From the sequence record PV596763.1: 58,554 bases of DNA, one strand, 5' to 3'. Both the position numbers and the translations under genes were made by a program. The number at the start of each line of letters is the position of its first letter. Within the stretch, counting starts at the first letter, position 1. Positions 1 to 58,554 of this stretch are shown here, one piece after another. This stretch comes from Pseudomonas phage E21. The notes under the pieces are model-generated. The model saw only the letters and a program-made list of their open reading frames with translations, did not search any database and was not told the origin of the DNA.

Positions 1-1128
1 TAACGATGCTGCGATGTGGCGTAGTAACGACTCCTCAAAGTCCGTGCCGATCCCGCCGGGAGTCCCCATCGGTTTTAAGTTCAACTTAGTGCCGGGCATT
101 AAATGCGGGATCTTGGCGCCGTCGATTTCCATGTTTTTAGCAGTCGCGTAGTACGATGCTGCGTTCGTCATCATCTCATGGATAATCTCGCCGAACGGAC
201 GTTGCCCTAAACCTAACTGAGCGTAAACGGCTTCCGGTGGTAGCTCCGACTCAATCGCGGCTGCATACGAGGCATTGATTACCGCGTTTTGTAGCGTTAT
301 CTCCTGAAAGTTCTTAGTCATTCTAATGGTCTTCAATGCTGCAACCATGTCTGAGATACCGCGATTTTGGTGCGGGAGAATTTGCTCCATGATGTGAATA
401 ACTTGTCGACGTCCCCACGGCTTACGTGATGGGACATATCTCCACATTTGATTCTCACCGTTGATTAAACTCTCTCCCGGGAAACTGTTTTGAATGTAGT
501 ACCCGATTGGTCGTCCGAACGCATCGACATGAACACCTCCTCGAATATTTTTCGTGTTGGCCGAGTTATTCGGGTTGCTCAGTCTATGCGGGCTAATCAT
601 TTGAATGGCCGTATTGAAAGGACGACCTGCGGTTCTTGACCATTCTGCCGATGCCAATACTTCACCGGAAATCAGCGCTTGGGCCACCGCGAGGCGAACC
701 AAGCCGGTAAAAGAATTGCGTCGTGTGACATCAAACCAGTTTTCCGTTGAGTCAGCAGCCACGTTGAATTTAGACTCTACGACGTCTTGAAACTCCTCCT
801 CCCACGCTTCGGCGTCAGCTCCTTTTAGTCCTAGCGCGGACAAATTCGGCTTAGCGTTTAGCATGTATTGAGAGCCGACGATATTATCTCGATGTATCGA
901 TACGGCACCGGACGCAAAACCGTCATTCTGGATAACGTTTTGAACCCGGGCGTCGGCTAATTCTTTTTGTCCGCCGTCTAATTCCTGATCCGGAGAGACG
1001 ATTGCGGGCGTCCAGCGATACATTTCTCGCGAGTTTCGCTGAGCACCCTCATAACCGCCTTGTGCTTTAACCTCCGGGGGATTGTTCGCACTTCTCGCGA
1101 CAAGTTCCTTGATTGATTTCATGCTCAT
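1..1128 (-). CDS. portal protein, lambda gpB-like (N-terminal 376 codons; ORF runs off window start)
   Basis: ATG at 1126-1128 (minus) overlaps TAA of upstream gpW-like gene (TAATG). Translation MSMKSIKELVARSANNPPEVKAQGGYEG...HIAASL is open to nt 1 with no stop, so it is absent from the supplied ORF track. Sits after terminase and W-like genes as in lambda. Confidence 0.8.
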   Translation of the reverse strand, partial: MSMKSIKELVARSANNPPEVKAQGGYEGAQRNSREMYRWTPAIVSPDQELDGGQKELADARVQNVIQNDGFASGAVSIHRDNIVGSQYMLNAKPNLSALGLKGADAEAWEEEFQDVVESKFNVAADSTENWFDVTRRNSFTGLVRLAVAQALISGEVLASAEWSRTAGRPFNTAIQMISPHRLSNPNNSANTKNIRGGVHVDAFGRPIGYYIQNSFPGESLINGENQMWRYVPSRKPWGRRQVIHIMEQILPHQNRGISDMVAALKTIRMTKNFQEITLQNAVINASYAAAIESELPPEAVYAQLGLGQRPFGEIIHEMMTNAASYYATAKNMEIDGAKIPHLMPGTKLNLKPMGTPGGIGTDFEESLLRHIAASL

Positions 1129-1403
1129 TAGAATAACGCCCCTAGTGGTGCGGAAATTGACCCGAAGCCGACACCGCAATTACAGATCGGGTCGTTCGGG
1201 GCTAATTGGCAAATCTGGCGTTGTAGCCCGGTGAGATACGCAAGTAGGCTCTGACGGTTAGCTGCGGTGAATTCAACACGCTCGCTATTTTGGTCGACAA
1301 ACACTCGGCCAGACACCCCGATTTGTAAATCGTGATATGCTCGGCTCGCTTCAACATATCGCTGTTTTAATACTGCGAGAGTTTCATCGCATGGACGGCT
1401 CAT
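1128..1403 (-). CDS. head-tail joining / head completion protein, lambda gpW-like
   Basis: 91 aa. Segment GRVFVDQNSERVEFTAANRQSLLAY resembles the gpW RRVEFTATSVSDL block (from memory). Lies between the terminase large subunit and portal. Confidence 0.55.
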   Translation of the reverse strand: MSRPCDETLAVLKQRYVEASRAYHDLQIGVSGRVFVDQNSERVEFTAANRQSLLAYLTGLQRQICQLAPNDPICNCGVGFGSISAPLGALF

Positions 1404-1415
1404 TTTATTACCTCT

Positions 1416-3491
1416 CTATCCTAATAGTTCACCTAAACGGCTAAAGTCTAACATCGGTCGAGGTTGAAAGGCGAATGGTTTTTCTTCCTCGGGTTCCCTG
1501 ACCATCGTATTATTATCCCATTCCTCCGCCCACGTTGGGGGGTTGTCCCAATTTATCGACTCTACTCGTAATAACTCAGGAGACGTACAAAGGCCCAAAC
1601 AGTAGTAGCTTAAGTCCCATGCTTCGTTTCGGGCTTGCGCTAAATTTTCCCAACCTTTTGCGGTTCTCGTTTCGGCGCATAGCTCTGAGAAAAATTCGTC
1701 CGGCAATTCCCTCGTCATATTATAATAGCCCTTGTGAGGCTCAATACAATCTAGTCGACCGTTTAATGCGTCTTTCAACAAGTTAGAGTTTAAGAATAAT
1801 ACCGGGATTTCTCCTCTAGCTGCATTCTTATCGTTTTTCCGGTTAGAGTCCGGATAGCTAATGCGGGTTCTCGGGTCTGTTACTCGTGTGCCACCTTTTA
1901 ATAAGATGAAGCGAGCATGTTTATTCTTTGTCTTCAAATATCGATAGAACGCGTATGCCATGCCGGTTACGCCAGATTTACCCCCGGAGTCACAACCGGT
2001 CATCTTAATTGACATCATTCTACCGCTACCGTCTGACAGCGGATACTCTTTATCTATTACCTGTTTTTCGATTAGTTTCCAGTCTTCTTCGTATGTCGCC
2101 GGCTGTAAGATCATTGCGTCGCCGTCTTCGTCCTTACGCTCCGACTTATTGATGAAAAACCGGTCGATAACATGTGTGTCATACGGTGAACCCGGGGAAA
2201 TACCGAACACCTGTACTACGAAGCTATTCAATTGAACGTCTATCGTTGCTACGAGGAAACGAACGTCATTCGGAACCATGCCTAGCGGGTAATCTGATGA
2301 CCGGCTTTTCAGTGCTTCCGGTGCGCGGACTGACTCTAACGACTTAGGCTGATACGGCTCGCCCATGTTGTTATTCCAGAATTTCTTCAAGGCTTCTTCT
2401 GAGTAAGTCCGTTGATATTCGTCAAGAGCATCGAGGTAGATGTTTACCAGTTTTTGCCATGTTGTAAAGGCGGCTGCCGTACCACGGAGCCAATAAGAAA
2501 TGAAGTCGGTATGAGGGGCTTTACCCGTAAGTCTCCCGCTCTTATCAACTTTACAACCCTCCGGAACCCACACGCCGAATAAATTCATTTCAAAGCGTTC
2601 GTCGGGGTGGATCAAACAACCACATTCCGGGCATACCATTTGTACGGTTTCTGCTTTCTCTCGGTTTGATAGCTGTTTTCCGTTATCCCACGTTAAATGC
2701 TCGAATTTCCCCTCGAAATATTCGTCACAGTGAGGGCACGGCCATTGCCAACGTCGTCTATCGCCACGGTTGTAAAGCGCAATAATACCGGTACACGGCG
2801 GAGCCTCATGCGGTGACTTAGCTATCCAGTGCGGATCAAGAATCTCTCTCGACGGGGACGATTCGGCCATAGTCATAGCAAACGAACCAAAGGTTGTTGT
2901 ACGCTGTGTTGCCAAGTCGAAAGGATTACCATCACCGCCGATATCGTCGTCCATACGGTCAAAGTCGGTCATCAATATTCTTGGAACCGGTCGTCCGGCC
3001 AATTCGGTTACGGTCGGGTATGTAATAGTTAACATCATACCGGTAATGTATTGTTTATCGAATTTGTTATCGGTATCTCGACCTTTCAGTAATTGCTCAC
3101 CGATTAACGGGCTGTGTCGGTGAAGACGATCAATACGTCGCATAGAAAAGTCTCGGGCTGCTGCCATTGTCGGACAGAATACCATTGTATCCATCGGTGA
3201 GACTTTGATTGAGTATGACACGCCGTTGATAATTATCGCGTCGGTTTTACCTGACTGTGCCGGGCCTACAAACGCCATTTTGCTATGATTGCGAGAAGTT
3301 AATACGTCCATAGGTTCGACCATATACGGCGTAGTTGTATTCAACCACGGGCCTACATACGACCCGGGAGAATTTACATATCGATATTGAGATGCTGCAT
3401 TAGAAACGGTCAGCCTTTCCGGAGGTCGTAAGTTATCTGACATCTTGACCGCGATCTCAAAGAGATTTTTGTATTTAGCCATTCTTGCCAC
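1416..3491 (-). CDS. terminase large subunit, lambda gpA family
   Basis: 691 aa. Walker A FVGPAQSGKTD near the N-terminus. Overlaps the upstream small-subunit gene by 17 nt. Followed by W-like and portal genes. Confidence 0.85.
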   Translation of the reverse strand: MARMAKYKNLFEIAVKMSDNLRPPERLTVSNAASQYRYVNSPGSYVGPWLNTTTPYMVEPMDVLTSRNHSKMAFVGPAQSGKTDAIIINGVSYSIKVSPMDTMVFCPTMAAARDFSMRRIDRLHRHSPLIGEQLLKGRDTDNKFDKQYITGMMLTITYPTVTELAGRPVPRILMTDFDRMDDDIGGDGNPFDLATQRTTTFGSFAMTMAESSPSREILDPHWIAKSPHEAPPCTGIIALYNRGDRRRWQWPCPHCDEYFEGKFEHLTWDNGKQLSNREKAETVQMVCPECGCLIHPDERFEMNLFGVWVPEGCKVDKSGRLTGKAPHTDFISYWLRGTAAAFTTWQKLVNIYLDALDEYQRTYSEEALKKFWNNNMGEPYQPKSLESVRAPEALKSRSSDYPLGMVPNDVRFLVATIDVQLNSFVVQVFGISPGSPYDTHVIDRFFINKSERKDEDGDAMILQPATYEEDWKLIEKQVIDKEYPLSDGSGRMMSIKMTGCDSGGKSGVTGMAYAFYRYLKTKNKHARFILLKGGTRVTDPRTRISYPDSNRKNDKNAARGEIPVLFLNSNLLKDALNGRLDCIEPHKGYYNMTRELPDEFFSELCAETRTAKGWENLAQARNEAWDLSYYCLGLCTSPELLRVESINWDNPPTWAEEWDNNTMVREPEEEKPFAFQPRPMLDFSRLGELLG

Positions 3492-4059
3492 CTACGGTAC
3501 TCTCTTTGACTTCCGTCTTAGCCCGGTCTCCGAATGCGTCAACGAGTGTTTGCGCCATCTCATTTAGCGCGCCGTCTATCATCTCAGTAATGCGGGTTCT
3601 TTGATGATCGGTAAGGGTAGATTCACGCTCCAGTGAGTCCGTTACTAAGAGTAATGACATGCGTAAGTGTTTAAAAGACTCCGACATTAGCGCTTCTACT
3701 TGATCGGTAGGCCATAACTCACCCTCTCGTAGTTCGTAGTCCTGCTTAGCTTTCATGCCGTTCCAGAACTCTTTAGAAAGCATTTTAGGAAGCTCGTTAG
3801 GGTGCATTCGCTTTATGTAGGTTTCGACATCATACAGGGGCTTTACTAGGTATGGCGCCACTTCATTTAATTTGTAAATCGGATACCCGCCTCGTTCTCC
3901 GCAAGGAGGAACTTCTCGGATCTTGGGCGTAACGTCTCTACGCTCCATGTTAAATATCTTTGCGATCTGAGTGATGTTAACCCCGTCGAAGATCATCGAC
4001 TCGGATTCACGGTCTAGCTGATTGCTACGACGTCTCGTTGTTACCGGTGCCTTTGCCAT
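3475..4059 (-). CDS. terminase small subunit, Nu1-like (N-terminal HTH)
   Basis: 194 aa immediately upstream of and overlapping the large terminase. HTH-like ITQIAKIFNMERRDV followed by YPIYKLNEVAPYLV, reminiscent of the Nu1 N-terminal domain. Confidence 0.5.
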   Translation of the reverse strand: MAKAPVTTRRRSNQLDRESESMIFDGVNITQIAKIFNMERRDVTPKIREVPPCGERGGYPIYKLNEVAPYLVKPLYDVETYIKRMHPNELPKMLSKEFWNGMKAKQDYELREGELWPTDQVEALMSESFKHLRMSLLLVTDSLERESTLTDHQRTRITEMIDGALNEMAQTLVDAFGDRAKTEVKESTVGGKNG

Positions 4060-4061
4060 AA

Positions 4062-5585
4062 CTAAACTTCCTTTTTCATCGCTTTTCTGAGATCACGTAA
4101 GGTCTTCAAGGCCCAATCTTGGTTTTCTTCCTTACGTCTCAGATTGTTATAAACGTGGCGGTCGGCTAGTTGGACTGTTCGGCCATCTTCATTTGTTCCG
4201 ACCGCAACTAAGTGGTGTACTGTTACTCGGTGCTTTTGACCTTGCCTATCGAGCCGTCCGATAAATTGGTCATAGTTCTCGAACGAGTACGGAATGTCAT
4301 AGAAAAGAATTGTATGTCCGCCCCGCTGTAAATTCAAGCCGTGCCCTGCACTTTGAGGGTGTGCCATGTAAACTTTTATTCGCCCCGCGTTCCATTGTTT
4401 TATGTTATTTCCGTCTTTATCCATCTCGACTATATCCGGGAATCGGGCTAATATTCTTTCTCGTGATGACCGAAAGTGATACCCAAGGAAAACATTCTTT
4501 CCGGCTTCCTTTGCTTCTTCCAGAAACACTTCGAGCGCGTCTAGTTTCTCCTCGTGGATATCATAGATGTCGGTCTTCCTTATCGGCTCCTCGTTCTCAT
4601 CTATCCCGTCATAGTACGTGTTGTAAATAACACCGGAGCACATTTGTAGCAGTTTCAACGCGAGTATCGCTGCCGATTGCGCTTCCACTATGACGTTTTC
4701 CGCTTCGGGTATCATCATGACTAAATTCTTTTGGAAGTCGAAATACTCCTTGGTGATCTTCTTATTGAGTTTTACCGGGATCACCTTTGGCTCATACGGT
4801 ACTCGATCGAGATAGTCTTCTGCTCGCATAACTACGCATATGTCTTTTATCTTTTCTAAGATACGCATCTCCGTATCTTCTCTCGGCTTGATGCTGTGGT
4901 TATACGGGTTGTACTCGAAGTATTTATCCCTAAACTTATTGAAGCTACGGCCGAACCGTTTACCGTAATCAAGTAAATATATTTGAGAAAAGAACGAAGT
5001 AAACCCCTCGCCATTTGGGGTGGCCGTCAACTCGATTAGTCGTTTTATCCTCGGTCTGACTTTTGTTAAGTCCTTAAACCGCTTAGATTTGTGAGACTTA
5101 AAGGAACTCGACTCGTCTATGACCACCATATCGAACGGCCACTTGCCTTTGTAATAGTTTACTAGCCAGCTTACATTCTCTCGGTTTATGGATACGATAG
5201 GACTATTGCTATTTAGTACCGCTAATCTTTCCTTGGGTGTTCCGACTGCCGGCGTAACTTTATACCCACATAGATGACCCCACTCCATGAATTCGTCCGG
5301 CCATGTTACTTTAGCCACCCTACGAGGGCCTATAATGAGAACTCTATCTACTTCAAAGTTATCTAGTAAGTCGGCGATCAGCGTTCCGGTTATTACGGTT
5401 TTGCCTATACCCATTTCGAGGAATAATCCGCAGAATGGAATGTCATGCGCAAGTTGTCGGGCTTCAACTTGATACTCGTGTAAGTCTTCCCGTTGTCTTT
5501 CAACAAGTTTTCTACCTTTCCTGATTTCTTCAAGTAGGTTAACTTTAGTCTTCCCAACCGTACGTTTCGAGGATTTCTTTCGCAT
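4062..5585 (-). CDS. SNF2-family DNA helicase/translocase
   Basis: 507 aa. P-loop LEMGIGKTV, DExx-like MVVIDESS, helicase motif VI QFIGRLDRQGQ. Confidence 0.8.
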   Translation of the reverse strand: MRKKSSKRTVGKTKVNLLEEIRKGRKLVERQREDLHEYQVEARQLAHDIPFCGLFLEMGIGKTVITGTLIADLLDNFEVDRVLIIGPRRVAKVTWPDEFMEWGHLCGYKVTPAVGTPKERLAVLNSNSPIVSINRENVSWLVNYYKGKWPFDMVVIDESSSFKSHKSKRFKDLTKVRPRIKRLIELTATPNGEGFTSFFSQIYLLDYGKRFGRSFNKFRDKYFEYNPYNHSIKPREDTEMRILEKIKDICVVMRAEDYLDRVPYEPKVIPVKLNKKITKEYFDFQKNLVMMIPEAENVIVEAQSAAILALKLLQMCSGVIYNTYYDGIDENEEPIRKTDIYDIHEEKLDALEVFLEEAKEAGKNVFLGYHFRSSRERILARFPDIVEMDKDGNNIKQWNAGRIKVYMAHPQSAGHGLNLQRGGHTILFYDIPYSFENYDQFIGRLDRQGQKHRVTVHHLVAVGTNEDGRTVQLADRHVYNNLRRKEENQDWALKTLRDLRKAMKKEV

Positions 5586-5832
5586 CGTTTAAATTATCCA
5601 CCCAATATACTAAAGCCCCGTAGCGCTTCATCTCGGCCATGCGTAATTCTTGTTGCTTCGACGGCTTCTCTCCGGGGCGTTTGATTTCGATAAAAACTAC
5701 AAAACTGTTTTTAATGAATATCCGGTCTGGTACGCCTCGTTTACCGGGGCTAGTAAATTTAGAAACCCACCAGCCACGGGCCAAAGCGTATTTTCGGATA
5801 TCCGATTCGACTTTGCTCTCTCTAACAGTCAT
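5545..5832 (-). CDS. VRR-NUC domain nuclease
   Basis: 95 aa. PD-(D/E)XK-like core GVPDRIFI...FIEIKRPGEKPSKQQ typical of VRR-NUC. Commonly paired with SNF2 helicases in phages. Its 3' end overlaps the helicase start by about 13 codons. Confidence 0.65.
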   Translation of the reverse strand: MTVRESKVESDIRKYALARGWWVSKFTSPGKRGVPDRIFIKNSFVVFIEIKRPGEKPSKQQELRMAEMKRYGALVYWVDNLNDAKEILETYGWED

Positions 5833-7865
5833 TAATCTTTACGGTAAAAATACCCCTCCCACCCTGCTGCTCCTAATGGTAGTCCCGGCGCCCACGGTAT
5901 CGGTGCTACCATACAATCAATGAGGTCGTCTAGCCCTAACAGGTCATCTTCGTCGACTTCCGTTATGATTTCATCGTGAACGTGGAATACGATATCGAAA
6001 CCTATTTCTTCCGCATTAAACATGCCGTTTACTAGGACATCTCTTGCTATGGCTTGAACGATATTCTCAATCAACTTCCCGCCATGCGTGGTTTGAACAC
6101 CCCAACCGCCTTGATCTTTTTTACCCTCGTACATTATTTCTTGACGAGTGTACGTCTCACCTCTGCGGTTCTTGTAGGTGTTTGTTACTAAGCGTGGACG
6201 GTAGTAATAAAGTTTTCTCCCCGATGGCAACTTAATCCATAAGAACGGTTTTTTAAACCCGAATACTAACGATCTCCATCTGGTTGTCTTGTGCGTCTTA
6301 ATGGTGGTTTTTACGCAATCTTCAAGTTTATACCAACCGTCAACAATCTCAGGGCACAACTCTCGGAATGCGTCTACCGAAGCGTGAGCCTCCTCCTGTG
6401 TTAGCATGACTCCCATGTTTTCACCGTACCCCCAAAGTCCGGTTTTCTTACCGTCAATAAGTTCGCCACCGCCTAGTCGATATCCGCAACCTAGGGTGGC
6501 CGGTTTTGCCTTTCCTCGGAATGGGAGGGTGTCTTCGTAAGGAATTTTTAGCCATGCTGATGCGAATGCGCGATATAGGTCTTTTTTAGCCCGTAAGGTA
6601 TCTAGGAACCACTTACAGCCGGTAAGCCAACCTATTACTACCGATTCAATTGATGACAAGTCCGCTACAACGAATCGACGACCTACCGTTGGGATTAGTG
6701 CGGATCGTAGTAGCCCCGGCAACATATCCATGGGTTCGCCAGCAAAAACATTCAACGCCCACATGTCTTGATCGAGAACTAACTTCTTCGCGATTTCCGT
6801 AGCTTCAACGTCTTCAAGTATCTTCGGTGTTCTTACGAAGTTGTGAGTTTGTAAGCCACGCCCGGCGAATCGTCCGGTTCGAGAACCCCCGTAGCATTGA
6901 ATTGTACCGCGTACCCTACCATCGTCATTTTCGATATCTAACATTTTGTTGTATTTCTTTAGCGACGTTTTGTTAGATTTACGACGAAGTTTAAGTACGC
7001 GACATGCTTTTTCTGTAATTCCATTATCCGGGTACTCATTTATGACTTTTTTCACGGTGTCAGCTAATAGGTCATTGAACGGGTACCCCTCTTGTTGTAG
7101 CCACGCTAGTAGTTGTTTCTGAGACCCGGGGTTGTCTAAGCCTGTGATTTCTCGCATTTCGTCGATAATCTGTGGCTTGCGTGTCTCGGCCATCTTTATT
7201 GCTGCTTCGATGAAGTCGTTATCAATATTTATTCCGCGATCATTGATTTTCTGGTCTAAGGCGTAAACTTCCCACTCGAATTCGATCATGTCATACTTGA
7301 TGTCACTCAGACGGCGGTCGATATTTTCTTCGGCTATAACGTCTTGTCGACAATAGGCTCCGAATGCTTCCCATTCTTCCGGGTGTGATTCCGCATCGTG
7401 TCTTGTACTTTTGTCGAGTTTAGTTGGCTTTCTTGGTTTACAAAATTTCTGGATTAGGCGTTTACCTGCTGCGTCTTTTGCTTTATCCCCTTTAAACCCT
7501 AGGGCCTTGCCGACCATGGCTAGGTTTCCTGTAAAACCTCTGTGGTAGGCAGCCACCATCGTACAACGCCAGACGTCATAGGGGGTGTCGATCCCTAGGA
7601 CGTGTTTAGTGATCAACCGCTCAAACTGAGCGTTGAATGCCCGTTTTATGATGTTATCGTCGCGCAAATATGCCTTTAACTCGTCTAGGTCTTCCTCGGG
7701 CATTGTGTTGTCCCAAAACCCGATTTCGTCCGAGTCAGTAAACTTCCAAGCGACCATTAAAATTTCAGTAGATGGGTGCTGTGCGTACTTGTGGGCGCCA
7801 ACTTTCGTTAGGTCAAGCTCACTATATGTTTCGTAGTCAAATCTTAACGTTCTTTTCGATTCCAC
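5832..7865 (-). CDS. DNA polymerase, family A (Pol I-like) with 3'-5' exonuclease domain
   Basis: 677 aa. GTG start with GAGGAG 9 nt upstream. Exo I-like FDYETYS, motif A-like VVADLSSIES, motif B-like K..LGCGYRLGGG, motif C VHDE. Confidence 0.85.
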   Translation of the reverse strand: MESKRTLRFDYETYSELDLTKVGAHKYAQHPSTEILMVAWKFTDSDEIGFWDNTMPEEDLDELKAYLRDDNIIKRAFNAQFERLITKHVLGIDTPYDVWRCTMVAAYHRGFTGNLAMVGKALGFKGDKAKDAAGKRLIQKFCKPRKPTKLDKSTRHDAESHPEEWEAFGAYCRQDVIAEENIDRRLSDIKYDMIEFEWEVYALDQKINDRGINIDNDFIEAAIKMAETRKPQIIDEMREITGLDNPGSQKQLLAWLQQEGYPFNDLLADTVKKVINEYPDNGITEKACRVLKLRRKSNKTSLKKYNKMLDIENDDGRVRGTIQCYGGSRTGRFAGRGLQTHNFVRTPKILEDVEATEIAKKLVLDQDMWALNVFAGEPMDMLPGLLRSALIPTVGRRFVVADLSSIESVVIGWLTGCKWFLDTLRAKKDLYRAFASAWLKIPYEDTLPFRGKAKPATLGCGYRLGGGELIDGKKTGLWGYGENMGVMLTQEEAHASVDAFRELCPEIVDGWYKLEDCVKTTIKTHKTTRWRSLVFGFKKPFLWIKLPSGRKLYYYRPRLVTNTYKNRRGETYTRQEIMYEGKKDQGGWGVQTTHGGKLIENIVQAIARDVLVNGMFNAEEIGFDIVFHVHDEIITEVDEDDLLGLDDLIDCMVAPIPWAPGLPLGAAGWEGYFYRKD

Positions 7866-7886
7866 GGTCTGCTATCTCCTCAATAC

Positions 7887-7928
7887 AAAAAAGGCCCCTA
7901 TTACGGAGCCTTGAACGGGGTGAACCCC
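7887..7928 (-). terminator. intrinsic terminator(s) between SSB-like gene and DNA polymerase
   Basis: Minus-strand hairpin ggctccgtaataggggcc (6-bp stem with one G-U) followed by a U6 run. A second hairpin ggggttcacccc overlaps the SSB-like stop. Confidence 0.5.
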
Positions 7929-7929
7929 T

Positions 7930-8535
7930 TTAGATGTCGTCGTCTTCGTCTTCACCCCATTCGTCTTCGTCGTCCCACGCTTCGGAATCATCGATTCTTT
8001 CTGCTCCGAACGGCTCGCCGTCTTTGATGAATTTGATTGAACGGAGGTTAGCGTTAACTCGTTTTCCGTACTTGTTATCCTGAACCCAAAGACCAATCAA
8101 GGCACTAACATAGCAACCGCCGTATAGGATTTCCTCGATATCGTCTACGTCGATTTCTTCTTTGTCAGCATCTCGACAAACAGGACGTTTCTTTTCTCGG
8201 GCGGAGATAACAAACATATTTTCACATTCGGGTTTATCCGAAAATTCTTCGTCGCCATCTTTGATGAAATACTTCGATGATGGGACTTTCACTTTTGCGT
8301 TTTTCGCTGTTTTCGCTGCTAAATCTTTTAAGACTTCGGCTGTTTCAGAATGAATGTCCTTGTCTAATAAGAATGTAGCACCGAACTTTTTACTGCCGTC
8401 ATCACCCTCTTGTGGTGTTGCTAAGTGCGGGTATGACAAGCGAACGTTATCAATTCGGACGTGTCCGTCTTCATAGATTACAGCTACGGTTTTACCTTCA
8501 TGTTTAATACGTTTTACTGGTTTAAGTTTTGCCAT
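7930..8535 (-). CDS. ssDNA-binding protein candidate (DUF2815 / T7 gp2.5-like architecture) with acidic C-terminal tail
   Basis: 201 aa. C-terminus AWDDEDEWGEDEDDDI as in gp2.5-type SSBs. Sits next to a DUF2800-like nuclease, a known pairing. Confidence 0.45.
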   Translation of the reverse strand: MAKLKPVKRIKHEGKTVAVIYEDGHVRIDNVRLSYPHLATPQEGDDGSKKFGATFLLDKDIHSETAEVLKDLAAKTAKNAKVKVPSSKYFIKDGDEEFSDKPECENMFVISAREKKRPVCRDADKEEIDVDDIEEILYGGCYVSALIGLWVQDNKYGKRVNANLRSIKFIKDGEPFGAERIDDSEAWDDEDEWGEDEDDDI

Positions 8536-8566
8536 TTTCCGGTTTACCTATTTATCGATTTTCGGT

Positions 8567-9895
8567 TTAATCGTCCCAAACTTCTTGATACTTCTCGTTT
8601 AGGTCTTTTCGTGGGTCGTCCTCTGTAACTAACGTCGGTTCGCCCGGTTTTGTAAAAGTCAGGTCAGACAAGATGCTTTTAACAACCTCTTTATCATATC
8701 CTAGCTTTTTCAATAGTGTTTCGGCCTGTTTCGGGGATATCATCTTTGTGGGGTTTATTTGACTTTCGTCTAGCCCTACAAATTCTAGTTCTTCCGTGGC
8801 CGTGGACTCCTCAACAAACTGCCGAGTCCCTCTTTTCGCTACCATCTTCAAGCCTTTTATCGGCTTGCCGTCCATGATCCGTTTTGATGCTGCTTTCTCA
8901 ACATCTTTGAACCACTTCTCTATCGGCTTGCGATGTGGGTATATTAACGAAATTTCCTCCCATGTCAATAGGGAAGTCTCTTTTAATTGTAAATTTAGTT
9001 CTTCTCTGAGGAGATCTTTTATACTTGCCATGTCGTCCGCCGAGTATCCGAATGGGTTAGGGCTGTACCTGCCGTTCTTGAGATCTAGTATTCTTGCGAA
9101 GTTCGCCGGGCATTTGTAGGATATCTTACACCACTCGCAAGCCTTTTCACTTGGGTAACGTAGAGCGTCCATACTCCACGCTTCTTTGGTGGCTTTTTTC
9201 ACTCGCTCCCCGAAAGCGATAATCTCCGCACGGGTCATCTTAAACCGGCCAAAATTATATTTTCTCGGTTGACAGATACGGATCTCTATATCTTCGAAGT
9301 GATACTTTTCGTCGAACTCTCTAAAGAATCCGTATGCGTACAATTTCAATTGAGTATTGTCGTCAGTAGAAACGTGAATGAATTGCCCGTATTTCAAATC
9401 GGTTATGATTAATTTACCGGGTTGGCATACAGCGTGGTCACACGTACCGCCTTGTCGGATAAACTTAATCGGGCTTTCATCTTCCCCGTTTAGCTCGTCT
9501 GCGTCCGGGTTGGCGATCGGCATTAAGTCCGTGAACCACACTTTAGTTTCTACAAACTGATCGCCTTTGTTCTCACCGCACATCTTAATGTATTCTTGAA
9601 GATACTCGAACATTTCGTTGTCGACCGGGATCTCGAATCGATTTCCGTTCTCCTCGTGTATCTGAATCGTATTTAATAAGTGGTCAGGCCTGTTACCTGT
9701 TCTCAACCACTCCTCAGCAATAGCGTGGGCGACGGTTCCCTCGGCTGCCTCGAACCCGGCTGAGTCTACCTCCAAGATGCTAGGTATTAGCGATCCGGGA
9801 CAATTCATCCAAGTTGCTGAGTAAGACGGTGCGAATATCGAATGCCCGTCGTTTTCGCAAGCCAACATAAGCCTATGTAAAAATGATTTATCCAT
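8567..9895 (-). CDS. PD-(D/E)XK nuclease with Cas4-like cysteine cluster (DUF2800-like recombination exonuclease)
   Basis: Start revised from the track's TTG at 9931 to ATG at 9893-9895, preceded by AGAGGTAG. The track ORF reads through the terminator. Motifs D...ITDLKYG (D/E-x-K) and C-terminal CEWCKISYKC (C-x2-C-x5-C). Confidence 0.6.
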   Translation of the reverse strand: MDKSFLHRLMLACENDGHSIFAPSYSATWMNCPGSLIPSILEVDSAGFEAAEGTVAHAIAEEWLRTGNRPDHLLNTIQIHEENGNRFEIPVDNEMFEYLQEYIKMCGENKGDQFVETKVWFTDLMPIANPDADELNGEDESPIKFIRQGGTCDHAVCQPGKLIITDLKYGQFIHVSTDDNTQLKLYAYGFFREFDEKYHFEDIEIRICQPRKYNFGRFKMTRAEIIAFGERVKKATKEAWSMDALRYPSEKACEWCKISYKCPANFARILDLKNGRYSPNPFGYSADDMASIKDLLREELNLQLKETSLLTWEEISLIYPHRKPIEKWFKDVEKAASKRIMDGKPIKGLKMVAKRGTRQFVEESTATEELEFVGLDESQINPTKMISPKQAETLLKKLGYDKEVVKSILSDLTFTKPGEPTLVTEDDPRKDLNEKYQEVWDD

Positions 9896-9909
9896 ACTAC
9901 CTCTAATAC

Positions 9910-9935
9910 AAAAAAGGGACTGCCTTAGCAATCCC
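9910..9935 (-). terminator. intrinsic terminator between acidic protein gene and nuclease
   Basis: Minus-strand hairpin gggattgctaaggcagtccc (8-bp stem, one G-U) followed by U6. Shares the flanking sequence AATACAAAAAAGG with the terminator at 7887. Confidence 0.55.
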
Positions 9936-9955
9936 TCTCATTCTGTTAGTTTATA

Positions 9956-10438
9956 TTACAGATCATCGTCATCGTCTGAGGCATCATCTGATTCGCCGTT
10001 AAGCGATGCTTCACACGCTTGGAAAACAGCTTCATATTTATCTTCTGGGATCTGTCCCATCTTCTCAACACCGCCGACTTCATTGATAATGCGAACCGCT
10101 TCATCTTTGTCAATATCAGCTCGAACTTTGCGAAGCGATTCGGTAATGTCTGATTTAGTGTATTTAGGTTTATCAGAAGCCTTGTCAGATTGTTTTTCAG
10201 ATTTTTTAGACGTAGATTTTTTATCTGCTTTCTTTTCTTCTGTCTTAGTTTCTGACTTGCTTTCAGATTTAGTTTCAGATTTGCTTTCAGCTTTATCGTC
10301 GGCCTTAGTTTCAGTTTTACCTGATGCTACGCCGTTTGCTACTAACGCTTCGATGTTTCCGTTTAACTTCTCGATATTCTCATTTAAAGTTGCGAAGCTA
10401 GCTAATAACATTTCTAAAACGCCGTTTTGTTGTGACAT
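9956..10438 (-). CDS. hypothetical acidic protein (coiled-coil N-terminus, K/S/E/T low-complexity linker, DDDDDL C-terminus)
   Basis: 160 aa. First gene of the leftward replication operon. Strong compositional bias. Confidence 0.5.
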   Translation of the reverse strand: MSQQNGVLEMLLASFATLNENIEKLNGNIEALVANGVASGKTETKADDKAESKSETKSESKSETKTEEKKADKKSTSKKSEKQSDKASDKPKYTKSDITESLRKVRADIDKDEAVRIINEVGGVEKMGQIPEDKYEAVFQACEASLNGESDDASDDDDDL

Positions 10439-10489
10439 AATTCAAATTCCTTAATTAGTTGACTGGATTGTCTCGTTTCGACACGGCCT

Positions 10490-10517
10490 ATAATACTCGT
10501 TATGAAATCCCTGTCAA
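10490..10517 (-). promoter_or_regulatory. sigma70-like promoter for leftward replication operon
   Basis: On minus strand TTGACA (10512-10517), 16-nt spacer, TATTAT (10490-10495), about 50 nt upstream of the 10438 start. Confidence 0.55.
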
Positions 10518-10711
10518 CACCTTTTTGACGAAATTTTTATATCGGGTATCCACCTCAATGTTAGGCCACCCGAAAAGTTTCATTGCCGGTAAGATGTTTA
10601 TCGCCGATTAGGTGATACTTTTATCCTCTCAACTGATATCGCTCTCAGGTGGCCGTAGATTTAAGTCCGTTCACGTATTGACTTTCTGTTTTAAGTGGAA
10701 TATCCCGCGCG

Positions 10712-10741
10712 TTGACTTATCTATAATTCTTGCGGTATTAT
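10712..10741 (+). promoter_or_regulatory. possible sigma70-like promoter for rightward primase operon
   Basis: TTGACT (10712-10717), 18-nt spacer, TATTAT (10736-10741). The 18-nt spacing is suboptimal. Confidence 0.3.
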
Positions 10742-10790
10742 CTGCGTCTACCCTCGGGTTAGATTTATCACAACTAAGGAGCAAGTATTT

Positions 10791-11075
10791 ATGAAAGAGA
10801 GTAATTTCCCATCGTGGGCGAAGAACAATAAAACGGGTCGACTTAAATTCATGATCCGGCATTTAGCCAGTTTCGCTTCGGAGGAGGGCCACCTAGTTTT
10901 CCTGTGCCGAGACGCTAAACTGTCGGTTCGTGGTGTCTCACAAGCAATCGACCGAGGAGAATTCACCTTTCAAATGGCGGATAAACTCGTTAAGGCTGCA
11001 AGCGTTGCTGGAAACCCGGACGTCACAGTTATGAACTTATTAAAACCTATGGAATCATTTAAAGAGGACAAATAA
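10791..11075 (+). CDS. hypothetical protein
   Basis: 94 aa. AAGGAG 10 nt upstream of ATG. Stop overlaps the primase start (TAATG). Confidence 0.45.
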   Translation: MKESNFPSWAKNNKTGRLKFMIRHLASFASEEGHLVFLCRDAKLSVRGVSQAIDRGEFTFQMADKLVKAASVAGNPDVTVMNLLKPMESFKEDK

Positions 11076-13750
11076 TGTCTAACGTTTTCAAATCTCGTGG
11101 CCCTGAACTTTTCGACAATGGATACGAAGTCGTACCTATTACTCGTATCGACGCAACTGACAGCAAAGGGAAATTATTGTCTGGCGCGGGTAAAGCCCCG
11201 GCGTTAAAAGGGTGGCAGAAAATAGAGATCACTTCTGACATCGTTAATGAATGGGCGACGGGTAGTCGCTCTCGCTGTGGTGTGGGTATTCGTACCCACC
11301 GTAACCCTGCTGTCGATATCGACTGTTTAGACGCCGAAGCGTCCGAACACATGACGGCTTTCGTTGAGTCGGAAGTGGGCTTTGCTCCTATCCGTGTTGG
11401 GCGTGAACCTAAAGCGCTACTTCTCTATTATACAGAACGTCCTTTCACAAAAGTAAAATCAACCATCTTCGTTGATGAAAACGGGAATGAAAACGCTGTC
11501 GAGATATTAGGAAGCGGGCAACAATTCGTTGCTTACGGTATCCACCCGGGAACTAAGAAACCGTATAAATGGGTTACTAAAGGCGAGTCGCCTGCGGAAA
11601 ACCAAGCGGATTTTGACCTAGAAGAAATAACACTAGAAGACGCGAGAAAAATTATTGCGGAATTCGACCGGTATGCGAAAGAGCGCGGTTGGAAACCTTT
11701 AAAAAGTAAAAGCGGTACGGTCATCAAGCCATCTATGGGTTACTACTTAGATGCTCCGGAAGAACTATCAGACTGGTCGGACGAGTCAGACTTTGACGAT
11801 GATGAAGACGATTGGGTCACTACTGATGATATCACCGATAAATGGGACGGGACTTACGAAGAACTTTACGAGATCTTCGAAAACGATATCGAGCCATCTT
11901 ACGATTATCATACTTGGATTCCTGTTCTGGCTGCACTTAAAGACGCCGAACGTGAGCCGGACGAGTTTAAAGAGATCGCGAGAATGTGGTCTGCTCGGGC
12001 CGAGGGGTCTTTCGATAATGATGCCTTTGAAGATAAATGGGAAAACGGTAATTTCAATCGTGTTGGTAAATACGCTAAGACATTACGAGGAGTAATTGCC
12101 GAAGCGGAAAAGATCCAAGGCGTTCGCGAAATTGAAGACGTAGTTATACCTTTATTCGAAAAAGCTACGGACTTGGCCGAGTGGACTTTAGCTGCCGACC
12201 GCCTACGTGAAACGTGGGCTTTCGGTTTAGAAAGAGAGACGGCCATAAACATTGCTTGCGAAAAGTATAAGAAAGTCACTAACGGGCTAAAACTGACGGA
12301 CGTTCAAAAGAAACGATATCTTAGTATCGATTACTCTCTTTTTGATGCGCCGGAGTGGTTAGCACCTTGGGTTTATTGTACTACGGATAACGAGTTTATT
12401 AACTTAGACAATAGAACCAGAATGAACCCTAAATCTTTCGCGAATGCCTATAACCGAGAAACTGTGAAGAAATTCGGGGTCGCTGCGGACGTTTTCGCCA
12501 CGGTTGAACGACCGGTTCCTGTTATCCACGATACGATGTATTACCCGTTGATGCACGGTGAGATGCCTAAGAACAAATGGAAGCGAGTTCCGGGTATTAA
12601 TGACAAGCGTGTTTTCGAATACAACGGTTTGACGTTCTTAAATACCTTTGACCATCGTTCCATGCCTGAGACAGCTACTAAAATTTCGACCGCCGGATAT
12701 AAGGCGATCGGGGAGGTAAAACGATACTTCGAAATACAGTATCCAGACCCGGACGAACGAAGACATGCGATGGACTGGATCGCGTGGGTTATCAACAACC
12801 CTGTTAGAAAGATTAACTATATGCTTCTCGTTCTTGGTGGTCAGGGTTCCGGTAAAACCATCGTTAAGAAATTTATGGAACACATGCTCGGTTCTGATAA
12901 CGTTTCTACGATTTCGAATAAGGTTATCCATGGTAATTTTACCGGGTGGCAGTCTGGCCACATGCTAAAAGTTATTGAGGAAATATCGGTGAGTGGTCAT
13001 CGCTACGACGTTATGAACTCATTGAAAGAGCCGATATCGAATGAAACGTTACAGATCGAAGCGAAGTACCGTGACCCGCGCCAGTGTGTGAATACTTCGT
13101 CGTATATGGCATTTACCAATGATGTTGGTGCTTTGCCTCTTACATCAAGTGACCGTCGCTTCTTGTTAGTTCGTAGTGCGTTCCAGCATAAGCGTGAAGT
13201 CACGGAATACCTACGGAAAGACCCTAATTACTTTAAACGGTTTGAGAAAGCCTTTACTAAACACGCACCGGAGATCCGCAAATGGTTTAGCGAGTGGGAG
13301 TATTCCGAGGGCTTCAAACACGATGGTAACGCTCCTGAAACGGTGAGTATGGGAAGCATGTCTTTAGCGTCAGAAGACGATTTCACCTCCGTAGTAATGG
13401 GGGCCGTAGATGATTGTGAGAAAGAGTTAGAATTTACATCGGGGATCACAGACGAAGTAATTTTCATTCCATCGGCAGTAGATTTAGTCCGAGATAGGTC
13501 TAAGGTTCCTAACGGGAAAATAATATATCGCATACTCGCTGAATATGGTTTCTTCCGGCCTGTGGATTCTCGTACACAAATAAGATTTAATGACGTAAGA
13601 GGACAAGTTGTTGTCGCGAATAGACATAAATGGCTCTATCCTGATGGGAGTGTCAACGTAGATAAGATTAAAGAGCATTTAGAGGAGAACGAACGCCGGG
13701 TAGAAGAACAAGAAAGCAAGAGAGAGTTAGAGGAAACTGACGTTTTCTAA
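11075..13750 (+). CDS. DNA primase/helicase (prim-pol-like N-terminal domain + D5/P4-type SF3 helicase)
   Basis: 891 aa. C-terminal Walker A LVLGGQGSGKT. N-terminal region typical of bifunctional primase-polymerase proteins. Size and architecture match phage/plasmid primase-helicases. Confidence 0.75.
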   Translation: MSNVFKSRGPELFDNGYEVVPITRIDATDSKGKLLSGAGKAPALKGWQKIEITSDIVNEWATGSRSRCGVGIRTHRNPAVDIDCLDAEASEHMTAFVESEVGFAPIRVGREPKALLLYYTERPFTKVKSTIFVDENGNENAVEILGSGQQFVAYGIHPGTKKPYKWVTKGESPAENQADFDLEEITLEDARKIIAEFDRYAKERGWKPLKSKSGTVIKPSMGYYLDAPEELSDWSDESDFDDDEDDWVTTDDITDKWDGTYEELYEIFENDIEPSYDYHTWIPVLAALKDAEREPDEFKEIARMWSARAEGSFDNDAFEDKWENGNFNRVGKYAKTLRGVIAEAEKIQGVREIEDVVIPLFEKATDLAEWTLAADRLRETWAFGLERETAINIACEKYKKVTNGLKLTDVQKKRYLSIDYSLFDAPEWLAPWVYCTTDNEFINLDNRTRMNPKSFANAYNRETVKKFGVAADVFATVERPVPVIHDTMYYPLMHGEMPKNKWKRVPGINDKRVFEYNGLTFLNTFDHRSMPETATKISTAGYKAIGEVKRYFEIQYPDPDERRHAMDWIAWVINNPVRKINYMLLVLGGQGSGKTIVKKFMEHMLGSDNVSTISNKVIHGNFTGWQSGHMLKVIEEISVSGHRYDVMNSLKEPISNETLQIEAKYRDPRQCVNTSSYMAFTNDVGALPLTSSDRRFLLVRSAFQHKREVTEYLRKDPNYFKRFEKAFTKHAPEIRKWFSEWEYSEGFKHDGNAPETVSMGSMSLASEDDFTSVVMGAVDDCEKELEFTSGITDEVIFIPSAVDLVRDRSKVPNGKIIYRILAEYGFFRPVDSRTQIRFNDVRGQVVVANRHKWLYPDGSVNVDKIKEHLEENERRVEEQESKRELEETDVF

Positions 13751-13774
13751 AATATCGCGATTTTCGGTTTAAAG

Positions 13775-13798
13775 AGGTCACATTACGTGGCCTTTTTT
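13775..13798 (+). terminator. rho-independent terminator after primase-helicase gene
   Basis: aggtcac-attac-gtggcct (7-bp stem, one G-U) followed by TTTTTT, 25 nt after the stop. Confidence 0.55.
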
Positions 13799-13805
13799 AT
13801 TGCCC

Positions 13806-13828
13806 GAAAAACGACGCTCCCGATCGGG
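13806..13828. repeat. direct repeat copy 1, AAAAAYGACGYTCCCGATCGG (contains 10-bp palindrome CCCGATCGGG with GATC)
   Basis: Second copy at 14786-14807. The two copies bracket most of the non-coding region. Confidence 0.6.
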
Positions 13829-13854
13829 AATGCACGTTTGGTCAAAAAATGAGC

Positions 13855-13871
13855 GTACAAAATTTATACAG
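13855..13871. repeat. palindromic site GTACAAAATTTATACAG (operator-like), copy 1
   Basis: Related sites at 13973-13991 (CTGTACAAATTTTATACAG, near-perfect inverted repeat) and 14077-14097. Confidence 0.5.
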
Positions 13872-13972
13872 AAAAACGTTCAATATTTAACCGATTTTCG
13901 GGTGATCGGATTTTTTGAGTGAATTTCCAATTTTTCATTTTTCCATTTTTTGGTCGAAAAACGCCGAAAATG

Positions 13973-14028
13973 CTGTACAAATTTTATACAGGGTTTTTTG
14001 ACACAAAGTGTGTCGGACATGTGTTCCG
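13973..14028. repeat. cluster of palindromes
   Basis: CTGTACAAATTTTATACAG (13973-13991), GACACAaagTGTGTC (14000-14014), CGGACATGTGTTCCG (14014-28). All read directly from the sequence. Confidence 0.55.
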
Positions 14029-14099
14029 ACGTGTGCGTGCCAGTTAACGTGTTGATTTCCTTAGAAACGCATTTTTTATACTGTACAAAAATCACCCAA

Positions 14100-14230
14100 C
14101 ACACATGATCGAATTACCTTTATATAGCTTATATATATATTTTTCTATTTTTCCTTTCCTATCTATTTTTTCTTTCTTCTGGAATTTCTATTTTATTACC
14201 TATTACTGTGTTTGCTGTGTCAGAAAGAAA
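14100..14230. other. AT-rich tract (possible DNA-unwinding element)
   Basis: tatatagcttatatatatatttttctatttttcctttcctatctattttttctttcttc. Lies within a 1.4-kb ORF-free region next to the primase gene. Confidence 0.35.
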
Positions 14231-14785
14231 GTAATATAGTAAAAACAATAACTTACCTTAGAACACTTATTGGAACATCAGCCGGCACAGCAATTTCCTG
14301 TGACACACCACCGACCATGGTAATACCTAAAACCGCGTATAACTGTTTGATATTGTTAGGGAATCTCCTAAAACGCCGGCCATTAGGGTAAACCCTCTCT
14401 CCTATTCCACTAGCTACGCTAGACCGGAAGTAAGTTAATCAAATCAATGGTTTACGACGAGGGGCTATGGCAGATCCCGGACAAATTTTAGGAAGACGGC
14501 TCTGCGCACCCCCGCCCAACCGGACAACTCGTCCAAGTACCTTTTTCGATTTAAAAGTGATTCTTCTCTGGAACGCACGGAGAGACGCGCACAGGCTTTA
14601 GCAATAGGGGGCATCACCTAACACCGCGATCGCCTCGCACAATCGCACACGCTTACGATTTGAAGCACATCTAACCCACAACACCGCCCACCCGAACACC
14701 CATACGCCGAAACATCACGAAAAGCGGTTATATTTGTAAAAACGTCGTGCGGTACAACCGCCCACCCGAACACCCGCACAAAACG

Positions 14786-14807
14786 TAAAAATGACGTTCC
14801 CGATCGG
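14786..14807. repeat. direct repeat copy 2, AAAAATGACGTTCCCGATCGG
   Basis: See copy 1 at 13806. Confidence 0.6.
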
Positions 14808-15159
14808 CGTGTTCACCCGAGACGCTATACCCCCGCTCAACGGATACGACCGACAAACTTAAAACCCCCTTTAAGTCGGAACAAATGTATCAACGAGAAT
14901 CGCCCTCAATCGAACCACGCGGGCATAACACATCGTAGGTAATACATCGGCATCACCTAGCGGGTAAAACACGCTGAGAACGCAACACATGGCTTTACGG
15001 CAATTTTCCATAGGGTGGGGGGAATGTGAGAGAGTGAGGGCTTGGGTTGGTGGTGTTGGGTGGGTTGGCGCTGGCGCGACCGCATGGATAGAACGACGGC
15101 CAAGAACGAGAAAAGCCCCGCACGAATGCGAGGCCTTGAGGGTGGGCTGTGTGGGACGG

Positions 15160-15399
15160 CTACCGGATTGTTAGGGCGACGCCTCCGGCGAACACCAAGA
15201 CCGCAACGCAAACCATGAAGACGATCATCAGGATAGCGCCGAGGGATTCGAGAACTAACGTAGTGCGGTGTAGACCGTCGAAACCGTGGTTTTGTATGGC
15301 GCGGAAAAAGAACGCGAGAATGTAAATCGAAATCAGACCGAAGAAACACACGGCGCCCACGTTGTACACACCGGAGAGTAGCATCTTGAGAATGCTCAT
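15160..15399 (-). CDS. small membrane protein (two predicted TM helices)
   Basis: Start revised to the ATG at 15399 (MSILKMLLSGVYNVGAVCFFGLISIYILAFFF...). That ATG overlaps the TGA of the upstream gene (ATGA coupling). The track's longer N-terminal extension is Arg-rich and unlikely. Confidence 0.45.
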   Translation of the reverse strand: MSILKMLLSGVYNVGAVCFFGLISIYILAFFFRAIQNHGFDGLHRTTLVLESLGAILMIVFMVCVAVLVFAGGVALTIR

Positions 15400-15974
15400 T
15401 TTCGACCGCCTCGTGCTTTTCGTTCTGCGATTATGTCTTTCTGGCAATAGTCGCTTAGTTTTTCCCAATCGTCGGGGATCTCGACGTAATCGCCACTTTC
15501 TAGGCGGGAAATCATCAACGACTCAGAAAAGTAAATCCGCTCATTGGTTCGCACGTTCACATACTCCGCAAACATTCCGCGAGGGTGTTCTGACCCATTA
15601 CGTCGCAACGTCGCACCCGTGTGAGCGATGGGGTCTTTACCATTTTTGACGTAGACTAGCGACGGAAACTTAAAGCGTCCTTCCAGATCCTGAGTTTGTT
15701 CGTCCTCCTCGAACTTCACGCCACAGAACGGGCAATAATTCATAAACACCGGAAAATCAGATTTTGTTACCGTCGAGTAGAGCGTCCCGTCAGGTCGACG
15801 TTCTTGATATTCCACGGTGAAGTCTAGAAAATATCGGGTTTTCAACTTTTTATTTTCAATAGCTAACACTTCTGTTTTCCACTCCGCCGAGTGTATTATT
15901 GCGCCGTTCGGCAACTTACCGGCCACCCGATCAGCCATCGATTTTTGAATACGATCGAAACAGTTACAACTCAT
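15396..15974 (-). CDS. hypothetical Cys-containing (putative Zn-binding) protein
   Basis: 192 aa. C3/C5 near the N-terminus and a CPFC pair. Confidence 0.45.
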   Translation of the reverse strand: MSCNCFDRIQKSMADRVAGKLPNGAIIHSAEWKTEVLAIENKKLKTRYFLDFTVEYQERRPDGTLYSTVTKSDFPVFMNYCPFCGVKFEEDEQTQDLEGRFKFPSLVYVKNGKDPIAHTGATLRRNGSEHPRGMFAEYVNVRTNERIYFSESLMISRLESGDYVEIPDDWEKLSDYCQKDIIAERKARGGRK

Positions 15975-16064
15975 AATAATTGACTCCTAACAGACGAGTA
16001 GATGACGAAACACGCGCCCACCATCACAAAGGTAATACCGGCCAAACTTACAGCGCGTAATCTC

Positions 16065-16184
16065 TCAAGCGTTTCTTCGGGTCGTCGCTTTGTTCACCCC
16101 CACGACACACAGGACAGCCACGCCGAACCCTAATACCATTAACACGACACCGAGAAAGAACGGCCAAACGTTGATTATTTCCAT
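16065..16184 (-). CDS. small hydrophobic protein, 39 aa, single TM (absent from ORF track, below length cutoff)
   Basis: ATG at 16184 preceded by GGGGGTGG 7 nt upstream. Translation MEIINVWPFFLGVVLMVLGFGVAVLCVVGVNKATTRRNA. Fills a 220-nt gap. Confidence 0.35.
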   Translation of the reverse strand: MEIINVWPFFLGVVLMVLGFGVAVLCVVGVNKATTRRNA

Positions 16185-16197
16185 TTTCGGCCACCCC

Positions 16198-16887
16198 CTA
16201 GCGATCCATAAATTGAGTGTTTGCTATTCCGTGCGGATTAATGTCGATATCCCCGTAGGTGTCCGCGACAACGTTTAACACAATCCCCACGCTAGAATCG
16301 AACCGGTCGCAAAATAAATCGCCCTCGCTGACTAGGTAAGGCTGGCGGAGTGTTTGCAGGTCAGTTAATACGGTGAGCGTGTTCAAGTTCTCCCCCGCGT
16401 CTAGCTCTGATTGCGTTAGTTCCTCGTCCTCTAGAACTTTCTCCCCTTGACATACTAGAACCGATTTACCGTTATCTTTCGCCAAGGGTGAGGTAATTAA
16501 ATAACAATCGTTTTTCCATGTGCCGAGATTCACGCCACCTATCAACGACGGAATGATTAACGGAGTTTTGACGTCACCTAGTAGGGTATTTATCGGCAAT
16601 AAATCAACATGGAGAAAGTCGAACGAGTGAAAGCCGGCATTATGCGCTACGATCAGCTTTTCCATACCAAGCGCCCAAAAGCGCACACGGTTAAACCAAT
16701 CGTCCGGAACCAAGCCAAGAGGCTCAACGTCGCCCAGTTCATGATCCATTTTGTGCAAGTGATACGATGCCCCACTGGCTTTAGTGCGGAAATCTTCAAA
16801 TCTAATATTTGTATGGAAAACGGCGCCCGCTTTAGTGTGGATCTTCATGTCAAACGTGTTTTGAGTGCAACCAGTTAGTACGATCAT
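16198..16887 (-). CDS. hypothetical protein with DEDD-exonuclease-like Exo II/Exo III motifs
   Basis: 229 aa. VAHNAGFHSFDFL resembles the DnaQ Exo II motif and YGDID resembles Y-x3-D Exo III. No convincing Exo I D-x-E found. Confidence 0.4.
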   Translation of the reverse strand: MIVLTGCTQNTFDMKIHTKAGAVFHTNIRFEDFRTKASGASYHLHKMDHELGDVEPLGLVPDDWFNRVRFWALGMEKLIVAHNAGFHSFDFLHVDLLPINTLLGDVKTPLIIPSLIGGVNLGTWKNDCYLITSPLAKDNGKSVLVCQGEKVLEDEELTQSELDAGENLNTLTVLTDLQTLRQPYLVSEGDLFCDRFDSSVGIVLNVVADTYGDIDINPHGIANTQFMDR

Positions 16888-16939
16888 TTTTTAAATCCTT
16901 TAGTTTTAATTCAAGCCAAATTATTAAATATTAGTTTCT

Positions 16940-17731
16940 TTAAGGTAGCGGGCGGAACTCAATGAGAGGCGAACCGCCATCAATCATGAAATTCTCGATC
17001 ACTGATGACAGTCGGGCTTTCTGGTTTACTGCGATAGTCTCATAGTCACCGCTCCGACCGTACACCCGTAAAACTTTCGTCGGCGCACTATGCGATAAAA
17101 TGGCGACATTACCGTTACGGATATCATAGGCCAGTCGGTCGAGGGTGTAGAACATCGAACCCGCGTATTGTAGATCGTTATTAAACATCGTATTTATAGA
17201 CGCGATAATCTTGATCGCCCCTTGATTATTTCTAGCGCATTTGAAGTTTAGAACTTGGCCACGATATACGACACCAAACGACTTGCGAACGATCAAGAGG
17301 CTATCCATAAGCACTAAATCCAAAGGGTCGGTTTTCTCCGCTTTACGCGTCATTGCCTCAAGCCCTCGGCGTTGCTGTGCGCTTGGTTGCTCCGACTTAC
17401 GCAAAGATACGTGATTCGGTTTATCTAGTGATACGGTTTTATTTGATAACTCGGTCAAGTAGTCAACAGAACCACACGCACGGATCTTGTTCTCGACGAT
17501 ATTAAAACTTCCGGCTTCTACGGTTTCGGTTGCCACTTTCTCGCCCACGGTAACGGTGATGATGGCTTTATACGTTAGTTTTTCGCCGGCGGAATATTTA
17601 ACTTTAATTGATGCGGTCGCGTCTTTGTTTGTGTAAGTAACCGTTTCATAGTGCGTAGGGTTGGCTTTGATAACGTTACAAATTTGACGTAATTCCGCAC
17701 GTTCTGAAGCACCGATAGTAATCTTTTTCAT
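16940..17731 (-). CDS. hypothetical protein
   Basis: 263 aa. Preceded by a conserved promoter/5'UTR cassette and GAGG 9 nt upstream. Confidence 0.5.
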   Translation of the reverse strand: MKKITIGASERAELRQICNVIKANPTHYETVTYTNKDATASIKVKYSAGEKLTYKAIITVTVGEKVATETVEAGSFNIVENKIRACGSVDYLTELSNKTVSLDKPNHVSLRKSEQPSAQQRRGLEAMTRKAEKTDPLDLVLMDSLLIVRKSFGVVYRGQVLNFKCARNNQGAIKIIASINTMFNNDLQYAGSMFYTLDRLAYDIRNGNVAILSHSAPTKVLRVYGRSGDYETIAVNQKARLSSVIENFMIDGGSPLIEFRPLP

Positions 17732-17784
17732 TTTAAAATCCTCAATACTGGTTAAAGTTTCCGGTTCGTTCCGGCTATGTGTGT

Positions 17785-17813
17785 AATATAATGCTACCGC
17801 TTTCAGGTGTCAA
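17785..17813 (-). promoter_or_regulatory. sigma70-like promoter, cassette copy A
   Basis: Minus strand TTGACA (17808-17813), 17 nt, TATATT (17785-17790). Lies within an ~85-bp element repeated at 19503-19588 and 20982-21066. Confidence 0.6.
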
Positions 17814-17892
17814 CAAGTTTTTGTGATTATTTTAGATAATAAAAAAGGACGGCCACCCGAAAAGATGACCGCCCCGATTGTTGATGCTTCGA

Positions 17893-18114
17893 TTACCGTG
17901 TGAGCATCGTAACCACGGAATTTTTAACCATTTCCAATGAATCCCCGCCAAGGCTCACACCTTGCCCGCAGAAAGTCCACGGCTTGAGGTGGTGGGGCGT
18001 CTTGGCAATCGTCCCGATCCACACCCCACCCGCAACAACGTAATAAATATTTTCGCCTCGCTCTTGATAAATCTCGATCGTCTTATCCATGGTTGGATTA
18101 TTTACCGGCTTCAT
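17893..18114 (-). CDS. hypothetical protein
   Basis: 73 aa. Overlaps the downstream gene by 17 nt. Confidence 0.35.
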   Translation of the reverse strand: MKPVNNPTMDKTIEIYQERGENIYYVVAGGVWIGTIAKTPHHLKPWTFCGQGVSLGGDSLEMVKNSVVTMLTR

Positions 18115-18748
18115 TTTCTACCCCTTTAATTTTAACTAGCTCTTGTTTGTACTCGGAGCCGAGCACATAATTTTTATTTTCTTCCTTTGGATAAGGCAAC
18201 ACCGGATATCGAAGCAACTTTTTATATTTCTTCACGACCGAACGGCTCCCCGTAAAATAAACGTAACGATGCTTAGATGTTCTAACTTGTCGGTAAGTCT
18301 TGCTTTCCTTCCCTTGATAATGCCGAGAGTGTTTACCTTGTCCCGTGTATTTATCGGTGCGCGCTTTCGTCGCCCCCGTGTAGATGAAATTAGACGCTTG
18401 ATAAATATATCCGTTGTGGTTCATACCGCGATCCGCATACGACACAATGACAAGGTTTTCACTTTTCAACTCAGCCATAGCGAACGCGATCAATCGGGAC
18501 GGCGCATTACGGATCGGACGAGTAAAACAAAGACGGTTTAGCTCAAAAACTTTGCTTTTGTACTCCTCGCCCAATATTCCAACGCATAGCGGATTACTCG
18601 CCGGCTTGCCGATAGTTAGAACTCCGACAAGCTCCTCGTCTTCGAAGAAACCGAAAGCGTAAGAGATGCTAGGGCGCCGTTTCGCATAATGGTAGTTTAA
18701 GATTATGTCTAAACAATCTTTAGGATCGATACGCCTCATAGAATACAT
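18098..18748 (-). CDS. hypothetical protein; candidate acyltransferase-like nucleic-acid-modifying enzyme (very tentative)
   Basis: 216 aa. Conserved-looking block LVIVSYADRGMNHNGYIYQASNFIYTG. The family was not recognised with confidence. Confidence 0.45.
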   Translation of the reverse strand: MYSMRRIDPKDCLDIILNYHYAKRRPSISYAFGFFEDEELVGVLTIGKPASNPLCVGILGEEYKSKVFELNRLCFTRPIRNAPSRLIAFAMAELKSENLVIVSYADRGMNHNGYIYQASNFIYTGATKARTDKYTGQGKHSRHYQGKESKTYRQVRTSKHRYVYFTGSRSVVKKYKKLLRYPVLPYPKEENKNYVLGSEYKQELVKIKGVENEAGK

Positions 18749-18751
18749 ATT

Positions 18752-19492
18752 TTAACCCTCCCACGTCCAAGGTTCTGAGGCGTCACGAACAATAATTTCG
18801 GCCGGACGGTTTGCGCGTATCGCAACGTCTTTACCATCAACGAAGTAGACCGCGAAAAAATACCCGAACACGTCGCCATCTTTCACGTGGATTTCTCGCC
18901 CGTCGTCTTCGCAGTAGAACACTGTAAGCCCGTCTACTGATGCTTCGTTGTTCACTTCGAAACCAAGGCTTGACAGGCCGTCTAACAGTGGGCGCATTGT
19001 GTCGAAACTTTCAGGAAGTGACGCCAAGACCAAGGCGTCTAAATCGCTAACCGCGTTACGTTTAAGCGTCACACACCCGCCGATCGTGAAAGTTATGTCC
19101 CAACCTTCGGCGTCTTCGCCACGGCTAAAAAATATGGCTTTTAATTCTTTCCCGTCGATTGTTTTCGCAAATGTTGTCGCTCCGTGAGATTTATCAAGGT
19201 CTAAAGAGAACCCTATCGCTTTCATTACGGCGATAGTTCGTGCGGATAAGTCCGCATCATTGGCCATATGACAGCTCGCTCCATGATCGAACGCGCTCAC
19301 CTCGACGCTCTCAAATAGGTAACGTGCTAGTGGAATGAATTTATCGAAATCCGCAATTAATGCTATCGCCCCCGATAATGTTTTAACATCGCCCACCTTG
19401 GCGCGAGGGCTAACTGTCAAAATATAATTACGAACACTTTCGGGCATATCAAAAGGGCTGTTATCGGTTACAACGTTAGAAATGAAAGTCAT
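18752..19492 (-). CDS. hypothetical protein
   Basis: 246 aa. Preceded by promoter cassette copy B and GAGG. Confidence 0.5.
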   Translation of the reverse strand: MTFISNVVTDNSPFDMPESVRNYILTVSPRAKVGDVKTLSGAIALIADFDKFIPLARYLFESVEVSAFDHGASCHMANDADLSARTIAVMKAIGFSLDLDKSHGATTFAKTIDGKELKAIFFSRGEDAEGWDITFTIGGCVTLKRNAVSDLDALVLASLPESFDTMRPLLDGLSSLGFEVNNEASVDGLTVFYCEDDGREIHVKDGDVFGYFFAVYFVDGKDVAIRANRPAEIIVRDASEPWTWEG

Positions 19493-19546
19493 GATTTAAA
19501 TCCTCAAAACTGGTTTAAGTTTCCGGTTCGTTCCGGCGATGTGAGT

Positions 19547-19575
19547 AATATAATACTACCGCTTTCAGGTGTCAA
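19547..19575 (-). promoter_or_regulatory. sigma70-like promoter, cassette copy B
   Basis: TTGACA (19570-19575), 17 nt, TATATT (19547-19552) on the minus strand. Confidence 0.6.
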
Positions 19576-19602
19576 CAAGTTTTTTATAAATATTTCAGGC
19601 AA

Positions 19603-19636
19603 TAAAAAACCTCTTACCGTGGCACCGAATAAGAGG
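19603..19636 (-). terminator. intrinsic terminator (minus strand)
   Basis: cctcttattcggtgccacggtaagagg hairpin (7+ bp stem) followed by UUUUUU on the minus transcript. Confidence 0.55.
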
Positions 19637-19722
19637 TTTTAGTTACTAACTTGTTTTCATGTTTTCAAATCAAGGCTATATTAACGGATATTTTTCAACT
19701 TGTAAACAATAAATTTCTCAGC

Positions 19723-19752
19723 GGAAAAGAAAAAAGCCCGCATATACGGGCT
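19723..19752 (-). terminator. intrinsic terminator (minus strand)
   Basis: agcccgtatatgcgggct hairpin followed by TTTTTTCTTTTCC on the minus strand. Confidence 0.6.
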
Positions 19753-19850
19753 TAAAATATAAGGCTTAATGACCTAAAATTACGCAAACTTTACGAAGTG
19801 TGGCACAAGCAACCCAAATCAACCAACGGAAGCGAACTTATCCACCGTTG
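19723..19850 (-). ncRNA. candidate small RNA (promoter-to-terminator unit, about 125 nt)
   Basis: Minus-strand TTGACA (19880-19885), 17 nt, TATTGT (19857-19862), then no ORF, ending at the strong terminator at 19723-19752. Speculative. Confidence 0.2.
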
Positions 19851-20041
19851 AGCCGAACAATAACACCGTTACGTGGTGCTGTCAAGCGTCGCTGCACATA
19901 GCCCAATTGAACCGCGCCACGGTGAGTATATCCCACAGGATACACACTTTAATCTAAACAAAACTAGCCCGTTACTACTGCGAGCCTCAGATCTAAACGG
20001 CTTACCGCATGAACAATAATACCAGTTTTTCTTTTCCCTGA

Positions 20042-20407
20042 TCACCATACAGACCCCCTTACGTTCGTTAGCGTGTCCCTATAACTCCGGTATAAATTTT
20101 TTGCGCCTCGTATCCATTCGCCGGCGATCTCCCCCGAGAAAAGAACCGGCTCGTAAACCGGATAAGTGACATTAGGGCAATCCGTTCTTACGTCGTCGAT
20201 CCTAACGTATGCCCGCCGGTGTCCGTAAGAATATCGGACAGTTAGGACTCTAAGCAACTTGTTGTTAACATGGAACACCACGCCATAAGAGTAATTAAAT
20301 TCCGGTAATGATAAATCGTTGCTAGGCCTCCCGATAGCCACTACCGGTAGATTTAGAAACTCATTACAAACCTCATAAAATTTGAAACAATTTACTGAGT
20401 TACCCAT
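20042..20407 (-). CDS. hypothetical protein
   Basis: Start revised to the ATG at 20407 (MGNSVNCFKFYEV...), overlapping the upstream stop (ATGGGTAA). 121 aa. Confidence 0.45.
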   Translation of the reverse strand: MGNSVNCFKFYEVCNEFLNLPVVAIGRPSNDLSLPEFNYSYGVVFHVNNKLLRVLTVRYSYGHRRAYVRIDDVRTDCPNVTYPVYEPVLFSGEIAGEWIRGAKNLYRSYRDTLTNVRGSVW

Positions 20408-20969
20408 GGCATACAACCCCGCGCAGTTCCAGACCTCGGAAATTATAATAAATTTCAGACTCTCCGGCTTCGTTCGGCGCCCACATGCACACAGAAAAGT
20501 CGCCAGCATCGAACTCTCTTAGGTGTGGAATGTGACCGAAACGGCATCCGCCAGTGATTACCAGTTCGTCGATTGTTCCGAATTCCTCGCAACCGTCTAC
20601 AACCTCTTGTAATGCTTCGGCCAGTTCTTCGAGGTAGGCTTCCACTTGTTCACGCCAAGACGCGCTTATTAATGCGTTAGCTTCCATCATCAAACAATTT
20701 AATGAACTTTCGCACCCGCTGAAATCTAAAGGAGATTCTAATTCCACTGAGTCGAACTCATTAGACTGGACGATCTCCCACGCTTCCCCGAAGTAGTCAA
20801 CGCCAATACACTCCGGCGCATTCATTAGGTTATTTTCTTCGAAAAGGTCGCGTAATTGATTTTCGAAATCTCCGCGGGTATCTAATGAAGTTTTTTTAGG
20901 TAGACCGGTGTTAACGTCGTCAACGATAGATTGGAAGATAGACGCTTTAGTGTATGCTAATTCAGCCAT
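20400..20969 (-). CDS. hypothetical acidic protein
   Basis: Start revised to the ATG at 20969 (MAELAYTK...) with GAGG 9 nt upstream. The track start is TTG. D/E-rich. Confidence 0.5.
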   Translation of the reverse strand: MAELAYTKASIFQSIVDDVNTGLPKKTSLDTRGDFENQLRDLFEENNLMNAPECIGVDYFGEAWEIVQSNEFDSVELESPLDFSGCESSLNCLMMEANALISASWREQVEAYLEELAEALQEVVDGCEEFGTIDELVITGGCRFGHIPHLREFDAGDFSVCMWAPNEAGESEIYYNFRGLELRGVVCHG

Positions 20970-21023
20970 GGTAATAATCCTCAATACTGGTTTAAGTTTC
21001 CGGTTCGTTCCGGCTATGTGTGT

Positions 21024-21052
21024 AATATAATACTACCGCTCTCAGGTGTCAA
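21024..21052 (-). promoter_or_regulatory. sigma70-like promoter, cassette copy C
   Basis: TTGACA (21047-21052), 17 nt, TATATT (21024-21029) on the minus strand. Confidence 0.6.
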
Positions 21053-21075
21053 CAAGTTTTTTATAAATATTTTAA

Positions 21076-21477
21076 TCAATCGGGGAAATAGGGAATTTTA
21101 CACTCACATAAGGTCAGATTTTCTATGTGGGTAAAAATTACCTCTAAGTGCAACGTCTTCCAGCACTGGCCGGAATTCAGGAAATGCCGGCGGATAATGA
21201 GCCAGCCCCGATCATCTTCGACAATGCCAGATATGCGTAGGCTTACAATAGTTTTGTTGTCTGAGTAGACCGGTTTACTCTCCGGATCAGCTCGGAAGTA
21301 AAACGCATTAGCTAGATTTAAAATAGTCTGTATGTCGTGCGTAGATAGTTGTAACTCTTTTTCGTGCGGACTCAAGAACGAAGAAAGCCGGGATCTCGCC
21401 CGGCGTGAATTGGTATCTTTAGGAACTGATGAAAAGTATGTCACACCGTCCACCCCATCAACTGTATAATCGCTCAA
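21076..21477 (-). CDS. hypothetical protein
   Basis: 133 aa ORF. Confidence 0.45.
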   Translation of the reverse strand: MSDYTVDGVDGVTYFSSVPKDTNSRRARSRLSSFLSPHEKELQLSTHDIQTILNLANAFYFRADPESKPVYSDNKTIVSLRISGIVEDDRGWLIIRRHFLNSGQCWKTLHLEVIFTHIENLTLCECKIPYFPD

Positions 21478-21649
21478 AACTTTTCACCTCTCGATGTGTA
21501 ACCGTTCGATTATATGAAATGTTACGAGTTAACATAAAGCGCATATCCCACGCTGGACAGAATAGCGAACCGTCTGCGTTGACCGTAACTTTTTCGTCGT
21601 CAGCGATTAAAATCATACCGCTGTTTAATGTGATTTTATTCTTCATCAT
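21458..21649 (-). CDS. hypothetical small protein
   Basis: Likely starts at ATGATG (21649), overlapping the upstream stop. 63 aa. Confidence 0.35.
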   Translation of the reverse strand: MMKNKITLNSGMILIADDEKVTVNADGSLFCPAWDMRFMLTRNISYNRTVTHREVKSFERLYS

Positions 21650-21878
21650 TACCGCCCCCACGTATCGCAGATATAAACGCCTCCCCGCTCTCCTGATCAG
21701 GCCACGCAATCCCGCCGACCACCCCAAACGCTACCCCATAAAGACAGAAACGCGCGACGGTTAGATCACCATATACGGCCAAAGTTCCCACCGCCCCCGC
21801 GAACCCTACCGCACAAAGAGACGCGACGACAAAACCAAACGCCCCGCGAGCCTCTAAATTATTTAATTTCTTAGCCAT
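21636..21878 (-). CDS. small membrane protein
   Basis: 80 aa, with two hydrophobic G/A-rich helices. Confidence 0.4.
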   Translation of the reverse strand: MAKKLNNLEARGAFGFVVASLCAVGFAGAVGTLAVYGDLTVARFCLYGVAFGVVGGIAWPDQESGEAFISAIRGGGNDEE

Positions 21879-21889
21879 CGATAAACTCC

Positions 21890-22216
21890 TTACGGGTGAA
21901 TAATAATATTATCGTTGCGAGTTCGAACCGGCTCCGATAAATACATATTAGCCACCTTACCGCTTTTTATATCCTTTTTAATCTCGGACACCATCAAGCC
22001 CGACCGGATAATTACAGAAGACGGGCTACTCACTCTTTCTTCTGATATCGCAACAGGGAAAGGGAAATCATTCAATAAGTTATCGATGAACTTTTCCAGA
22101 TAATCCGCGTCGGCTTTATGGGAGAGAACGACATATTGCTCATAGTTCGCCTCGATCCCTGTGACAGTCAGACGATGCGCAGAACGGAAAAGATCGAAAG
22201 GAATTTGTTTGCTCAT
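21890..22216 (-). CDS. hypothetical protein (first gene of leftward early cluster)
   Basis: Start revised to the ATG at 22216 (MSKQIPFDLF...) with GAGG 8 nt upstream. Confidence 0.45.
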   Translation of the reverse strand: MSKQIPFDLFRSAHRLTVTGIEANYEQYVVLSHKADADYLEKFIDNLLNDFPFPVAISEERVSSPSSVIIRSGLMVSEIKKDIKSGKVANMYLSEPVRTRNDNIIIHP

Positions 22217-22248
22217 TACTAAAACCTCAGTTTGTTTGTGTGCTGAGA

Positions 22249-22277
22249 ATACTAGCAACACCTCGGGCCGGTGTCAA
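22249..22277 (-). promoter_or_regulatory. sigma70-like leftward early promoter
   Basis: TTGACA (22272-22277), 17 nt, TAGTAT (22249-22254) on the minus strand. Same AACTTGTTGACACC context as cassette copies A-C. Confidence 0.5.
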
Positions 22278-22365
22278 CAAGTTTTTATCTATAAAAATTC
22301 TGACGGAACAAAGGAAACGCGCCCACCGGTGCGCCCGTACATACATATAAGTCGGCCAGTTTGTA

Positions 22366-22412
22366 CTTATCTACAAAAATTTCGGGCTTACTTCAAAAAC
22401 CTCGCGGGCCGA
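22366..22412. repeat. composite direct repeat unit 1 (TTATCTACAAAAATT ... CTTACTTCAAAAACCTCGCGGGCCGA)
   Basis: Second full unit at 22512-22558. An extra copy of the 26-bp part at 22450-22475. A variant TTATCTATAAAAATT at 22293. Confidence 0.6.
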
Positions 22413-22449
22413 TGATTTTCTGTGACGATTTAAAAACTTTTCCGGACGG

Positions 22450-22475
22450 CTTACTTCAAAAACCTCGCGGGCTGA
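22450..22475. repeat. 26-bp repeat copy (CTTACTTCAAAAACCTCGCGGGCTGA)
   Basis: Read directly. Spacing 63 bp from copy 1 and 83 bp to copy 3. Confidence 0.6.
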
Positions 22476-22511
22476 AAAAATTCTCGTGAGAAATAAAAAC
22501 CGGCTAACGGA

Positions 22512-22558
22512 TTTATCTACAAAAATTAGAACCTTACTTCAAAAACCTCGCCGGCTGA
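22512..22558. repeat. composite direct repeat unit 2
   Basis: TTATCTACAAAAATTAGAACCTTACTTCAAAAACCTCGCCGGCTGA. Confidence 0.6.
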
Positions 22559-22615
22559 CGGAAATCCTCCGGTAATATCGATTAAAACTTTACGGCAAAA
22601 AACACATAAAAACGT

Positions 22616-22644
22616 TTGACACCGCAAACAGGTTAGATTAATAT
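22616..22644 (+). promoter_or_regulatory. sigma70-like rightward early promoter
   Basis: TTGACA (22616-22621), 17 nt, TAATAT (22639-22644). AAGGGG RBS before the ATG at 22686. Confidence 0.6.
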
Positions 22645-22685
22645 TTTCGGACATTGAAGATGATTAGTCACAACAAGGGGAAAAC

Positions 22686-23117
22686 ATGATCGAGTCAGAA
22701 GATATTATTTTCGTAAACGGCGACAAACCTAAAATCGATAACTCGCCAGCGCTAGAAAGTCGCAACACGGTTAGTGTAGAACTAGAACGAGAGTTAACCG
22801 CAGCGTCTTCGATTCCGGACAAACTTACAGTAGTACCAACAAAAGGGAGACCAACCAGCATGGTAGGTATGATCGTATCGTTAGATGTCGGAGACGTGTT
22901 CACTAAATCCGAGTTTATTCTTGAAGTTTCAGATCTCGACGCCATGAGCGAGAGCGTAGACCTGACTACACGAAAAGAAAAACTCAGACAAAGCGTAAAA
23001 GCGTCTATGACACACGCTAAAAAGAAAACTAAGGGCGAATATACTCTAGAAACGCACCACTTTATTACGCCGTTGGGTCGCCTTTACATTCAAGTTTTAG
23101 TGACCCGTATTTCCTGA
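22686..23117 (+). CDS. hypothetical protein (first rightward early gene)
   Basis: 143 aa ORF. Promoter and RBS lie upstream. Confidence 0.5.
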   Translation: MIESEDIIFVNGDKPKIDNSPALESRNTVSVELERELTAASSIPDKLTVVPTKGRPTSMVGMIVSLDVGDVFTKSEFILEVSDLDAMSESVDLTTRKEKLRQSVKASMTHAKKKTKGEYTLETHHFITPLGRLYIQVLVTRIS

Positions 23118-23153
23118 GCAATTTTTTGTAGGTTTCACGTTTTTTAAAAAGGC

Positions 23154-23510
23154 GTGACACCCTATGGCAAACAACCACCCTATCGGAGAGAAAAACCAAT
23201 GGAACGCAACGACAATTTAGAGCACACCACCCCCGTAGACCCGGATAAACAAATCGTCAAGTTGTTAGAGGGGAACCCGGAGCTTTTAAAGCACTTTTAT
23301 AAACTTTCCGCAATGGCGGATAAAGTGGGAGAGATGGAACGCTCTTTCGAAGAACGCGTTGACGCCGTATTTAAAGTAGGTATCCGCCTAGTCATGATCG
23401 CGAGCAACCGGAAAAACCTTATCGTAACCGATGACGATGTGGCAAAGGCGGAGAACTCAACACTGGAAGTTAGCGAAAATAACGGCAATGTTAAATATAT
23501 GATCAAGTAG
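23154..23510 (+). CDS. hypothetical protein
   Basis: 118 aa ORF. Confidence 0.45.
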   Translation: MTPYGKQPPYRREKPMERNDNLEHTTPVDPDKQIVKLLEGNPELLKHFYKLSAMADKVGEMERSFEERVDAVFKVGIRLVMIASNRKNLIVTDDDVAKAENSTLEVSENNGNVKYMIK

Positions 23511-23515
23511 GTAGT

Positions 23516-23836
23516 ATGAAAAATTCAAACGTAGCACTCGCCATTGATTCCGTTTTGGTAAAAAAGAAAATTGATATTATCCCGGTTTTTAAATCGTTAG
23601 AGGAAGTCTATCAAATGCGGATACAAGCGTCGTGGTCAGGCATCACCGCGCACACGCCAGAACGACGCATCTATACCCACGGCCACCCGACTACCAAGAT
23701 GGCAACAACACCGGAACAACGTACAACGTATCGCCTACGGCTATTGAAATTCCTCAGATGGCTATACGCGAACAACTACACAACGGGGCCACTGTTAGAA
23801 ATCAAATCGTGGCTAGAGGAGCAAGAGGAATGGTAA
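23516..23836 (+). CDS. hypothetical protein
   Basis: 106 aa ORF. Confidence 0.45.
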   Translation: MKNSNVALAIDSVLVKKKIDIIPVFKSLEEVYQMRIQASWSGITAHTPERRIYTHGHPTTKMATTPEQRTTYRLRLLKFLRWLYANNYTTGPLLEIKSWLEEQEEW

Positions 23837-24177
23837 AGGTCTTATACAACAGCGAACAAGCGCAAGTAAACCAGTTGCGAGACCAGATTAAATCGCACAC
23901 TGAGGAGTTTGAAATCGCGATGGCCGAAGTCGACCAGATCATTAAAGAAAATATCGAGACATACCTAAACGATATATCCGGGTTAATGATGTCGATAGTT
24001 AGAGTCTATGACAATGCTGAGATTGAGGACAAAGCGACAGCCTTAGATCTTGTTCACTCTAAAGCGGTAACTCGTTTAGCAGCCATTGAAGATAAGAGCA
24101 TTGAGCTACGCGCCCATATTGAACACTTAGTATCCACCATTAAAAACGGAGTGATTAAAAACAATGAAACCATTTGA
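23829..24177 (+). CDS. hypothetical coiled-coil protein
   Basis: Start revised to the ATG at 23829 (MVKVLYNSEQ...), preceded by GAGGAgcaaGAGGA and overlapping the upstream TAA. The track's 23632 start would overlap the upstream gene by 200 nt. Confidence 0.45.
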
Positions 24178-25252
24178 TAAATTTATTGCGTTTGCGATAT
24201 CAGAACCGGCAGACCCCAATAATACGACCTCGTTTTCCGCATTAGCGAACGGGTCAGAAGACCAACTAAAACAACTAGGCCGAGAACTAGAAACAAGCCT
24301 AAGAAACCTACCGATCGGAGACCCAAGCGCTATGCAGTGGACGCGCCACGGTTTTGCTAAACCCGACGAGAACGCCGAACCGATCACCGTTGTAGATGAA
24401 GTCCTAGGGGACATGGAAGACACGCCATACGTTATGATAGATGAAGCTGGTAAATATCTTGTGTTCACTTTCGAAGAACGTGCTCGAATGCTAAGCCCGA
24501 CAACGATCAAGGACGAATTAGAGGTTAAAGTAAAAGATTGGGTAGAACGAGTTGGCGACACCCCGACAAAACGTGAACGTAATGATATGCGCGATGAAAT
24601 CATCAATGACTTGTTGCCAAAGGCCACAATAAAGCGCACCAAGACATACGCCATGATCATTAAGGGCGCTCTTATTGTATTTGCCGGAAGCAATAACATC
24701 GGCGAAAAAGTAGCATCGGCGGTAAGAAAGGTAGTAGGGTCTCTCCCCATTGTCCCTTGGTTTGAGCATTCGGCCCTCATTACGGAGTTTTTAAAGAAAA
24801 TCGCTACGGTAGACTTTGATCCGGAAGATGCAGTAGGCCAAGCGCTAGATAAATTTGAGATTGTCCGTAGTGCTAAAGTATCCGCTGAAACCGGCGCGTA
24901 CACTTTCAAAGATGTTTTTGACATCACGAATGACGTTTCATTCAAAGAAGCGTTAGGACAAACTAACGGATACTCATACCCTCTTGGGATCACCGAAGCG
25001 AATTTAGAATTACGACATGACGCCACAGACAGCCCTATCGGTTTTGTTCTTACGGCCAAAGGCGTTTTAAAGAGCGTAAATTGGAACGATGAGCCAGAAA
25101 ATATTTTCGACGACTCAGTGTTTGACACGAACGAGGAACGGGAGCGTGCTCGATTTATTTTCTCTACATGGGACGCTTACACCTTAGTTACGGCCGTGCT
25201 AGGAGCGCTACACAACGCAAACGCAAACCGATTTGTAGAAGACGATATGTAA
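24164..25252 (+). CDS. RdgC-like recombination-associated protein
   Basis: 362 aa. Block RNDMRDEIINDLLPKATIK...VFAGSNNIGEKVASAVRKVVGSLPIVPW parallels E. coli RdgC KDSLKDEVLHSLLPRAF...[27 protein letters not shown] (recalled from memory). Confidence 0.6.
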   Translation: MKPFDKFIAFAISEPADPNNTTSFSALANGSEDQLKQLGRELETSLRNLPIGDPSAMQWTRHGFAKPDENAEPITVVDEVLGDMEDTPYVMIDEAGKYLVFTFEERARMLSPTTIKDELEVKVKDWVERVGDTPTKRERNDMRDEIINDLLPKATIKRTKTYAMIIKGALIVFAGSNNIGEKVASAVRKVVGSLPIVPWFEHSALITEFLKKIATVDFDPEDAVGQALDKFEIVRSAKVSAETGAYTFKDVFDITNDVSFKEALGQTNGYSYPLGITEANLELRHDATDSPIGFVLTAKGVLKSVNWNDEPENIFDDSVFDTNEERERARFIFSTWDAYTLVTAVLGALHNANANRFVEDDM

Positions 25253-25254
25253 TT

Positions 25255-25455
25255 ATGAATACAGAACGTAAAAAACTGGCGTCTAACCTGACAAGACTAA
25301 AAGTCGGAGAGTCTTTCTTCGTAGAATGTCTGCCGAAAGACCTAGCCCACGTTCGACGCCTAGCTTATAAGCTGAATATTAAGTTATCCATGGTTCGTGT
25401 CGATGTCGACCCGATCTACGGAACATTGGGGACGAGGATATCTCGCGTCAAGTAA
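25255..25455 (+). CDS. hypothetical small protein
   Basis: ATG at 25255 right after the upstream TAA. 66 aa, basic. Confidence 0.35.
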   Translation: MNTERKKLASNLTRLKVGESFFVECLPKDLAHVRRLAYKLNIKLSMVRVDVDPIYGTLGTRISRVK

Positions 25456-25473
25456 AAACGCATTGACACCTTG

Positions 25474-25498
25474 CGGGGGATTAGTTACGATTCCCCCG
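25474..25498 (+). promoter_or_regulatory. intergenic hairpin (cggggga-11 nt-tcccccg) of unknown role
   Basis: 7-bp G/C stem between TTGACA (25463-68) and TATTAT (25499-504). The 30-nt spacing argues against a simple promoter. Followed by an A/U-rich stretch, not a clean U-run. Confidence 0.3.
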
Positions 25499-25521
25499 TA
25501 TTATAAACGTAAGAGGCTTAC

Positions 25522-26340
25522 ATGATTAAACTTATGCACTATGCGGATTACGACTACCGCGACCCAAGTAAACATGAACACAGAATTTTCCCGGTTCCGG
25601 CCGGAATTAGAGTCGGGGTGATCATTAAACGCGTTAAGTCCATTGCGAATCCAACAAAGATTGAGGTGTGGCAATACGACGAAAAAGGTAACGCGATTAC
25701 TGACCTTACCGGCTTCGCACCACACATTGAGGAAATATGTTTAAAAGCGTACCTATGGCTTACAGAACATACGTTATCTCTCTCCGGGATCTCGGATACT
25801 GAGTCCGATGCGTATGACTCCGGGATCGTAATCGATGGGTATTTCCAAGATATCCGACCCAACTACGGAACGGCCGACGAGACATTAGACCAGTTGGAAG
25901 AATGGTTATTAGATGAATTCGAGACGACGGACGAAACTAAAACCATATTTCAATATCTGGCCGTTACGACCTACGAGTCAGCGCTTCGCGGTAAAGACGG
26001 TAAAGACATTCATCTACGCCGTTCTAACCTACGCCATGCGTTGTGCGCATCGAACAATGCTGACCACACCCGAGCAAATATCTCTGTCTCGGATAACGTG
26101 CCACGTTTTACCGTGTGGCCAATGTCTATGTCACCTCGTTCTTGGGATATGAGCAAGCCCGGCCCGAACGCTTGGGACTCCATGGCGGGTGTCGCAGCGC
26201 CTAGAGGTCAACAATTCGAAGACCAGTTAAATACATGCTTTGAGCGCGGTTTTATCGGCGGGCTAGATATGCGAGCGTTTCACGGCTGGAATACAAGAGT
26301 CACCGCGTATCAGTTCATCACTGAGGACGCAACGTTATGA
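25522..26340 (+). CDS. hypothetical protein (gene 1 of 5-gene coupled operon ending in Dam MTase)
   Basis: 272 aa. AAGAGG RBS. Stop overlaps the next start (ATGA). Confidence 0.5.
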   Translation: MIKLMHYADYDYRDPSKHEHRIFPVPAGIRVGVIIKRVKSIANPTKIEVWQYDEKGNAITDLTGFAPHIEEICLKAYLWLTEHTLSLSGISDTESDAYDSGIVIDGYFQDIRPNYGTADETLDQLEEWLLDEFETTDETKTIFQYLAVTTYESALRGKDGKDIHLRRSNLRHALCASNNADHTRANISVSDNVPRFTVWPMSMSPRSWDMSKPGPNAWDSMAGVAAPRGQQFEDQLNTCFERGFIGGLDMRAFHGWNTRVTAYQFITEDATL

Positions 26341-27104
26341 ATGATGGGGATTTAGACCTTATGGCACTACCACCAATTAAAGATTTTGCCGGATATGATG
26401 GCCCACTAGACCACCCGATCATCATGCCAGTACCGTCCCTCATGCGGGCGGAAGTCTATGTATCCCACGATTTAAAGGACATAGAAATTAATGGCGTTTT
26501 CCGAGACGGAACCTATTCGGCGTCAAGATGGACTGGTTCATGCCCCGAATTGGAAGAACAATTTTTATTCCTAGCGGAGTTGTTGAAAGACGACTTCAAG
26601 GAAAAATGTATCCTCCCCTTTAGAGTGGGTCGAGACAAGTCCGAACTACGGGAAGTCGATAGATTTATCCCGGGGATCACCGGAAACATCGGTTTCGAAG
26701 TATATTTACATGACACCGGGGACTTCGGCACCAAGTATACTCAGAAATACTTAGCCAACAGTAAGATGACGGGAGAGAAAGACGACGGCGGGCTAGTATC
26801 TGCCTCGATCGTGAGCGCTTACGGGTTCGGGGAACTAACGCCAGTTACGCGCGAGGTAACAGACGTTGTGCGGATTTACGAAAGACGTTATCAGATTAGC
26901 CACCGACTCAACCTCATGGACGACGAGGGGTATTTGCTGTCATTAGCTCCCGGAGAACTGAAACGCGTTGACGCGGTACGAACTGCTGAATTCTATTTCG
27001 AACAAGGATACCCCAACGTGATTATTCTCAATTCCGGCCGTCCGTACAACTCCGACGCTACCGGACAAATGTATTACTATTCACCGGAGACATACGACTT
27101 ATGA
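26337..27104 (+). CDS. hypothetical protein (operon gene 2)
   Basis: 255 aa. 4-nt overlaps on both sides. Confidence 0.5.
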   Translation: MNDGDLDLMALPPIKDFAGYDGPLDHPIIMPVPSLMRAEVYVSHDLKDIEINGVFRDGTYSASRWTGSCPELEEQFLFLAELLKDDFKEKCILPFRVGRDKSELREVDRFIPGITGNIGFEVYLHDTGDFGTKYTQKYLANSKMTGEKDDGGLVSASIVSAYGFGELTPVTREVTDVVRIYERRYQISHRLNLMDDEGYLLSLAPGELKRVDAVRTAEFYFEQGYPNVIILNSGRPYNSDATGQMYYYSPETYDL

Positions 27105-27547
27105 CCGAGCACAAGAAATTAACCCGCGTATACGGTGCTAACCTTTGTACTTTTTGCGGGAGAGCATGGGAAGACGGAGAAGAAATCCCGGATTGCGTTG
27201 CTCCTCAAGAGGAGACACAAAAAACCCGTAAGACATTTTTCCGGGCATACTTCCCGGAGCCAACCCAATTTACCGCATGGCTACTATACGGAAAAAACGG
27301 TAAAGCGATGGTGGCTTATGCGGATCATCGGGAGGTGGCTTTACGCATCGGGTATAATTGGACGAGAAACCGGAATGATATTGTAAAGGTAGAAGAATCG
27401 GCGGAGCTAACCCGTTTTGCCGTTTGGCAGTCCGTACCCTATATTGAGATTAATCCGGTAATTATTAATAAACTAAACCAGTTAAGCAAAAAAGGGGATA
27501 ACATAATAATATCTCCCGCTAATTTTAAAAAGGCCATTTATGACTAA
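27101..27547 (+). CDS. hypothetical protein with N-terminal CxxC...C (operon gene 3)
   Basis: 148 aa ORF. Confidence 0.5.
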   Translation: MTEHKKLTRVYGANLCTFCGRAWEDGEEIPDCVAPQEETQKTRKTFFRAYFPEPTQFTAWLLYGKNGKAMVAYADHREVALRIGYNWTRNRNDIVKVEESAELTRFAVWQSVPYIEINPVIINKLNQLSKKGDNIIISPANFKKAIYD

Positions 27548-28172
27548 GTTAGATGAAGTACGCAAATTATCATACTCGTTCAAACTACCCGAAGATGTGC
27601 GAGAGGGAACCTATGTCGTTTTACGTTTCGAATCGGAGGTAGGAAAGTGGAATCAGAACGCAAATATTGTTAGCTATATGCTCGGTGTTATCAGCCACAC
27701 TACGAAGACACAATTCCAAGTTTCTTGTGAGGGTTTAGTCTCCCCGATGCGTTTCGGTCGCGACGGCGGTATCCGCGCAGACAGTAAGGGCCGAGTCGGA
27801 GGAGCACTAAGAACGTCAGTATTCCTTGCCGGCAGTGTCGATACCGCAGAAGAATACATTAAGGGCCAAGTAGAGCAACACAATGACCCCGATGTAGTAA
27901 GACGCGAGCCAACGTTCCACCTCAAACATGCAGACGATTTGATGGGTATCATTGTCAAACTGGATAAGCTGATAAGCGATGCTACGACGCTATGGGGCGC
28001 GATACCTGAAAAATGGAAAGACCGAGAGCAACGACGTGGCCGAAACGACCGGATACCGCATGATATGTTAGTAGCGATCTTGTGTAATCCGGACGCATCG
28101 GACATATTAGCAGACCTATTCAAGTCCATAGCTAAAGCATTCGGCGTATCGAACAAGAAAGAGGAAGAATGA
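27540..28172 (+). CDS. hypothetical protein (operon gene 4)
   Basis: 210 aa ORF. Confidence 0.5.
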   Translation: MTKLDEVRKLSYSFKLPEDVREGTYVVLRFESEVGKWNQNANIVSYMLGVISHTTKTQFQVSCEGLVSPMRFGRDGGIRADSKGRVGGALRTSVFLAGSVDTAEEYIKGQVEQHNDPDVVRREPTFHLKHADDLMGIIVKLDKLISDATTLWGAIPEKWKDREQRRGRNDRIPHDMLVAILCNPDASDILADLFKSIAKAFGVSNKKEEE

Positions 28173-28909
28173 TGACCAACCCATACGCGGTGGAATTACA
28201 GAAATTAAAAGACGCCAAGAAACACATTCCAAAGCAGATAAAAGACCAATGGCGCACACCAGATTGGCTTTTCTATGCGCTAAACTCTTTATACGGCCCG
28301 TTCTTGGTAGATTTGTTTTCTGACGGACAGAACGCTAAGTGCTCTCGGTATTTTATGGCCGAGGATAACGCGCTACAACAGAACTGGAAAGAAGCACTAG
28401 AAGACGCAAAGTTTGAATTCCTCATCGATGCGGACTGTGCGGGTTACGATGCTACTGACGATCTAAAGACGGCCAAGTGTTTTGCTAATCCGCCATACAG
28501 CCCGGCTAAGTATATCGGCAAAGGGCGTAAGAATAGAATTGCGCTCTGCGGTATGAGAAACATCATGGCTAAGGCTTACGAGGAACACAAGGCCGGCTGT
28601 CCGTCATTCTGGTTGCTTAAATCTGCTACATCAGAAGATTGGTGGCCAAATGAGACCGCGAGCCAGATAATCCACATTAAGGGTCGAATCGCTTTCGAAA
28701 AGCCGGTGTGGTTTAGAGATGAGGTCGTAGACCGAGTGGAAAGTAGTGCTGCTTTCGGTGCGTCAGTCGCCATCTTCAACGGCATAAACGATATTCAAGA
28801 GCCGGAAGCCTACATAAGTCGAGACACACTAAAATTAATAGGGGAGCCACTAGCTGAAATCAATGCGGAAAGACGCGCGGAGTGGATAGCCAGTTTCGAC
28901 GATCTATAA
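28169..28909 (+). CDS. DNA N6-adenine methyltransferase, phage Dam family (PF05869-type)
   Basis: 246 aa. N-terminal KDQWRTPDWLFYALNSLYGPFLVDLFS and catalytic CFANPPYS (NPPY motif IV). Confidence 0.75.
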   Translation: MMTNPYAVELQKLKDAKKHIPKQIKDQWRTPDWLFYALNSLYGPFLVDLFSDGQNAKCSRYFMAEDNALQQNWKEALEDAKFEFLIDADCAGYDATDDLKTAKCFANPPYSPAKYIGKGRKNRIALCGMRNIMAKAYEEHKAGCPSFWLLKSATSEDWWPNETASQIIHIKGRIAFEKPVWFRDEVVDRVESSAAFGASVAIFNGINDIQEPEAYISRDTLKLIGEPLAEINAERRAEWIASFDDL

Positions 28910-29150
28910 TTTAAGGGGGCCGTATGGCCTCCCTATTAAAAGGTAAATCCCGTGAAAATTCTAAAGTATACATTGCTTGTGTTGATTGTGATTTCTGCGG
29001 TTGTCGGCTCATACATGGCAATACGATCAACCTCATGCGCGGAGTATGGCCAGAAGAACAAAGTTGCGACCGAATACTCATTGTACGAGGGTTGTGTGAT
29101 AAAAAACTCCGGCCACCCGTAAAAAAGTTCACCTCAAGCGAGAAAAATAG

Positions 29151-29179
29151 TTGACACCGCGATCCGGAGTCGATAGTAT
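29151..29179 (+). promoter_or_regulatory. sigma70-like promoter
   Basis: TTGACA (29151-56), 17 nt, TAGTAT (29174-79). Upstream GGCCACCCGTAAAAAAG motif. Confidence 0.55.
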
Positions 29180-29210
29180 ACCCCTACACCAAGAGATAAG
29201 GGGGTACGAC

Positions 29211-29744
29211 ATGGATCATAAGTACAAGGTTTCGGACAGGAATACCGTCGCCCGAGTAGTGGGCCGTCATCGCCAATGGTGCGACGCATACGTTGAGGTA
29301 AAACGTATCGTTCGTGAAATGTCCGAAAAAGGGATAACCGATCTGGAAGTTGACGCGATGCCGATCCACGCGCACCTAAACCGGATCGCTGGTTTCAACT
29401 CATTTTTTGCCAACACTCAAAACGAATGGTGGCTAAGATTTAGACCATTTGAAGCCTACCCACAAGATAACGGGAAGACGCTAATTAAGTACCGCGACTC
29501 CCACCCGTGTAACATCTGGCGAAAAGTAGAAAAAATGGAATTCGACCGAGAAGATTTAGAACGAAGAATAAGTCGCATCGAACAAATATTACAAGGACAG
29601 CCGGAAACAATCGCATACGATAGAAAAGCATTTCGAATTCGTAGAACACAAGAATTATCTCAAACCGGCATGTCAAACCGAAAAGCGAGAAAAATCGCAT
29701 GGGAGGAAGCCGGTCGAGAATTCCCGGGAGAAGACCATGTTTGA
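29211..29744 (+). CDS. hypothetical protein
   Basis: ATG at 29211 with AAGGGGG RBS. The track's 29151 start lies inside the promoter. Confidence 0.45.
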   Translation: MDHKYKVSDRNTVARVVGRHRQWCDAYVEVKRIVREMSEKGITDLEVDAMPIHAHLNRIAGFNSFFANTQNEWWLRFRPFEAYPQDNGKTLIKYRDSHPCNIWRKVEKMEFDREDLERRISRIEQILQGQPETIAYDRKAFRIRRTQELSQTGMSNRKARKIAWEEAGREFPGEDHV

Positions 29745-29988
29745 TGAAATGCGGAGAATAAAGCGCAAATATGAAATGATGCCACCCGGAGATAACATAC
29801 CTCTGTATGGCGATTTCATCGAGTTTAAGGACGAATTTAACGGAGCAACACATATTGGGGAGGTGTTAGATCACCATTTCAGTTCAACGCCTCACGATCA
29901 AATTTGGAATGTCTTTGTAGACGGCGTGACCATATCTGCGAAACAATCTGAGATAACAAGAGTATACCGACGCAAACGGAGAAAATAG
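29737..29988 (+). CDS. hypothetical protein
   Basis: 83 aa. Overlaps the upstream gene by 8 nt. Confidence 0.4.
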   Translation: MFDEMRRIKRKYEMMPPGDNIPLYGDFIEFKDEFNGATHIGEVLDHHFSSTPHDQIWNVFVDGVTISAKQSEITRVYRRKRRK

Positions 29989-29989
29989 C

Positions 29990-30859
29990 ATGAAAGACCT
30001 AACAAAACCTTTAGTAGAAATCGATATCGACGTTAGAACGGATTACCTACCTCACGGTGTTTTATCCGTTGATATCAAAACCGAGGAAATATCTCACGAA
30101 CTAAAATCGCTACTGGCCGATACATTTGAAGCCATGGTAGTTCGTTTGATTTCTTCGGAGAGAAAATACCAAAGAGGTAACTCTTACCAGAACGAAGAAC
30201 TAGCGCAAAGCGGTGAACTCGCGTTCCGGATCGCCGACCGGCTTAAAAATTTCCAAGATATTGACGCCATGAATTTGATTATGTTTTCCATGTACCATCA
30301 GGCGTATTCTGGACAACAAATTCACCTAATGGATAGTTGTATTAAAGATTTCCATCGCGGGGTGGTAGACGCGTATAACTTTATTGATTCTACTTGCCCT
30401 CCCGGTTGTGCTGAGGAAGCATTCAGAACACTGCTTATGAGCGAGCTAGTCGATACTACCATGAAAGAACTCGGCAAAGGCGATAAAACCTCATACAAGA
30501 TGTTAGGTGGCGATACGGCCAAGATATCAGTTAATCCCCCTGAGTCCTTAAAAGCATTTGCGGATCAACTGGGCGACGAGGAGCTTTACATCTATAACAT
30601 TCTAGGCATGAATTTTGTGATCCCATGGTGGGGCGATACCGTAGTAGCGAATAAGGAAAAACAACTACTCGTGTTCCCGGGTGTACCATATGTTGATCGA
30701 GAGACCGATAGATGGCGTTCACCAGACTGTGAAGATTTCCAAAAAGACGGTCTCGTTATCGGTACAATAGATGTCTCGAAAGAAAGAGAATATCTCATTG
30801 ATGGTTTTATCCTATCTCTGTCCGTATTCAACAGAAAACCGCTAGAGGGCGAAAAATGA
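29990..30859 (+). CDS. hypothetical protein
   Basis: 289 aa. Coupled to the downstream DUF4406-like gene. Confidence 0.5.
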   Translation: MKDLTKPLVEIDIDVRTDYLPHGVLSVDIKTEEISHELKSLLADTFEAMVVRLISSERKYQRGNSYQNEELAQSGELAFRIADRLKNFQDIDAMNLIMFSMYHQAYSGQQIHLMDSCIKDFHRGVVDAYNFIDSTCPPGCAEEAFRTLLMSELVDTTMKELGKGDKTSYKMLGGDTAKISVNPPESLKAFADQLGDEELYIYNILGMNFVIPWWGDTVVANKEKQLLVFPGVPYVDRETDRWRSPDCEDFQKDGLVIGTIDVSKEREYLIDGFILSLSVFNRKPLEGEK

Positions 30860-31320
30860 AATTAGTATACATAGCCGGCCCGTACCGCGCAGACACCATA
30901 GAGGGTGTTGCTGAAAATATCCGTAAGGCACAAGTAATCGGGCTATCTCTAGCCACCAACGGACATAAATTAGGGGTATTCCCCGTGATCCCTCACATGA
31001 ATACGGCGCACTTTGAGACCCACACTTTAACCGTATCACAAAAATTCAGCGCTTTTATTGAGCCGGTGCCAGATGAATACTGGCTACAAGGAACAATGGC
31101 ATTGATGGAAAAATGCGATGCGGTTTTATTGACGCACCCACAAGCCGGCATAACAAGCAAGGGAACGCGGGCGGAGGTTATGCGCGCTATTGAGTTAGGT
31201 ATTCCTGTTTATGACCACATAAACGGCCTACTATCTGACCTTAGAGACGAATCAACGCCTCTACGAAGTATTAATGTTTTGAATGACAAGCGAGAATTTC
31301 TCGGGGCGGTTGATGAATGA
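30856..31320 (+). CDS. nucleoside 2-deoxyribosyltransferase-like protein (DUF4406-type)
   Basis: 154 aa. N-terminal KLVYIAGPY and C-terminal CDAVLL...SKGTRAEVMRAIELGIPVY, as in the Rcl/NDT-like fold. Confidence 0.5.
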   Translation: MKLVYIAGPYRADTIEGVAENIRKAQVIGLSLATNGHKLGVFPVIPHMNTAHFETHTLTVSQKFSAFIEPVPDEYWLQGTMALMEKCDAVLLTHPQAGITSKGTRAEVMRAIELGIPVYDHINGLLSDLRDESTPLRSINVLNDKREFLGAVDE

Positions 31321-31386
31321 TGTAGCGTATTTAATAGTCGTTGTGATGTGTGCCTTAGTTATAACACTAGGGCTACGGAAATAACT

Positions 31387-31415
31387 AAGGGGCGTAATGC
31401 CCCTTTACTTTATTA
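31387..31415. terminator. bidirectional terminator between convergent early(+) and lysis(-) operons
   Basis: aaggggcgtaatgcccctt hairpin (7-bp G/C stem) with T-rich tracts on both sides. Confidence 0.55.
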
Positions 31416-31655
31416 TCAAAACCGGCAAGACCGCTCGCCGTCGTCACCACCCCAACCGCACAACCTTTGTCCTAGACAGTTATGAAATAGAACTTGGTCG
31501 GCCGTTTTAGTCGTAAAGATATCATCTTCACCAATGTAAATCGGTCTGGCGGTTTGGCAAAACGACGGGTTATTTACGGTCTTTACGCAACCAACCACTG
31601 CGAAGACGATCAGAACTACCGCCGTCCGGTAAGCTATTAATCCCCGAATCGACAT
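31416..31655 (-). CDS. o-spanin (Rz1-like outer-membrane lipoprotein)
   Basis: 79 aa. Signal peptide with lipobox AVVGC. Several Cys. The start is embedded in the 3' part of the i-spanin gene in another frame. Confidence 0.55.
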   Translation of the reverse strand: MSIRGLIAYRTAVVLIVFAVVGCVKTVNNPSFCQTARPIYIGEDDIFTTKTADQVLFHNCLGQRLCGWGGDDGERSCRF

Positions 31656-31824
31656 CTTGTTTCACCTCATTAACTCGCTCTTGTTCAATATGGTTATCGA
31701 TAATATCTTCGACAACTTTCTCATTTTTTCCGTCCTGTTTTCCTTTACGCCACGTTAGGAATAGGAGGACAAAAAAGGCGACAACCCCTAGAGCCATCGC
31801 CTTGAGTTTAGCCCAAAAGGACAC
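31570..31824 (-). CDS. i-spanin (Rz-like)
   Basis: 84 aa. N-terminal TM LGVVAFFVLLFLTW followed by a charged periplasmic region. Overlaps the o-spanin gene. Confidence 0.5.
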   Translation of the reverse strand: MSFWAKLKAMALGVVAFFVLLFLTWRKGKQDGKNEKVVEDIIDNHIEQERVNEVKQDVDSGINSLPDGGSSDRLRSGWLRKDRK

Positions 31825-32528
31825 TACTGCCCCAATTTGAATTTACGGTAGCGGACATAGCCGAGGTAAATCCCGATCCCGACGGTGGCGACGCCGAGGA
31901 AGATTCTAGCGTAGTCGCCAGATGAAAGGTCTCCCGAGGCATTATGTACCGCCTCCTTGACCGGTTGAACGACCTCCACTAGCTGAGCAACACCAAGTGC
32001 TGCGGTGCCGGCTGCTACGGTTGCAGTAGAATTAACGACTTTCGGTTTCTTAGTCACCCCGGCCATACGGAGGGCTTCTTCGATAGTCTCGTCAGAATAC
32101 CAAGTGTTTACAGTTTTGCCTTTGAGTGGCCCATTGAACCCGTTTTCTGTACCGATGATGCCTGACACCAATAAAAACAACTGGTCATAGTCGTGCATGT
32201 TGATAACTTCGTCGTCAGGGCCGACACCTAACAAGTCTGCTAAGTTTTTAGCGTATACGTTGGTATTGTTCCCTTTCTCTGAACCCGGCGCCCAACGCTC
32301 TACGATTTCACGCGCGGAGTCTATACGAGAGCCGTTCTTTGATTTACGCTTATCGTAATACGTGATTAACGTTACTGCGATCGCTCGAATACCATAAACC
32401 GGATTTACGAACTCACAAAAGCGAGGAGACGTTCTCTCTGCTTTCGGTACTAACCCCTGCCAAGGAGATCCCCACTCCAAGTTGCCCGGGTTATTTTGTC
32501 TAATTCCTTTAGGCTTTAAATTCGCCAT
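31824..32528 (-). CDS. lysis-cassette protein, endolysin candidate with C-terminal membrane anchor
   Basis: Start revised to the ATG at 32528 (MANLKPKGIRQNNPGNLEWG...) with AGGGGG RBS. Hydrophobic C-terminal IFLGVATVGIGIYLGYV. Sits between the holin candidate and the spanins. Catalytic family not recognised. Confidence 0.35.
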   Translation of the reverse strand: MANLKPKGIRQNNPGNLEWGSPWQGLVPKAERTSPRFCEFVNPVYGIRAIAVTLITYYDKRKSKNGSRIDSAREIVERWAPGSEKGNNTNVYAKNLADLLGVGPDDEVINMHDYDQLFLLVSGIIGTENGFNGPLKGKTVNTWYSDETIEEALRMAGVTKKPKVVNSTATVAAGTAALGVAQLVEVVQPVKEAVHNASGDLSSGDYARIFLGVATVGIGIYLGYVRYRKFKLGQ

Positions 32529-32538
32529 GGTGTTGCCC

Positions 32539-32883
32539 CTATTTTTTATCTGCGAGTTTTTGAACGCTAGTTTTAATGTCTCTAAGGTCTTCGCGAACTT
32601 CACCTCGAAACTGATTTATTTGTTGTGCGGTATTATGTTTTATATCGGTGATTTCCCGCTCGGCTTGTGTTGTTCGTTGTTCTAGGACTCTAACATCGGC
32701 CGAGATCAACAAAACATCGTTTCTAACATTGCTAAACTGGTTATTAACCCACATTATACCGCTACACAACGCTGCTATTAGCGAAAGGATTGTCGGGATA
32801 TTGATCGCCAAGTCAATGCGAACGCCTCCCGTACTTCCATCTCTACCCGCCATATTGCCCCCGTTATCGGTTCTTATATCCAT
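32539..32883 (-). CDS. holin candidate (single TM + charged coiled-coil C-terminus)
   Basis: 114 aa. TM INIPTILSLIAALCSGIMWV. First gene of the lysis block. Confidence 0.3.
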   Translation of the reverse strand: MDIRTDNGGNMAGRDGSTGGVRIDLAINIPTILSLIAALCSGIMWVNNQFSNVRNDVLLISADVRVLEQRTTQAEREITDIKHNTAQQINQFRGEVREDLRDIKTSVQKLADKK

Positions 32884-34849
32884 ATATCATCTTACACACG
32901 ATCCTAACGCGATGTCTCTGCGGTGGGTGTGGCATGTGATATAACGAAGAATCGACGCGCACAACATTTTGATACACGGACGTAGACTTTATGTCTGAAA
33001 GAACTGAGTCTTTATCCGGGTACTCAGCTACCATTGCCAGCGAAGATGAAACCTGAGCGGAATTAATTCGCGAATAAACCGTACTTTTATCAGGGTATCT
33101 GGCCGAGAACGCAACGTTAGCCGAAGTTTGTGTCGTCAACGATAAGGAGTTTAGCGTATTTGCGGGCAAATAGTTAGCCTTACACGCGATATTTTGCGTT
33201 ACTAATCCCGTGAAATCATACATTAAAAACGATTTCACCGGCGGGTAGTCAACCGAGTTTGCGATATTAAATGCTACTAAGTCCGTTTGGCCAACCGTCA
33301 TCGGTAGACGAATATCAGGGTACGATGCCGTTACCGCGATATTTTTAGCTAAACTACCCGTTTCAACATAACTCTGAGGTTCTTCCGTAGACGGGAACGA
33401 ACTCGTAACCATGGTGTGTTGAGTAAGGCCCGAAATAAAGTCGCCTTTCCTCGCAACTTCGTCCGGAGTTGGCATCGGAGTTTTTATCCCGGAAACAATG
33501 GATAGCGATGCAATGTCCTCCGGTGATATCGGCATACTATCGTCACTTTTTAACGCCGTAGATGTGACATATTGAGTAACATGGTTTCCTTTCTCCAGTT
33601 CTACCACGTTATCAAGGGGCGGGTAAAACCGTTTGGGCGCAGTCATCAACGTTAGGATCGGTACGGAATACGTTTCGGTGTAGCTATCTTTATGCGCCGG
33701 CCCGAAGTCCGACTCTAATAACATAGCCACCGTAGCCGACCCTACCGCATTCAAAACGAAGTACGACTCTAACGGCGGTTGTGGGCTATCTTGTACGGCC
33801 AAAGTATTAACTGACGGTGAATATATGTCTGACCAACTCCATGTTGCGTCGACCCCAATAGCCGATAACGATACAACGGAACTAACGTCCTCCGGGGAAA
33901 TCGGTAATTCATCAATGACCGACTCAACTTGTGACAATAAAACTTGGCCGACATCAGTATCGGATTGCGGATATACATACTCCGATGACAGAATCGCTTG
34001 AGTGAAAACCTGAGACGTTTTCTCAACGCCGACAGTCGGATCATCGTCCACTGGTATTGAGGCTAAACTGACAATCTGAGGGACGTTTTCGACCCCCACT
34101 CGCGCCGGAGGTGTGGACGGGTACGACGATAATTGAACGACGCTACCGGAAGATGTGAAAGAGTCAGGAAGACCGAACAAGTCCGTCGGCATTGATGCTA
34201 AATGTGTTACCGTACCGACGTCAGCCGGTCTTGTCTCCCATTTTATCGGAGATGAGTAGGAAACCAACGATATAACGCTAGGAGAGTCAACCCCGGATCT
34301 CGGTACATATTCGATATCCAAAGACTGACAAACGAGCATAACCTCGGAACCCACCCCCGTGTTCGACCACACGTCGGCCGGGCGGAGTTGCGGTAGCCCT
34401 TGGTTTACGAGGTGGACGTTTTGCCCGATAAACTTCATGGACGTAGTGTCGTATTCCGCACCAACGACCACCAGTTGCGTAAAAGACTTCACATCAAGTT
34501 TAGAGATCGGCAACGCTTCAACCCATGAATAGGTCGCGGTATTTATTACCTCACCAATGATATTGTTTGAAATCTCAAACTGGTACGACGTGTCATAGAC
34601 AACTTGGTTTAGCGCTTGTGGGACAGTAATTACCGTTCTAGCCGTGGCGTCCGTACTATATACGATATTAGAAACGATCGACCTAACGCAAATAGGGTTC
34701 AAATGATAGACCACGTTTCGATGCTGAGAACGAAAAAGAAGCCTAGTAGGAAGACGGTAAAGCACATTTCGGTGGGAAGACCTCGCTCGGTAATCCGGCG
34801 AGATCTGGTATACGATAGACCGCGAAGTGCTCCTTGCGTTGACAGCCAT
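32864..34849 (-). CDS. repetitive fibre-like structural protein
   Basis: 661 aa. ATG with AGAGGGG RBS. Arg-rich N-terminus with reiterated IVY motifs. C-terminal half has about 25-aa YPD/SPED-containing repeats. S/T/V-rich. Confidence 0.5.
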   Translation of the reverse strand: MAVNARSTSRSIVYQISPDYRARSSHRNVLYRLPTRLLFRSQHRNVVYHLNPICVRSIVSNIVYSTDATARTVITVPQALNQVVYDTSYQFEISNNIIGEVINTATYSWVEALPISKLDVKSFTQLVVVGAEYDTTSMKFIGQNVHLVNQGLPQLRPADVWSNTGVGSEVMLVCQSLDIEYVPRSGVDSPSVISLVSYSSPIKWETRPADVGTVTHLASMPTDLFGLPDSFTSSGSVVQLSSYPSTPPARVGVENVPQIVSLASIPVDDDPTVGVEKTSQVFTQAILSSEYVYPQSDTDVGQVLLSQVESVIDELPISPEDVSSVVSLSAIGVDATWSWSDIYSPSVNTLAVQDSPQPPLESYFVLNAVGSATVAMLLESDFGPAHKDSYTETYSVPILTLMTAPKRFYPPLDNVVELEKGNHVTQYVTSTALKSDDSMPISPEDIASLSIVSGIKTPMPTPDEVARKGDFISGLTQHTMVTSSFPSTEEPQSYVETGSLAKNIAVTASYPDIRLPMTVGQTDLVAFNIANSVDYPPVKSFLMYDFTGLVTQNIACKANYLPANTLNSLSLTTQTSANVAFSARYPDKSTVYSRINSAQVSSSLAMVAEYPDKDSVLSDIKSTSVYQNVVRVDSSLYHMPHPPQRHRVRIVCKMIYGYKNR

Positions 34850-34863
34850 CGATTACCCCTCTT

Positions 34864-36519
34864 TCACTTAAATCCGAATGGTTTTTCCACTACATCAACC
34901 GGGGACAAGGGGTTAGTCATCTCCACAGTGTGAGCAACAGTCGAGTAGTTAGTACCCGTGGAAGCCGACAATGGTACCTCCCCGATTTCCTCACCGTTGA
35001 ATGTCGATACAATAGTACCGTCCGAGGCGTTAGCTCGTGCAACGGTTTGTAGCTGGACGGCTAAAACGGTGCCAGCGAAATCTGGCATAGAACTTCCATC
35101 TGTTTTGTACTCGTCCCGAATCTCCAACCGTCCCGGATAACTCAGCATCGATGCTAGGGGTGTTATCCCTCATAGGACTTCCCACAACACTAGCGTTCGA
35201 AGTGAAGCTACTAGGCCTTTTGAACGAGGTTTTTATGTCAGTATTAGGGCTTTCACCCCACACCCTAGTAGTTGGGCCGAATGAGTACGTCGCAGGTCGG
35301 CTTGAGGGTACGCCCCGAAAACGATATCGCTAATCATCATAGGGCCACATTCTTCCGTCATCGACGGGTAAAAATATTGCGCGGAGTTAGACCCGTCTCG
35401 ATAGTGGTTCATTTGAAATTAAACTGGAAAGCACTTATGAACGTTCTACCTATCCTATCCGTATCAGCTAAATTATCGGCGATACCCGTCCGTTAATATC
35501 CTCAATAAAGTTAGTTTGCGGAACACCGCTATAATTAGATACAGTGACACCATCGATGTGCCACGGAGCACATAGGACGGATTGTTGTAGGCCCCCCGTT
35601 TTTCATAAGTTTAATCTCGATATGGTAGTCTCTTTCCGGCTCAAACTTGAAGAAGTCTCCATCTAACCCGGGGGACGACGGAATTCGGCATATCCGAGCT
35701 ACACTCCATGCTACCCCCGCTCCTAAGCACACCCACGGAAAACTATTTATTTACGGGAGTATAACACTCCTCATAGTTAGGAGTAGAACCACTTAAGTTC
35801 ATAACTCTAGAACTCCCGAAGGTAATGTAGCTCGCGTAGAACCCGGGTACGATATACGGGATACCGTAGTTAATGCCACGCTGCTCGTCGGTAGAACCCT
35901 CAAACTCGGATATCCGACCGAAGCATACCACGCCAACTGGACGTCCTTTCTCTACCTCTGGAACCTTACGACAAAAAGATATAACTTGTTGTTGTCGGCC
36001 CTTCGATGCCGAATATCCGACGGTCTGGGTATTGTATCGTAAGCGAGAAGCTATTTACCGCGCCACCCCACGAGATGACGAATACTGGGAAAGGTAGAGG
36101 CCTTCCGGCCAGTACTTTTCCCGGGAAAACTAAATCTTTTCCGCCCCCCCGGCCTCGTGGGGCAAGGCACGATGGAAAGGACCGATGCGGTGATTAACAT
36201 TGCGGTCTGATTAGACATTCCGGAGGCATTAAAAGGAAGGCCGAACGGGTGTTCAGCCGACCACTTTGATTGCAATAACTGGTTTACTCCCCGTTGCCCG
36301 GAAAGAATACAGCATAACCCCAGAATTTCCCCCGTTTACTAGACCACGAGCGTCAACGGTAAGCAAAGGGGGATTTTCGGAAACGTCCTGATTACCGTTA
36401 GTCACATACATATCGTCCGGAATCCATGAAGCATCGTTATACCCCCCGTCCATTATGGGGTAGGTAGCTACGTCAAGATGTTGGAAAGATTCGGTGAATA
36501 TTACTTTAGGTATTGCCAC
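34864..36519 (-). pseudogene. fragmented fourth LamG-like paralog (at least 6 frame changes)
   Basis: N-terminal fragment (36519->36253) VIFTESFQHLD...GGYNDA matches paralog N-termini. Fragment 35732->35535 carries GDFFKFEPERDYHIEIKLMKNGG (LamG core). Fragment 35148->34864 ends KPFGFK like the paralog C-termini. C7 homopolymer at 36144-36150. Confidence 0.45.
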
Positions 36520-36528
36520 AATCGCCCC

Positions 36529-37545
36529 CTATCGAGTCACGATGCCGAACTGCAATGCTTCGACAGCGCCTTTATTCCAGTCGGTATTACCCGGAGTTTG
36601 TTCGTGGGTAACTTGGTAATATTTATAGTCTTCGGTCAACGGAACTTGGACTTCTTTCTCAGAACCGCCGTCCGTCTGGATCACCATACCGAGTTTACGG
36701 TCGTCCAAGTCCCCTTTACGGGCATACGCAATCACAGATACTCCGAAAACCTTATTGTTAGTCGGGAGTATCGTGTTAGACCGGAAAATGTCTTTAGCGC
36801 CAGACTTGTTAGACTGTAAATACGGTGCGTTAGGTCTTCCCGGCTCCAATTGGGAGGCGACTTGATAGTGGTTTTCGTTCGTACCATTAACGATCTCCCA
36901 TTCGGTCGTGATGTCCGAAGTAGGCGCGCGAGTAGCAACCTCAATCGGCCCTAGGCGGGAAGTGTTTACCGACCCCGAATCGTCCATGGCGTAAAAATCA
37001 TCTAGGTACTGGATACCCGCATTGGGGGCTGTGCCCACTTGACCCCATACCAGAACGAGTTTTTCAGGCCAAGAAGTAGTAAGGGTCGCCTCGATTTGCT
37101 TTTCGTTATTAACCCACACGGTTACTTTCTTCGCGGACTTATCGAGTTCAATCTCGAAGAAATACCACGCATTAAGTATCAGCGGGTTTACCCCTTTTTG
37201 GCCGTCAATTTCTAGCTTACCGTCTTCGCTGTTCCATTCCACGTCGACCAAGTTCTCAACCCGACATACTCGCATACGAGAACCATTGGCTTTCATCGCG
37301 AAACCAAAACACGCGTAGTTACCGGCCGGCGTGAATCCCCACGATAACGACGCATTGGTTGAGGAGTTACGTTCTACGGTAAATTTGAGGCTTTTAGCGC
37401 CGTCACGTCGACCTAAGTCAATCTGGAACGTATCGTCCGTAGCATTTCGGATATCATACCCGGCTGCTTTTAAGTACGGCTCGACTACGGAACCTTTTTT
37501 GCCGATATCTGCGTAGTGGTCGAAACCGTCTTGATGTTTTAACAT
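36529..37545 (-). CDS. LamG/ConA-like putative receptor-binding tail protein, paralog 1
   Basis: 338 aa. Shared blocks with the 327- and 306-aa neighbours: DGFD N-terminus, WYFFEIELDKSAKKVTVWVNN, RLGPIEVATRAPT, LGMVI, FGIV C-terminus. Confidence 0.5.
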   Translation of the reverse strand: MLKHQDGFDHYADIGKKGSVVEPYLKAAGYDIRNATDDTFQIDLGRRDGAKSLKFTVERNSSTNASLSWGFTPAGNYACFGFAMKANGSRMRVCRVENLVDVEWNSEDGKLEIDGQKGVNPLILNAWYFFEIELDKSAKKVTVWVNNEKQIEATLTTSWPEKLVLVWGQVGTAPNAGIQYLDDFYAMDDSGSVNTSRLGPIEVATRAPTSDITTEWEIVNGTNENHYQVASQLEPGRPNAPYLQSNKSGAKDIFRSNTILPTNNKVFGVSVIAYARKGDLDDRKLGMVIQTDGGSEKEVQVPLTEDYKYYQVTHEQTPGNTDWNKGAVEALQFGIVTR

Positions 37546-37557
37546 GTGGTGCCCCTT

Positions 37558-38541
37558 TTATGGTCTAATAACTACACCGAACGGAGTTTCAGGGATATTA
37601 TCGCGATCCCAATTAGCGCCGAGCGGAGAATTTTCGAATACAGCATAACTTATTTTGTCAGTCAAGGTAAGTTTTTCATCGACCTTTTCCAACTGTTTGT
37701 CTTTCTCTCCTACTACCAACCCGAGTTGTCTATTATCTACGTCAGATTTACGGTTGATCGCTGTGATACTCACGGCCAAAATGTCGCCTTTAGCGTCGAG
37801 CGGGATTTCACTTTTAAAAGTATCCATAGCACCGGAGACGTTAGACTGAATATATTCGTCCTCTTTCGGAGGTCGGTTACTAACAAGAGGCCAATGGTTA
37901 TCGCCTTTCGATGGCGACCATTCGCTCACCACGTCCACCGTCGGCATTCGGGTAAGTATTTCAATCGGGCCAACTCGGTCAACGTATTTGCCGGCTTGCG
38001 CATCGATAAAAACGATATCATCTAATTTTTTACCGCCAGAACCGCCCGGCCATTCGCATTTGTAGTCTGTCATGAAACGAACGCTATCCGGTAGTTGTCC
38101 AGCTAAGTCCGCCCCGTTATTAATAAAAACTTGGAAAGTATTTGTTTCTTTGTTGATGACGATCTCGAAATAGTACCAGATACCTAGGAGCAAGATTGCT
38201 TGACCCGTAACACCGGCCAAGGAGACTTTACCATTGTCGCGGTTCCAAGCGAGCACCCCAAAACCGGGAATACGGATAATATCGTCCCGCACTTTGTCCG
38301 CACAATACGCAAAACCGATAACCACGCGGTTAGTCTCTGAGTTAAAAAGTCGAGACAGTGTTGCCGGGCTTGCTGCGTTCTCGTTCACATCACCTAGGTA
38401 TAAGCATCGGGTTTCGGTATTGCGCCCCTCCGCAATACGGATCGGCGGTACTGCGTTGTATCCTGAGTTGTTGAGTAAATTTACCATCGTATCCGACGGC
38501 ATATCTTTTAGTTGGTCGAAACCGTCCATAAATTGCATCAT
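37558..38541 (-). CDS. LamG/ConA-like putative receptor-binding tail protein, paralog 2
   Basis: 327 aa. WYYFEIVINKETNTFQVFINN, RVGPIEILTRMPT, FGVVIRP. Confidence 0.5.
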   Translation of the reverse strand: MMQFMDGFDQLKDMPSDTMVNLLNNSGYNAVPPIRIAEGRNTETRCLYLGDVNENAASPATLSRLFNSETNRVVIGFAYCADKVRDDIIRIPGFGVLAWNRDNGKVSLAGVTGQAILLLGIWYYFEIVINKETNTFQVFINNGADLAGQLPDSVRFMTDYKCEWPGGSGGKKLDDIVFIDAQAGKYVDRVGPIEILTRMPTVDVVSEWSPSKGDNHWPLVSNRPPKEDEYIQSNVSGAMDTFKSEIPLDAKGDILAVSITAINRKSDVDNRQLGLVVGEKDKQLEKVDEKLTLTDKISYAVFENSPLGANWDRDNIPETPFGVVIRP

Positions 38542-38551
38542 AATTAAGCCC

Positions 38552-39472
38552 TTACGCTTTTAGAGTTATTCCGAAAGTTGAGTCCGGTATTACGTGCTCC
38601 GGGAGCACTCCAAGTTCTGAGTAACGATATTCCCAATCACGAGGTAACGTAGCTTCGTTTTTAACTAGCTCGTTTGTGAACACATCTACGCTTACTGGAT
38701 CTACGGTGGCTTTTCGGAGGAGTGTTATTACCGAAACACCTTTTACTTCTGTCTCCTCTGATAGCACGGTTTCCGAGGTGAAAGAATCCGTAGCACCATT
38801 CGTTCCCGTATAGATAAACCGGTCAACTAAGTTCGGTAGTGCGGGAGCTACGACCTCGTGGTGGGATTCCCCACCGGAAACACCCCAATCTTTCGATACG
38901 TCTTTCGTCGGAACGCGAGTAGTGACGGTGATAGGCCCGACTCTCGTAGTGTCGGCGTAATACAAGTCATCGAAGCGAATGTCCGCAAAATCCGACTCGT
39001 CGAAGTCCCGCAATGTTATTGTGAGCGTGCCTGCCGTCGCTACGCCATCTGGTATCGAGACCGTAATGTCTTTTTTACCATTGATATAGACGTCGGCCGT
39101 CTTTGCGTCTTTGTTTACTTCCACTTCCAGATAGTACCAGTTGTTACGCAATGGGATAACGTAGCCTGACTCCCCCTCGGACTGTAATAGCCCTGTGGTC
39201 TGGTCTACGCCAACTTTCAGCGTACTATCTCCGCCTGAGATGCCTACGAGATTTCCTCTCGTGGTCATATTGAACGCGAAACCTACGGTGAAGTTGCCGG
39301 TGTCCGATGGGAAATCTCGGGATATTCGACCTCGGCCTAGTAGGACGCTTGCGCCGTTCTTACGTCCTGCGCCGAAGCCGAAAGACCCCGAAACGGTATA
39401 CCCGGCTCTACGCATGAAAGCCGGGGAATCCCCATCGAAGGCGAACTGTTCGAACCCCTCGAAGAAAAACAT
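38552..39472 (-). CDS. LamG/ConA-like putative receptor-binding tail protein, paralog 3
   Basis: 306 aa. WYYLEVEVNKDAKTADVYINGKKD, RVGPITVTTRVPT, FGITLKA. Confidence 0.5.
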   Translation of the reverse strand: MFFFEGFEQFAFDGDSPAFMRRAGYTVSGSFGFGAGRKNGASVLLGRGRISRDFPSDTGNFTVGFAFNMTTRGNLVGISGGDSTLKVGVDQTTGLLQSEGESGYVIPLRNNWYYLEVEVNKDAKTADVYINGKKDITVSIPDGVATAGTLTITLRDFDESDFADIRFDDLYYADTTRVGPITVTTRVPTKDVSKDWGVSGGESHHEVVAPALPNLVDRFIYTGTNGATDSFTSETVLSEETEVKGVSVITLLRKATVDPVSVDVFTNELVKNEATLPRDWEYRYSELGVLPEHVIPDSTFGITLKA

Positions 39473-40215
39473 TAAGCCCCCTGAATCATTAATCTAATAA
39501 TAAAGCCGAAGTTAACGGCCGAGTCGATTGTATCAACCGGAGCTAAGATTGTCAGCCTGTCACCTTTGAAAAATCTCACGGCAACGCTACCAGACGTCAC
39601 GAAAGTGGCGCTATATTGCCCCCGATCGACAGTGAATGTGCCGACAGTTTGGTTATTTCTCTGCACAGTGAACTTAGCTTTATCGAGAAAAGCACTACGG
39701 GCGTCGAATTGTGATTGCGCCATGTTAGCCGGTAGATACATGTTGTCGATGATCGGCAAGTGTACGAGCACTTCTGATGGATACATCTTCTCGGATATTG
39801 TCGCAGATACATCGAACGCCATAGGAACAACATCAGGAGATGGGTTAGGGTCGATAGGGTCAACCCCGGTATTCTCGATGCGCCACGTCTCCCCGTCCCA
39901 CCAGATAAACTCATTGGTCGGGTCTAAGAAAGCCCTCCAACCACGTTTGGGTTCGATGAATTGCCACACGCCTTCGATCAACACGGCTAATTTTCGTTCT
40001 TGACCCACCCAAGGGCCGGTCGGGTTTTTATATATAAAATAGGTGTCGCCGTTTTTAGCGTCAGCCGGTGGCGCACTAAACGTGATAGATTGTAGGCGTA
40101 GAAACGTAACAGTATCTAAGGTGGTTAGCGTCTCGTTCATTGGGCCACCCCAAAAATCCTCGCCTCTCACCCAACCATAGGAAAGCCCCATGTTAGGGGC
40201 AATTTTCATTGGCAT
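39472..40215 (-). CDS. tail tip-associated protein (unknown)
   Basis: 247 aa, immediately downstream of the J-like gene. Starts overlap (ATGA-type). Confidence 0.4.
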   Translation of the reverse strand: MPMKIAPNMGLSYGWVRGEDFWGGPMNETLTTLDTVTFLRLQSITFSAPPADAKNGDTYFIYKNPTGPWVGQERKLAVLIEGVWQFIEPKRGWRAFLDPTNEFIWWDGETWRIENTGVDPIDPNPSPDVVPMAFDVSATISEKMYPSEVLVHLPIIDNMYLPANMAQSQFDARSAFLDKAKFTVQRNNQTVGTFTVDRGQYSATFVTSGSVAVRFFKGDRLTILAPVDTIDSAVNFGFIIRLMIQGA

Positions 40216-43200
40216 TATTCAGTATCCTCTTTAACGTCTTGGTCTGGTAGTCGTTCCGCCCAATCATGATCCCACTTGTTTGACCAACCGGCAACAACCA
40301 ACGGTGGCGGAGGCTCAACCGGATCAGGGTCAGGGTTGCCCGGATTAGGCTCAGGGTCAGGGTTGCCCGGGTCGGGGTCGGGGTTCGGTCTATCAGGCTG
40401 ACCCGGATCTGGATTACCGGGGTTCGTACCACCGCCCGTTTCGCCACCGCCAGTTTCGCCACCGCCAGTTCCCGGGTCAGGTCTTCCCGGATTGGGGTCA
40501 ACATCTCGCTTGGCCGGAATTGAGGGTACTTTACACTGAGTATTATATCCTTGCCAGCTACTAAGCTCGTTTTCATCGACAGCGGATACCGTGATCGAAA
40601 CATAGACGTAGCCGGTGGATTCCGTCAATATCCCTACTCGTCTACCGAACGCGTGTAAGTCTTCGGCCTTGATCGTCATTCCTGCGTCGCGAGTATAATA
40701 CGACCCCATGGTGATAGTAACTGTGCGATTGCTGTATCTAGGAGTATATCGTTTCCCGATCCACACTCGATACATTACGTCGCTTGGCCGTTGTTGCCCA
40801 ACATCAAGATGGTCTAACACGGTTTCACCTTGTCGAACTCGGTTACGGTGCGCCCATGTCATCACTAAGTCTTTGCCTTGCGGGTCATAGTAGTCAAAGT
40901 TATCGGCCAGTGCGTCCCACCCTTTGAAAAAGTGCTCACCGTTGCCGAGCAAGAACCCCGGTGGGTATGGTCTATCCGCGCGTAGTTTCACTTCCAGTTG
41001 TTTGTTTACCACGTCTTTAGGCTGGATTTCTGCTGCGAGAGAATGGGGCCTTACGGCAACTACGCAAGTCTGGCCTTCGTGATATTTACGTTGCCCGGAA
41101 GCTATTTGTTTGTCGACGAACCACACAACTTGACCTTTCCCATGAAGTGCGGGGATAGTATCAACACAACCACGGCCAACCGTAATACGTTTACCATCGA
41201 TGCCCCGGATCACCATCGCTTCGGCTCCGACGAAAATCACGTCGCCCGGCATCGCGTCCTCAGTAGGAACCCCGTCAGAATCCGACGTAGCGTCGAGGAT
41301 TATCTCATTATCAAGATATGAGATTGCCTTAGATAGAATTCCCCACGGCGTCCACGGTTGCGCCCCTTGGTTCACGTACTCTGTATCGTTCTTCTCTTTC
41401 TCGAATAAATCGTACCCGTCGGTTACACGGTCTGACGGTCTAGCTACCGTAGCGAAGAATTGTGAGGCGGACGGTTCGAACCCATGGCGTAGCAACATTA
41501 AGTAAGGGAACTCAAACAGTTGGCTATCTACGATAGGAACTAATTTTCCTTGTTGAGAAACCGGTTGTCGCACATAACTAACATTCACGCCATCAGGTAG
41601 TCCACCGCCACCGGACGATAATTCTTCGCTCTCCTGTGCTACGGATTGGTTGACAAAACTAACCATGGCTTTTGCGTCTACGGTAGTCTCACCGTCTTTA
41701 TCTTCCGGGTCGATTTTATCGGATACCTGAGCGACAGATTGGTTTAAGAAACTAACATACGCCATTTGAGGTGGCTTCTTGAAAACGGTGATCGGAATTA
41801 AGTAGTTTTGCCACGATTCGAACCCGTCGCGCATCGATTCCAATCGCAAGTATCCAGCAACCGGATCTATGGCGGACGCTTCCACGTTTAAATCTAGGCT
41901 CGCTTGGCCGTAAGTGTAGACAAACTGTGTGCCGGTAATCCCGTTTTCTCTGCGGATTACTTCACCCTTAGCGTTTAGGATACTAATTCGGTATGTCGTT
42001 CCCGGCTCCGGCCCGATACTATCTTGCTCATGATAAATCGGCTTGTCTTGTTGCATCGGTCTATCTCGGTGCGCCCACGTTATCGTCAAGGCGTCAGGCA
42101 CTTCGGCCTCTCCGACGTCCGCTCGTAAAACATGGCCATTAAACCAAGGTTTCGGTTCCGTGCTTTCCACTGAGGTGAGTTCTACTTTACCCGGAGCGTA
42201 TGGTCGGTAGAATCGGTAATTGAAAGTCAGTTCATCTTCGGACACGTTAGACTCGTCGAGAACCCCACCCGATAGCGTCCATGGGAGTATCTTCACCGAT
42301 AAGGTTTCTCCCGCTTGTCGGGTTGTCAGGTCAAGCCCGCCACCTTGAACCATATCCCACACGACAGAACCTGCGGGGTGTTGGTGTGGTACGGTGTCAT
42401 ACACGCCTCGACGTATTTCGACTAACCCGTCCTCCTCGATAGACTGGATCATGATTATTTCTTGGTTGACGTAAAAAACGTCCCCGACTTCAATCAAGTC
42501 TTCATCTACCGGGTCTTTCATTCGGATATAGCGGTCTAAATATCCAAGGTCAACCGGTAATTCAAATAGCGCCGTGAAGTCCCCCGCACCCGTTTTCTCA
42601 TACTTTCCGGTGGCCGGGTTTTGGACGTGCATCTCGAACGCCATCGTTACCGGTGAACCTTTTTCCGCCTGTGCCCGTAAATACCCGAAAGACGGCTTGA
42701 TGGCCTCAAACTCTCCTAGTGGGAATAGGGACGACAATTCTGCGTATGTCGCCTCATAAACTAAACGTCTGGCCGGAACCGGGTTTAGGTTCGGTTTAGG
42801 GAAAGACGGATCTTGAACCCCCGTAAACGTGTTCAGGTCGAACGAGAACGTGTCTTGTACGCAAGATAAACGTATCTGACCATCGGATTGTTTACTCTCC
42901 TCTGTGTCCGCTACACGAACGATTACGCTCTCAAGTCCGCGTGTCTTTGGGTCGGAAATCTTCAAAACGTCTCCCGGTTGTACTCGCCATGCTCGACGGT
43001 CACAAACTAGGGTGAACCGGCGGACGTTAGTAGACGCAACACGTAAGTCTCTTTCTGCTATGATTGTGGCCAGTTTTGCGGTTGGCACCCCCTCATACGT
43101 GAATGTGTCGCTTTTGATGGCGCCGGAAGTCTGAATCAGGGCTAGGTTCTGTGCTCGAACTTGACTCTCTTTACCGACGATCGGGTTGAACCATTTAACG

Positions 43201-44036
43201 ACACACTCATTCATCAGACCATGGATTGCGCCGTTAGTCGCTTCCTCGATTTGTAGTAACCCGCTCTCAAAACCGTACACCGGCAAGTTATCCGCATCGT
43301 AGTCATTACGAAGTAACTTGAGTTTGAAAGTACCGGTAAACTTATCGACGTATAACACGCCTGAAATGTGGTTAAGTATATTCTGGATAAAAGACTCTAG
43401 GGTGTCTTGGCGTCTCCACGCAATACAGATCCCGAACCCCTCCTCGAACAACGTATCGGCCACCTTTCGGAACTCCGAGTCTAACAGTAGGTCACGAGAG
43501 ATACCTCGGCCCCAATCTCGGTTTGTCATACACTCGTAAATAACGTGAGCGGGGTTCATCGCCTTGATGGGATACTCTTTCCCCTCGTCATCGTGGCCGG
43601 TAAGTTCTATGACCGCTTTTTCCGGATACCACACCCCACCGTCCCAACCTTTTAAGATGCGACGTATTTTAAATCGCCACGCTTTCGGGTATGGGTTCAT
43701 GGCCGACACTAAACCATCGAAATAGCCGGTAGCTACTCCGCGAAACTCCGGTTGGCTCCCACCGCCCAACATGGATTTAAGTTTGTCGCTAACGACCTGA
43801 TCCTTATCGCCCATGTAGAGTTCGAAACCACCCTCAATGCCTCCCTCTGCTTTCTTACCCCCGAAAAGATTTTCAGCCCGTATCCGAAAGAACGAGGACT
43901 CTTTAACGGAACCACGCCAAGCGGTTCTTCCGCCGACCTCGATTTCCATCAATTCATCAATAGGGCCACGGCCGATCCCCATGTGTAGCCCCATATAGTA
44001 GGAGTAGCCGGCCGTCGCCTTTTTAAATTTACCCAC
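40215..44036 (-). CDS. central tail fibre / host specificity protein, lambda gpJ / GTA g15-like
   Basis: 1273 aa. Position after the hub proteins. C-terminal G/P/D/N-rich repeats (GGGETGGGETGGG, NPDPDPGNPDPEPNPGNPDPDP). Confidence 0.65.
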   Translation of the reverse strand: MGKFKKATAGYSYYMGLHMGIGRGPIDELMEIEVGGRTAWRGSVKESSFFRIRAENLFGGKKAEGGIEGGFELYMGDKDQVVSDKLKSMLGGGSQPEFRGVATGYFDGLVSAMNPYPKAWRFKIRRILKGWDGGVWYPEKAVIELTGHDDEGKEYPIKAMNPAHVIYECMTNRDWGRGISRDLLLDSEFRKVADTLFEEGFGICIAWRRQDTLESFIQNILNHISGVLYVDKFTGTFKLKLLRNDYDADNLPVYGFESGLLQIEEATNGAIHGLMNECVVKWFNPIVGKESQVRAQNLALIQTSGAIKSDTFTYEGVPTAKLATIIAERDLRVASTNVRRFTLVCDRRAWRVQPGDVLKISDPKTRGLESVIVRVADTEESKQSDGQIRLSCVQDTFSFDLNTFTGVQDPSFPKPNLNPVPARRLVYEATYAELSSLFPLGEFEAIKPSFGYLRAQAEKGSPVTMAFEMHVQNPATGKYEKTGAGDFTALFELPVDLGYLDRYIRMKDPVDEDLIEVGDVFYVNQEIIMIQSIEEDGLVEIRRGVYDTVPHQHPAGSVVWDMVQGGGLDLTTRQAGETLSVKILPWTLSGGVLDESNVSEDELTFNYRFYRPYAPGKVELTSVESTEPKPWFNGHVLRADVGEAEVPDALTITWAHRDRPMQQDKPIYHEQDSIGPEPGTTYRISILNAKGEVIRRENGITGTQFVYTYGQASLDLNVEASAIDPVAGYLRLESMRDGFESWQNYLIPITVFKKPPQMAYVSFLNQSVAQVSDKIDPEDKDGETTVDAKAMVSFVNQSVAQESEELSSGGGGLPDGVNVSYVRQPVSQQGKLVPIVDSQLFEFPYLMLLRHGFEPSASQFFATVARPSDRVTDGYDLFEKEKNDTEYVNQGAQPWTPWGILSKAISYLDNEIILDATSDSDGVPTEDAMPGDVIFVGAEAMVIRGIDGKRITVGRGCVDTIPALHGKGQVVWFVDKQIASGQRKYHEGQTCVVAVRPHSLAAEIQPKDVVNKQLEVKLRADRPYPPGFLLGNGEHFFKGWDALADNFDYYDPQGKDLVMTWAHRNRVRQGETVLDHLDVGQQRPSDVMYRVWIGKRYTPRYSNRTVTITMGSYYTRDAGMTIKAEDLHAFGRRVGILTESTGYVYVSITVSAVDENELSSWQGYNTQCKVPSIPAKRDVDPNPGRPDPGTGGGETGGGETGGGTNPGNPDPGQPDRPNPDPDPGNPDPEPNPGNPDPDPVEPPPPLVVAGWSNKWDHDWAERLPDQDVKEDTE

Positions 44037-44238
44037 GTTTTACCTCACTATCAGCGAGTGCGATTTCTACCACACGTCGTATCATCGGGTTTGTGTTGTT
44101 AGCCAGTTGCGGGGTGATCAGCAACCCGTTCTGTAAAAAGTCTCTTTCGTCAACACCGATCCGCTCTAATACCCGGCCTACGCCGTTAGCACAATATCCG
44201 GCTTGGCGAACATGTTTGATGTAAATTCTTTTTTCCAT
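44029..44238 (-). CDS. hypothetical small tail-module protein
   Basis: 69 aa ORF. Confidence 0.35.
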   Translation of the reverse strand: MEKRIYIKHVRQAGYCANGVGRVLERIGVDERDFLQNGLLITPQLANNTNPMIRRVVEIALADSEVKRG

Positions 44239-44474
44239 TATTTTTTAGCCTGACTTGCTTTGATTTTTGAAGTTCTCATATCGCCGTAACCTAACACCTG
44301 CCAATCTCCTGTCCAGCACTCCCCGAAATATACGGTTTGCGGTGTGCCGTCTTCAATCTGAGGTATGTTAGAGTCATCAAACGTCGGCGGTTTTGCCGAA
44401 GCCGGTTTCGGTGTTAACGCAATTGAGATCAGCAAACTTGCGACCATGGCTGCTAAAGCCCATTCGATACCCAT
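44238..44474 (-). CDS. small membrane-anchored tail-module protein
   Basis: 78 aa with an N-terminal TM. Confidence 0.35.
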   Translation of the reverse strand: MGIEWALAAMVASLLISIALTPKPASAKPPTFDDSNIPQIEDGTPQTVYFGECWTGDWQVLGYGDMRTSKIKASQAKK

Positions 44475-44486
44475 AATTTATACTCC

Positions 44487-45302
44487 TTAGTAAACCGGAT
44501 TTCCGTCAAACGGAGAACGCCCCGGCATTGATGGTATTCCGCCAAAATTAGCGAGGTTATTAAACTTATCTCGGCAAGATGCCACGGTTCGAGGACAGCC
44601 GGGAAAGACCTTTATGATCATTCCGCCGGTAATTCCGCCCACGGTTCCGAAAATTTCTATTGAGTCGTAGCTGTGTGCCTGAATTGCGCGTCTCTCCACC
44701 CCGCGGAGTTTATCTACCCATTCGATGTATCCGCCGGCGAAATAGGATTCCCCGTAAGGTGCTAAATCCTTAGACATGATATTGTTTGACCCAACACTTT
44801 GTATCGTAGCTTCTACCATAAACTCCGCCGGATTTACGCCGCACGACGAATTGTATAGCGCATGGGGGCATGACCGTGACCACGCTAAACGTAAACCGTT
44901 TTGCTCCATTGATGCGGAAAGCGTGTTACACGTTATCTTAGCTGCGGCAGCATTAGCCGTATCAAGTTGTAGAACTTCTCCGACGTAACAGACGGCTGCT
45001 TCGGTATCGCCACGGTGGAACCTGCGGATCTTTAACGTTACTGCATTGATAGGGGGTGTGCCCCGGAACAAATCGACTATTACCGCCGACTGAGGCATTA
45101 AGATGGTTAGGCTATCCGATTGGGCGTCACTTGTTTGGCGAATCCCGTCATCTTCCATGGGGGTGCCAAGCCAAGTTTGCCCTAACATCTGGATATCTTT
45201 TTTAGCGGAAGTGTATCGCCAATAATTGTCGTTCAGCCGAAACTCATATAAGTAAATCGGCTGACCGTCATCAGTGGATATTTCTAGTTGATTATATGCC
45301 AT
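44487..45302 (-). CDS. tail tip/hub protein (DUF2163/BR0599-like, tentative)
   Basis: 271 aa. C-terminal Cys pair FPGCPRTVASCRD reminiscent of the BR0599 family (memory). Position equals GTA g13. Confidence 0.4.
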   Translation of the reverse strand: MAYNQLEISTDDGQPIYLYEFRLNDNYWRYTSAKKDIQMLGQTWLGTPMEDDGIRQTSDAQSDSLTILMPQSAVIVDLFRGTPPINAVTLKIRRFHRGDTEAAVCYVGEVLQLDTANAAAAKITCNTLSASMEQNGLRLAWSRSCPHALYNSSCGVNPAEFMVEATIQSVGSNNIMSKDLAPYGESYFAGGYIEWVDKLRGVERRAIQAHSYDSIEIFGTVGGITGGMIIKVFPGCPRTVASCRDKFNNLANFGGIPSMPGRSPFDGNPVY

Positions 45303-45323
45303 TATAACCCCTTTTTGTCGGGG

Positions 45324-47012
45324 CTAAACGGTTCGCTCCATCGGAATATTTACGAATACGAGCGTAACTGTGCTTACTCCCCGACTATCAGTTAATCGTT
45401 GGAACTCAATAGAATCTATATCTAAGCGAGTTATCGGCATATAGCATACACGACGAACGTCACTCATTGCAATGTTAGGTAGTGTCTCTGCTAAGAATAG
45501 CCACTCCTCCCCTCGCATAGTTCTACTTGAGATTATCGTATTGTAAAAAACACGGCCGTCAAACAACTCGATCATGATATGTTTTCGGGTGTTCTGGCTA
45601 CTTTGGCCATAAAGCGTGTAGCCCGATGGGTGGACTCTAATCGCACCGTCGTTGGTGTTGATATCCTGTATCAGTTCAAATTCATCTCGGTACGTCGGTA
45701 GATGAAAGGATTTCCATCGGCCATTCATTGTGTGGATCATCTCTACGAATTTGCGCATATCCTCACGGCCGTTAATATGGAACCCGAGTCGTTCCCATTG
45801 TTGCGCTTGACCTCCCGGGTAGGCCATGGAAATACCGCCCACCTGACCATCGAAAAATACCGCATTCGATCCGTATGTAAATGCTATGTCCCTAAAGTTA
45901 GGCTCCATCGTGAACACACGCAATCCGGTATTTTTGTAAACCGGAGCGTCCCACTTCTCAAATATTGTCGGGTCTTCGGTTACGCTGAATTGTAGTTGAG
46001 TCGTGCTAACTTGATCCGTGAGTTGCGATACTTCGGCCGTTAGTTCCACGCGAGATTGTCGCATAGGCGTTATTGTGCTACCGAGAATGAAATCTCTTTG
46101 TAAACCATACCGTAATACGATTTTATTGTCGGAGTATTCTTTGATGACATTCAACTCAAAAGCGAGCATGTCGTAAGGTTCTCTAATGATCACCGTATCA
46201 TTAACGCGTAGCGGTATGTCTTTAAAGTCCCCCAACACTTCCACGGTAGCCACGGTTAGTTTGTTGTCTACGACTTCTTCGTAAAACCATAAGGGGACTA
46301 AACCCTCGTTAGGGCCAACGGCCGTAAGGTATCCGTCAATTAGGTTTCTCGTTACTCCGAAACTAGCAAAACTCGCCGTCAAGTGTTGTCTCGGTTGCTC
46401 TCTTAGTCGTCTACGTTGTTCCGCGCCCGTTTCTGATTGAAGAACGTCAGTGAGCCACGATAGTCCCTCAACTACGCCATCTTTCCAGTTGGGTTTCGGT
46501 AGGAACACCGGCAATTGTAGTCGATTGTCTACCGAGAACGGAGGTCGTGGGGGCATATCTTCCATTTCGATAGGAACGATATTCCCTATGTACTCATTCG
46601 CTCTCGATACTTCAAATACTTCTCCGGTACTATCATGTATCGCGTAGATGAAATACGCTGGCTCATTAGTAGCGTTGGCCGTATACCAGATATCGAATTT
46701 AATTACCGCGTTGGCCGTTATCGAAAATTTTGCGGTAGTGGGCGTAGTCCAAGACCCACCATTGCTAACATTGTCAGCGATGACGGTTCCCTCAAGACCA
46801 ACACCGCCGAAGCCGTTAGCGATCATCGATATCGTATATTCCCCCGCCGGAAAACGAGTCCATTTAGACCCGTAATATTTTTGTCCAACGTCGGGCTTGT
46901 CATAGATTTCTTGGGCGAATATTTGATAAGCCCCCGAAAGGCGGGCGCTCTGCTCTGGCGCCAACCCCTCGGAATTTGTCTCCCTAAACGGCCGTAATCC
47001 TAATAGTGCCAT
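45324..47012 (-). CDS. distal tail protein-like (position of Dit / GTA g12), extended
   Basis: 562 aa, immediately after the tape measure. Confidence 0.4.
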   Translation of the reverse strand: MALLGLRPFRETNSEGLAPEQSARLSGAYQIFAQEIYDKPDVGQKYYGSKWTRFPAGEYTISMIANGFGGVGLEGTVIADNVSNGGSWTTPTTAKFSITANAVIKFDIWYTANATNEPAYFIYAIHDSTGEVFEVSRANEYIGNIVPIEMEDMPPRPPFSVDNRLQLPVFLPKPNWKDGVVEGLSWLTDVLQSETGAEQRRRLREQPRQHLTASFASFGVTRNLIDGYLTAVGPNEGLVPLWFYEEVVDNKLTVATVEVLGDFKDIPLRVNDTVIIREPYDMLAFELNVIKEYSDNKIVLRYGLQRDFILGSTITPMRQSRVELTAEVSQLTDQVSTTQLQFSVTEDPTIFEKWDAPVYKNTGLRVFTMEPNFRDIAFTYGSNAVFFDGQVGGISMAYPGGQAQQWERLGFHINGREDMRKFVEMIHTMNGRWKSFHLPTYRDEFELIQDINTNDGAIRVHPSGYTLYGQSSQNTRKHIMIELFDGRVFYNTIISSRTMRGEEWLFLAETLPNIAMSDVRRVCYMPITRLDIDSIEFQRLTDSRGVSTVTLVFVNIPMERTV

Positions 47013-47017
47013 CGATG

Positions 47018-49396
47018 TTATGTCCTCTTAGAGCTTCCGCGATTTAATATGCTACGGATCGCGGGGGATTTTCTATTTAAGTTAACAATCATAACCTGCT
47101 CGCCCTCGGCCGTTGCCATGGCTTCCGGTATCTTGCTACGGTCATCAACTGCTACTAGTTTGATGTTTGTCGGGCCGGCTTGTCCTCCCGGTCTTGCTGC
47201 CTGTCCGCCATTTGCGATGTTTCTAGGGTCGTTCTTAGATAAAACTTCTTCCCCTCGCTCCAATATCGTCGGTATTTCGTTAGGCTTAATTCCGGGCATT
47301 CCGCCATTATGGAACTTCGGAGCCGATGCAAATGTAGAGGGTGCCACGGTTCTAGACCTACCTCCGCTCCCGACCGCACCGCCGGAGTGTTTTACCGGGG
47401 CTACCACACCGCCCATCGATACTGCTGCTGCTCCTACCCCTCCACCCATGCCGGCTATCGCATTGAGTACCATTTGTTGCATTATCGCCATAGCTATTTG
47501 TTTTAGGAAATCTGCGAAAAACTGAGCCACTGCGACGCCTAGGTTTGCGAATGCGTCTCCGATACTTTCTGCCCCAGTTGCGACTTTAACGATCCCATCA
47601 TAAGCCGAGTTGATCGCCGTGTCGAAACCTCCTAGAACCCCGTTTACAACTTGGCTGTCTAGTTTAGTGAATTCACCCTCAACGCCTTGTAGTTCGGAAC
47701 GTATTTTACTAATACCAGTTGTTATCCGGACTAGTTCTTCTTCACTGAATAATGTAGATGACTGCGCCACTTGGTTGCTAAGAGCGTCTAGTGATGAAGA
47801 TATCGCCCCTATTGACCCCTCATTTATGGCCTTGATCGCGTCAGCTTGTTGCTGGTCATCAATCAAGCCCGCTTTTCTTTTGGCGTTGATTTCTTCAATC
47901 TTGTTCTTTTTGATCTCTAATTGCGCATTAACTGCATCTTGAAGACGCTTAACCTCCTCGACTTGCATTTTCTCTGAGAGATAGAGGTTTGTTTTCTCTC
48001 GTAGCTTCTCCAAGTTGTCGGCCAGTTGTTTGCCCTCTTGCCCGCCTATGGATAGGGCCTCTTTTTTCAACGCATTAATCTTAACGTTTGACTTCTCAAT
48101 CTCCGCGTTAATTCGGTCATCGAGAGACGACTCCGGATCAGCCTTAGTTTGACGTCTGTTAACTTCTGCGTTCATTCTTTCAAGCGCTTGCGTGATAGCA
48201 TCGATCTTGCGCTTACGCTTATCTAGGCCACCGCTAGAACTTTGTTGAGCATTGAATAGCATCGTCTCTGACCGTTTCGCGTGGGCTACTAGGTCGTCGA
48301 TTTGCTTTTTCATCTCGTCGCCCTCTTTGCCACCGATGGCTTTCGCTTTTTCATACATCTTAGCGTATTCTTCATCGATGATTTGTAGGCGTCCTGCGAG
48401 GCTCTTACGTTGGGCTGCTTTTCTGGCTGCTAGGTCGGCTTTCTCCTCCGCGTTCTGGCGTTTCTCGATTTCCTTTTTCAACGCAAGCATGTCGCGGTCT
48501 CTTTGACCTGTTCCCGTTCCGGGGTCTTTCTGGAACTCGAATCCGCTTTGTTTCTTGGCTAACTGTTCTGCAGCCTTGCTCACCAGTTCCATTGAACCGA
48601 TTACGGCTCCGGCGGTCTTTCCGGCATTGTCTGCCACCGTTTCCATGGCTTTTTCGTGGACATAAGATACGTCGCCGGTCATCTTATCCCAATTGTCTAC
48701 GATATCTTTGCTGAGCTTATTAGAAGACTCGAATATCTCACGGTCAGCTTTCGTCAGGTCGTCAGTAATACCCATGACCCATGCGCTTAGTGAGTCCCCC
48801 ACCACTGGTAACATTCCTAACAGGTCTGCCAACCACTTGCCAACTTGTTTGATGGAATCACCGAACAACGTAGTTATTGGCCTAACGAAAGACACTAATA
48901 AATCATATATCGCAGTACCCGGGACTTTCGCATAGTCGATTAGCATCTTGCCTAGGTACTTAGCCCGCTCGATCGTCTCGTCGCAAAACTTCCGGAACGC
49001 TTCGTTGTTCTCGTAGAGAATGGAAACCATATCCCACGCTAACAGGGCCACCCCGACAAACGGTATCGCTCTTAGTAGAAGTTTCAGCGCACCGGTGAGT
49101 AGTCCTGTGCTAGCAATTAGAGATCCGATACCTCCTACCAAGCGTTTTCCTAGAGGCAATACCGTTGAAATGACGCCCTTAACTTCCTTGAATACGGATA
49201 TCAAATTCCGGCCGGTGGATACTAAGACCTTTATCACCTTTATCGATGCTAAGACCTTTAGGGCGTCTATTAGTAGGTCTACATTATCCACGGCCCATAT
49301 CACCCCGTCGGCAATCGCGGAGAACGCTGTTCCGAGTTTTTCGGCTGCTTCTTTACCTCGGTCTGATGTTATGAACTCCGTCAGTTTCTCCAACAT
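47018..49396 (-). CDS. tail tape measure protein, C-terminal segment (frame 3 of 3)
   Basis: 792 aa. Coiled-coil middle, Gly-rich C-terminal region. Frame also open upstream of the listed Met. Confidence 0.7.
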   Translation of the reverse strand: MLEKLTEFITSDRGKEAAEKLGTAFSAIADGVIWAVDNVDLLIDALKVLASIKVIKVLVSTGRNLISVFKEVKGVISTVLPLGKRLVGGIGSLIASTGLLTGALKLLLRAIPFVGVALLAWDMVSILYENNEAFRKFCDETIERAKYLGKMLIDYAKVPGTAIYDLLVSFVRPITTLFGDSIKQVGKWLADLLGMLPVVGDSLSAWVMGITDDLTKADREIFESSNKLSKDIVDNWDKMTGDVSYVHEKAMETVADNAGKTAGAVIGSMELVSKAAEQLAKKQSGFEFQKDPGTGTGQRDRDMLALKKEIEKRQNAEEKADLAARKAAQRKSLAGRLQIIDEEYAKMYEKAKAIGGKEGDEMKKQIDDLVAHAKRSETMLFNAQQSSSGGLDKRKRKIDAITQALERMNAEVNRRQTKADPESSLDDRINAEIEKSNVKINALKKEALSIGGQEGKQLADNLEKLREKTNLYLSEKMQVEEVKRLQDAVNAQLEIKKNKIEEINAKRKAGLIDDQQQADAIKAINEGSIGAISSSLDALSNQVAQSSTLFSEEELVRITTGISKIRSELQGVEGEFTKLDSQVVNGVLGGFDTAINSAYDGIVKVATGAESIGDAFANLGVAVAQFFADFLKQIAMAIMQQMVLNAIAGMGGGVGAAAVSMGGVVAPVKHSGGAVGSGGRSRTVAPSTFASAPKFHNGGMPGIKPNEIPTILERGEEVLSKNDPRNIANGGQAARPGGQAGPTNIKLVAVDDRSKIPEAMATAEGEQVMIVNLNRKSPAIRSILNRGSSKRT

Positions 49397-49872
49397 CGAG
49401 GTATACGCTTCGATAAACCCGGATTCAGCGAGCGAGCGTTCAACATTCCGTTTGCTGCGCGGGCTTCGATTGCGTCAACGGACTGAACCGCTTTCGACAA
49501 CTGGCCTTCCACGGCTTTATTGATCTCGGTCGCAAAGTTAAGCATCGACTTCGCTTTGATCTCGCCGTTTTCCATTGCCTTCATAAACTGGTCTACGGTC
49601 ATCTTTTCGCCTTTCGCGAATAGCGCCACCGCACCCGGAAGTCGTTCACCTAATTGCTGTTTAAGTTCTTCCGCGTATACCTGACCTTTTGACATCATCT
49701 GTTCAAGGGCCAAAAATACGCCGTTCATGTCGTCAGCAGATAAGTGGTACACCCGCGACATCTTGGCGTACTGACTCGTAAATGTATTTGTATTCTTCGG
49801 CGGACATTCCGACGGTACTTGATGCCACGGCAAATTTAGAATACGACTTCGCGAGGATATCGATACGGACAC
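49381..49872 (-). CDS. tape measure protein, middle segment (frame 2 of 3)
   Basis: Contains DMNGVFLALEQMMSKGQVYAEELKQQLGERLPGAVALFAKG typical of the TMP core. Overlaps the flanking segments by 140 and 16 nt. Confidence 0.6.
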   Translation of the reverse strand: MSVSISSRSRILNLPWHQVPSECPPKNTNTFTSQYAKMSRVYHLSADDMNGVFLALEQMMSKGQVYAEELKQQLGERLPGAVALFAKGEKMTVDQFMKAMENGEIKAKSMLNFATEINKAVEGQLSKAVQSVDAIEARAANGMLNARSLNPGLSKRIPRCWRN

Positions 49873-51346
49873 CGAGCTTTTCTGAAAGGTCGAGCATATA
49901 TTGCCACTCTTTCAATTGCTTCGATTCGTCCGGCCGCCCGACGATAGTCCCCATTTTTACCATTGCTTGTTGTTTGACTTTGAACGCGTCAATTGAGTTT
50001 CCGGCGAGGTCGATCGCGCCTTGGAAGCCTATGTAAGCCGACGCAAGGCCCAACACCTCGCCTCGCATTCTCTGCGTGAATGACAGCGTTGTACGGCCTT
50101 CGTCCCGGAAGAATGAAAAGGCTTTGCCGGAAGATCGGGCGTTGCCGGACAACCGCTCTAACGATGCTCGGAGGTTATTAATACCGCCCACCGAGTTTTG
50201 TACTAATCCCCGGAGTCGTTGTTGTTCCGCTCCTAGGTTTCTAGTATCAATACCGGCTGACCGTAACGCGGATTGAGTCTGTCTAGCGGAAGCCGTTTCA
50301 TTCCGTAACGCTTGGCTTGCTTCGCGTAGTCGAGCATTAGACGCTTGAAGTTTTGCGCCCATCTCGGCATTCGCTGTGCCGGCTTGTCTTACCTGATTTG
50401 CTAAGTTCTTAGCGTCGGCCTGTGCTGATCGGTATTCCGCTCTCGCTTTTCTCACCGCTTCGGTTTGACGTTGGAACGTCTCGATCATGCGGGACATTCC
50501 TATCGCAGATTTCGCGGAGGCTTCTAGGGCCTTTAGGTCTGAATTCATACCGCTAGCGTCTTTGCGCCAACGTTTTGATGCCGTAGCTAAATCGTTTATC
50601 TGTTTTTCTAGCGTGCCTATCTTACGTCTAGCTGCTTCCGCCGGGGCCATCAAGTCAGCCATTTGCCCGGACATTGACGGTAGTGACGAAATTACTCGGC
50701 CAAGTGTTTGATAGCCTTTCGTGCTCGCTACCAGTTGGTTTGCTTGTAGCTTCAAACTTGCTAGTAGTTGGGCGTGGGCTTTCTGAGCGCGCGTCGGTAC
50801 GTCACCGATGATCTTCTCTTGGCGGGCTAACGCTTGGTTTGTCCGGGTTACTTCATCGCGTATTCTTTTCTGTGCGGTCGCAATGTCATTAGACGAAATC
50901 CCGAAACGAGATAGTTCCTTGGCGGTCTTTTGTACGCTCTTGGTCGACCGGTCTTGTTGGTCGGTCAAACGCTTTACCGCTCGTTCTGCTTTGTCTAAGT
51001 CGGACTGCATTTTCTTAGTGACATTAGACGCACCGTTCATAGCGGAGGAAAGGTCACTATGTTTTTTCTTGGCTTCGGCCAATTGAGTGTTTACCTTATT
51101 AAGCGCCTCTTTCTGGCGGGTAAACATCTCTGTTAAAGAATTAAGCCGGAGCAATTGTTGTCCGGCATTCTCTAATTTCTTATATTGTTGTTCTAGTTCT
51201 CTGACCGAAGCGTCACCTCGTTTCGCTGCGTCCGCGTTACGGGTCTGCGCCGATGTTAAGTCATCTAACGTCTTTGATACTTGCTTTAGCGTTTTCTGAC
51301 TATCATCTCTGGCTCTGATCCGTAGTTCTACGTCTCTATTTGCCAC
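49733..51346 (-). CDS. tape measure protein, N-terminal segment (frame 1 of 3)
   Basis: 537 aa. GTG start. Coiled-coil rich. Confidence 0.65.
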   Translation of the reverse strand: MANRDVELRIRARDDSQKTLKQVSKTLDDLTSAQTRNADAAKRGDASVRELEQQYKKLENAGQQLLRLNSLTEMFTRQKEALNKVNTQLAEAKKKHSDLSSAMNGASNVTKKMQSDLDKAERAVKRLTDQQDRSTKSVQKTAKELSRFGISSNDIATAQKRIRDEVTRTNQALARQEKIIGDVPTRAQKAHAQLLASLKLQANQLVASTKGYQTLGRVISSLPSMSGQMADLMAPAEAARRKIGTLEKQINDLATASKRWRKDASGMNSDLKALEASAKSAIGMSRMIETFQRQTEAVRKARAEYRSAQADAKNLANQVRQAGTANAEMGAKLQASNARLREASQALRNETASARQTQSALRSAGIDTRNLGAEQQRLRGLVQNSVGGINNLRASLERLSGNARSSGKAFSFFRDEGRTTLSFTQRMRGEVLGLASAYIGFQGAIDLAGNSIDAFKVKQQAMVKMGTIVGRPDESKQLKEWQYMLDLSEKLGVRIDILAKSYSKFAVASSTVGMSAEEYKYIYESVRQDVAGVPLIC

Positions 51347-51596
51347 CTTGTAGCCCCTTTATCGTCTTGTTGAAAATCTTAGCGCCCTCTTTCCCCCATA
51401 CGGCGGAGGCGATACATTGTTGCATTAATATTGCTTCCGTTGCTATTTGATTATTAACTCGCTTGATAACAATGTCTACTTCGGCCTGTACCATGCCGAT
51501 CGGGTAGTGTCGTGCGAACGTATGACCGTGGGACAGGAGGAGGCTAACCCCCTCCCTGATTTTCTCCGCATAGGAGATGAAAAAGTTTAACCCTTT
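51336..51596 (-). CDS. T-like extension reached by -1 frameshift from the G-like chaperone (G-T fusion)
   Basis: -1 frame is open for about 85 codons from the slippery site G AAA AAG (plus-strand 51593-51599) to TAG at 51336-51338. That TAG overlaps the TMP GTG start. Confidence 0.45.
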   Translation of the reverse strand, partial: KGLNFFISYAEKIREGVSLLLSHGHTFARHYPIGMVQAEVDIVIKRVNNQIATEAILMQQCIASAVWGKEGAKIFNKTIKGLQGGK

Positions 51597-52099
51597 TTCT
51601 TGGCTTTCTTGGCCGGAACTGTTTTCCCGTTCGCTTCTCCCACTTTCTCCATTACGTTCGCCATGATCTTTTTTAGCGTAGCAATGTCCGAGAAAGTTAA
51701 CTCAAATACGGCCATCATTAAATCGTATTGCGCCGTTATCGGTAGGAGGGAGGCTTTATCGGCCATGGTAGGTTCGTCCGCAGAAACCGCGATAATGCTA
51801 CTAATTAGCCCCGGTGCGGAGGATATCAGGGTGAGCAAGTAGTTAGCGAATACTAAACTATCTAATTCTTTCCCGGCCCCAACTCCTTGTGAATATAAGT
51901 CGAATACGCCGTCTAAATCTTGGGCGTGTAACTGGATTAATCGAGAGATATCGTTTAGTGATAAGCCTCTAACTTCGATGGAAATAGAATCATTGATAGT
52001 TACGCTTTTTTTCGTTGGTTCGAATGCGGATAATGACATTGTGATTACCTCAATAGTTGTTGACCTGAGTAGTTTATCCGCTGACAGGAAATATTTCAA
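51587..52099 (-). CDS. tail assembly chaperone, lambda gpG-like
   Basis: 170 aa. Immediately upstream of the TMP. Ends ...PAKKAKKKG on a lysine-codon slippery run. Confidence 0.55.
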   Translation of the reverse strand: MKYFLSADKLLRSTTIEVITMSLSAFEPTKKSVTINDSISIEVRGLSLNDISRLIQLHAQDLDGVFDLYSQGVGAGKELDSLVFANYLLTLISSAPGLISSIIAVSADEPTMADKASLLPITAQYDLMMAVFELTFSDIATLKKIMANVMEKVGEANGKTVPAKKAKKKG

Positions 52100-52177
52100 A
52101 CGTTAAAACAAAAAAGACGCCCGGAGGCGCCTTATATTATCCTAATTACAAATACGCGTATCCGAGGGTACGTGGCG

Positions 52178-53365
52178 TTACTTTGGGTTAACGGTAACTT
52201 CCTCCGTCGCACTTCCTCCGTCGCTATCGGTTACTGTTATCGTAACTTTTGTCGCGGAACCGGACACGGGGCCTACCGTAAGATTCACAGTGGCCTCTCC
52301 CGTAACCCCGTCTGTCTCTACACCGTCAGGGTGACTATCGGCCAGTTCCACCTCGTCGGAGCTAAAGGCAAAGACCACTTTTGTTTTTCTCGGAGCGCCG
52401 TCTTTCGTAGCTTTTACCTTAGCTACTAAAGTATCACCCTCAGTACCGGAGGTCGGAGTAACGCTAAGAGTTAGACGGTATTCCGGCTCCGGATCAGGCT
52501 TTGGGGGCGTAGATGCTCTTGCCATCGCTGACTCGATGTAAACCTGCTCCACTTTGCGGTTTTTGCGAAGAACGCTAAAGGTAAACCCAATTTGTTGCCA
52601 GTCGTCACCTTTAAGTGCATAGTCTCCGTCAGGTTGTAACATGACTTTGGGCCAGTAGAAATCTTTCGCGCTACCTACCGGGTTAGCTGACAAGAATCGC
52701 AGTGAGCCGTAGATCATGCGGTTACGGGCAATGATGATTTCGCGAGCCTGCGCCTCGATGTCATACTGGACTACTAACTGCTGACCGTTTTTAATTTCAG
52801 TAGCGGTAGGTTCGATATAGATACGTCCTAACTCTAGGTCGTAGTCGATCTGGCCGGCAAAATTTACTTTAGTTACACCGTCGATAGTTGACACATCGCC
52901 ATCGCCTAGGTTGATGGTTGTATCACCGTCCGCCACGTAAACTAACAGATTCTCGATGTTACGAACGCCCATCGGTAGGATATCCGTTGTGCCGAGTTGG
53001 TAGTGACGACCTAATGCCACGTTTTCGAATACTTCTTTGTTGCCTGTCACCTGAGTCTGAGTAACATGCGTTTTGTCCCCTAGGAAGAACAACGCTAGGT
53101 TGTCCGCGGAGATATGGTCGGTTGTGAATGAACCAGAACGGGAATGCTCTAGCATCACGGTTAGGTCTTTTTCACGCATACCATAATCAGACGAATAATG
53201 GTCTAACGTTTCTGTGTCAGAAGATAGTGATAACTCCGGGGTATTACCGAAATACATTTCGCCATGCTCGGAGTTGTTACAACCGTCGACGAACTTGTCG
53301 AAGAATAGTCGACCACGCCCTACGACGTAATTCTGGTCGTTGCTGCTTGTACATGGTTGTGCCAT
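52178..53365 (-). CDS. major tail protein (gpV-like) with C-terminal Ig-like (Big_2-type) domain
   Basis: 395 aa. Position upstream of the chaperone. C-terminal ~100 aa T/S/G/V-rich beta-sandwich-like repeat. Confidence 0.6.
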   Translation of the reverse strand: MAQPCTSSNDQNYVVGRGRLFFDKFVDGCNNSEHGEMYFGNTPELSLSSDTETLDHYSSDYGMREKDLTVMLEHSRSGSFTTDHISADNLALFFLGDKTHVTQTQVTGNKEVFENVALGRHYQLGTTDILPMGVRNIENLLVYVADGDTTINLGDGDVSTIDGVTKVNFAGQIDYDLELGRIYIEPTATEIKNGQQLVVQYDIEAQAREIIIARNRMIYGSLRFLSANPVGSAKDFYWPKVMLQPDGDYALKGDDWQQIGFTFSVLRKNRKVEQVYIESAMARASTPPKPDPEPEYRLTLSVTPTSGTEGDTLVAKVKATKDGAPRKTKVVFAFSSDEVELADSHPDGVETDGVTGEATVNLTVGPVSGSATKVTITVTDSDGGSATEEVTVNPK

Positions 53366-53368
53366 GGT

Positions 53369-53881
53369 TTACCCTCTTGCTTGATTAGTGATACCGATTA
53401 CTATCGGGAGGTAGAAAAACGCCTTAGATGATACCTCAACTTCGCTTGGTCTGACAACCTCGTCACCTAAAGTTAATTCAAAAATCCGCCCACCTAGTCG
53501 ATAATACTCCGGGTATAGCGGTTTACCGGTCTCCGGCCGTACCGCATTAATCTTTTGTAACGCACATATTACGTCTTGTACTAGCTCGTATACCGGGTCG
53601 GTTTCTTGTTTAGGGTCTATCGGGTCGACCCACCCTTGTATTAATAGGTTCCAGCCGGTTTTGTTTATGATCTTGAAGTCATCAGCGTAATCAGCGTAAT
53701 TAGCCCCTTTCGCTTCAAGTATACTCACCAAAGGTACGGGGTCGTTATCTCCGAAAACGGTTCTACCGCGATAGACACTTCCGGCCAAACTATACGGCCG
53801 TATATTTTCGTTACCGTCCGATGATACTGTTTCTAGTAGAGACGTTAGTGCTTTTAGTATTTCTAATTTTTTACTTGCCAT
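53369..53881 (-). CDS. tail terminator (gpU-like), by position
   Basis: 170 aa. Confidence 0.4.
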   Translation of the reverse strand: MASKKLEILKALTSLLETVSSDGNENIRPYSLAGSVYRGRTVFGDNDPVPLVSILEAKGANYADYADDFKIINKTGWNLLIQGWVDPIDPKQETDPVYELVQDVICALQKINAVRPETGKPLYPEYYRLGGRIFELTLGDEVVRPSEVEVSSKAFFYLPIVIGITNQARG

Positions 53882-54488
53882 TGCTTAATCTCTCAAACTG
53901 CCGGAAGAACTCGCCTTCAACTAACTTCGCGATCTGAGGTGACACTTTTCCAGCCGTAGTTTCCATAACCTGATTTACCGATGGAGCGTAAAGGAGGGCC
54001 ACTCGCCCGGGAACAAGCCACGCTTTGTGGGCGCTTGCTTTGTTGTTAAGTTTCTCCCCGGGAGAGAGACGAACTGCTAGTCCGGTGTTGTAATTGTCTT
54101 CTGACATACTCGCACCTGCTTTCAGTTTAACAAGAAACGCTTTCTTAAGAAAGGTTGTTCTCCCCCGACGAACTTTAACTGTTACCCCGGACTTACCCAT
54201 CGTTCCGGAGGTGGCAAAACGCGCTAGGCTGGTGGCCCTTTTCCTCGCGAGTATTGTCGCTTCTAGTTTATTGTCTGAGGCGTATCGAGCCACTTTCAGT
54301 CTGTCACCTTTTAGGTATCCCCTAGGGAAACTTATCTCGGCCAACATTCCGTCCCGCAACGCTTTCATACCAGACCGGCGGACTACCGTATTTATCGCTA
54401 AACGCATAGACCGCGCCGTCATCTTCGGCATACCGTCGAAATACAGTTTTAACGCATTAACGCCCACCGTCTCCACCGATATCGCCAT
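53871..54488 (-). CDS. tail completion protein (gpZ-like), by position
   Basis: 205 aa. Confidence 0.35.
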   Translation of the reverse strand: MAISVETVGVNALKLYFDGMPKMTARSMRLAINTVVRRSGMKALRDGMLAEISFPRGYLKGDRLKVARYASDNKLEATILARKRATSLARFATSGTMGKSGVTVKVRRGRTTFLKKAFLVKLKAGASMSEDNYNTGLAVRLSPGEKLNNKASAHKAWLVPGRVALLYAPSVNQVMETTAGKVSPQIAKLVEGEFFRQFERLSNGK

Positions 54489-54490
54489 GA

Positions 54491-54844
54491 TTATATCCTT
54501 TTAACTTGCCACTTTGATTCGACCGGGCCGTTGTACGGCTCTTGCGCTACCAACGACACTCGGATATCTTCGAATCCCGGGTCTGTCAATTGAATGATAT
54601 TTCCGTATGCTAGTACGACACCTTTTTCTTTAAGTTCGTCTCTATCGAAAATCATTCGGTCTACTCCGTCAATAACTTCTGAGTACCCCGCTTCCATGAG
54701 ATCGCCCATGATTGCTATCTTATTGTGATATCGGACATACAGGGCGACCGGCTCCTGATTTCCTCTTATCAAGATAGCAGATAGGCGAAAGGCGGAATGA
54801 ACCGCCTTTCTCATTTTATATTTTTGTCTAGCCCAAGCGGTCAT
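54491..54844 (-). CDS. head-tail connector protein (gpFII-like), by position
   Basis: 117 aa. Confidence 0.35.
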   Translation of the reverse strand: MTAWARQKYKMRKAVHSAFRLSAILIRGNQEPVALYVRYHNKIAIMGDLMEAGYSEVIDGVDRMIFDRDELKEKGVVLAYGNIIQLTDPGFEDIRVSLVAQEPYNGPVESKWQVKRI

Positions 54845-55191
54845 TATAGATCGTCGTCAGCGTCGGTCTTCGCTTTGGCTCCTTTCTTATTGCTCTTTGC
54901 CGTGTCTGCGGATTTAGCTTGTTCGGCTGCGAGTTCTGCACGGGCTTGTTCTAGTGCTTCTCGTTTGATGGCTTCCATATCAACCGTCTTTTCGACGAGG
55001 GCCTTTGCCACAGATTGATTAATCTTAATGTGGCCGATAGCGCTAGGGTTAGTTGCGTTAATCTGTTCTAACTCGGAGGTTGTTAGCTCAACTACATCGC
55101 CAATGGCCGGAACGAATTGCTGGCCGTTACGACGTAAGATGATCGTTTGAAGCGCCACGCGTTGTACTACTGTTTCTTTGGTCTCTGACAT
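54844..55191 (-). CDS. DNA packaging/head completion protein (gpFI-like), by position
   Basis: 115 aa with an acidic C-terminus. Confidence 0.3.
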   Translation of the reverse strand: MSETKETVVQRVALQTIILRRNGQQFVPAIGDVVELTTSELEQINATNPSAIGHIKINQSVAKALVEKTVDMEAIKREALEQARAELAAEQAKSADTAKSNKKGAKAKTDADDDL

Positions 55192-55254
55192 GATATTTTC
55201 TCAACTTGAATTCAATTTCGGGCGGTCATCTGACCACCCGCATATTAGTATTAC

Positions 55255-56322
55255 TTACTTGGTGGATACCATCAGTAAGAATGAAGTGTTAGGATCGCGT
55301 GGAACCATTAACGGAGCCGATTGCGTCATCACATAATCAACACTTGGGTCTTCTTCTTCCCACATTTTAGGGAACATTTCTAATGAACGGAAGCCCGCTT
55401 TCTTGTCGTGGATAGCACCGAAGCAACGGTAGCCCTCGATAGCACGAGATACACCTACGATACCGCCTTGTGGTACTAGGTATTCTTCTTTGCCGTCTTG
55501 GTTAACGAATTTCTGCGTGTTGACGTAGATATCCATTGCACCCGCGCCATTTACACCCGCGATACGGCCCATGTATTCAATGCCCTCAAGGCCATCTGAG
55601 ATACGCGTAATCAATGTTTCAGAACCTTTGAAACGAGTATCCATCAAGCCGTGATCGCCGAACAATTCGTCTTTGTTGATCTTGACGAATAAATCCCAAG
55701 CGTCTTGGCCGAAGATGTAGTCACGAACAACCGTACCGCTAGCAGACTTGTCATTAACCAGTTGCTTGCCTAAGCGTAAGTCTTTAAAGGTCTGCTCCGA
55801 TGTGATGCCGGGAGCCGTCCAGTCGGTTGTGATGGTCAGCGACGGGTCACGTCGGAAGTCTACACGGGTTTTCGGATAGTCCGGCCCTTCAACATCAACG
55901 TAGCCATAGATCACCGCTGACGATGCCATAACCTCGAACGTATTCTCGATCATTGACTTATGTTTGCGTAGCGTTTCTGCGACGGCCATCTTGAATTTTT
56001 GGTCTGGCGTCAAGGAGCCAGTTAGTAGGTTTTCGCCCGGGCGACGAGGAAACACCATCGATGGGTCGATAGCATGTTTAGGTTTCAGGTACGCCGGTTT
56101 AAACGCTACGGTGTGGAACCCTTTCTCTTTGATCACCACGCCTTGTACGTTAGGAGCGACGAACGGTGCTACGCGTTTATAGTTGTCGCTTACTTTATCG
56201 ATCGCGATTTCGTCTGTATCAAAGTTGATCGTGTTAGGGAAGAACCCTAAGAAAAACGACGGTAGCGATTCGATTTTACGCAATACCGGTAAAAGTTGTA
56301 CGGTTGAATACTGTCCAGCCAT
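55255..56322 (-). CDS. major capsid protein, lambda gpE-like
   Basis: 355 aa. YLKPKH and TQSAPLM blocks parallel gpE YVKPKH and IQSAPLM (memory). Confidence 0.75.
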   Translation of the reverse strand: MAGQYSTVQLLPVLRKIESLPSFFLGFFPNTINFDTDEIAIDKVSDNYKRVAPFVAPNVQGVVIKEKGFHTVAFKPAYLKPKHAIDPSMVFPRRPGENLLTGSLTPDQKFKMAVAETLRKHKSMIENTFEVMASSAVIYGYVDVEGPDYPKTRVDFRRDPSLTITTDWTAPGITSEQTFKDLRLGKQLVNDKSASGTVVRDYIFGQDAWDLFVKINKDELFGDHGLMDTRFKGSETLITRISDGLEGIEYMGRIAGVNGAGAMDIYVNTQKFVNQDGKEEYLVPQGGIVGVSRAIEGYRCFGAIHDKKAGFRSLEMFPKMWEEEDPSVDYVMTQSAPLMVPRDPNTSFLLMVSTK

Positions 56323-56334
56323 TGTCTGCCCCTA

Positions 56335-56751
56335 TTAATACAGTTTTTTGATAATGATTGTTGAGCGACCTAACTCGAAAAGCGATTTGGCTTTCACTAG
56401 GTCATCAATGGCTTTCGGCCATGTGATCGCATCGATATTAAACGTTCCGCCGGTGTAGAACTGTACGGTCTGACCGCTTTTCGTTGCTTGTGCCGAGATC
56501 CCGACTGGTAATATCGCCGTTGCAGTTCCCTCACCCTCGTCACCGCCGGAACCCGTACCCGGATAAACCGTGTCGTCAAATGCTGCGATAGTGCCGTCTT
56601 CTTTACGATATACCACTTGGTACATATCGATATCGCTTGACGCCACACCGTTGTCAGTATGGATCGGTGACTCGCCGGCGAAAATCTGAGTTGGTTCCCA
56701 TGCGTTAAGATCGCGAGAACCTGCTAACATATCTACGTTTGTGTTTTTCAC
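56335..56751 (-). CDS. head decoration protein, lambda gpD-like
   Basis: 138 aa. ATAILPVGISAQATKSGQTVQFYTGGTFNIDAITWPKA parallels gpD [34 protein letters not shown]. Confidence 0.7.
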   Translation of the reverse strand: MKNTNVDMLAGSRDLNAWEPTQIFAGESPIHTDNGVASSDIDMYQVVYRKEDGTIAAFDDTVYPGTGSGGDEGEGTATAILPVGISAQATKSGQTVQFYTGGTFNIDAITWPKAIDDLVKAKSLFELGRSTIIIKKLY

Positions 56752-56764
56752 GATAAACCCCTAA

Positions 56765-58042
56765 TTAGTTACCGAAATAGCCAAGACCTGAAAGGTCGTC
56801 TAATAACGAGTTATTCTCGTCCGTTGCTAAGGGCTTATCCGTGTCCTGTGGCTCGGCTTTAATGCCCGGCTGTTCGCCTTCGTCCATTGCTTTCTTAAAA
56901 GCGTTCGGCTTTTCTTCTTGCTTTGGTTCTTCCGCTTTCTCAACCGGAGAAGCGTTAAGCATTGCCTTAGCATCTTCTTCGCTCATTGAGGTGTTGAACG
57001 CGATGTGTTGTGCTAACGATTCGCGCCCTTTTGCTTCATCACAACCAAGAATGCCCTTGATACGCGCTTGTTCTGCTTTCGCACCTTTAGCTTGTTCTTC
57101 GGACGCATTGATTGTCGGTTGCTCCGCGTTTGTGTTTTTTACGGCCATATCAGTTTCGCTCTCTGTTCCGTTAATGAAGTTGTGTAATGCCATTTCTGGC
57201 GACTCAACGCGGTCAACTAGACCTAAGTCTTTAGCGTCATTCGCGTCGTACGTTTTAGCTTCGGTGTCGAATACTAACTTTTCCGACAAACCGCGATTTC
57301 TTGCTACGGTTGCTACAAAAGTTTTTCTACAAGCGTTGACGCCTGATTGTAGCTCTGCTCTTGCTTGTTCGCTCAGTTCCTCGAAAGGGTTGGTTTCTGC
57401 CTTTCTGTCGCCGGCGCGTATCACAGATACTTTAATTCCTACGTCAGACAACATTTTAGACATATCAGCGTGAATAATCAACGCCCCAATTGAACCAGCG
57501 CCACCCGAGGGCGTGATACTTATCGCGTCACACGCACTTGCGATCGCGTAAGCAGCAGAATAGCAACTTGAGTTGATGACGGCCAGTGTAGGTTTTTCAC
57601 CGCGACGACTGAAAATCTCGTCCGATAGTTCCATACAACCGGCTGCCTCGCCCCCACCCGAATTAACGTCATAGACGATTCTCTCGACGTCCGGATCATT
57701 CAAGGCCATTGCGTGTGCTCTACGAATATAGCTATATCCTGTAACGAACCCCCAAGAACCGCCGAAGCGGTTAATTAGGGAGCCGTGTACTGGAATGAAA
57801 GCGGTTCCGTTAGAGAATCCGTATGGTTTGGTAGTTGGTGCGCTGTTAGACACCCCATACGTCATACACACGTTATTTAGCATTGTTGACCAAGTTTCGT
57901 CAGTCATGTCGGCCTCTACGTTAGCGAGCAACTGTAAGTTACTCCCCATAGAACCGACTGAACGTTCGTCCAGAAACGCCGGGCGTAGATTAATAGCTTG
58001 TACCGCTTGTACGGCAGCAGCTTGATAAGTGCCTTGCGTCAT
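56765..58042 (-). CDS. prohead protease (S49/ClpP-like) fused to scaffold, lambda gpC/Nu3-like
   Basis: 425 aa. S49 core VINSSCYSAAYAIASACDAISITPSGGAGSIG. C-terminal A/E/K-rich helical scaffold-like region. Overlaps the portal stop by 4 nt. Confidence 0.7.
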   Translation of the reverse strand: MTQGTYQAAAVQAVQAINLRPAFLDERSVGSMGSNLQLLANVEADMTDETWSTMLNNVCMTYGVSNSAPTTKPYGFSNGTAFIPVHGSLINRFGGSWGFVTGYSYIRRAHAMALNDPDVERIVYDVNSGGGEAAGCMELSDEIFSRRGEKPTLAVINSSCYSAAYAIASACDAISITPSGGAGSIGALIIHADMSKMLSDVGIKVSVIRAGDRKAETNPFEELSEQARAELQSGVNACRKTFVATVARNRGLSEKLVFDTEAKTYDANDAKDLGLVDRVESPEMALHNFINGTESETDMAVKNTNAEQPTINASEEQAKGAKAEQARIKGILGCDEAKGRESLAQHIAFNTSMSEEDAKAMLNASPVEKAEEPKQEEKPNAFKKAMDEGEQPGIKAEPQDTDKPLATDENNSLLDDLSGLGYFGN

Positions 58043-58554
58043 TCCGAATCCCCACTGTTAGTTTCTTCGTCATCTTCCGAGTTTGTTTTCTCGTTAGCGG
58101 ATATATTACTCACATCTCCGGAGAAAACAAGCCCGTATTTATCTTTTATTCGTTTTTCTCGTTCTAACTGCCTAAAAATCTCTCTCCAGTCTTCGCCGAG
58201 TCGAGCGATTTCTTTCTCACGAGTGCTCAGACCACTGTTAATTCTCATGATAGCTGCTTCGGTCTCTTTCTTCTCGTCGATTTGACCACGGGCTGCACCT
58301 ATCCAGTCGCAACGAATTAAACAGTCTTTCACTAACGGTTCATAAAACCAGTCGCTCGTTTTTCCTCGTGGCAACGGGATTTCGTTTTTGTTTATCATCT
58401 CCTCTAACCACAGCGCATAAATGTTTGTAGCGAAAGCATCAGCAATGATCTTTTTTCGAGACTGCATGAATTTCCATGTTTCCCCCATTGAGGCTCTCGC
58501 AGAAGAATAGTTAGTCTTCGTGTAGTCTCGGCTAAACTGTTCGTATGAAAGGTT
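58039..58554 (-). CDS. portal protein C-terminal part (continuation of 1128->1 if the molecule is circular)
   Basis: Frame open from 58554 down to the stop at 58039 (NLSYEQFSRDYTKTNYSSARASMGETWKFMQSRKK...). Codon phase at 58554 matches the phase at nt 1. Joined product about 548 aa, close to lambda gpB size. Confidence 0.75.
   Translation of the reverse strand, partial: NLSYEQFSRDYTKTNYSSARASMGETWKFMQSRKKIIADAFATNIYALWLEEMINKNEIPLPRGKTSDWFYEPLVKDCLIRCDWIGAARGQIDEKKETEAAIMRINSGLSTREKEIARLGEDWREIFRQLEREKRIKDKYGLVFSGDVSNISANEKTNSEDDEETNSGDSE

Follow-up and report, generated by a model that had tools for sequence, protein, structure and literature searches.

A complete phage genome record opened inside its portal gene, with predicted cohesive ends of the chi-like type

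Results

Gene organization

The window, meaning the whole stretch of DNA analyzed here, comprises 58,554 bp with a GC content of 46.9%. Neither tRNA genes nor Rfam families at gathering score were found in the genome. The main genes and features are as follows, with the evidence for each given in brackets.

1–1128, minus strand: 5' part of the portal gene, codons 1–376, open at the left end (translation, Pfam, homology)
1128–1403, minus strand: gpW-like head-tail joining protein, whose stop overlaps the portal start (PF02831, E = 6.9e-09; reference gp11)
1416–3491, minus strand: large terminase of the lambda gpA type, with ATPase and endonuclease domains (PF05876, E = 8e-67; PF20454, E = 4e-55)
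3475–4059, minus strand: small terminase subunit (PF07278; phrog_141 "terminase small subunit", E = 3.7e-57)
4062–13750, no single strand: replication module between cos and the terminase genes (Pfam, PHROG, reference annotation)
4062–5585, minus strand: SNF2-type helicase
5832–7865, minus strand: DNA polymerase I
7930–8535, minus strand: SSB (annotation in a relative)
8567–9931, minus strand: Cas4-like exonuclease
11075–13750, plus strand: primase-polymerase/helicase
14499–14510, minus strand: predicted cos cleavage site (virion DNA ends), 5'-GGTGCGCAGAGC, the 12-nt 5' cohesive end of chi-like phages (single exact copy)
14511–14775, no strand: 19-nt direct repeats ACCGCCCACCCGAACACCC, with exact copies at 14683–14701 and 14757–14775 and a 74% copy at 14511–14529 abutting cos (repeat search)
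31570–32883, minus strand: lysis genes for lysis protein B, lysis protein A, and i-spanin (named from a relative; 98.8–99.1% amino-acid identity)
36529–55191, minus strand: head-completion, neck, and tail morphogenesis genes (reference comparison, PHROG)
40215–44036, minus strand: large tail protein, 1273 aa
47018–51346, minus strand: tape measure gene, in three ORFs in this sequence
52178–53365, minus strand: major tail protein
55255–56322, minus strand: major capsid protein, lambda gpE family (capsid E; PF03864, E = 5e-44)
56335–56751, minus strand: lambda gpD-like head decoration protein (PF02924)
56765–58042, minus strand: lambda gpC-like prohead protease/scaffold, peptidase S49 (PF01343, E = 9e-28)
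58039–58554, minus strand: 3' part of the portal gene, codons 377–547 plus a stop at 58039–58041, in phase with the 5' part (translation, homology)

The large terminase contains both the ATPase and the endonuclease domain that together characterize the gpA type, with scores of 225.9 bits for PF05876 and 187.6 bits for PF20454. From the right end, the head, tail, and lysis genes run on leftward from the S49 protease through to the lysis genes, as a preliminary description of this DNA had stated.

The portal gene

When the minus strand is translated from position 1128 to position 1, it gives 376 stop-free codons beginning with MSMKS, and translation from 58554 to 58039, the last 516 nt, gives 171 codons followed by a stop. 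Both open frames and their matching phase had been pointed out in the preliminary description, and retranslation agrees with it. The joined product, estimated there at about 548 aa, has 547 aa and a single stop, at its end; the end-to-start junction falls between two codons (…HIAASL|NLSYEQF…), and neither a stop nor a frame break occurs across it. Near the right end, the ORF list contains only 58039–58488 (149 aa, from an internal ATG), and it has no entry for 1–1128 because ORFs that run off an end go unlisted, which is how the preliminary description had accounted for the missing N-terminal part. The chance of a stop-free frame of 172 codons is approximately (61/64)^172 = 3e-4, to be multiplied by 1/3 for the phase match.

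The decisive evidence for the join, beyond this frame arithmetic, is homology. The Pfam profile PF05136 matches the joined protein with E = 1.9e-84 in one stretch (residues 33–409) that crosses junction residues 376/377; the score of 284.3 bits compares with a curated cut-off of 32.9, and positions 2–353 of the 354 in the profile are covered, which places the protein in the lambda portal (gpB) family; the preliminary description had called the ORF portal-like and its joined size that of a lambda-type portal. Sequences of solved portal structures align without a gap through the junction (PDB 8vhx_D, E = 1e-208; lambda portal B, 8k38_A, E = 4e-95), and the joined protein is identical at all 547 residues to the intact, annotated gp12 portal of Proteus phage NotEvenPhaged. 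At the nucleotide level, a 1002-nt junction probe matched 24 phage records end to end, in a single piece of equal length and without indels, at 97–99.3% identity; these records, in which the junction is contiguous, are related genomes of approximately 58.5 kb (Casjensviridae, Lavrentievavirus). An exact scan of IMG/VR viral contigs with the 36-nt junction sequence returned no match, that is, no near-identical uncultivated contig. The right and left ends of the window adjoin in the real genome, the joined ORF is an intact portal, and the split is a coordinate artefact, not a biological feature.

The predicted cos site and virion DNA ends

The 12-mer GGTGCGCAGAGC occurs exactly once in the genome, compared with a chance expectation of 0.13, and it coincides with the ends of relatives' records. 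The linear records of Inception and NotEvenPhaged begin exactly at the 12-mer, those of DoubleBarrel, Jing313, and Phraden finish exactly on it, and 11 records continue across it. Klebsiella phage Phraden shares, at 100% identity, the 48-nt stretch that ends in the 12-mer. Experimentally, the ends of chi were found by primer extension and those of Utah by run-off sequencing, and the ends of Proteus phage Jing313, which was "circularized upon assembly," were found by PhageTerm (PMC4342425, PMC5374247, PMC9022528).

Based on sequence identity to relatives with measured ends, the virion DNA ends of the present phage are predicted to lie at 14499–14510, and a unique linear virion molecule would be expected because the conserved cohesive-end sequence is present once. 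The virion DNA is thus probably neither circular nor headful-permuted, and the circle reflects either the intracellular form with annealed cos ends or an assembly that reads through cos. The preliminary description had called the genome circular or circularly permuted; the first part stands, in that the ends adjoin, whereas permutation applies to the record only and probably does not extend to the packaged DNA. The ACCGCCCACCCGAACACCC repeats next to cos are candidate terminase recognition (cosB-like) sites. No direct repeat of at least 8 nt is common to both ends of the window, and therefore neither a leftover assembler overlap nor terminal redundancy is present.

The distance from the start of the small-terminase gene (4059) to cos (14510) amounts to 10,451 bp and is occupied by the primase, exonuclease, SSB, DNA polymerase I, and helicase genes. 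This corresponds to the chi-like arrangement, in which a replication module separates the terminase genes from the left cos end by over 10 kb (PMC4342425).

Closest relatives

Comparison with relatives shows a complete, collinear genome of the same unique length as the closest of them, in accordance with the preliminary description, which took the window for one whole phage genome. In a BLAST comparison with Proteus phage vB_PmiS_NotEvenPhaged (OK499986.1; Casjensviridae, Lavrentievavirus), three blocks at 94.7–98.2% nucleotide identity span the whole genome, and 65 of the 66 reference proteins were recovered as single matches, mostly at 93–100% identity. Genome-wide similarity and collinearity of this kind place the sequence in the genus Lavrentievavirus. 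The two genomes are alike in their unique length of 58,554 bp, their cos 12-mer, and their portal (100% identity), but the NotEvenPhaged record is linear, begins at cos, and carries the 12-mer at both ends, so that its 58,566 bp equal 58,554 bp plus the duplicated 12-mer; its position 14498|14499 corresponds to the 58554|1 junction. In addition, both gp33 (543 aa) and the tape measure (1445 aa) are intact in NotEvenPhaged, and the middle patch of its tape measure is another allele, approximately 70% identical to the one found here.

The record of Escherichia phage E21 (MN604053.1/NC_052983.1), the exemplar of Lavrentievavirus E21, is circular and is opened at exactly the same base. It has the same left-end gene coordinates, both of its ends are 97.6–98.7% identical to those of the window, and its first and last bases match the first and last 80 bases of the window ungapped from end to end, with one internal mismatch. 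Because the window and MN604053.1 are opened at the same point, base for base, this point is a database convention common to both. The portal is likewise split in MN604053.1, and the annotation covers no more of it than a C-terminal piece of 149 aa. MN604053.1 differs from the present sequence in its length (58,536 bp), its tape measure, which is intact and has an open frame of 1447 codons, and its gp33 locus, which holds a different gene allele.

Taken together, we are highly confident that the window is the complete, unit-length genome of a virulent chi-like siphophage of Proteus, belonging to the pPM_01/E21/NotEvenPhaged group, represented as a cos-joined circle that was opened arbitrarily inside the portal gene. 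The phage group is already known and well sampled, and what is added here is a new isolate or strain.

Tail-region genes

Two tail-region genes are disrupted by indels that are private to this sequence. The gp33 homologue (34855–36519) has about 40 indels, almost all of them private, and the tape measure gene has private +1 and −7 indels bracketing approximately 320 nt. These indels are most likely sequence-quality artefacts. A structured RNA or intron in the gp33 region was considered and rejected, as four relatives keep a continuous ORF of approximately 545 codons and the indels are nearly all private. The divergent tape-measure patch was likewise rejected as garbled sequence; it is a real mosaic allele that has 86.7% identity with Providencia phage Kokobel1, and of the indels, the +1 and −7 alone are private.

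We regard it as very unlikely that the indel-dense state of the two genes is real. If it were, the distal-tail or host-range gene of the isolate would be shattered and its tape measure disrupted, which would imply either a helper-propagated defective genome in a mixed phage stock or an unknown localized indel-generating process at mosaic tail loci. Given these local quality problems, the assembly is not flawless.

Discussion

Many permuted phages assemble as closed circles, and a contig that closes into a circle and ends in the middle of a gene would also be obtained with headful (pac) packaging, in which the virion DNA is terminally redundant and truly circularly permuted. Against this reading, to which we attach only a very small probability, stand a large terminase of the gpA type, which is cos-type, and the conserved, single-copy cos 12-mer of the chi family; in close relatives, cohesive ends have been measured or predicted at this same site, and their linear assemblies break there. 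At the sequence level, the window has neither a pac-type terminase nor terminal redundancy, and no terminal repeat is left in it. The lack of overlap between the terminal k-mers could instead suggest that the window stops at genuine contig breaks, the sequence being incomplete or linear, with junction sequence missing or duplicated, since in-frame portal halves are not in themselves proof of adjacency. We consider this the least probable of the alternatives, and it is effectively refuted already: the joined protein matches an intact 547-aa portal at every residue, the 1002-nt probe measures 1002 nt in all 24 genomes, free of indels, and the total length is the unique length of the closest relative.

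The circular map could also reflect a resident episome (phage-plasmid) or an excised temperate prophage rather than a lytic cos phage, and relatives have genes labeled "recombinase" and "transposase." The former is RdgC-like, however, and the latter label is without Pfam support. The relatives are all phages from sewage, and RP6 and RP7 are reported to have no lysogeny genes (PMC10194311). Because no match was found among 72,556 plasmid records or 5,426 complete E. coli genomes, and no integrase among the genes checked, a plasmid or prophage state was rejected, and we give it hardly any credence.

The preferred reading, a lytic cos phage, suggests a packaging cycle modeled on the biology of the family. 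The small terminase (3475–4059) and the gpA-type large terminase (1416–3491) would recognize cos (14499–14510) on replicative concatemers and introduce nicks 12 bp apart on the two strands; the DNA packaged through the portal dodecamer would be a unique linear chromosome that is not permuted. Once injected, its 5'-GGTGCGCAGAGC overhangs would anneal and be ligated, giving a circle. Cos-spanning reads or ligation products could let assemblers close the circle, the opening point of which would then be arbitrary.

The value of these observations is practical and lies in curation, and their scientific novelty is small. Re-linearizing the sequence at cos (14510, minus strand) would leave no gene split. 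The public MN604053.1/NC_052983.1 record, a RefSeq species exemplar, has the same flaw, namely a 149-aa portal fragment and an unannotated N-terminal part of 376 codons, and the portal will always escape any ORF caller that handles records of this kind as linear. For the gp33 homologue and the tape measure gene of the present sequence, re-sequencing is probably needed.

Among better-known phages, Salmonella phage chi (Chivirus) and E. coli phage Utah have the same 12-nt 5' cohesive end, GGTGCGCAGAGC, and likewise have over 10 kb between the left cos end and the terminase genes. They also share the 58–61-kb size class and the absence of tRNAs with the genome described here, but they belong to another genus and have a GC content of approximately 56%, compared with 46.9%. 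The relationship is distant, with approximately 60% nucleotide identity over half of the genome (PMC9022528), and the literature reports of flagellum-dependent adsorption and siphovirus morphology concern chi, iEPS5, and Utah only. With phage lambda, the genome shares a gpA-type large terminase, gpW, a gpB-family portal, an S49 gpC-like protease, a gpD-like decoration protein, and a gpE-family capsid protein, in the same order, and lambda packages its DNA with a 12-nt 5' cos, as predicted here. In contrast to lambda, the phage described here is virulent, and its predicted cos is not next to the terminase genes but 10.4 kb away from them, with the replication module in between.

The portal gene across the window ends

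The portal gene is divided by the ends of the window, and translation places its two parts on the minus strand as follows.

1128 to 1, minus: 5' part of the portal gene, 376 codons without a stop, beginning MSMKSIKELV
58554 to 58039, minus: 3' part of the portal gene, 171 codons plus stop

When the window end is put before the window start and the minus strand is translated, the junction (58554 joined to 1) falls exactly between codons (…LLRHIAASL/NLSYEQFSRDY…), and the joined halves form a single ORF of 547 amino acids plus stop. The coordinates, phase, and size of the split ORF in the preliminary description are correct; the joined ends contain no frame break and a single terminal stop. The joined protein matches the lambda family of phage portals (Pfam PF05136; E = 1.9e-84, 284 bits, cut-off 32.9 bits) in one stretch, residues 33–409, that spans the junction residues 376/377. 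Alignments with a solved portal (8vhx_D; E = 1e-208, residues 17–545) and with lambda portal protein B (8k38_A; E = 4e-95) run through the junction without a gap, and the proposed assignment of the product to the lambda-type portals holds. The intact annotated portal of the reference genome Proteus phage vB_PmiS_NotEvenPhaged (OK499986.1; NotEvenPhaged below), gp12, equals the joined protein at 547 of 547 residues, and a 1002-nt probe centered on the junction is matched in its entirety by 24 phage records, in one piece and at equal length, with 97 to 99.3% identity. Based on the protein identity, the portal alignments, and this probe, no sequence has been lost or doubled at the junction.

The mechanical ORF list contains only an ORF at 58039..58488 (149 aa, internal ATG) and no entry at 1..1128. 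As had been noticed earlier, the N-terminal part of the portal is missing from this list because ORFs running off an end go unlisted.

Genome identity and the point of opening

The close matches are all phages of about 58.5 kb, mostly of Proteus mirabilis (Casjensviridae, genus Lavrentievavirus), among them the chi-like phages pPM_01, E21, RP6, Isf-Pm1, NotEvenPhaged, and others. BLAST comparison with the complete NotEvenPhaged genome gave full coverage in three collinear blocks of 94.7 to 98.2% identity, with the window junction corresponding to position 14498/14499 of that genome, and 65 of the 66 NotEvenPhaged proteins were recovered as single hits in the window, mostly with 93 to 100% identity. 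Both ends of the NotEvenPhaged record (58,566 bp) bear an identical 12-mer; counted once, this leaves 58,554 bp of unique sequence, the length of the window. The phage group to which this new isolate belongs is already known.

In GenBank, the circular record for Escherichia phage E21 (MN604053.1, RefSeq NC_052983.1, 58,536 bp) has exactly the same first and last bases as the window, and its left-end gene coordinates are identical (gpW, 1128..1403; small terminase, 3475..4059). Since the two share their opening base, the window origin is an inherited or arbitrary database convention. The portal annotation of Escherichia phage E21 consists only of an entry at 58021..58470, a “putative lambda family portal protein” of 149 aa, with nothing at 1..1127, leaving the N-terminal 376-codon part unannotated (window equivalents of the two parts, 1–1128 and 58039–58554); the same annotation gap is thus found in a public reference record that is a species exemplar. 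Among related records the opening point varies widely, as expected of circle-closing assemblies. The splitting of the portal is an ordinary artefact of coordinates.

The cos site

Measured ends of chi-like phages are 12-base 5' single-stranded extensions, 5'-GGTGCGCAGAGC, determined by primer extension for chi (PMC4342425) and by run-off sequencing for Utah (PMC5374247). The same ends were predicted by PhageTerm for Proteus phage Jing313, which was “circularized upon assembly,” and the same end sequence is reported for NotEvenPhaged, Inception, DanisaurMW, and DoubleBarrel (PMC9022528).

The window holds one exact copy of this cohesive-end site (cos), at 14499–14510 on the minus strand, where 0.13 would be expected by chance. 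A 600-nt probe centered on the 12-mer was compared with the relatives' records: those of Inception and NotEvenPhaged begin exactly at its first base, those of DoubleBarrel, Jing313, and Klebsiella phage Phraden finish exactly on its last base, and 11 records run through it uninterrupted. From cos to the start of the small-terminase gene is 10,451 bp, with the replication module between them. Near cos, the 19-nt repeat ACCGCCCACCCGAACACCC occurs in one degenerate copy (14511–14529) and two exact copies (14683–14701 and 14757–14775); these are candidate terminase recognition sites.

The stretch that holds cos (13751–14956, about 1.2 kb) has essentially no coding sequence; the primase gene borders it at one end and the rightmost early genes at the other. 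Its GC-rich 19-nt direct repeats lie to one side of cos, and a very AT-rich segment with short repeats (about 14100–14300) lies to the other. The stretch could contain packaging signals or an origin and promoter elements.

Disrupted reading frames

The tape measure gene (47018–51346, minus) is split into three ORFs of 537, 163, and 792 aa by two private changes, +1 at about 49769 and −7 at about 49440, which leave about 320 nt in the wrong frame. E21, P-07, and Kokobel1 have the gene intact, with about 1447 open codons. Within this gene, a patch of about 700 bp (about 49440–50100) has its best match in Providencia phage Kokobel1 (86.7%), and other Lavrentievavirus members share only about 70% identity with it. 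The patch as such is a genuine mosaic allele.

The homologue of NotEvenPhaged gp33, a 543-aa protein whose gene adjoins the tail genes, has no continuous ORF (34855–36519, minus), and the conserved protein sequence jumps among all three frames. In a five-genome alignment, the ORF runs uninterrupted for about 545 codons in NotEvenPhaged, pPM_01, SVV09-A, and Isf-Pm1; the alignment also shows some 40 small indels, almost all private to the window, many of which extend homopolymer runs. The flanking genes are intact and 95 to 99% identical, indels are nearly absent elsewhere in the window, and only five of 26 related records have a gp33-type allele at this locus. Local low-quality or mis-polished sequence is the most likely origin of these indels, a real pseudogene being the less likely reading.

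Two smaller differences from NotEvenPhaged were seen: an indel cluster at 16074–16083 (net +1) that puts a 70-aa hypothetical gene (gp64 homologue) into a different frame, and an in-frame 12-nt insertion at 11818–11830 in the primase gene (891 versus 887 aa).

Other features and host labels

Three intergenic cassettes and two DNA modification genes were identified.

17732–17846, minus: cassette of about 110 bp before early genes
19495–19609, minus: cassette of about 110 bp before early genes
20972–21080, minus: cassette of about 110 bp before early genes
18098–18748, minus: Mom-family DNA modification protein (PF25680, E = 1e-36)
28169–28909, plus: Dam-type N6-adenine methyltransferase (PF05869, E = 9e-30)

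Each cassette has a near-consensus sigma-70 promoter (TTGACA-17-TATATT, 11 of 12 positions) and a conserved leader containing a CCGG-AACGAA-CCGG hairpin, followed by a GAGGA ribosome-binding site and ATG; the three are probably copies of one early promoter and leader unit. Because both modification genes are encoded, the phage DNA is probably modified.

Three neighboring paralogous genes at 36529–39472 (minus; 306, 327, and 338 aa, mutual identity 27 to 31%) are homologues of reference gp30–32 (phrog_2448) and have inherited the odd label “short transient receptor potential channel.” Their products are likely distal tail or fibre components.

At the portal, 97 to 98% identity to Proteus mirabilis phages is seen in PV593182.1, OR506460.1, OR699184-7, and MN604053.1, labelled Staphylococcus phage SVV09-A (UNVERIFIED), Enterococcus phage AS-M1_NWU, four Salmonella phages, and E. 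coli phage E21. The Gram-positive host labels look implausible, contamination or mis-assignment being likely.

Packaging and gene order

The analysis shows that the window is a complete genome whose ends adjoin, with an intact portal, a single cos, and a gpA-type terminase. As in the family, the terminase would cut concatemers at cos with a 12-bp stagger, and a unique linear chromosome would be packaged through the portal; the ends would anneal and be ligated after injection, and reads across joined cos sites would let the assembly close. Given these facts and the packaging steps expected from the family, the window is probably the circular representation of a non-permuted cos genome. The preliminary description had proposed a closed circular or circularly permuted genome: adjacency of the ends and completeness stand, but the packaged DNA would be linear, with cohesive ends at 14499–14510.

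Headful permutation of the virion DNA is contradicted by the gpA-type terminase, by conservation of the cos site, and by the ends measured in relatives. That the window ends are true contig breaks with missing sequence is excluded, since the junction probe is intact in relatives, the length equals the unique length of NotEvenPhaged, and the portal is identical to gp12. A plasmid or prophage state is unsupported: the plasmid collection and the E. coli complete genomes gave no match to the window, the gene labelled “recombinase” is RdgC-like, and a “transposase” label lacks support.

The genome has the following genes around the junction and leftward from the right end.

3475–4059, minus: small terminase
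1416–3491, minus: large terminase, gpA-type
1128–1403, minus: gpW
split by the window ends, minus: portal
56765–58042, minus: S49 protease
56335–56751, minus: gpD-like decoration protein
55255–56322, minus: gpE-family capsid protein
after the capsid gene, minus: tail genes
31570–32883, minus: lysis genes, after the tail genes

This order bears out the earlier view of the head, tail, and lysis genes as one leftward minus-strand run from the right end, and around the window junction it is the same as that of the lambda head module.

Follow-up and report, generated by a model that had tools for sequence, protein, structure and literature searches.

The window analyzed here is the complete 58,554-nt sequence of Pseudomonas phage E21 (PV596763.1), which shares 95-99% DNA identity with Lavrentievavirus records and, on that identity, is a chi-like member of Lavrentievavirus (Casjensviridae). 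Near its start lie the genes for the large terminase (TerL, 1416-3443) and the small terminase (TerS, 3475-4059), the former with a GpA_ATPase domain (PF05876, E = 8e-67) and a GpA_nuclease domain (PF20454, E = 4e-55), the latter of the DUF1441 family. The primase gene (11075-13750) encodes a primase-helicase protein with Prim-Pol, PriCT_2, and DUF5906 helicase domains, and a gene-free zone of 1.4 kb (13751-15159) begins at its stop codon. Two convergent operons face each other across this zone, and the intrinsic terminator of each forms one of its borders. On the left border, the primase operon ends in an 11-bp hairpin with a U-run (13771-13799, plus strand, -20 kcal/mol); its hairpin (13771-13797, z = -4.25) also marks the lowest z-score in a sliding RNA scan, which bears out the terminator that an earlier, sequence-only reading had placed after the primase. 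The terminator at the right border (15112-15137, minus strand), an 11-bp stem with six GC pairs followed by a U-run, closes the leftward operon; it is kept in Kokobel1 and has an equivalent in chi.

The same reading had described the zone as free of ORFs, and indeed only short ones, of at most 74 amino acids, are present. We consider it extremely unlikely that an overlooked small gene or structured noncoding RNA fills this space. Some annotators have called ORFs of 30 to 75 amino acids there, and the net length of the zone is well kept relative to Kokobel1 and Saba at ~55-62% identity. However, outside the cos core described below no ORF is shared between genera, and the apparent cross-genus ORF matches all fall on that core, on either strand alike and in several reading frames. 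Substitutions are spread evenly over codon positions (116/119/120 against Kokobel1 and 91/97/94 against Saba), and the gaps relative to these two phages are not multiples of three. The minus-strand ORFs of 74 and 38 amino acids are not conserved, and the annotators of related phages called inconsistent ORFs or none in the zone. The check for structured RNAs proposed in the earlier reading came back empty: searches of the zone produced no Rfam match at the gathering threshold or at E<=1 and no tRNA or tmRNA, and its z-scores in the RNA-fold scan are ordinary save for the two terminators.

Midway through the zone, at 14499-14510 on the minus strand, is the 12-mer GGTGCGCAGAGC that forms the cohesive end of phage chi. 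It is the only exact copy in the E21 genome; by our own arithmetic, ~0.007 exact matches to a 12-mer would be expected at random across the two strands of 58.5 kb. The surrounding 17-mer (14498-14514) is invariant in all relatives compared. The boundaries of public records converge on the same site: those of DanisaurMW, Inception, NotEvenPhaged, DoubleBarrel, and Jing313 start at the equivalent of E21 position 14510, that of Saba begins at 14499, and that of Phraden ends there. Curated Proteus phage records that open at this cosN are 96-98% identical to E21. Some assemblies are missing ~170-180 bp because the chromosome ends join at cos, and Isf-Pm1, an artificially joined assembly, lacks 14409-14585. 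In IMG/VR, three of the 12 matches to the 17-mer (L021, L022, and L025) are chance occurrences in GC-rich coding DNA, and another (L024) has little in common beyond the 17-mer itself.

The 12-base end is already known for chi-like phages from earlier publications, and the core finding is thus not new. The chi ends were mapped by primer extension, with terminase genes located >10 kb from cos (PMC4342425, Hendrix et al. 2015); those of Siskin were mapped by Sanger run-off (PMC6498227); and the same 12-base 5' overhang was predicted from reads with PhageTerm for Proteus phage Jing313 (PMC9022528). By identity with these mapped relatives, we infer that the E21 termini lie at 14499-14510, with nicks between 14498 and 14499 on the plus strand and between 14510 and 14511 on the minus strand. 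A large terminase of the lambda gpA type would cut this cosN and leave 12-nt 5' overhangs. The setting agrees with that of other chi-like cos regions (Chivirus, Lavrentievavirus), which have the identical 12-nt 5' end, a gene-poor zone of 1.1-1.6 kb between the primase and right-end genes, terminase genes ~10 kb away, and the same flanking core blocks. In E21 the distance from TerS to cos is ~10.4 kb, a context like that described for chi; the genus of E21 departs from chi in no essential respect, although its left arm lacks a gp1 HTH gene and it has its own repeat words.

We conclude that the 1.4-kb zone very probably represents the two ends of a chi-like cos phage chromosome, joined together. 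The E21 assembly is circularly permuted, and therefore the physical termini lie inside the sequence record and not at its ends. Among the roles considered in the sequence-only reading was a packaging site, a proposal that is supported and can now be pinpointed to cosN at 14499-14510, with the terminase genes ~10 kb off as published for chi. The features which that reading listed are mostly real, but they do not include the cos core, which sits between them. The cohesive-end 12-mer, the decisive element, was absent from its list. In practical terms, the position of cos fixes where the E21 genome should be opened. The apparent intergenic region is in fact a pair of chromosome ends, and treating it as such guards against false ORFs, 3-12 of which are annotated as phantom genes of the zone in several public records.

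Publications on chi-like cos sites give the 12-mer alone, without flanking subsites (PMC4342425; PMC9022528; PMC6498227). The conserved anatomy around it is not described in the searchable literature. It comprises IHF-consensus sites that keep fixed distances from cosN and lie to one side of it only, a cosQ-like block on the other side, a possible PICI-like origin beside the primase-helicase gene, and a right arm that is conserved in layout and divergent in sequence. Conservation across genera is confined to ~14441-14640 of the zone. Three IHF-consensus sites lie in the left arm: a distal one (AATCAACACGTTA, 14045-14057, minus strand) to the left of an AT-rich tract, with a Kokobel1 counterpart at -441; one at about -157 from cosN, or ~bp 159-171 (TATCAAACAGTTA, 14340-14352, minus strand); and an I1-like site at bp 57-69, counting from the left end of the chromosome (AATCAATGGTTTA, 14442-14454, plus strand). 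These are three of the five exact consensus matches in the entire E21 genome, whereas local shuffles predict 0.09 for the left arm (P = 0.0002). The left arms of eight lineages contain 13 such sites in total (0.28 expected), and their right arms contain none. Exact matches recur at -155 to -159, on either strand, in E21, chi, Phraden, Kokobel1, L023, L026, and L028, and at -57 to -60 in E21, chi, Phraden, Kokobel1, L026, and L029, with one mismatch at the latter position in Saba and L020. At both offsets the consensus is kept even though its strand flips between lineages.

Between the two proximal IHF sites lies the palindrome CTAGC-TAC-GCTAG (14410-14422), whose arms change among lineages while the symmetry stays: it reads CTCCC TAC GGGAG in chi, TGCCC TAC GGGCA in L023 and L026, and AAGC TAT GCTT in L020. 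Comparison of Saba and Kokobel1 at this position revealed no palindrome in either. Closer to cosN, the block GGGGCTAT (14461-14468), which in left-end coordinates (bp 43-50) reads ATAGCCCC, is present in all chi-like lineages. Its position resembles that of R3, which lies at ~bp 48-59 in lambda and N15 (PMC4669245); the positions of lambda R3, I1, and I2 used here were taken from PMC4669245 and PMC4856287. We regard the block as a candidate small-terminase site, R3-like by position. A recurrence of it, GGGGCTAAA, is found beside the -156 IHF site in Chivirus-type lineages.

The opposite side of cosN carries the block AAGTACCTTTTT (14535-14546; AGGTACTT in the chi/lambda orientation), a cosQ-like element located 25-34 bp from the nick and kept in all chi-like lineages. 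Its E21 heptamer, AGGTACT at -32 to -26, is identical at five of seven positions to the lambda cosQ heptamer GGGTCCT, located at -30 to -24 on the right end of lambda. Further out, cross-genus alignment identifies a conserved block, ACCTAACACCGCGATCGCCTCGC, at +118 to +140 (14616-14638); a related sequence, GGCATCACCTAGC, occurs in E21 at 14949-14961 and has a counterpart in Kokobel1.

Taken together, these elements probably follow the layout of the cos subsites of lambda. The likeness includes a TerL of the gpA family, a 12-nt 5' overhang, and, to one side of the nick at a distance of ~25-30 bp, a short conserved element. On the other side, an A/T tract separates cosN from the block at ~bp 43-50, which is followed by the IHF-consensus site at bp 57-69. 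In such a scheme, a cosB-like assembly region at ~14330-14470, on the left side of E21 that corresponds to the conventional left chromosome end, would contain two IHF sites together with the GGGGCTAT block, and the initiation complex would be assembled here from IHF and the DUF1441-family small terminase. From this point, packaging would head toward lower coordinates, through the primase, polymerase, and terminase genes and then the structural genes, and the cosQ-like element would be read once the motor reaches the next cos. E21 also differs from lambda. The cohesive ends of the two phages are unrelated, agreeing at 4/12 positions when both are read in the same orientation and at 6/12 when one is reverse-complemented, and the small terminase belongs to DUF1441, whereas that of lambda is Nu1. 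E21 has neither the R3/R2/R1 triplet of lambda cosB, in which the IHF site falls between R3 and R2, nor an inverted R2 and, unlike lambda, it has a second IHF site ~100 bp further out and a cos that is not beside the terminase genes. Conserved and repeated DNA extends over ~1.4 kb, compared with the ~200 bp of lambda cos.

We also considered whether the packaging sites proper, or additional ones, could lie to the right of cosN. The right arm contains two exact same-strand copies of ACCGCCCACCCGAACACCC (14683-14701 and 14757-14775, plus strand) in A+C-rich, G-poor DNA, and a further copy at 74% identity abuts cosN at 14511-14529. The duplication of the word CCGCCCACCCGAACACCC recorded in the earlier reading is exact, at 14684 and 14758 and nowhere else. 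Most other lineages examined (L026 is the exception) have their own same-strand direct repeats at +120 to +500, without inverted copies, so that the repeats are strictly unidirectional wherever they are present. These repeats, which are longer than those of the left side, and the block at +118 to +140 could be extra terminase or packaging sites, acting either as the true cosB, in which case packaging would go rightward in E21 coordinates, or as orientation signals that the motor reads while approaching the terminal cos. The reach of cross-genus conservation, which extends further on this side (to +140), is in keeping with such a role. Nevertheless, the opposite side carries every IHF-consensus site as well as the GGGGCTAT block at the R3 position, the cosQ-like heptamer is on the right, and the order of terminase and head genes fits the opposite direction of packaging. 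We consider packaging sites in the right arm unlikely and favor the lambda-like arrangement with cosB on the left.

The right arm is further marked by its base composition. The strong strand asymmetry claimed for the zone is genuine: GC skew reaches its second-lowest value in the genome at 14670-14869 (G 0.16, C 0.37) and its highest at 14977-15176. The latter interval contains a G-rich block (15008-15075, plus strand), which lies within the zone close to the leftward operon's terminator and would be C-rich on leftward RNA. Positive skew from about +400 or +500 is shared by Saba, Kokobel1, L020, L023, L026, and L028. At 15047-15087, E21 and Saba are 78% identical, and the length of the G run in the block varies within the genus. 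A G-quadruplex motif is present in the E21 block, but the equivalent in Saba is GT-rich and has no G runs, and we rejected this candidate.

One explanation for the skewed blocks, the bidirectional Rho-dependent termination that was among the roles listed in the sequence-only reading, is that they are rut regions that back up both intrinsic terminators and spare each operon from transcription originating in the other. Rightward read-through RNA would be C-rich and G-poor over 14511-14990, and leftward RNA would be C-rich over 15075-15008; these long tracts, of at least ~80 nt, with more C than G on RNA entering from either side, together with low predicted structure (the plus-strand RNA of 14581-14700 has a minimum free energy of -13 to -19 kcal/mol per 120 nt), resemble Rho-dependent terminators. 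The skew extremes of the whole genome fall in this zone, and even between genera too diverged to align, the skew at given offsets keeps the same sign, which suggests selection on composition and not on sequence. Unlike typical Rho terminators, however, these regions lie downstream of good intrinsic terminators that already close both operons and contain exact lineage-specific direct repeats, which a signal based on composition alone would not be expected to have. In addition, a rightward rut would act only once the transcript has passed the putative origin and cos. Rho dependence is putative, and as an account of the skewed blocks we find it rather doubtful. For the right arm as a whole (14640-15100), in which layout is conserved, backup Rho-dependent termination and packaging-termination signals are our leading guesses.

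The distal part of the left arm holds two related near-palindromes in a segment rich in T-tracts, GCGTACAAAATTTATACAG at 13853-13871 and CTGTACAAATTTTATACAG at 13973-13991, both unique to the zone. Three occurrences of CTGTACAAATTTTATACAG had been listed previously. One exact copy exists, at 13973-13991, and it is itself palindromic at 16 of 19 positions; the other two are inexact, with three mismatches at 13853-13871 and a partial match of 76% at 14078-14094. Another listed near-perfect palindrome, CGGACATGTGTTCCG (14014-14028), does not hold up, with arms of only 4 bp and self-complementarity at 8 of 15 positions. Kokobel1 has the inverted pair CTGTACAAAAA / TTTTTGTAC at offsets like those of the E21 near-palindromes, and in chi, ATAACAAATTTGTTAT palindromes precede the gp1 HTH gene at the equivalent offset.

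The near-dyad symmetry of the two E21 sites, and the resemblance to the ACAAATTTGT-core palindromes just upstream of gp1 in chi, could point to operators for a small phage DNA-binding regulator, as the description of them as operator-like had implied. However, a tblastn search for chi gp1 in the E21 genome produced no match, no other copy of the motif exists in the genome, divergent promoter regions included, and a search of the zone for sigma-70-like promoters found none where 3.2 were expected. Moreover, with no gene between the two terminators there is nothing to regulate. Operators at these sites are improbable, and we regard the near-palindromes of 13853-13991 as candidate accessory origin or architectural sites.

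Adjacent to these sites is the AT-rich tract, also rich in T-tracts, which can be assigned to 14118-14237 (GC 0.225) much as the earlier reading had it. This is the weakest 120-bp duplex of the 58.5-kb genome, at -130.5 kcal/mol against a mean of -165.5 (sd 7.2; ~4.9 sd), and is a candidate DNA-unwinding element or stretch of bent DNA. All chi-like lineages examined have such an AT-rich dip, at about -400 from cos. Around it are candidate iterons: GACACA and TGTGTC, separated by aag, form a perfect 6-bp inverted repeat at 14000-14014 (GACACAaagTGTGTC, correctly noted before), and further copies occur at 14216-14221 and 14302-14307. The four copies, two on each side of the AT center (14112-14171), compare with 0.09 per 340 nt for the remainder of the genome. 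Against local shuffles, the GACACA repeats of E21 are not significant (P = 0.23), and neither is the hexamer of Kokobel1. Lineage-specific hexamers are significant in the other eight of 10 lineages (chi, Phraden, Saba, L020, L023, L026, L028, and L029), with five to nine copies in both orientations on either side of the AT center (P <0.001 to 0.02). When 8-mers with one mismatch were tested in E21, T-tract words came up (a family of 10 sites, P<0.005) and GACACA did not.

Based on these observations, we hypothesized that the distal left arm (~13990-14310) is a replication origin co-resident with cos. The Prim-Pol/SF3 helicase would bind the repeats around the AT tract, melt the tract, and load itself, as Rep and PriRep do in PICIs and SaPIs. 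Published PICI and SaPI origins have the same layout, lying immediately 3' of rep or pri-rep with two sets of short iterons around an AT-rich melting site (PMC9371898, PMC6092414). Similarly, the E21 zone is directly 3' of a fused primase-helicase gene, whose role as initiator is putative, and has the weakest duplex of the genome at its center; in the relatives of E21, 6-nt lineage-specific repeats are found in both orientations on both sides. The encoded protein combines Prim-Pol, PriCT_2, and DUF5906, and a PDB sequence search matched its helicase core to the NrS-1 primase-helicase. The C-terminal 90 amino acids of the primase are its most divergent segment, and the AT tract is bracketed by IHF sites.

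Several of these points can be read otherwise. PICI and SaPI origins have 6-12 iterons in all, in opposite orientations, whereas E21 has four, a number not above chance. In those elements a C-terminal winged-helix domain of the helicase recognizes the iterons; the helicase of E21 is of the Prim-Pol/D5 type, has no detectable sequence match to the solved SaPI Reps, and any DNA-binding fold at its C terminus is putative, the single-sequence AlphaFold model there having a pLDDT of 44. For this C-terminal domain, a protein database search gave no homologs and a PDB sequence search matched the helicase core of NrS-1 primase only; its divergence could simply reflect relaxed constraint. Unlike PICI and SaPI origins, the E21 zone has IHF sites, and AT-rich bent DNA with IHF sites is equally possible as packaging architecture. 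In chi, the gp1 gene intervenes between the primase gene and the repeats. No DnaA box was found within the zone, and our literature search found no experimental origin mapping for any chi-like phage. The cumulative GC skew, which had been suggested as a check, mirrors gene orientation and is uninformative as an origin marker. RecBCD Chi sites number two in the genome (5767 and 54228), both outside the zone. The origin that the sequence-only reading had placed next to the primase gene thus gains the duplex minimum following the Prim-Pol/SF3-helicase gene and the repeat arrays of relatives, but not a significant repeat set or a DnaA box in E21 itself. We hold this origin as a tentative possibility, at somewhat less than even chances.

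A broader proposal would make the entire zone a composite "ori-cos" region conserved across Casjensviridae, in which replication initiation, packaging initiation, and packaging termination are arranged around one site. The ~500-bp skewed arm with its unidirectional repeats would be an orientation-specific signal that slows or terminates the packaging motor, or that protects the end that is packaged last and injected first. As a whole, this composite seems to us a long shot. The conserved anatomy around cosN, if confirmed, would provide a defined minimal cos and ori of chi-like phages for cosmid and vector engineering, in a group that serves phage therapy and work on flagellotropic phages, and a second, lambda-independent system for recognition by gpA-type terminases.

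Finally, the zone contains a direct repeat, AAAAAYGACGYTCCCGATCGG, with copies at 13807-13827 and 14787-14807 on the plus strand that are identical at 19 of 21 positions. It had been reported as a 22-bp repeat with the same word at both edges. Both copies are real and occur nowhere else in the genome, but the repeat is 21 nt long and its second copy reads CCCGATCGGC instead of ending in GGG. Words of the CCCGATC(C/G)G type are also found in the Saba and Kokobel1 right arms.

Megablast of 13400-15500 matched 27 phage records with 95-99% identity, nearly all of them Proteus phages of the genus Lavrentievavirus, and the window is collinear with Escherichia phage E21, coordinate for coordinate. 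Lavrentievavirus belongs to the Casjensviridae, the "chi-like" siphoviruses. The zone of interest, 13751-15159, extends between the stop codons of two genes, one for an 891-aa "primase" (11075-13750, +) and the other for a 79-aa product (15160-15399, -). A sequence-only reading had described it as ORF-free, and it indeed contains only short ORFs; annotators of related records call between 0 and a dozen small ORFs there, inconsistently between records. The features listed in that reading are largely real. The primase terminator is a hairpin at 13771-13797 followed by a U-run (z = -4.25), the GACACAaagTGTGTC inverted repeat lies at 14000-14014, and both copies of CCGCCCACCCGAACACCC are exact. 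The AT-rich tract (14118-14237) has the lowest duplex stability of any 120-bp stretch in the genome (-130.5 kcal/mol versus a mean of -165.5, sd 7.2), and the A+C-rich stretch and G block are its second-lowest and highest GC-skew windows, respectively. Some details needed correction: the direct repeat exists, at 13807 and 14787, but spans 21 nt (19/21 identical) rather than 22 bp; the 19-mer palindrome reported three times has one exact copy, the others being a 3-mismatch copy and a 76% partial; and CGGACATGTGTTCCG, presented as near-perfect, has arms of just 4 bp. The palindrome and repeat motifs are confined to the zone and absent from the remaining genome.

A packaging site was among the roles proposed for the zone, and this role was borne out by a feature that the reading had missed. 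Phage chi has 12-nt 5' cohesive ends of sequence GGTGCGCAGAGC, mapped by primer extension (PMC4342425), and the window has a single exact match, on the minus strand at 14499-14510 (cosN). Many related records start or end inside the zone: the end-curated records of Proteus phages DanisaurMW, Inception, NotEvenPhaged, DoubleBarrel, and Jing313 begin at window 14510 and read downward, the Saba record begins at the equivalent of window 14499, and that of Klebsiella phage Phraden ends at cosN, with 48 identical bases. For Jing313, PhageTerm predicted cohesive ends with the 12-mer, and the authors state "the same ends" for all six genomes (PMC9022528); Sanger run-off verified the ends of Siskin (PMC6498227). 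Hendrix et al. (PMC4342425) point out that chi has its terminase genes >10 kb away from the left cos end and its primase and polymerase genes in the interval. The window shows the same arrangement, with TerS (3475-4059) and TerL (1416-3443) far from cos; TerL is a lambda gpA-type terminase (GpA_ATPase, E = 8e-67; GpA_nuclease, E = 4e-55), and the TerS family is DUF1441, not Nu1. The artificially circularised assembly of Isf-Pm1, declared circular, lacks window 14409-14585, approximately 177 bp across cos, a typical outcome of artificially joining cohesive ends and comparable to the 171 bp missing from the first chi sequence, JX094499 (PMC4342425). Taken together, the unique 12-mer, the record ends of relatives, the gene arrangement, and the Isf-Pm1 loss argue that the "intergenic region" is two chromosome ends joined by the assembler. 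From the mapped termini of relatives, we infer that the zone is the cos site plus joined termini of a chi-like phage, in which the conventional left end starts at 14510 and proceeds to lower coordinates, and the right end starts at 14511 and proceeds to higher ones.

Two further sequence observations concern this site. Three C's immediately after the 12-mer (14511-14513) are missing in ASh-2020a, pPM_01, and SD-12 (CACC|CCCGCCC to CACC|GCCC), which is either a true polymorphism at the nick or a homopolymer/assembly artefact at a genome end. In addition, the 61-kb viral contig IMGVR_UViG_3300043399_000562 carries the same 17-mer that surrounds cosN (14498-14514) inside a larger palindrome, ATCGGGGCTCTGCGCACCCCCGATCGG, and has none of the other chi-like core blocks; possibly it represents a distant lineage with cosN alone in common.

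Readings of the zone as a gene or a structured RNA were rejected. Cross-genus matches to a possible conserved ORF fall on the cos core only, in several frames and on both strands. Substitutions are spread evenly over the codon positions, and gaps do not come in multiples of three. The window has no homolog of chi gp1. An overlooked structured RNA, which the reading had suggested checking for, was not found: no Rfam family matched even at E<=1, the zone has no tRNA, and a fold-stability scan of it revealed nothing unusually stable except the two terminators. The zone also contains no sigma-70-like promoters (0 versus 3.2 expected) and no Chi sites.

Beyond the genus, standard blastn detects just the segment at about 14441-14638 (in Kokobelvirus, Chivirus, and Cenphatecvirus). 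Alignments of five named phages and five genuine chi-like IMG/VR contigs define this core as the invariant 17-mer GGCTCTGCGCACCCCCG (14498-14514) and conserved blocks GGGGCTAT (14461-14468), AAGTACCTTTTT (14535-14546), ATTCTT (~14560), and ACCT.ACACC.CGATCGCC.CG (14616-14638). The motif GGCATCACCTA(A/G)C has two right-arm copies, at 14611-14623 (+112 from cosN), within a cross-genus conserved block, and at 14949-14961 (+450); Kokobel1 has counterparts at both offsets.

We compared this core with the ends of lambda in lambda/chi orientation, using two Feiss-lab papers for the positions of R3, I1, and I2. At the left end, the window has ATAGCCCC at bp 43-50, where lambda and N15 have R3 at about bp 48-59; an IHF-consensus site at bp 57-69, compared with lambda I1 at bp 65-90; and an AAAATTT tract in the interval equivalent to lambda I2. 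The 12-mers themselves are unrelated (4/12 identical). At the right end, the conserved chi-like AGGTACT at -32 to -26 from the nick resembles GGGTCCT at -30 to -24 in lambda (5/7 identical), which we take to be the cosQ position. The likely arrangement has cosB to the left of cosN in the window and cosQ to the right, an orientation in which packaging would proceed toward lower coordinates and so toward the terminase and head genes. Two points speak against this assignment: conservation extends to +140 on the right, and long direct repeats are also located there.

IHF-consensus sites are concentrated on the left. The exact consensus WATCAANNNNTTR occurs five times genome-wide, three of them in the 748-bp left arm (14045, 14340, and 14442), versus 0.09 expected from shuffles of the same arm (P = 0.0002). 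Across lineages it recurs at -57 to -60 and -155 to -159 from cosN, and because its strand sometimes flips between lineages at those offsets, it is evidently maintained, not just inherited. An additional site at -441 to -454 is found in the window and Kokobel1. Pooling eight lineages, left arms contain 13 sites versus 0.28 expected, and right arms contain 0. Between the two proximal sites lies a small palindrome whose symmetry is kept while its arms change across lineages.

The distal left arm could be a replication origin, another of the proposed roles, with a PICI/SaPI-like layout; we regard this as a real possibility, somewhat short of probable. In SaPIs and PICIs, the origin lies immediately 3' of rep or pri-rep, has an AT-rich melting site between two sets of 5-6-nt iterons, and is recognised at the iterons by a C-terminal winged helix (PMC9371898; PMC6092414). 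Chi-like left arms resemble this layout. The "primase" is a fusion of Prim-Pol, PriCT_2, and DUF5906 (D5/SF3-type helicase), its helicase part matching the NrS-1 phage primase-helicase, and directly 3' of it lies T-tract-rich DNA containing the near-palindromes, followed by the weakest duplex of the genome with IHF-consensus sites on either side. Every relative has, at -520 to -180, a repeated lineage-specific hexamer that flanks the AT centre on each side and occurs in either orientation: GTTACA in chi (9 copies), TTACAA, overlapping CTTGTA, in contig L026 (8), AACTGT in contig L029 (8), GTGACA in contig L020 (7), and GGCACA in Saba (5), with counts significant against local shuffles in 8/10 lineages. 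However, the window's own best hexamer, GACACA, is not above chance (4 copies; P = 0.23, local shuffles), and the zone has no DnaA boxes. The last 90 primase residues are the most divergent segment in all comparisons, which would fit a specificity domain and is also expected from relaxed constraint; the predicted model of this C-terminal domain has a pLDDT of 44, and a protein database search returned 0 homologs for alignment. GC skew simply tracks gene orientation and is uninformative on the origin. The left arms of chi (L006 538-592 and 614-901) and Phraden encode the HTH protein gp1, preceded by two ATAACAAATTTGTTAT-type palindromes; Lavrentievaviruses have palindromes of a similar type, with a ACAAATTT core, at a comparable offset (window 13853-13991) and no gp1 gene.

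In the right arm, it is the layout that is conserved. In all lineages, the plus strand is rich in A+C and poor in G between cosN and about +400; from about +400 or +500 it is G-rich in lineages with a long enough right arm, a pattern that persists though blastn can no longer align the sequences. Under permissive scoring, the window is collinear with Saba (-465 to +191) and Kokobel1 (-308 to +588); identity is about 55-62%, and net length hardly changes. Direct repeats particular to each lineage occur between +120 and +500 in most lineages examined, L026 excepted; their copies all share one strand, and inverted copies are absent. Two functions are the main candidates. Rho-dependent termination, already suggested for both converging transcripts, could act here as a backup: the sign of the skew is conserved across lineages, which fits the rut idea because RNA entering from either side would be C-rich. 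Yet each operon already has a good intrinsic terminator at its end, and exact repeats are unexpected for a purely compositional signal, leaving this function doubtful. The other candidate, packaging-related sites, we consider slightly less likely still.

The right arm also varies locally. P2-71 and pPM_01 have a 39-nt insertion (CGTGACGGTTGCGTGAGAGAACGGCGAGGCCATAGAACG) at ~15108, just inside the leftward operon's terminator, and the G run at 15017-15022 differs in length within the genus. The genome has just four G-quadruplex-type motifs with loops of at most 12 nt, and two of them lie in the zone, at 15038-15064(+) and 14675-14701(-); these are probably incidental to the skew, since Saba's equivalent segment is GT-rich without G runs. 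Elsewhere, the genome's highest A+C content (0.72) and lowest GC skew (-0.43) occur at 21641-21846, within a small minus-strand gene (E21 gp22 equivalent), whose coding strand is therefore extremely G+T-rich there.

The finding is ordinary in kind, as the cos/termini identity was already published for near-identical phages. In the searchable literature on chi-like ends, the 12-mer alone is reported and no conserved subsite anatomy is described. A modestly interesting, testable by-product is the putative anatomy outlined here: IHF-consensus sites at constant distances from cosN on one side only, a block resembling cosQ, a candidate origin of PICI-like layout, and a right arm whose layout is conserved.

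Among the related records, Enterococcus phage AS-M1_NWU, Staphylococcus phage SVV09-A, and Salmonella phages SD-11 to SD-14 share 96-98% identity with Proteus Lavrentievaviruses, and their host labels look doubtful, suggesting contamination or mis-assignment; the SD-12 annotation places 9-12 phantom ORFs across the cos zone. Finally, the E21 annotation lists a Mom-like DNA-modification protein (18104-18745), a PAPS reductase (28177-28914), and a nucleoside 2-deoxyribosyltransferase (30861-31325). These annotations hint at modified DNA bases in this phage group, which, if present, could affect recognition by terminase or IHF.
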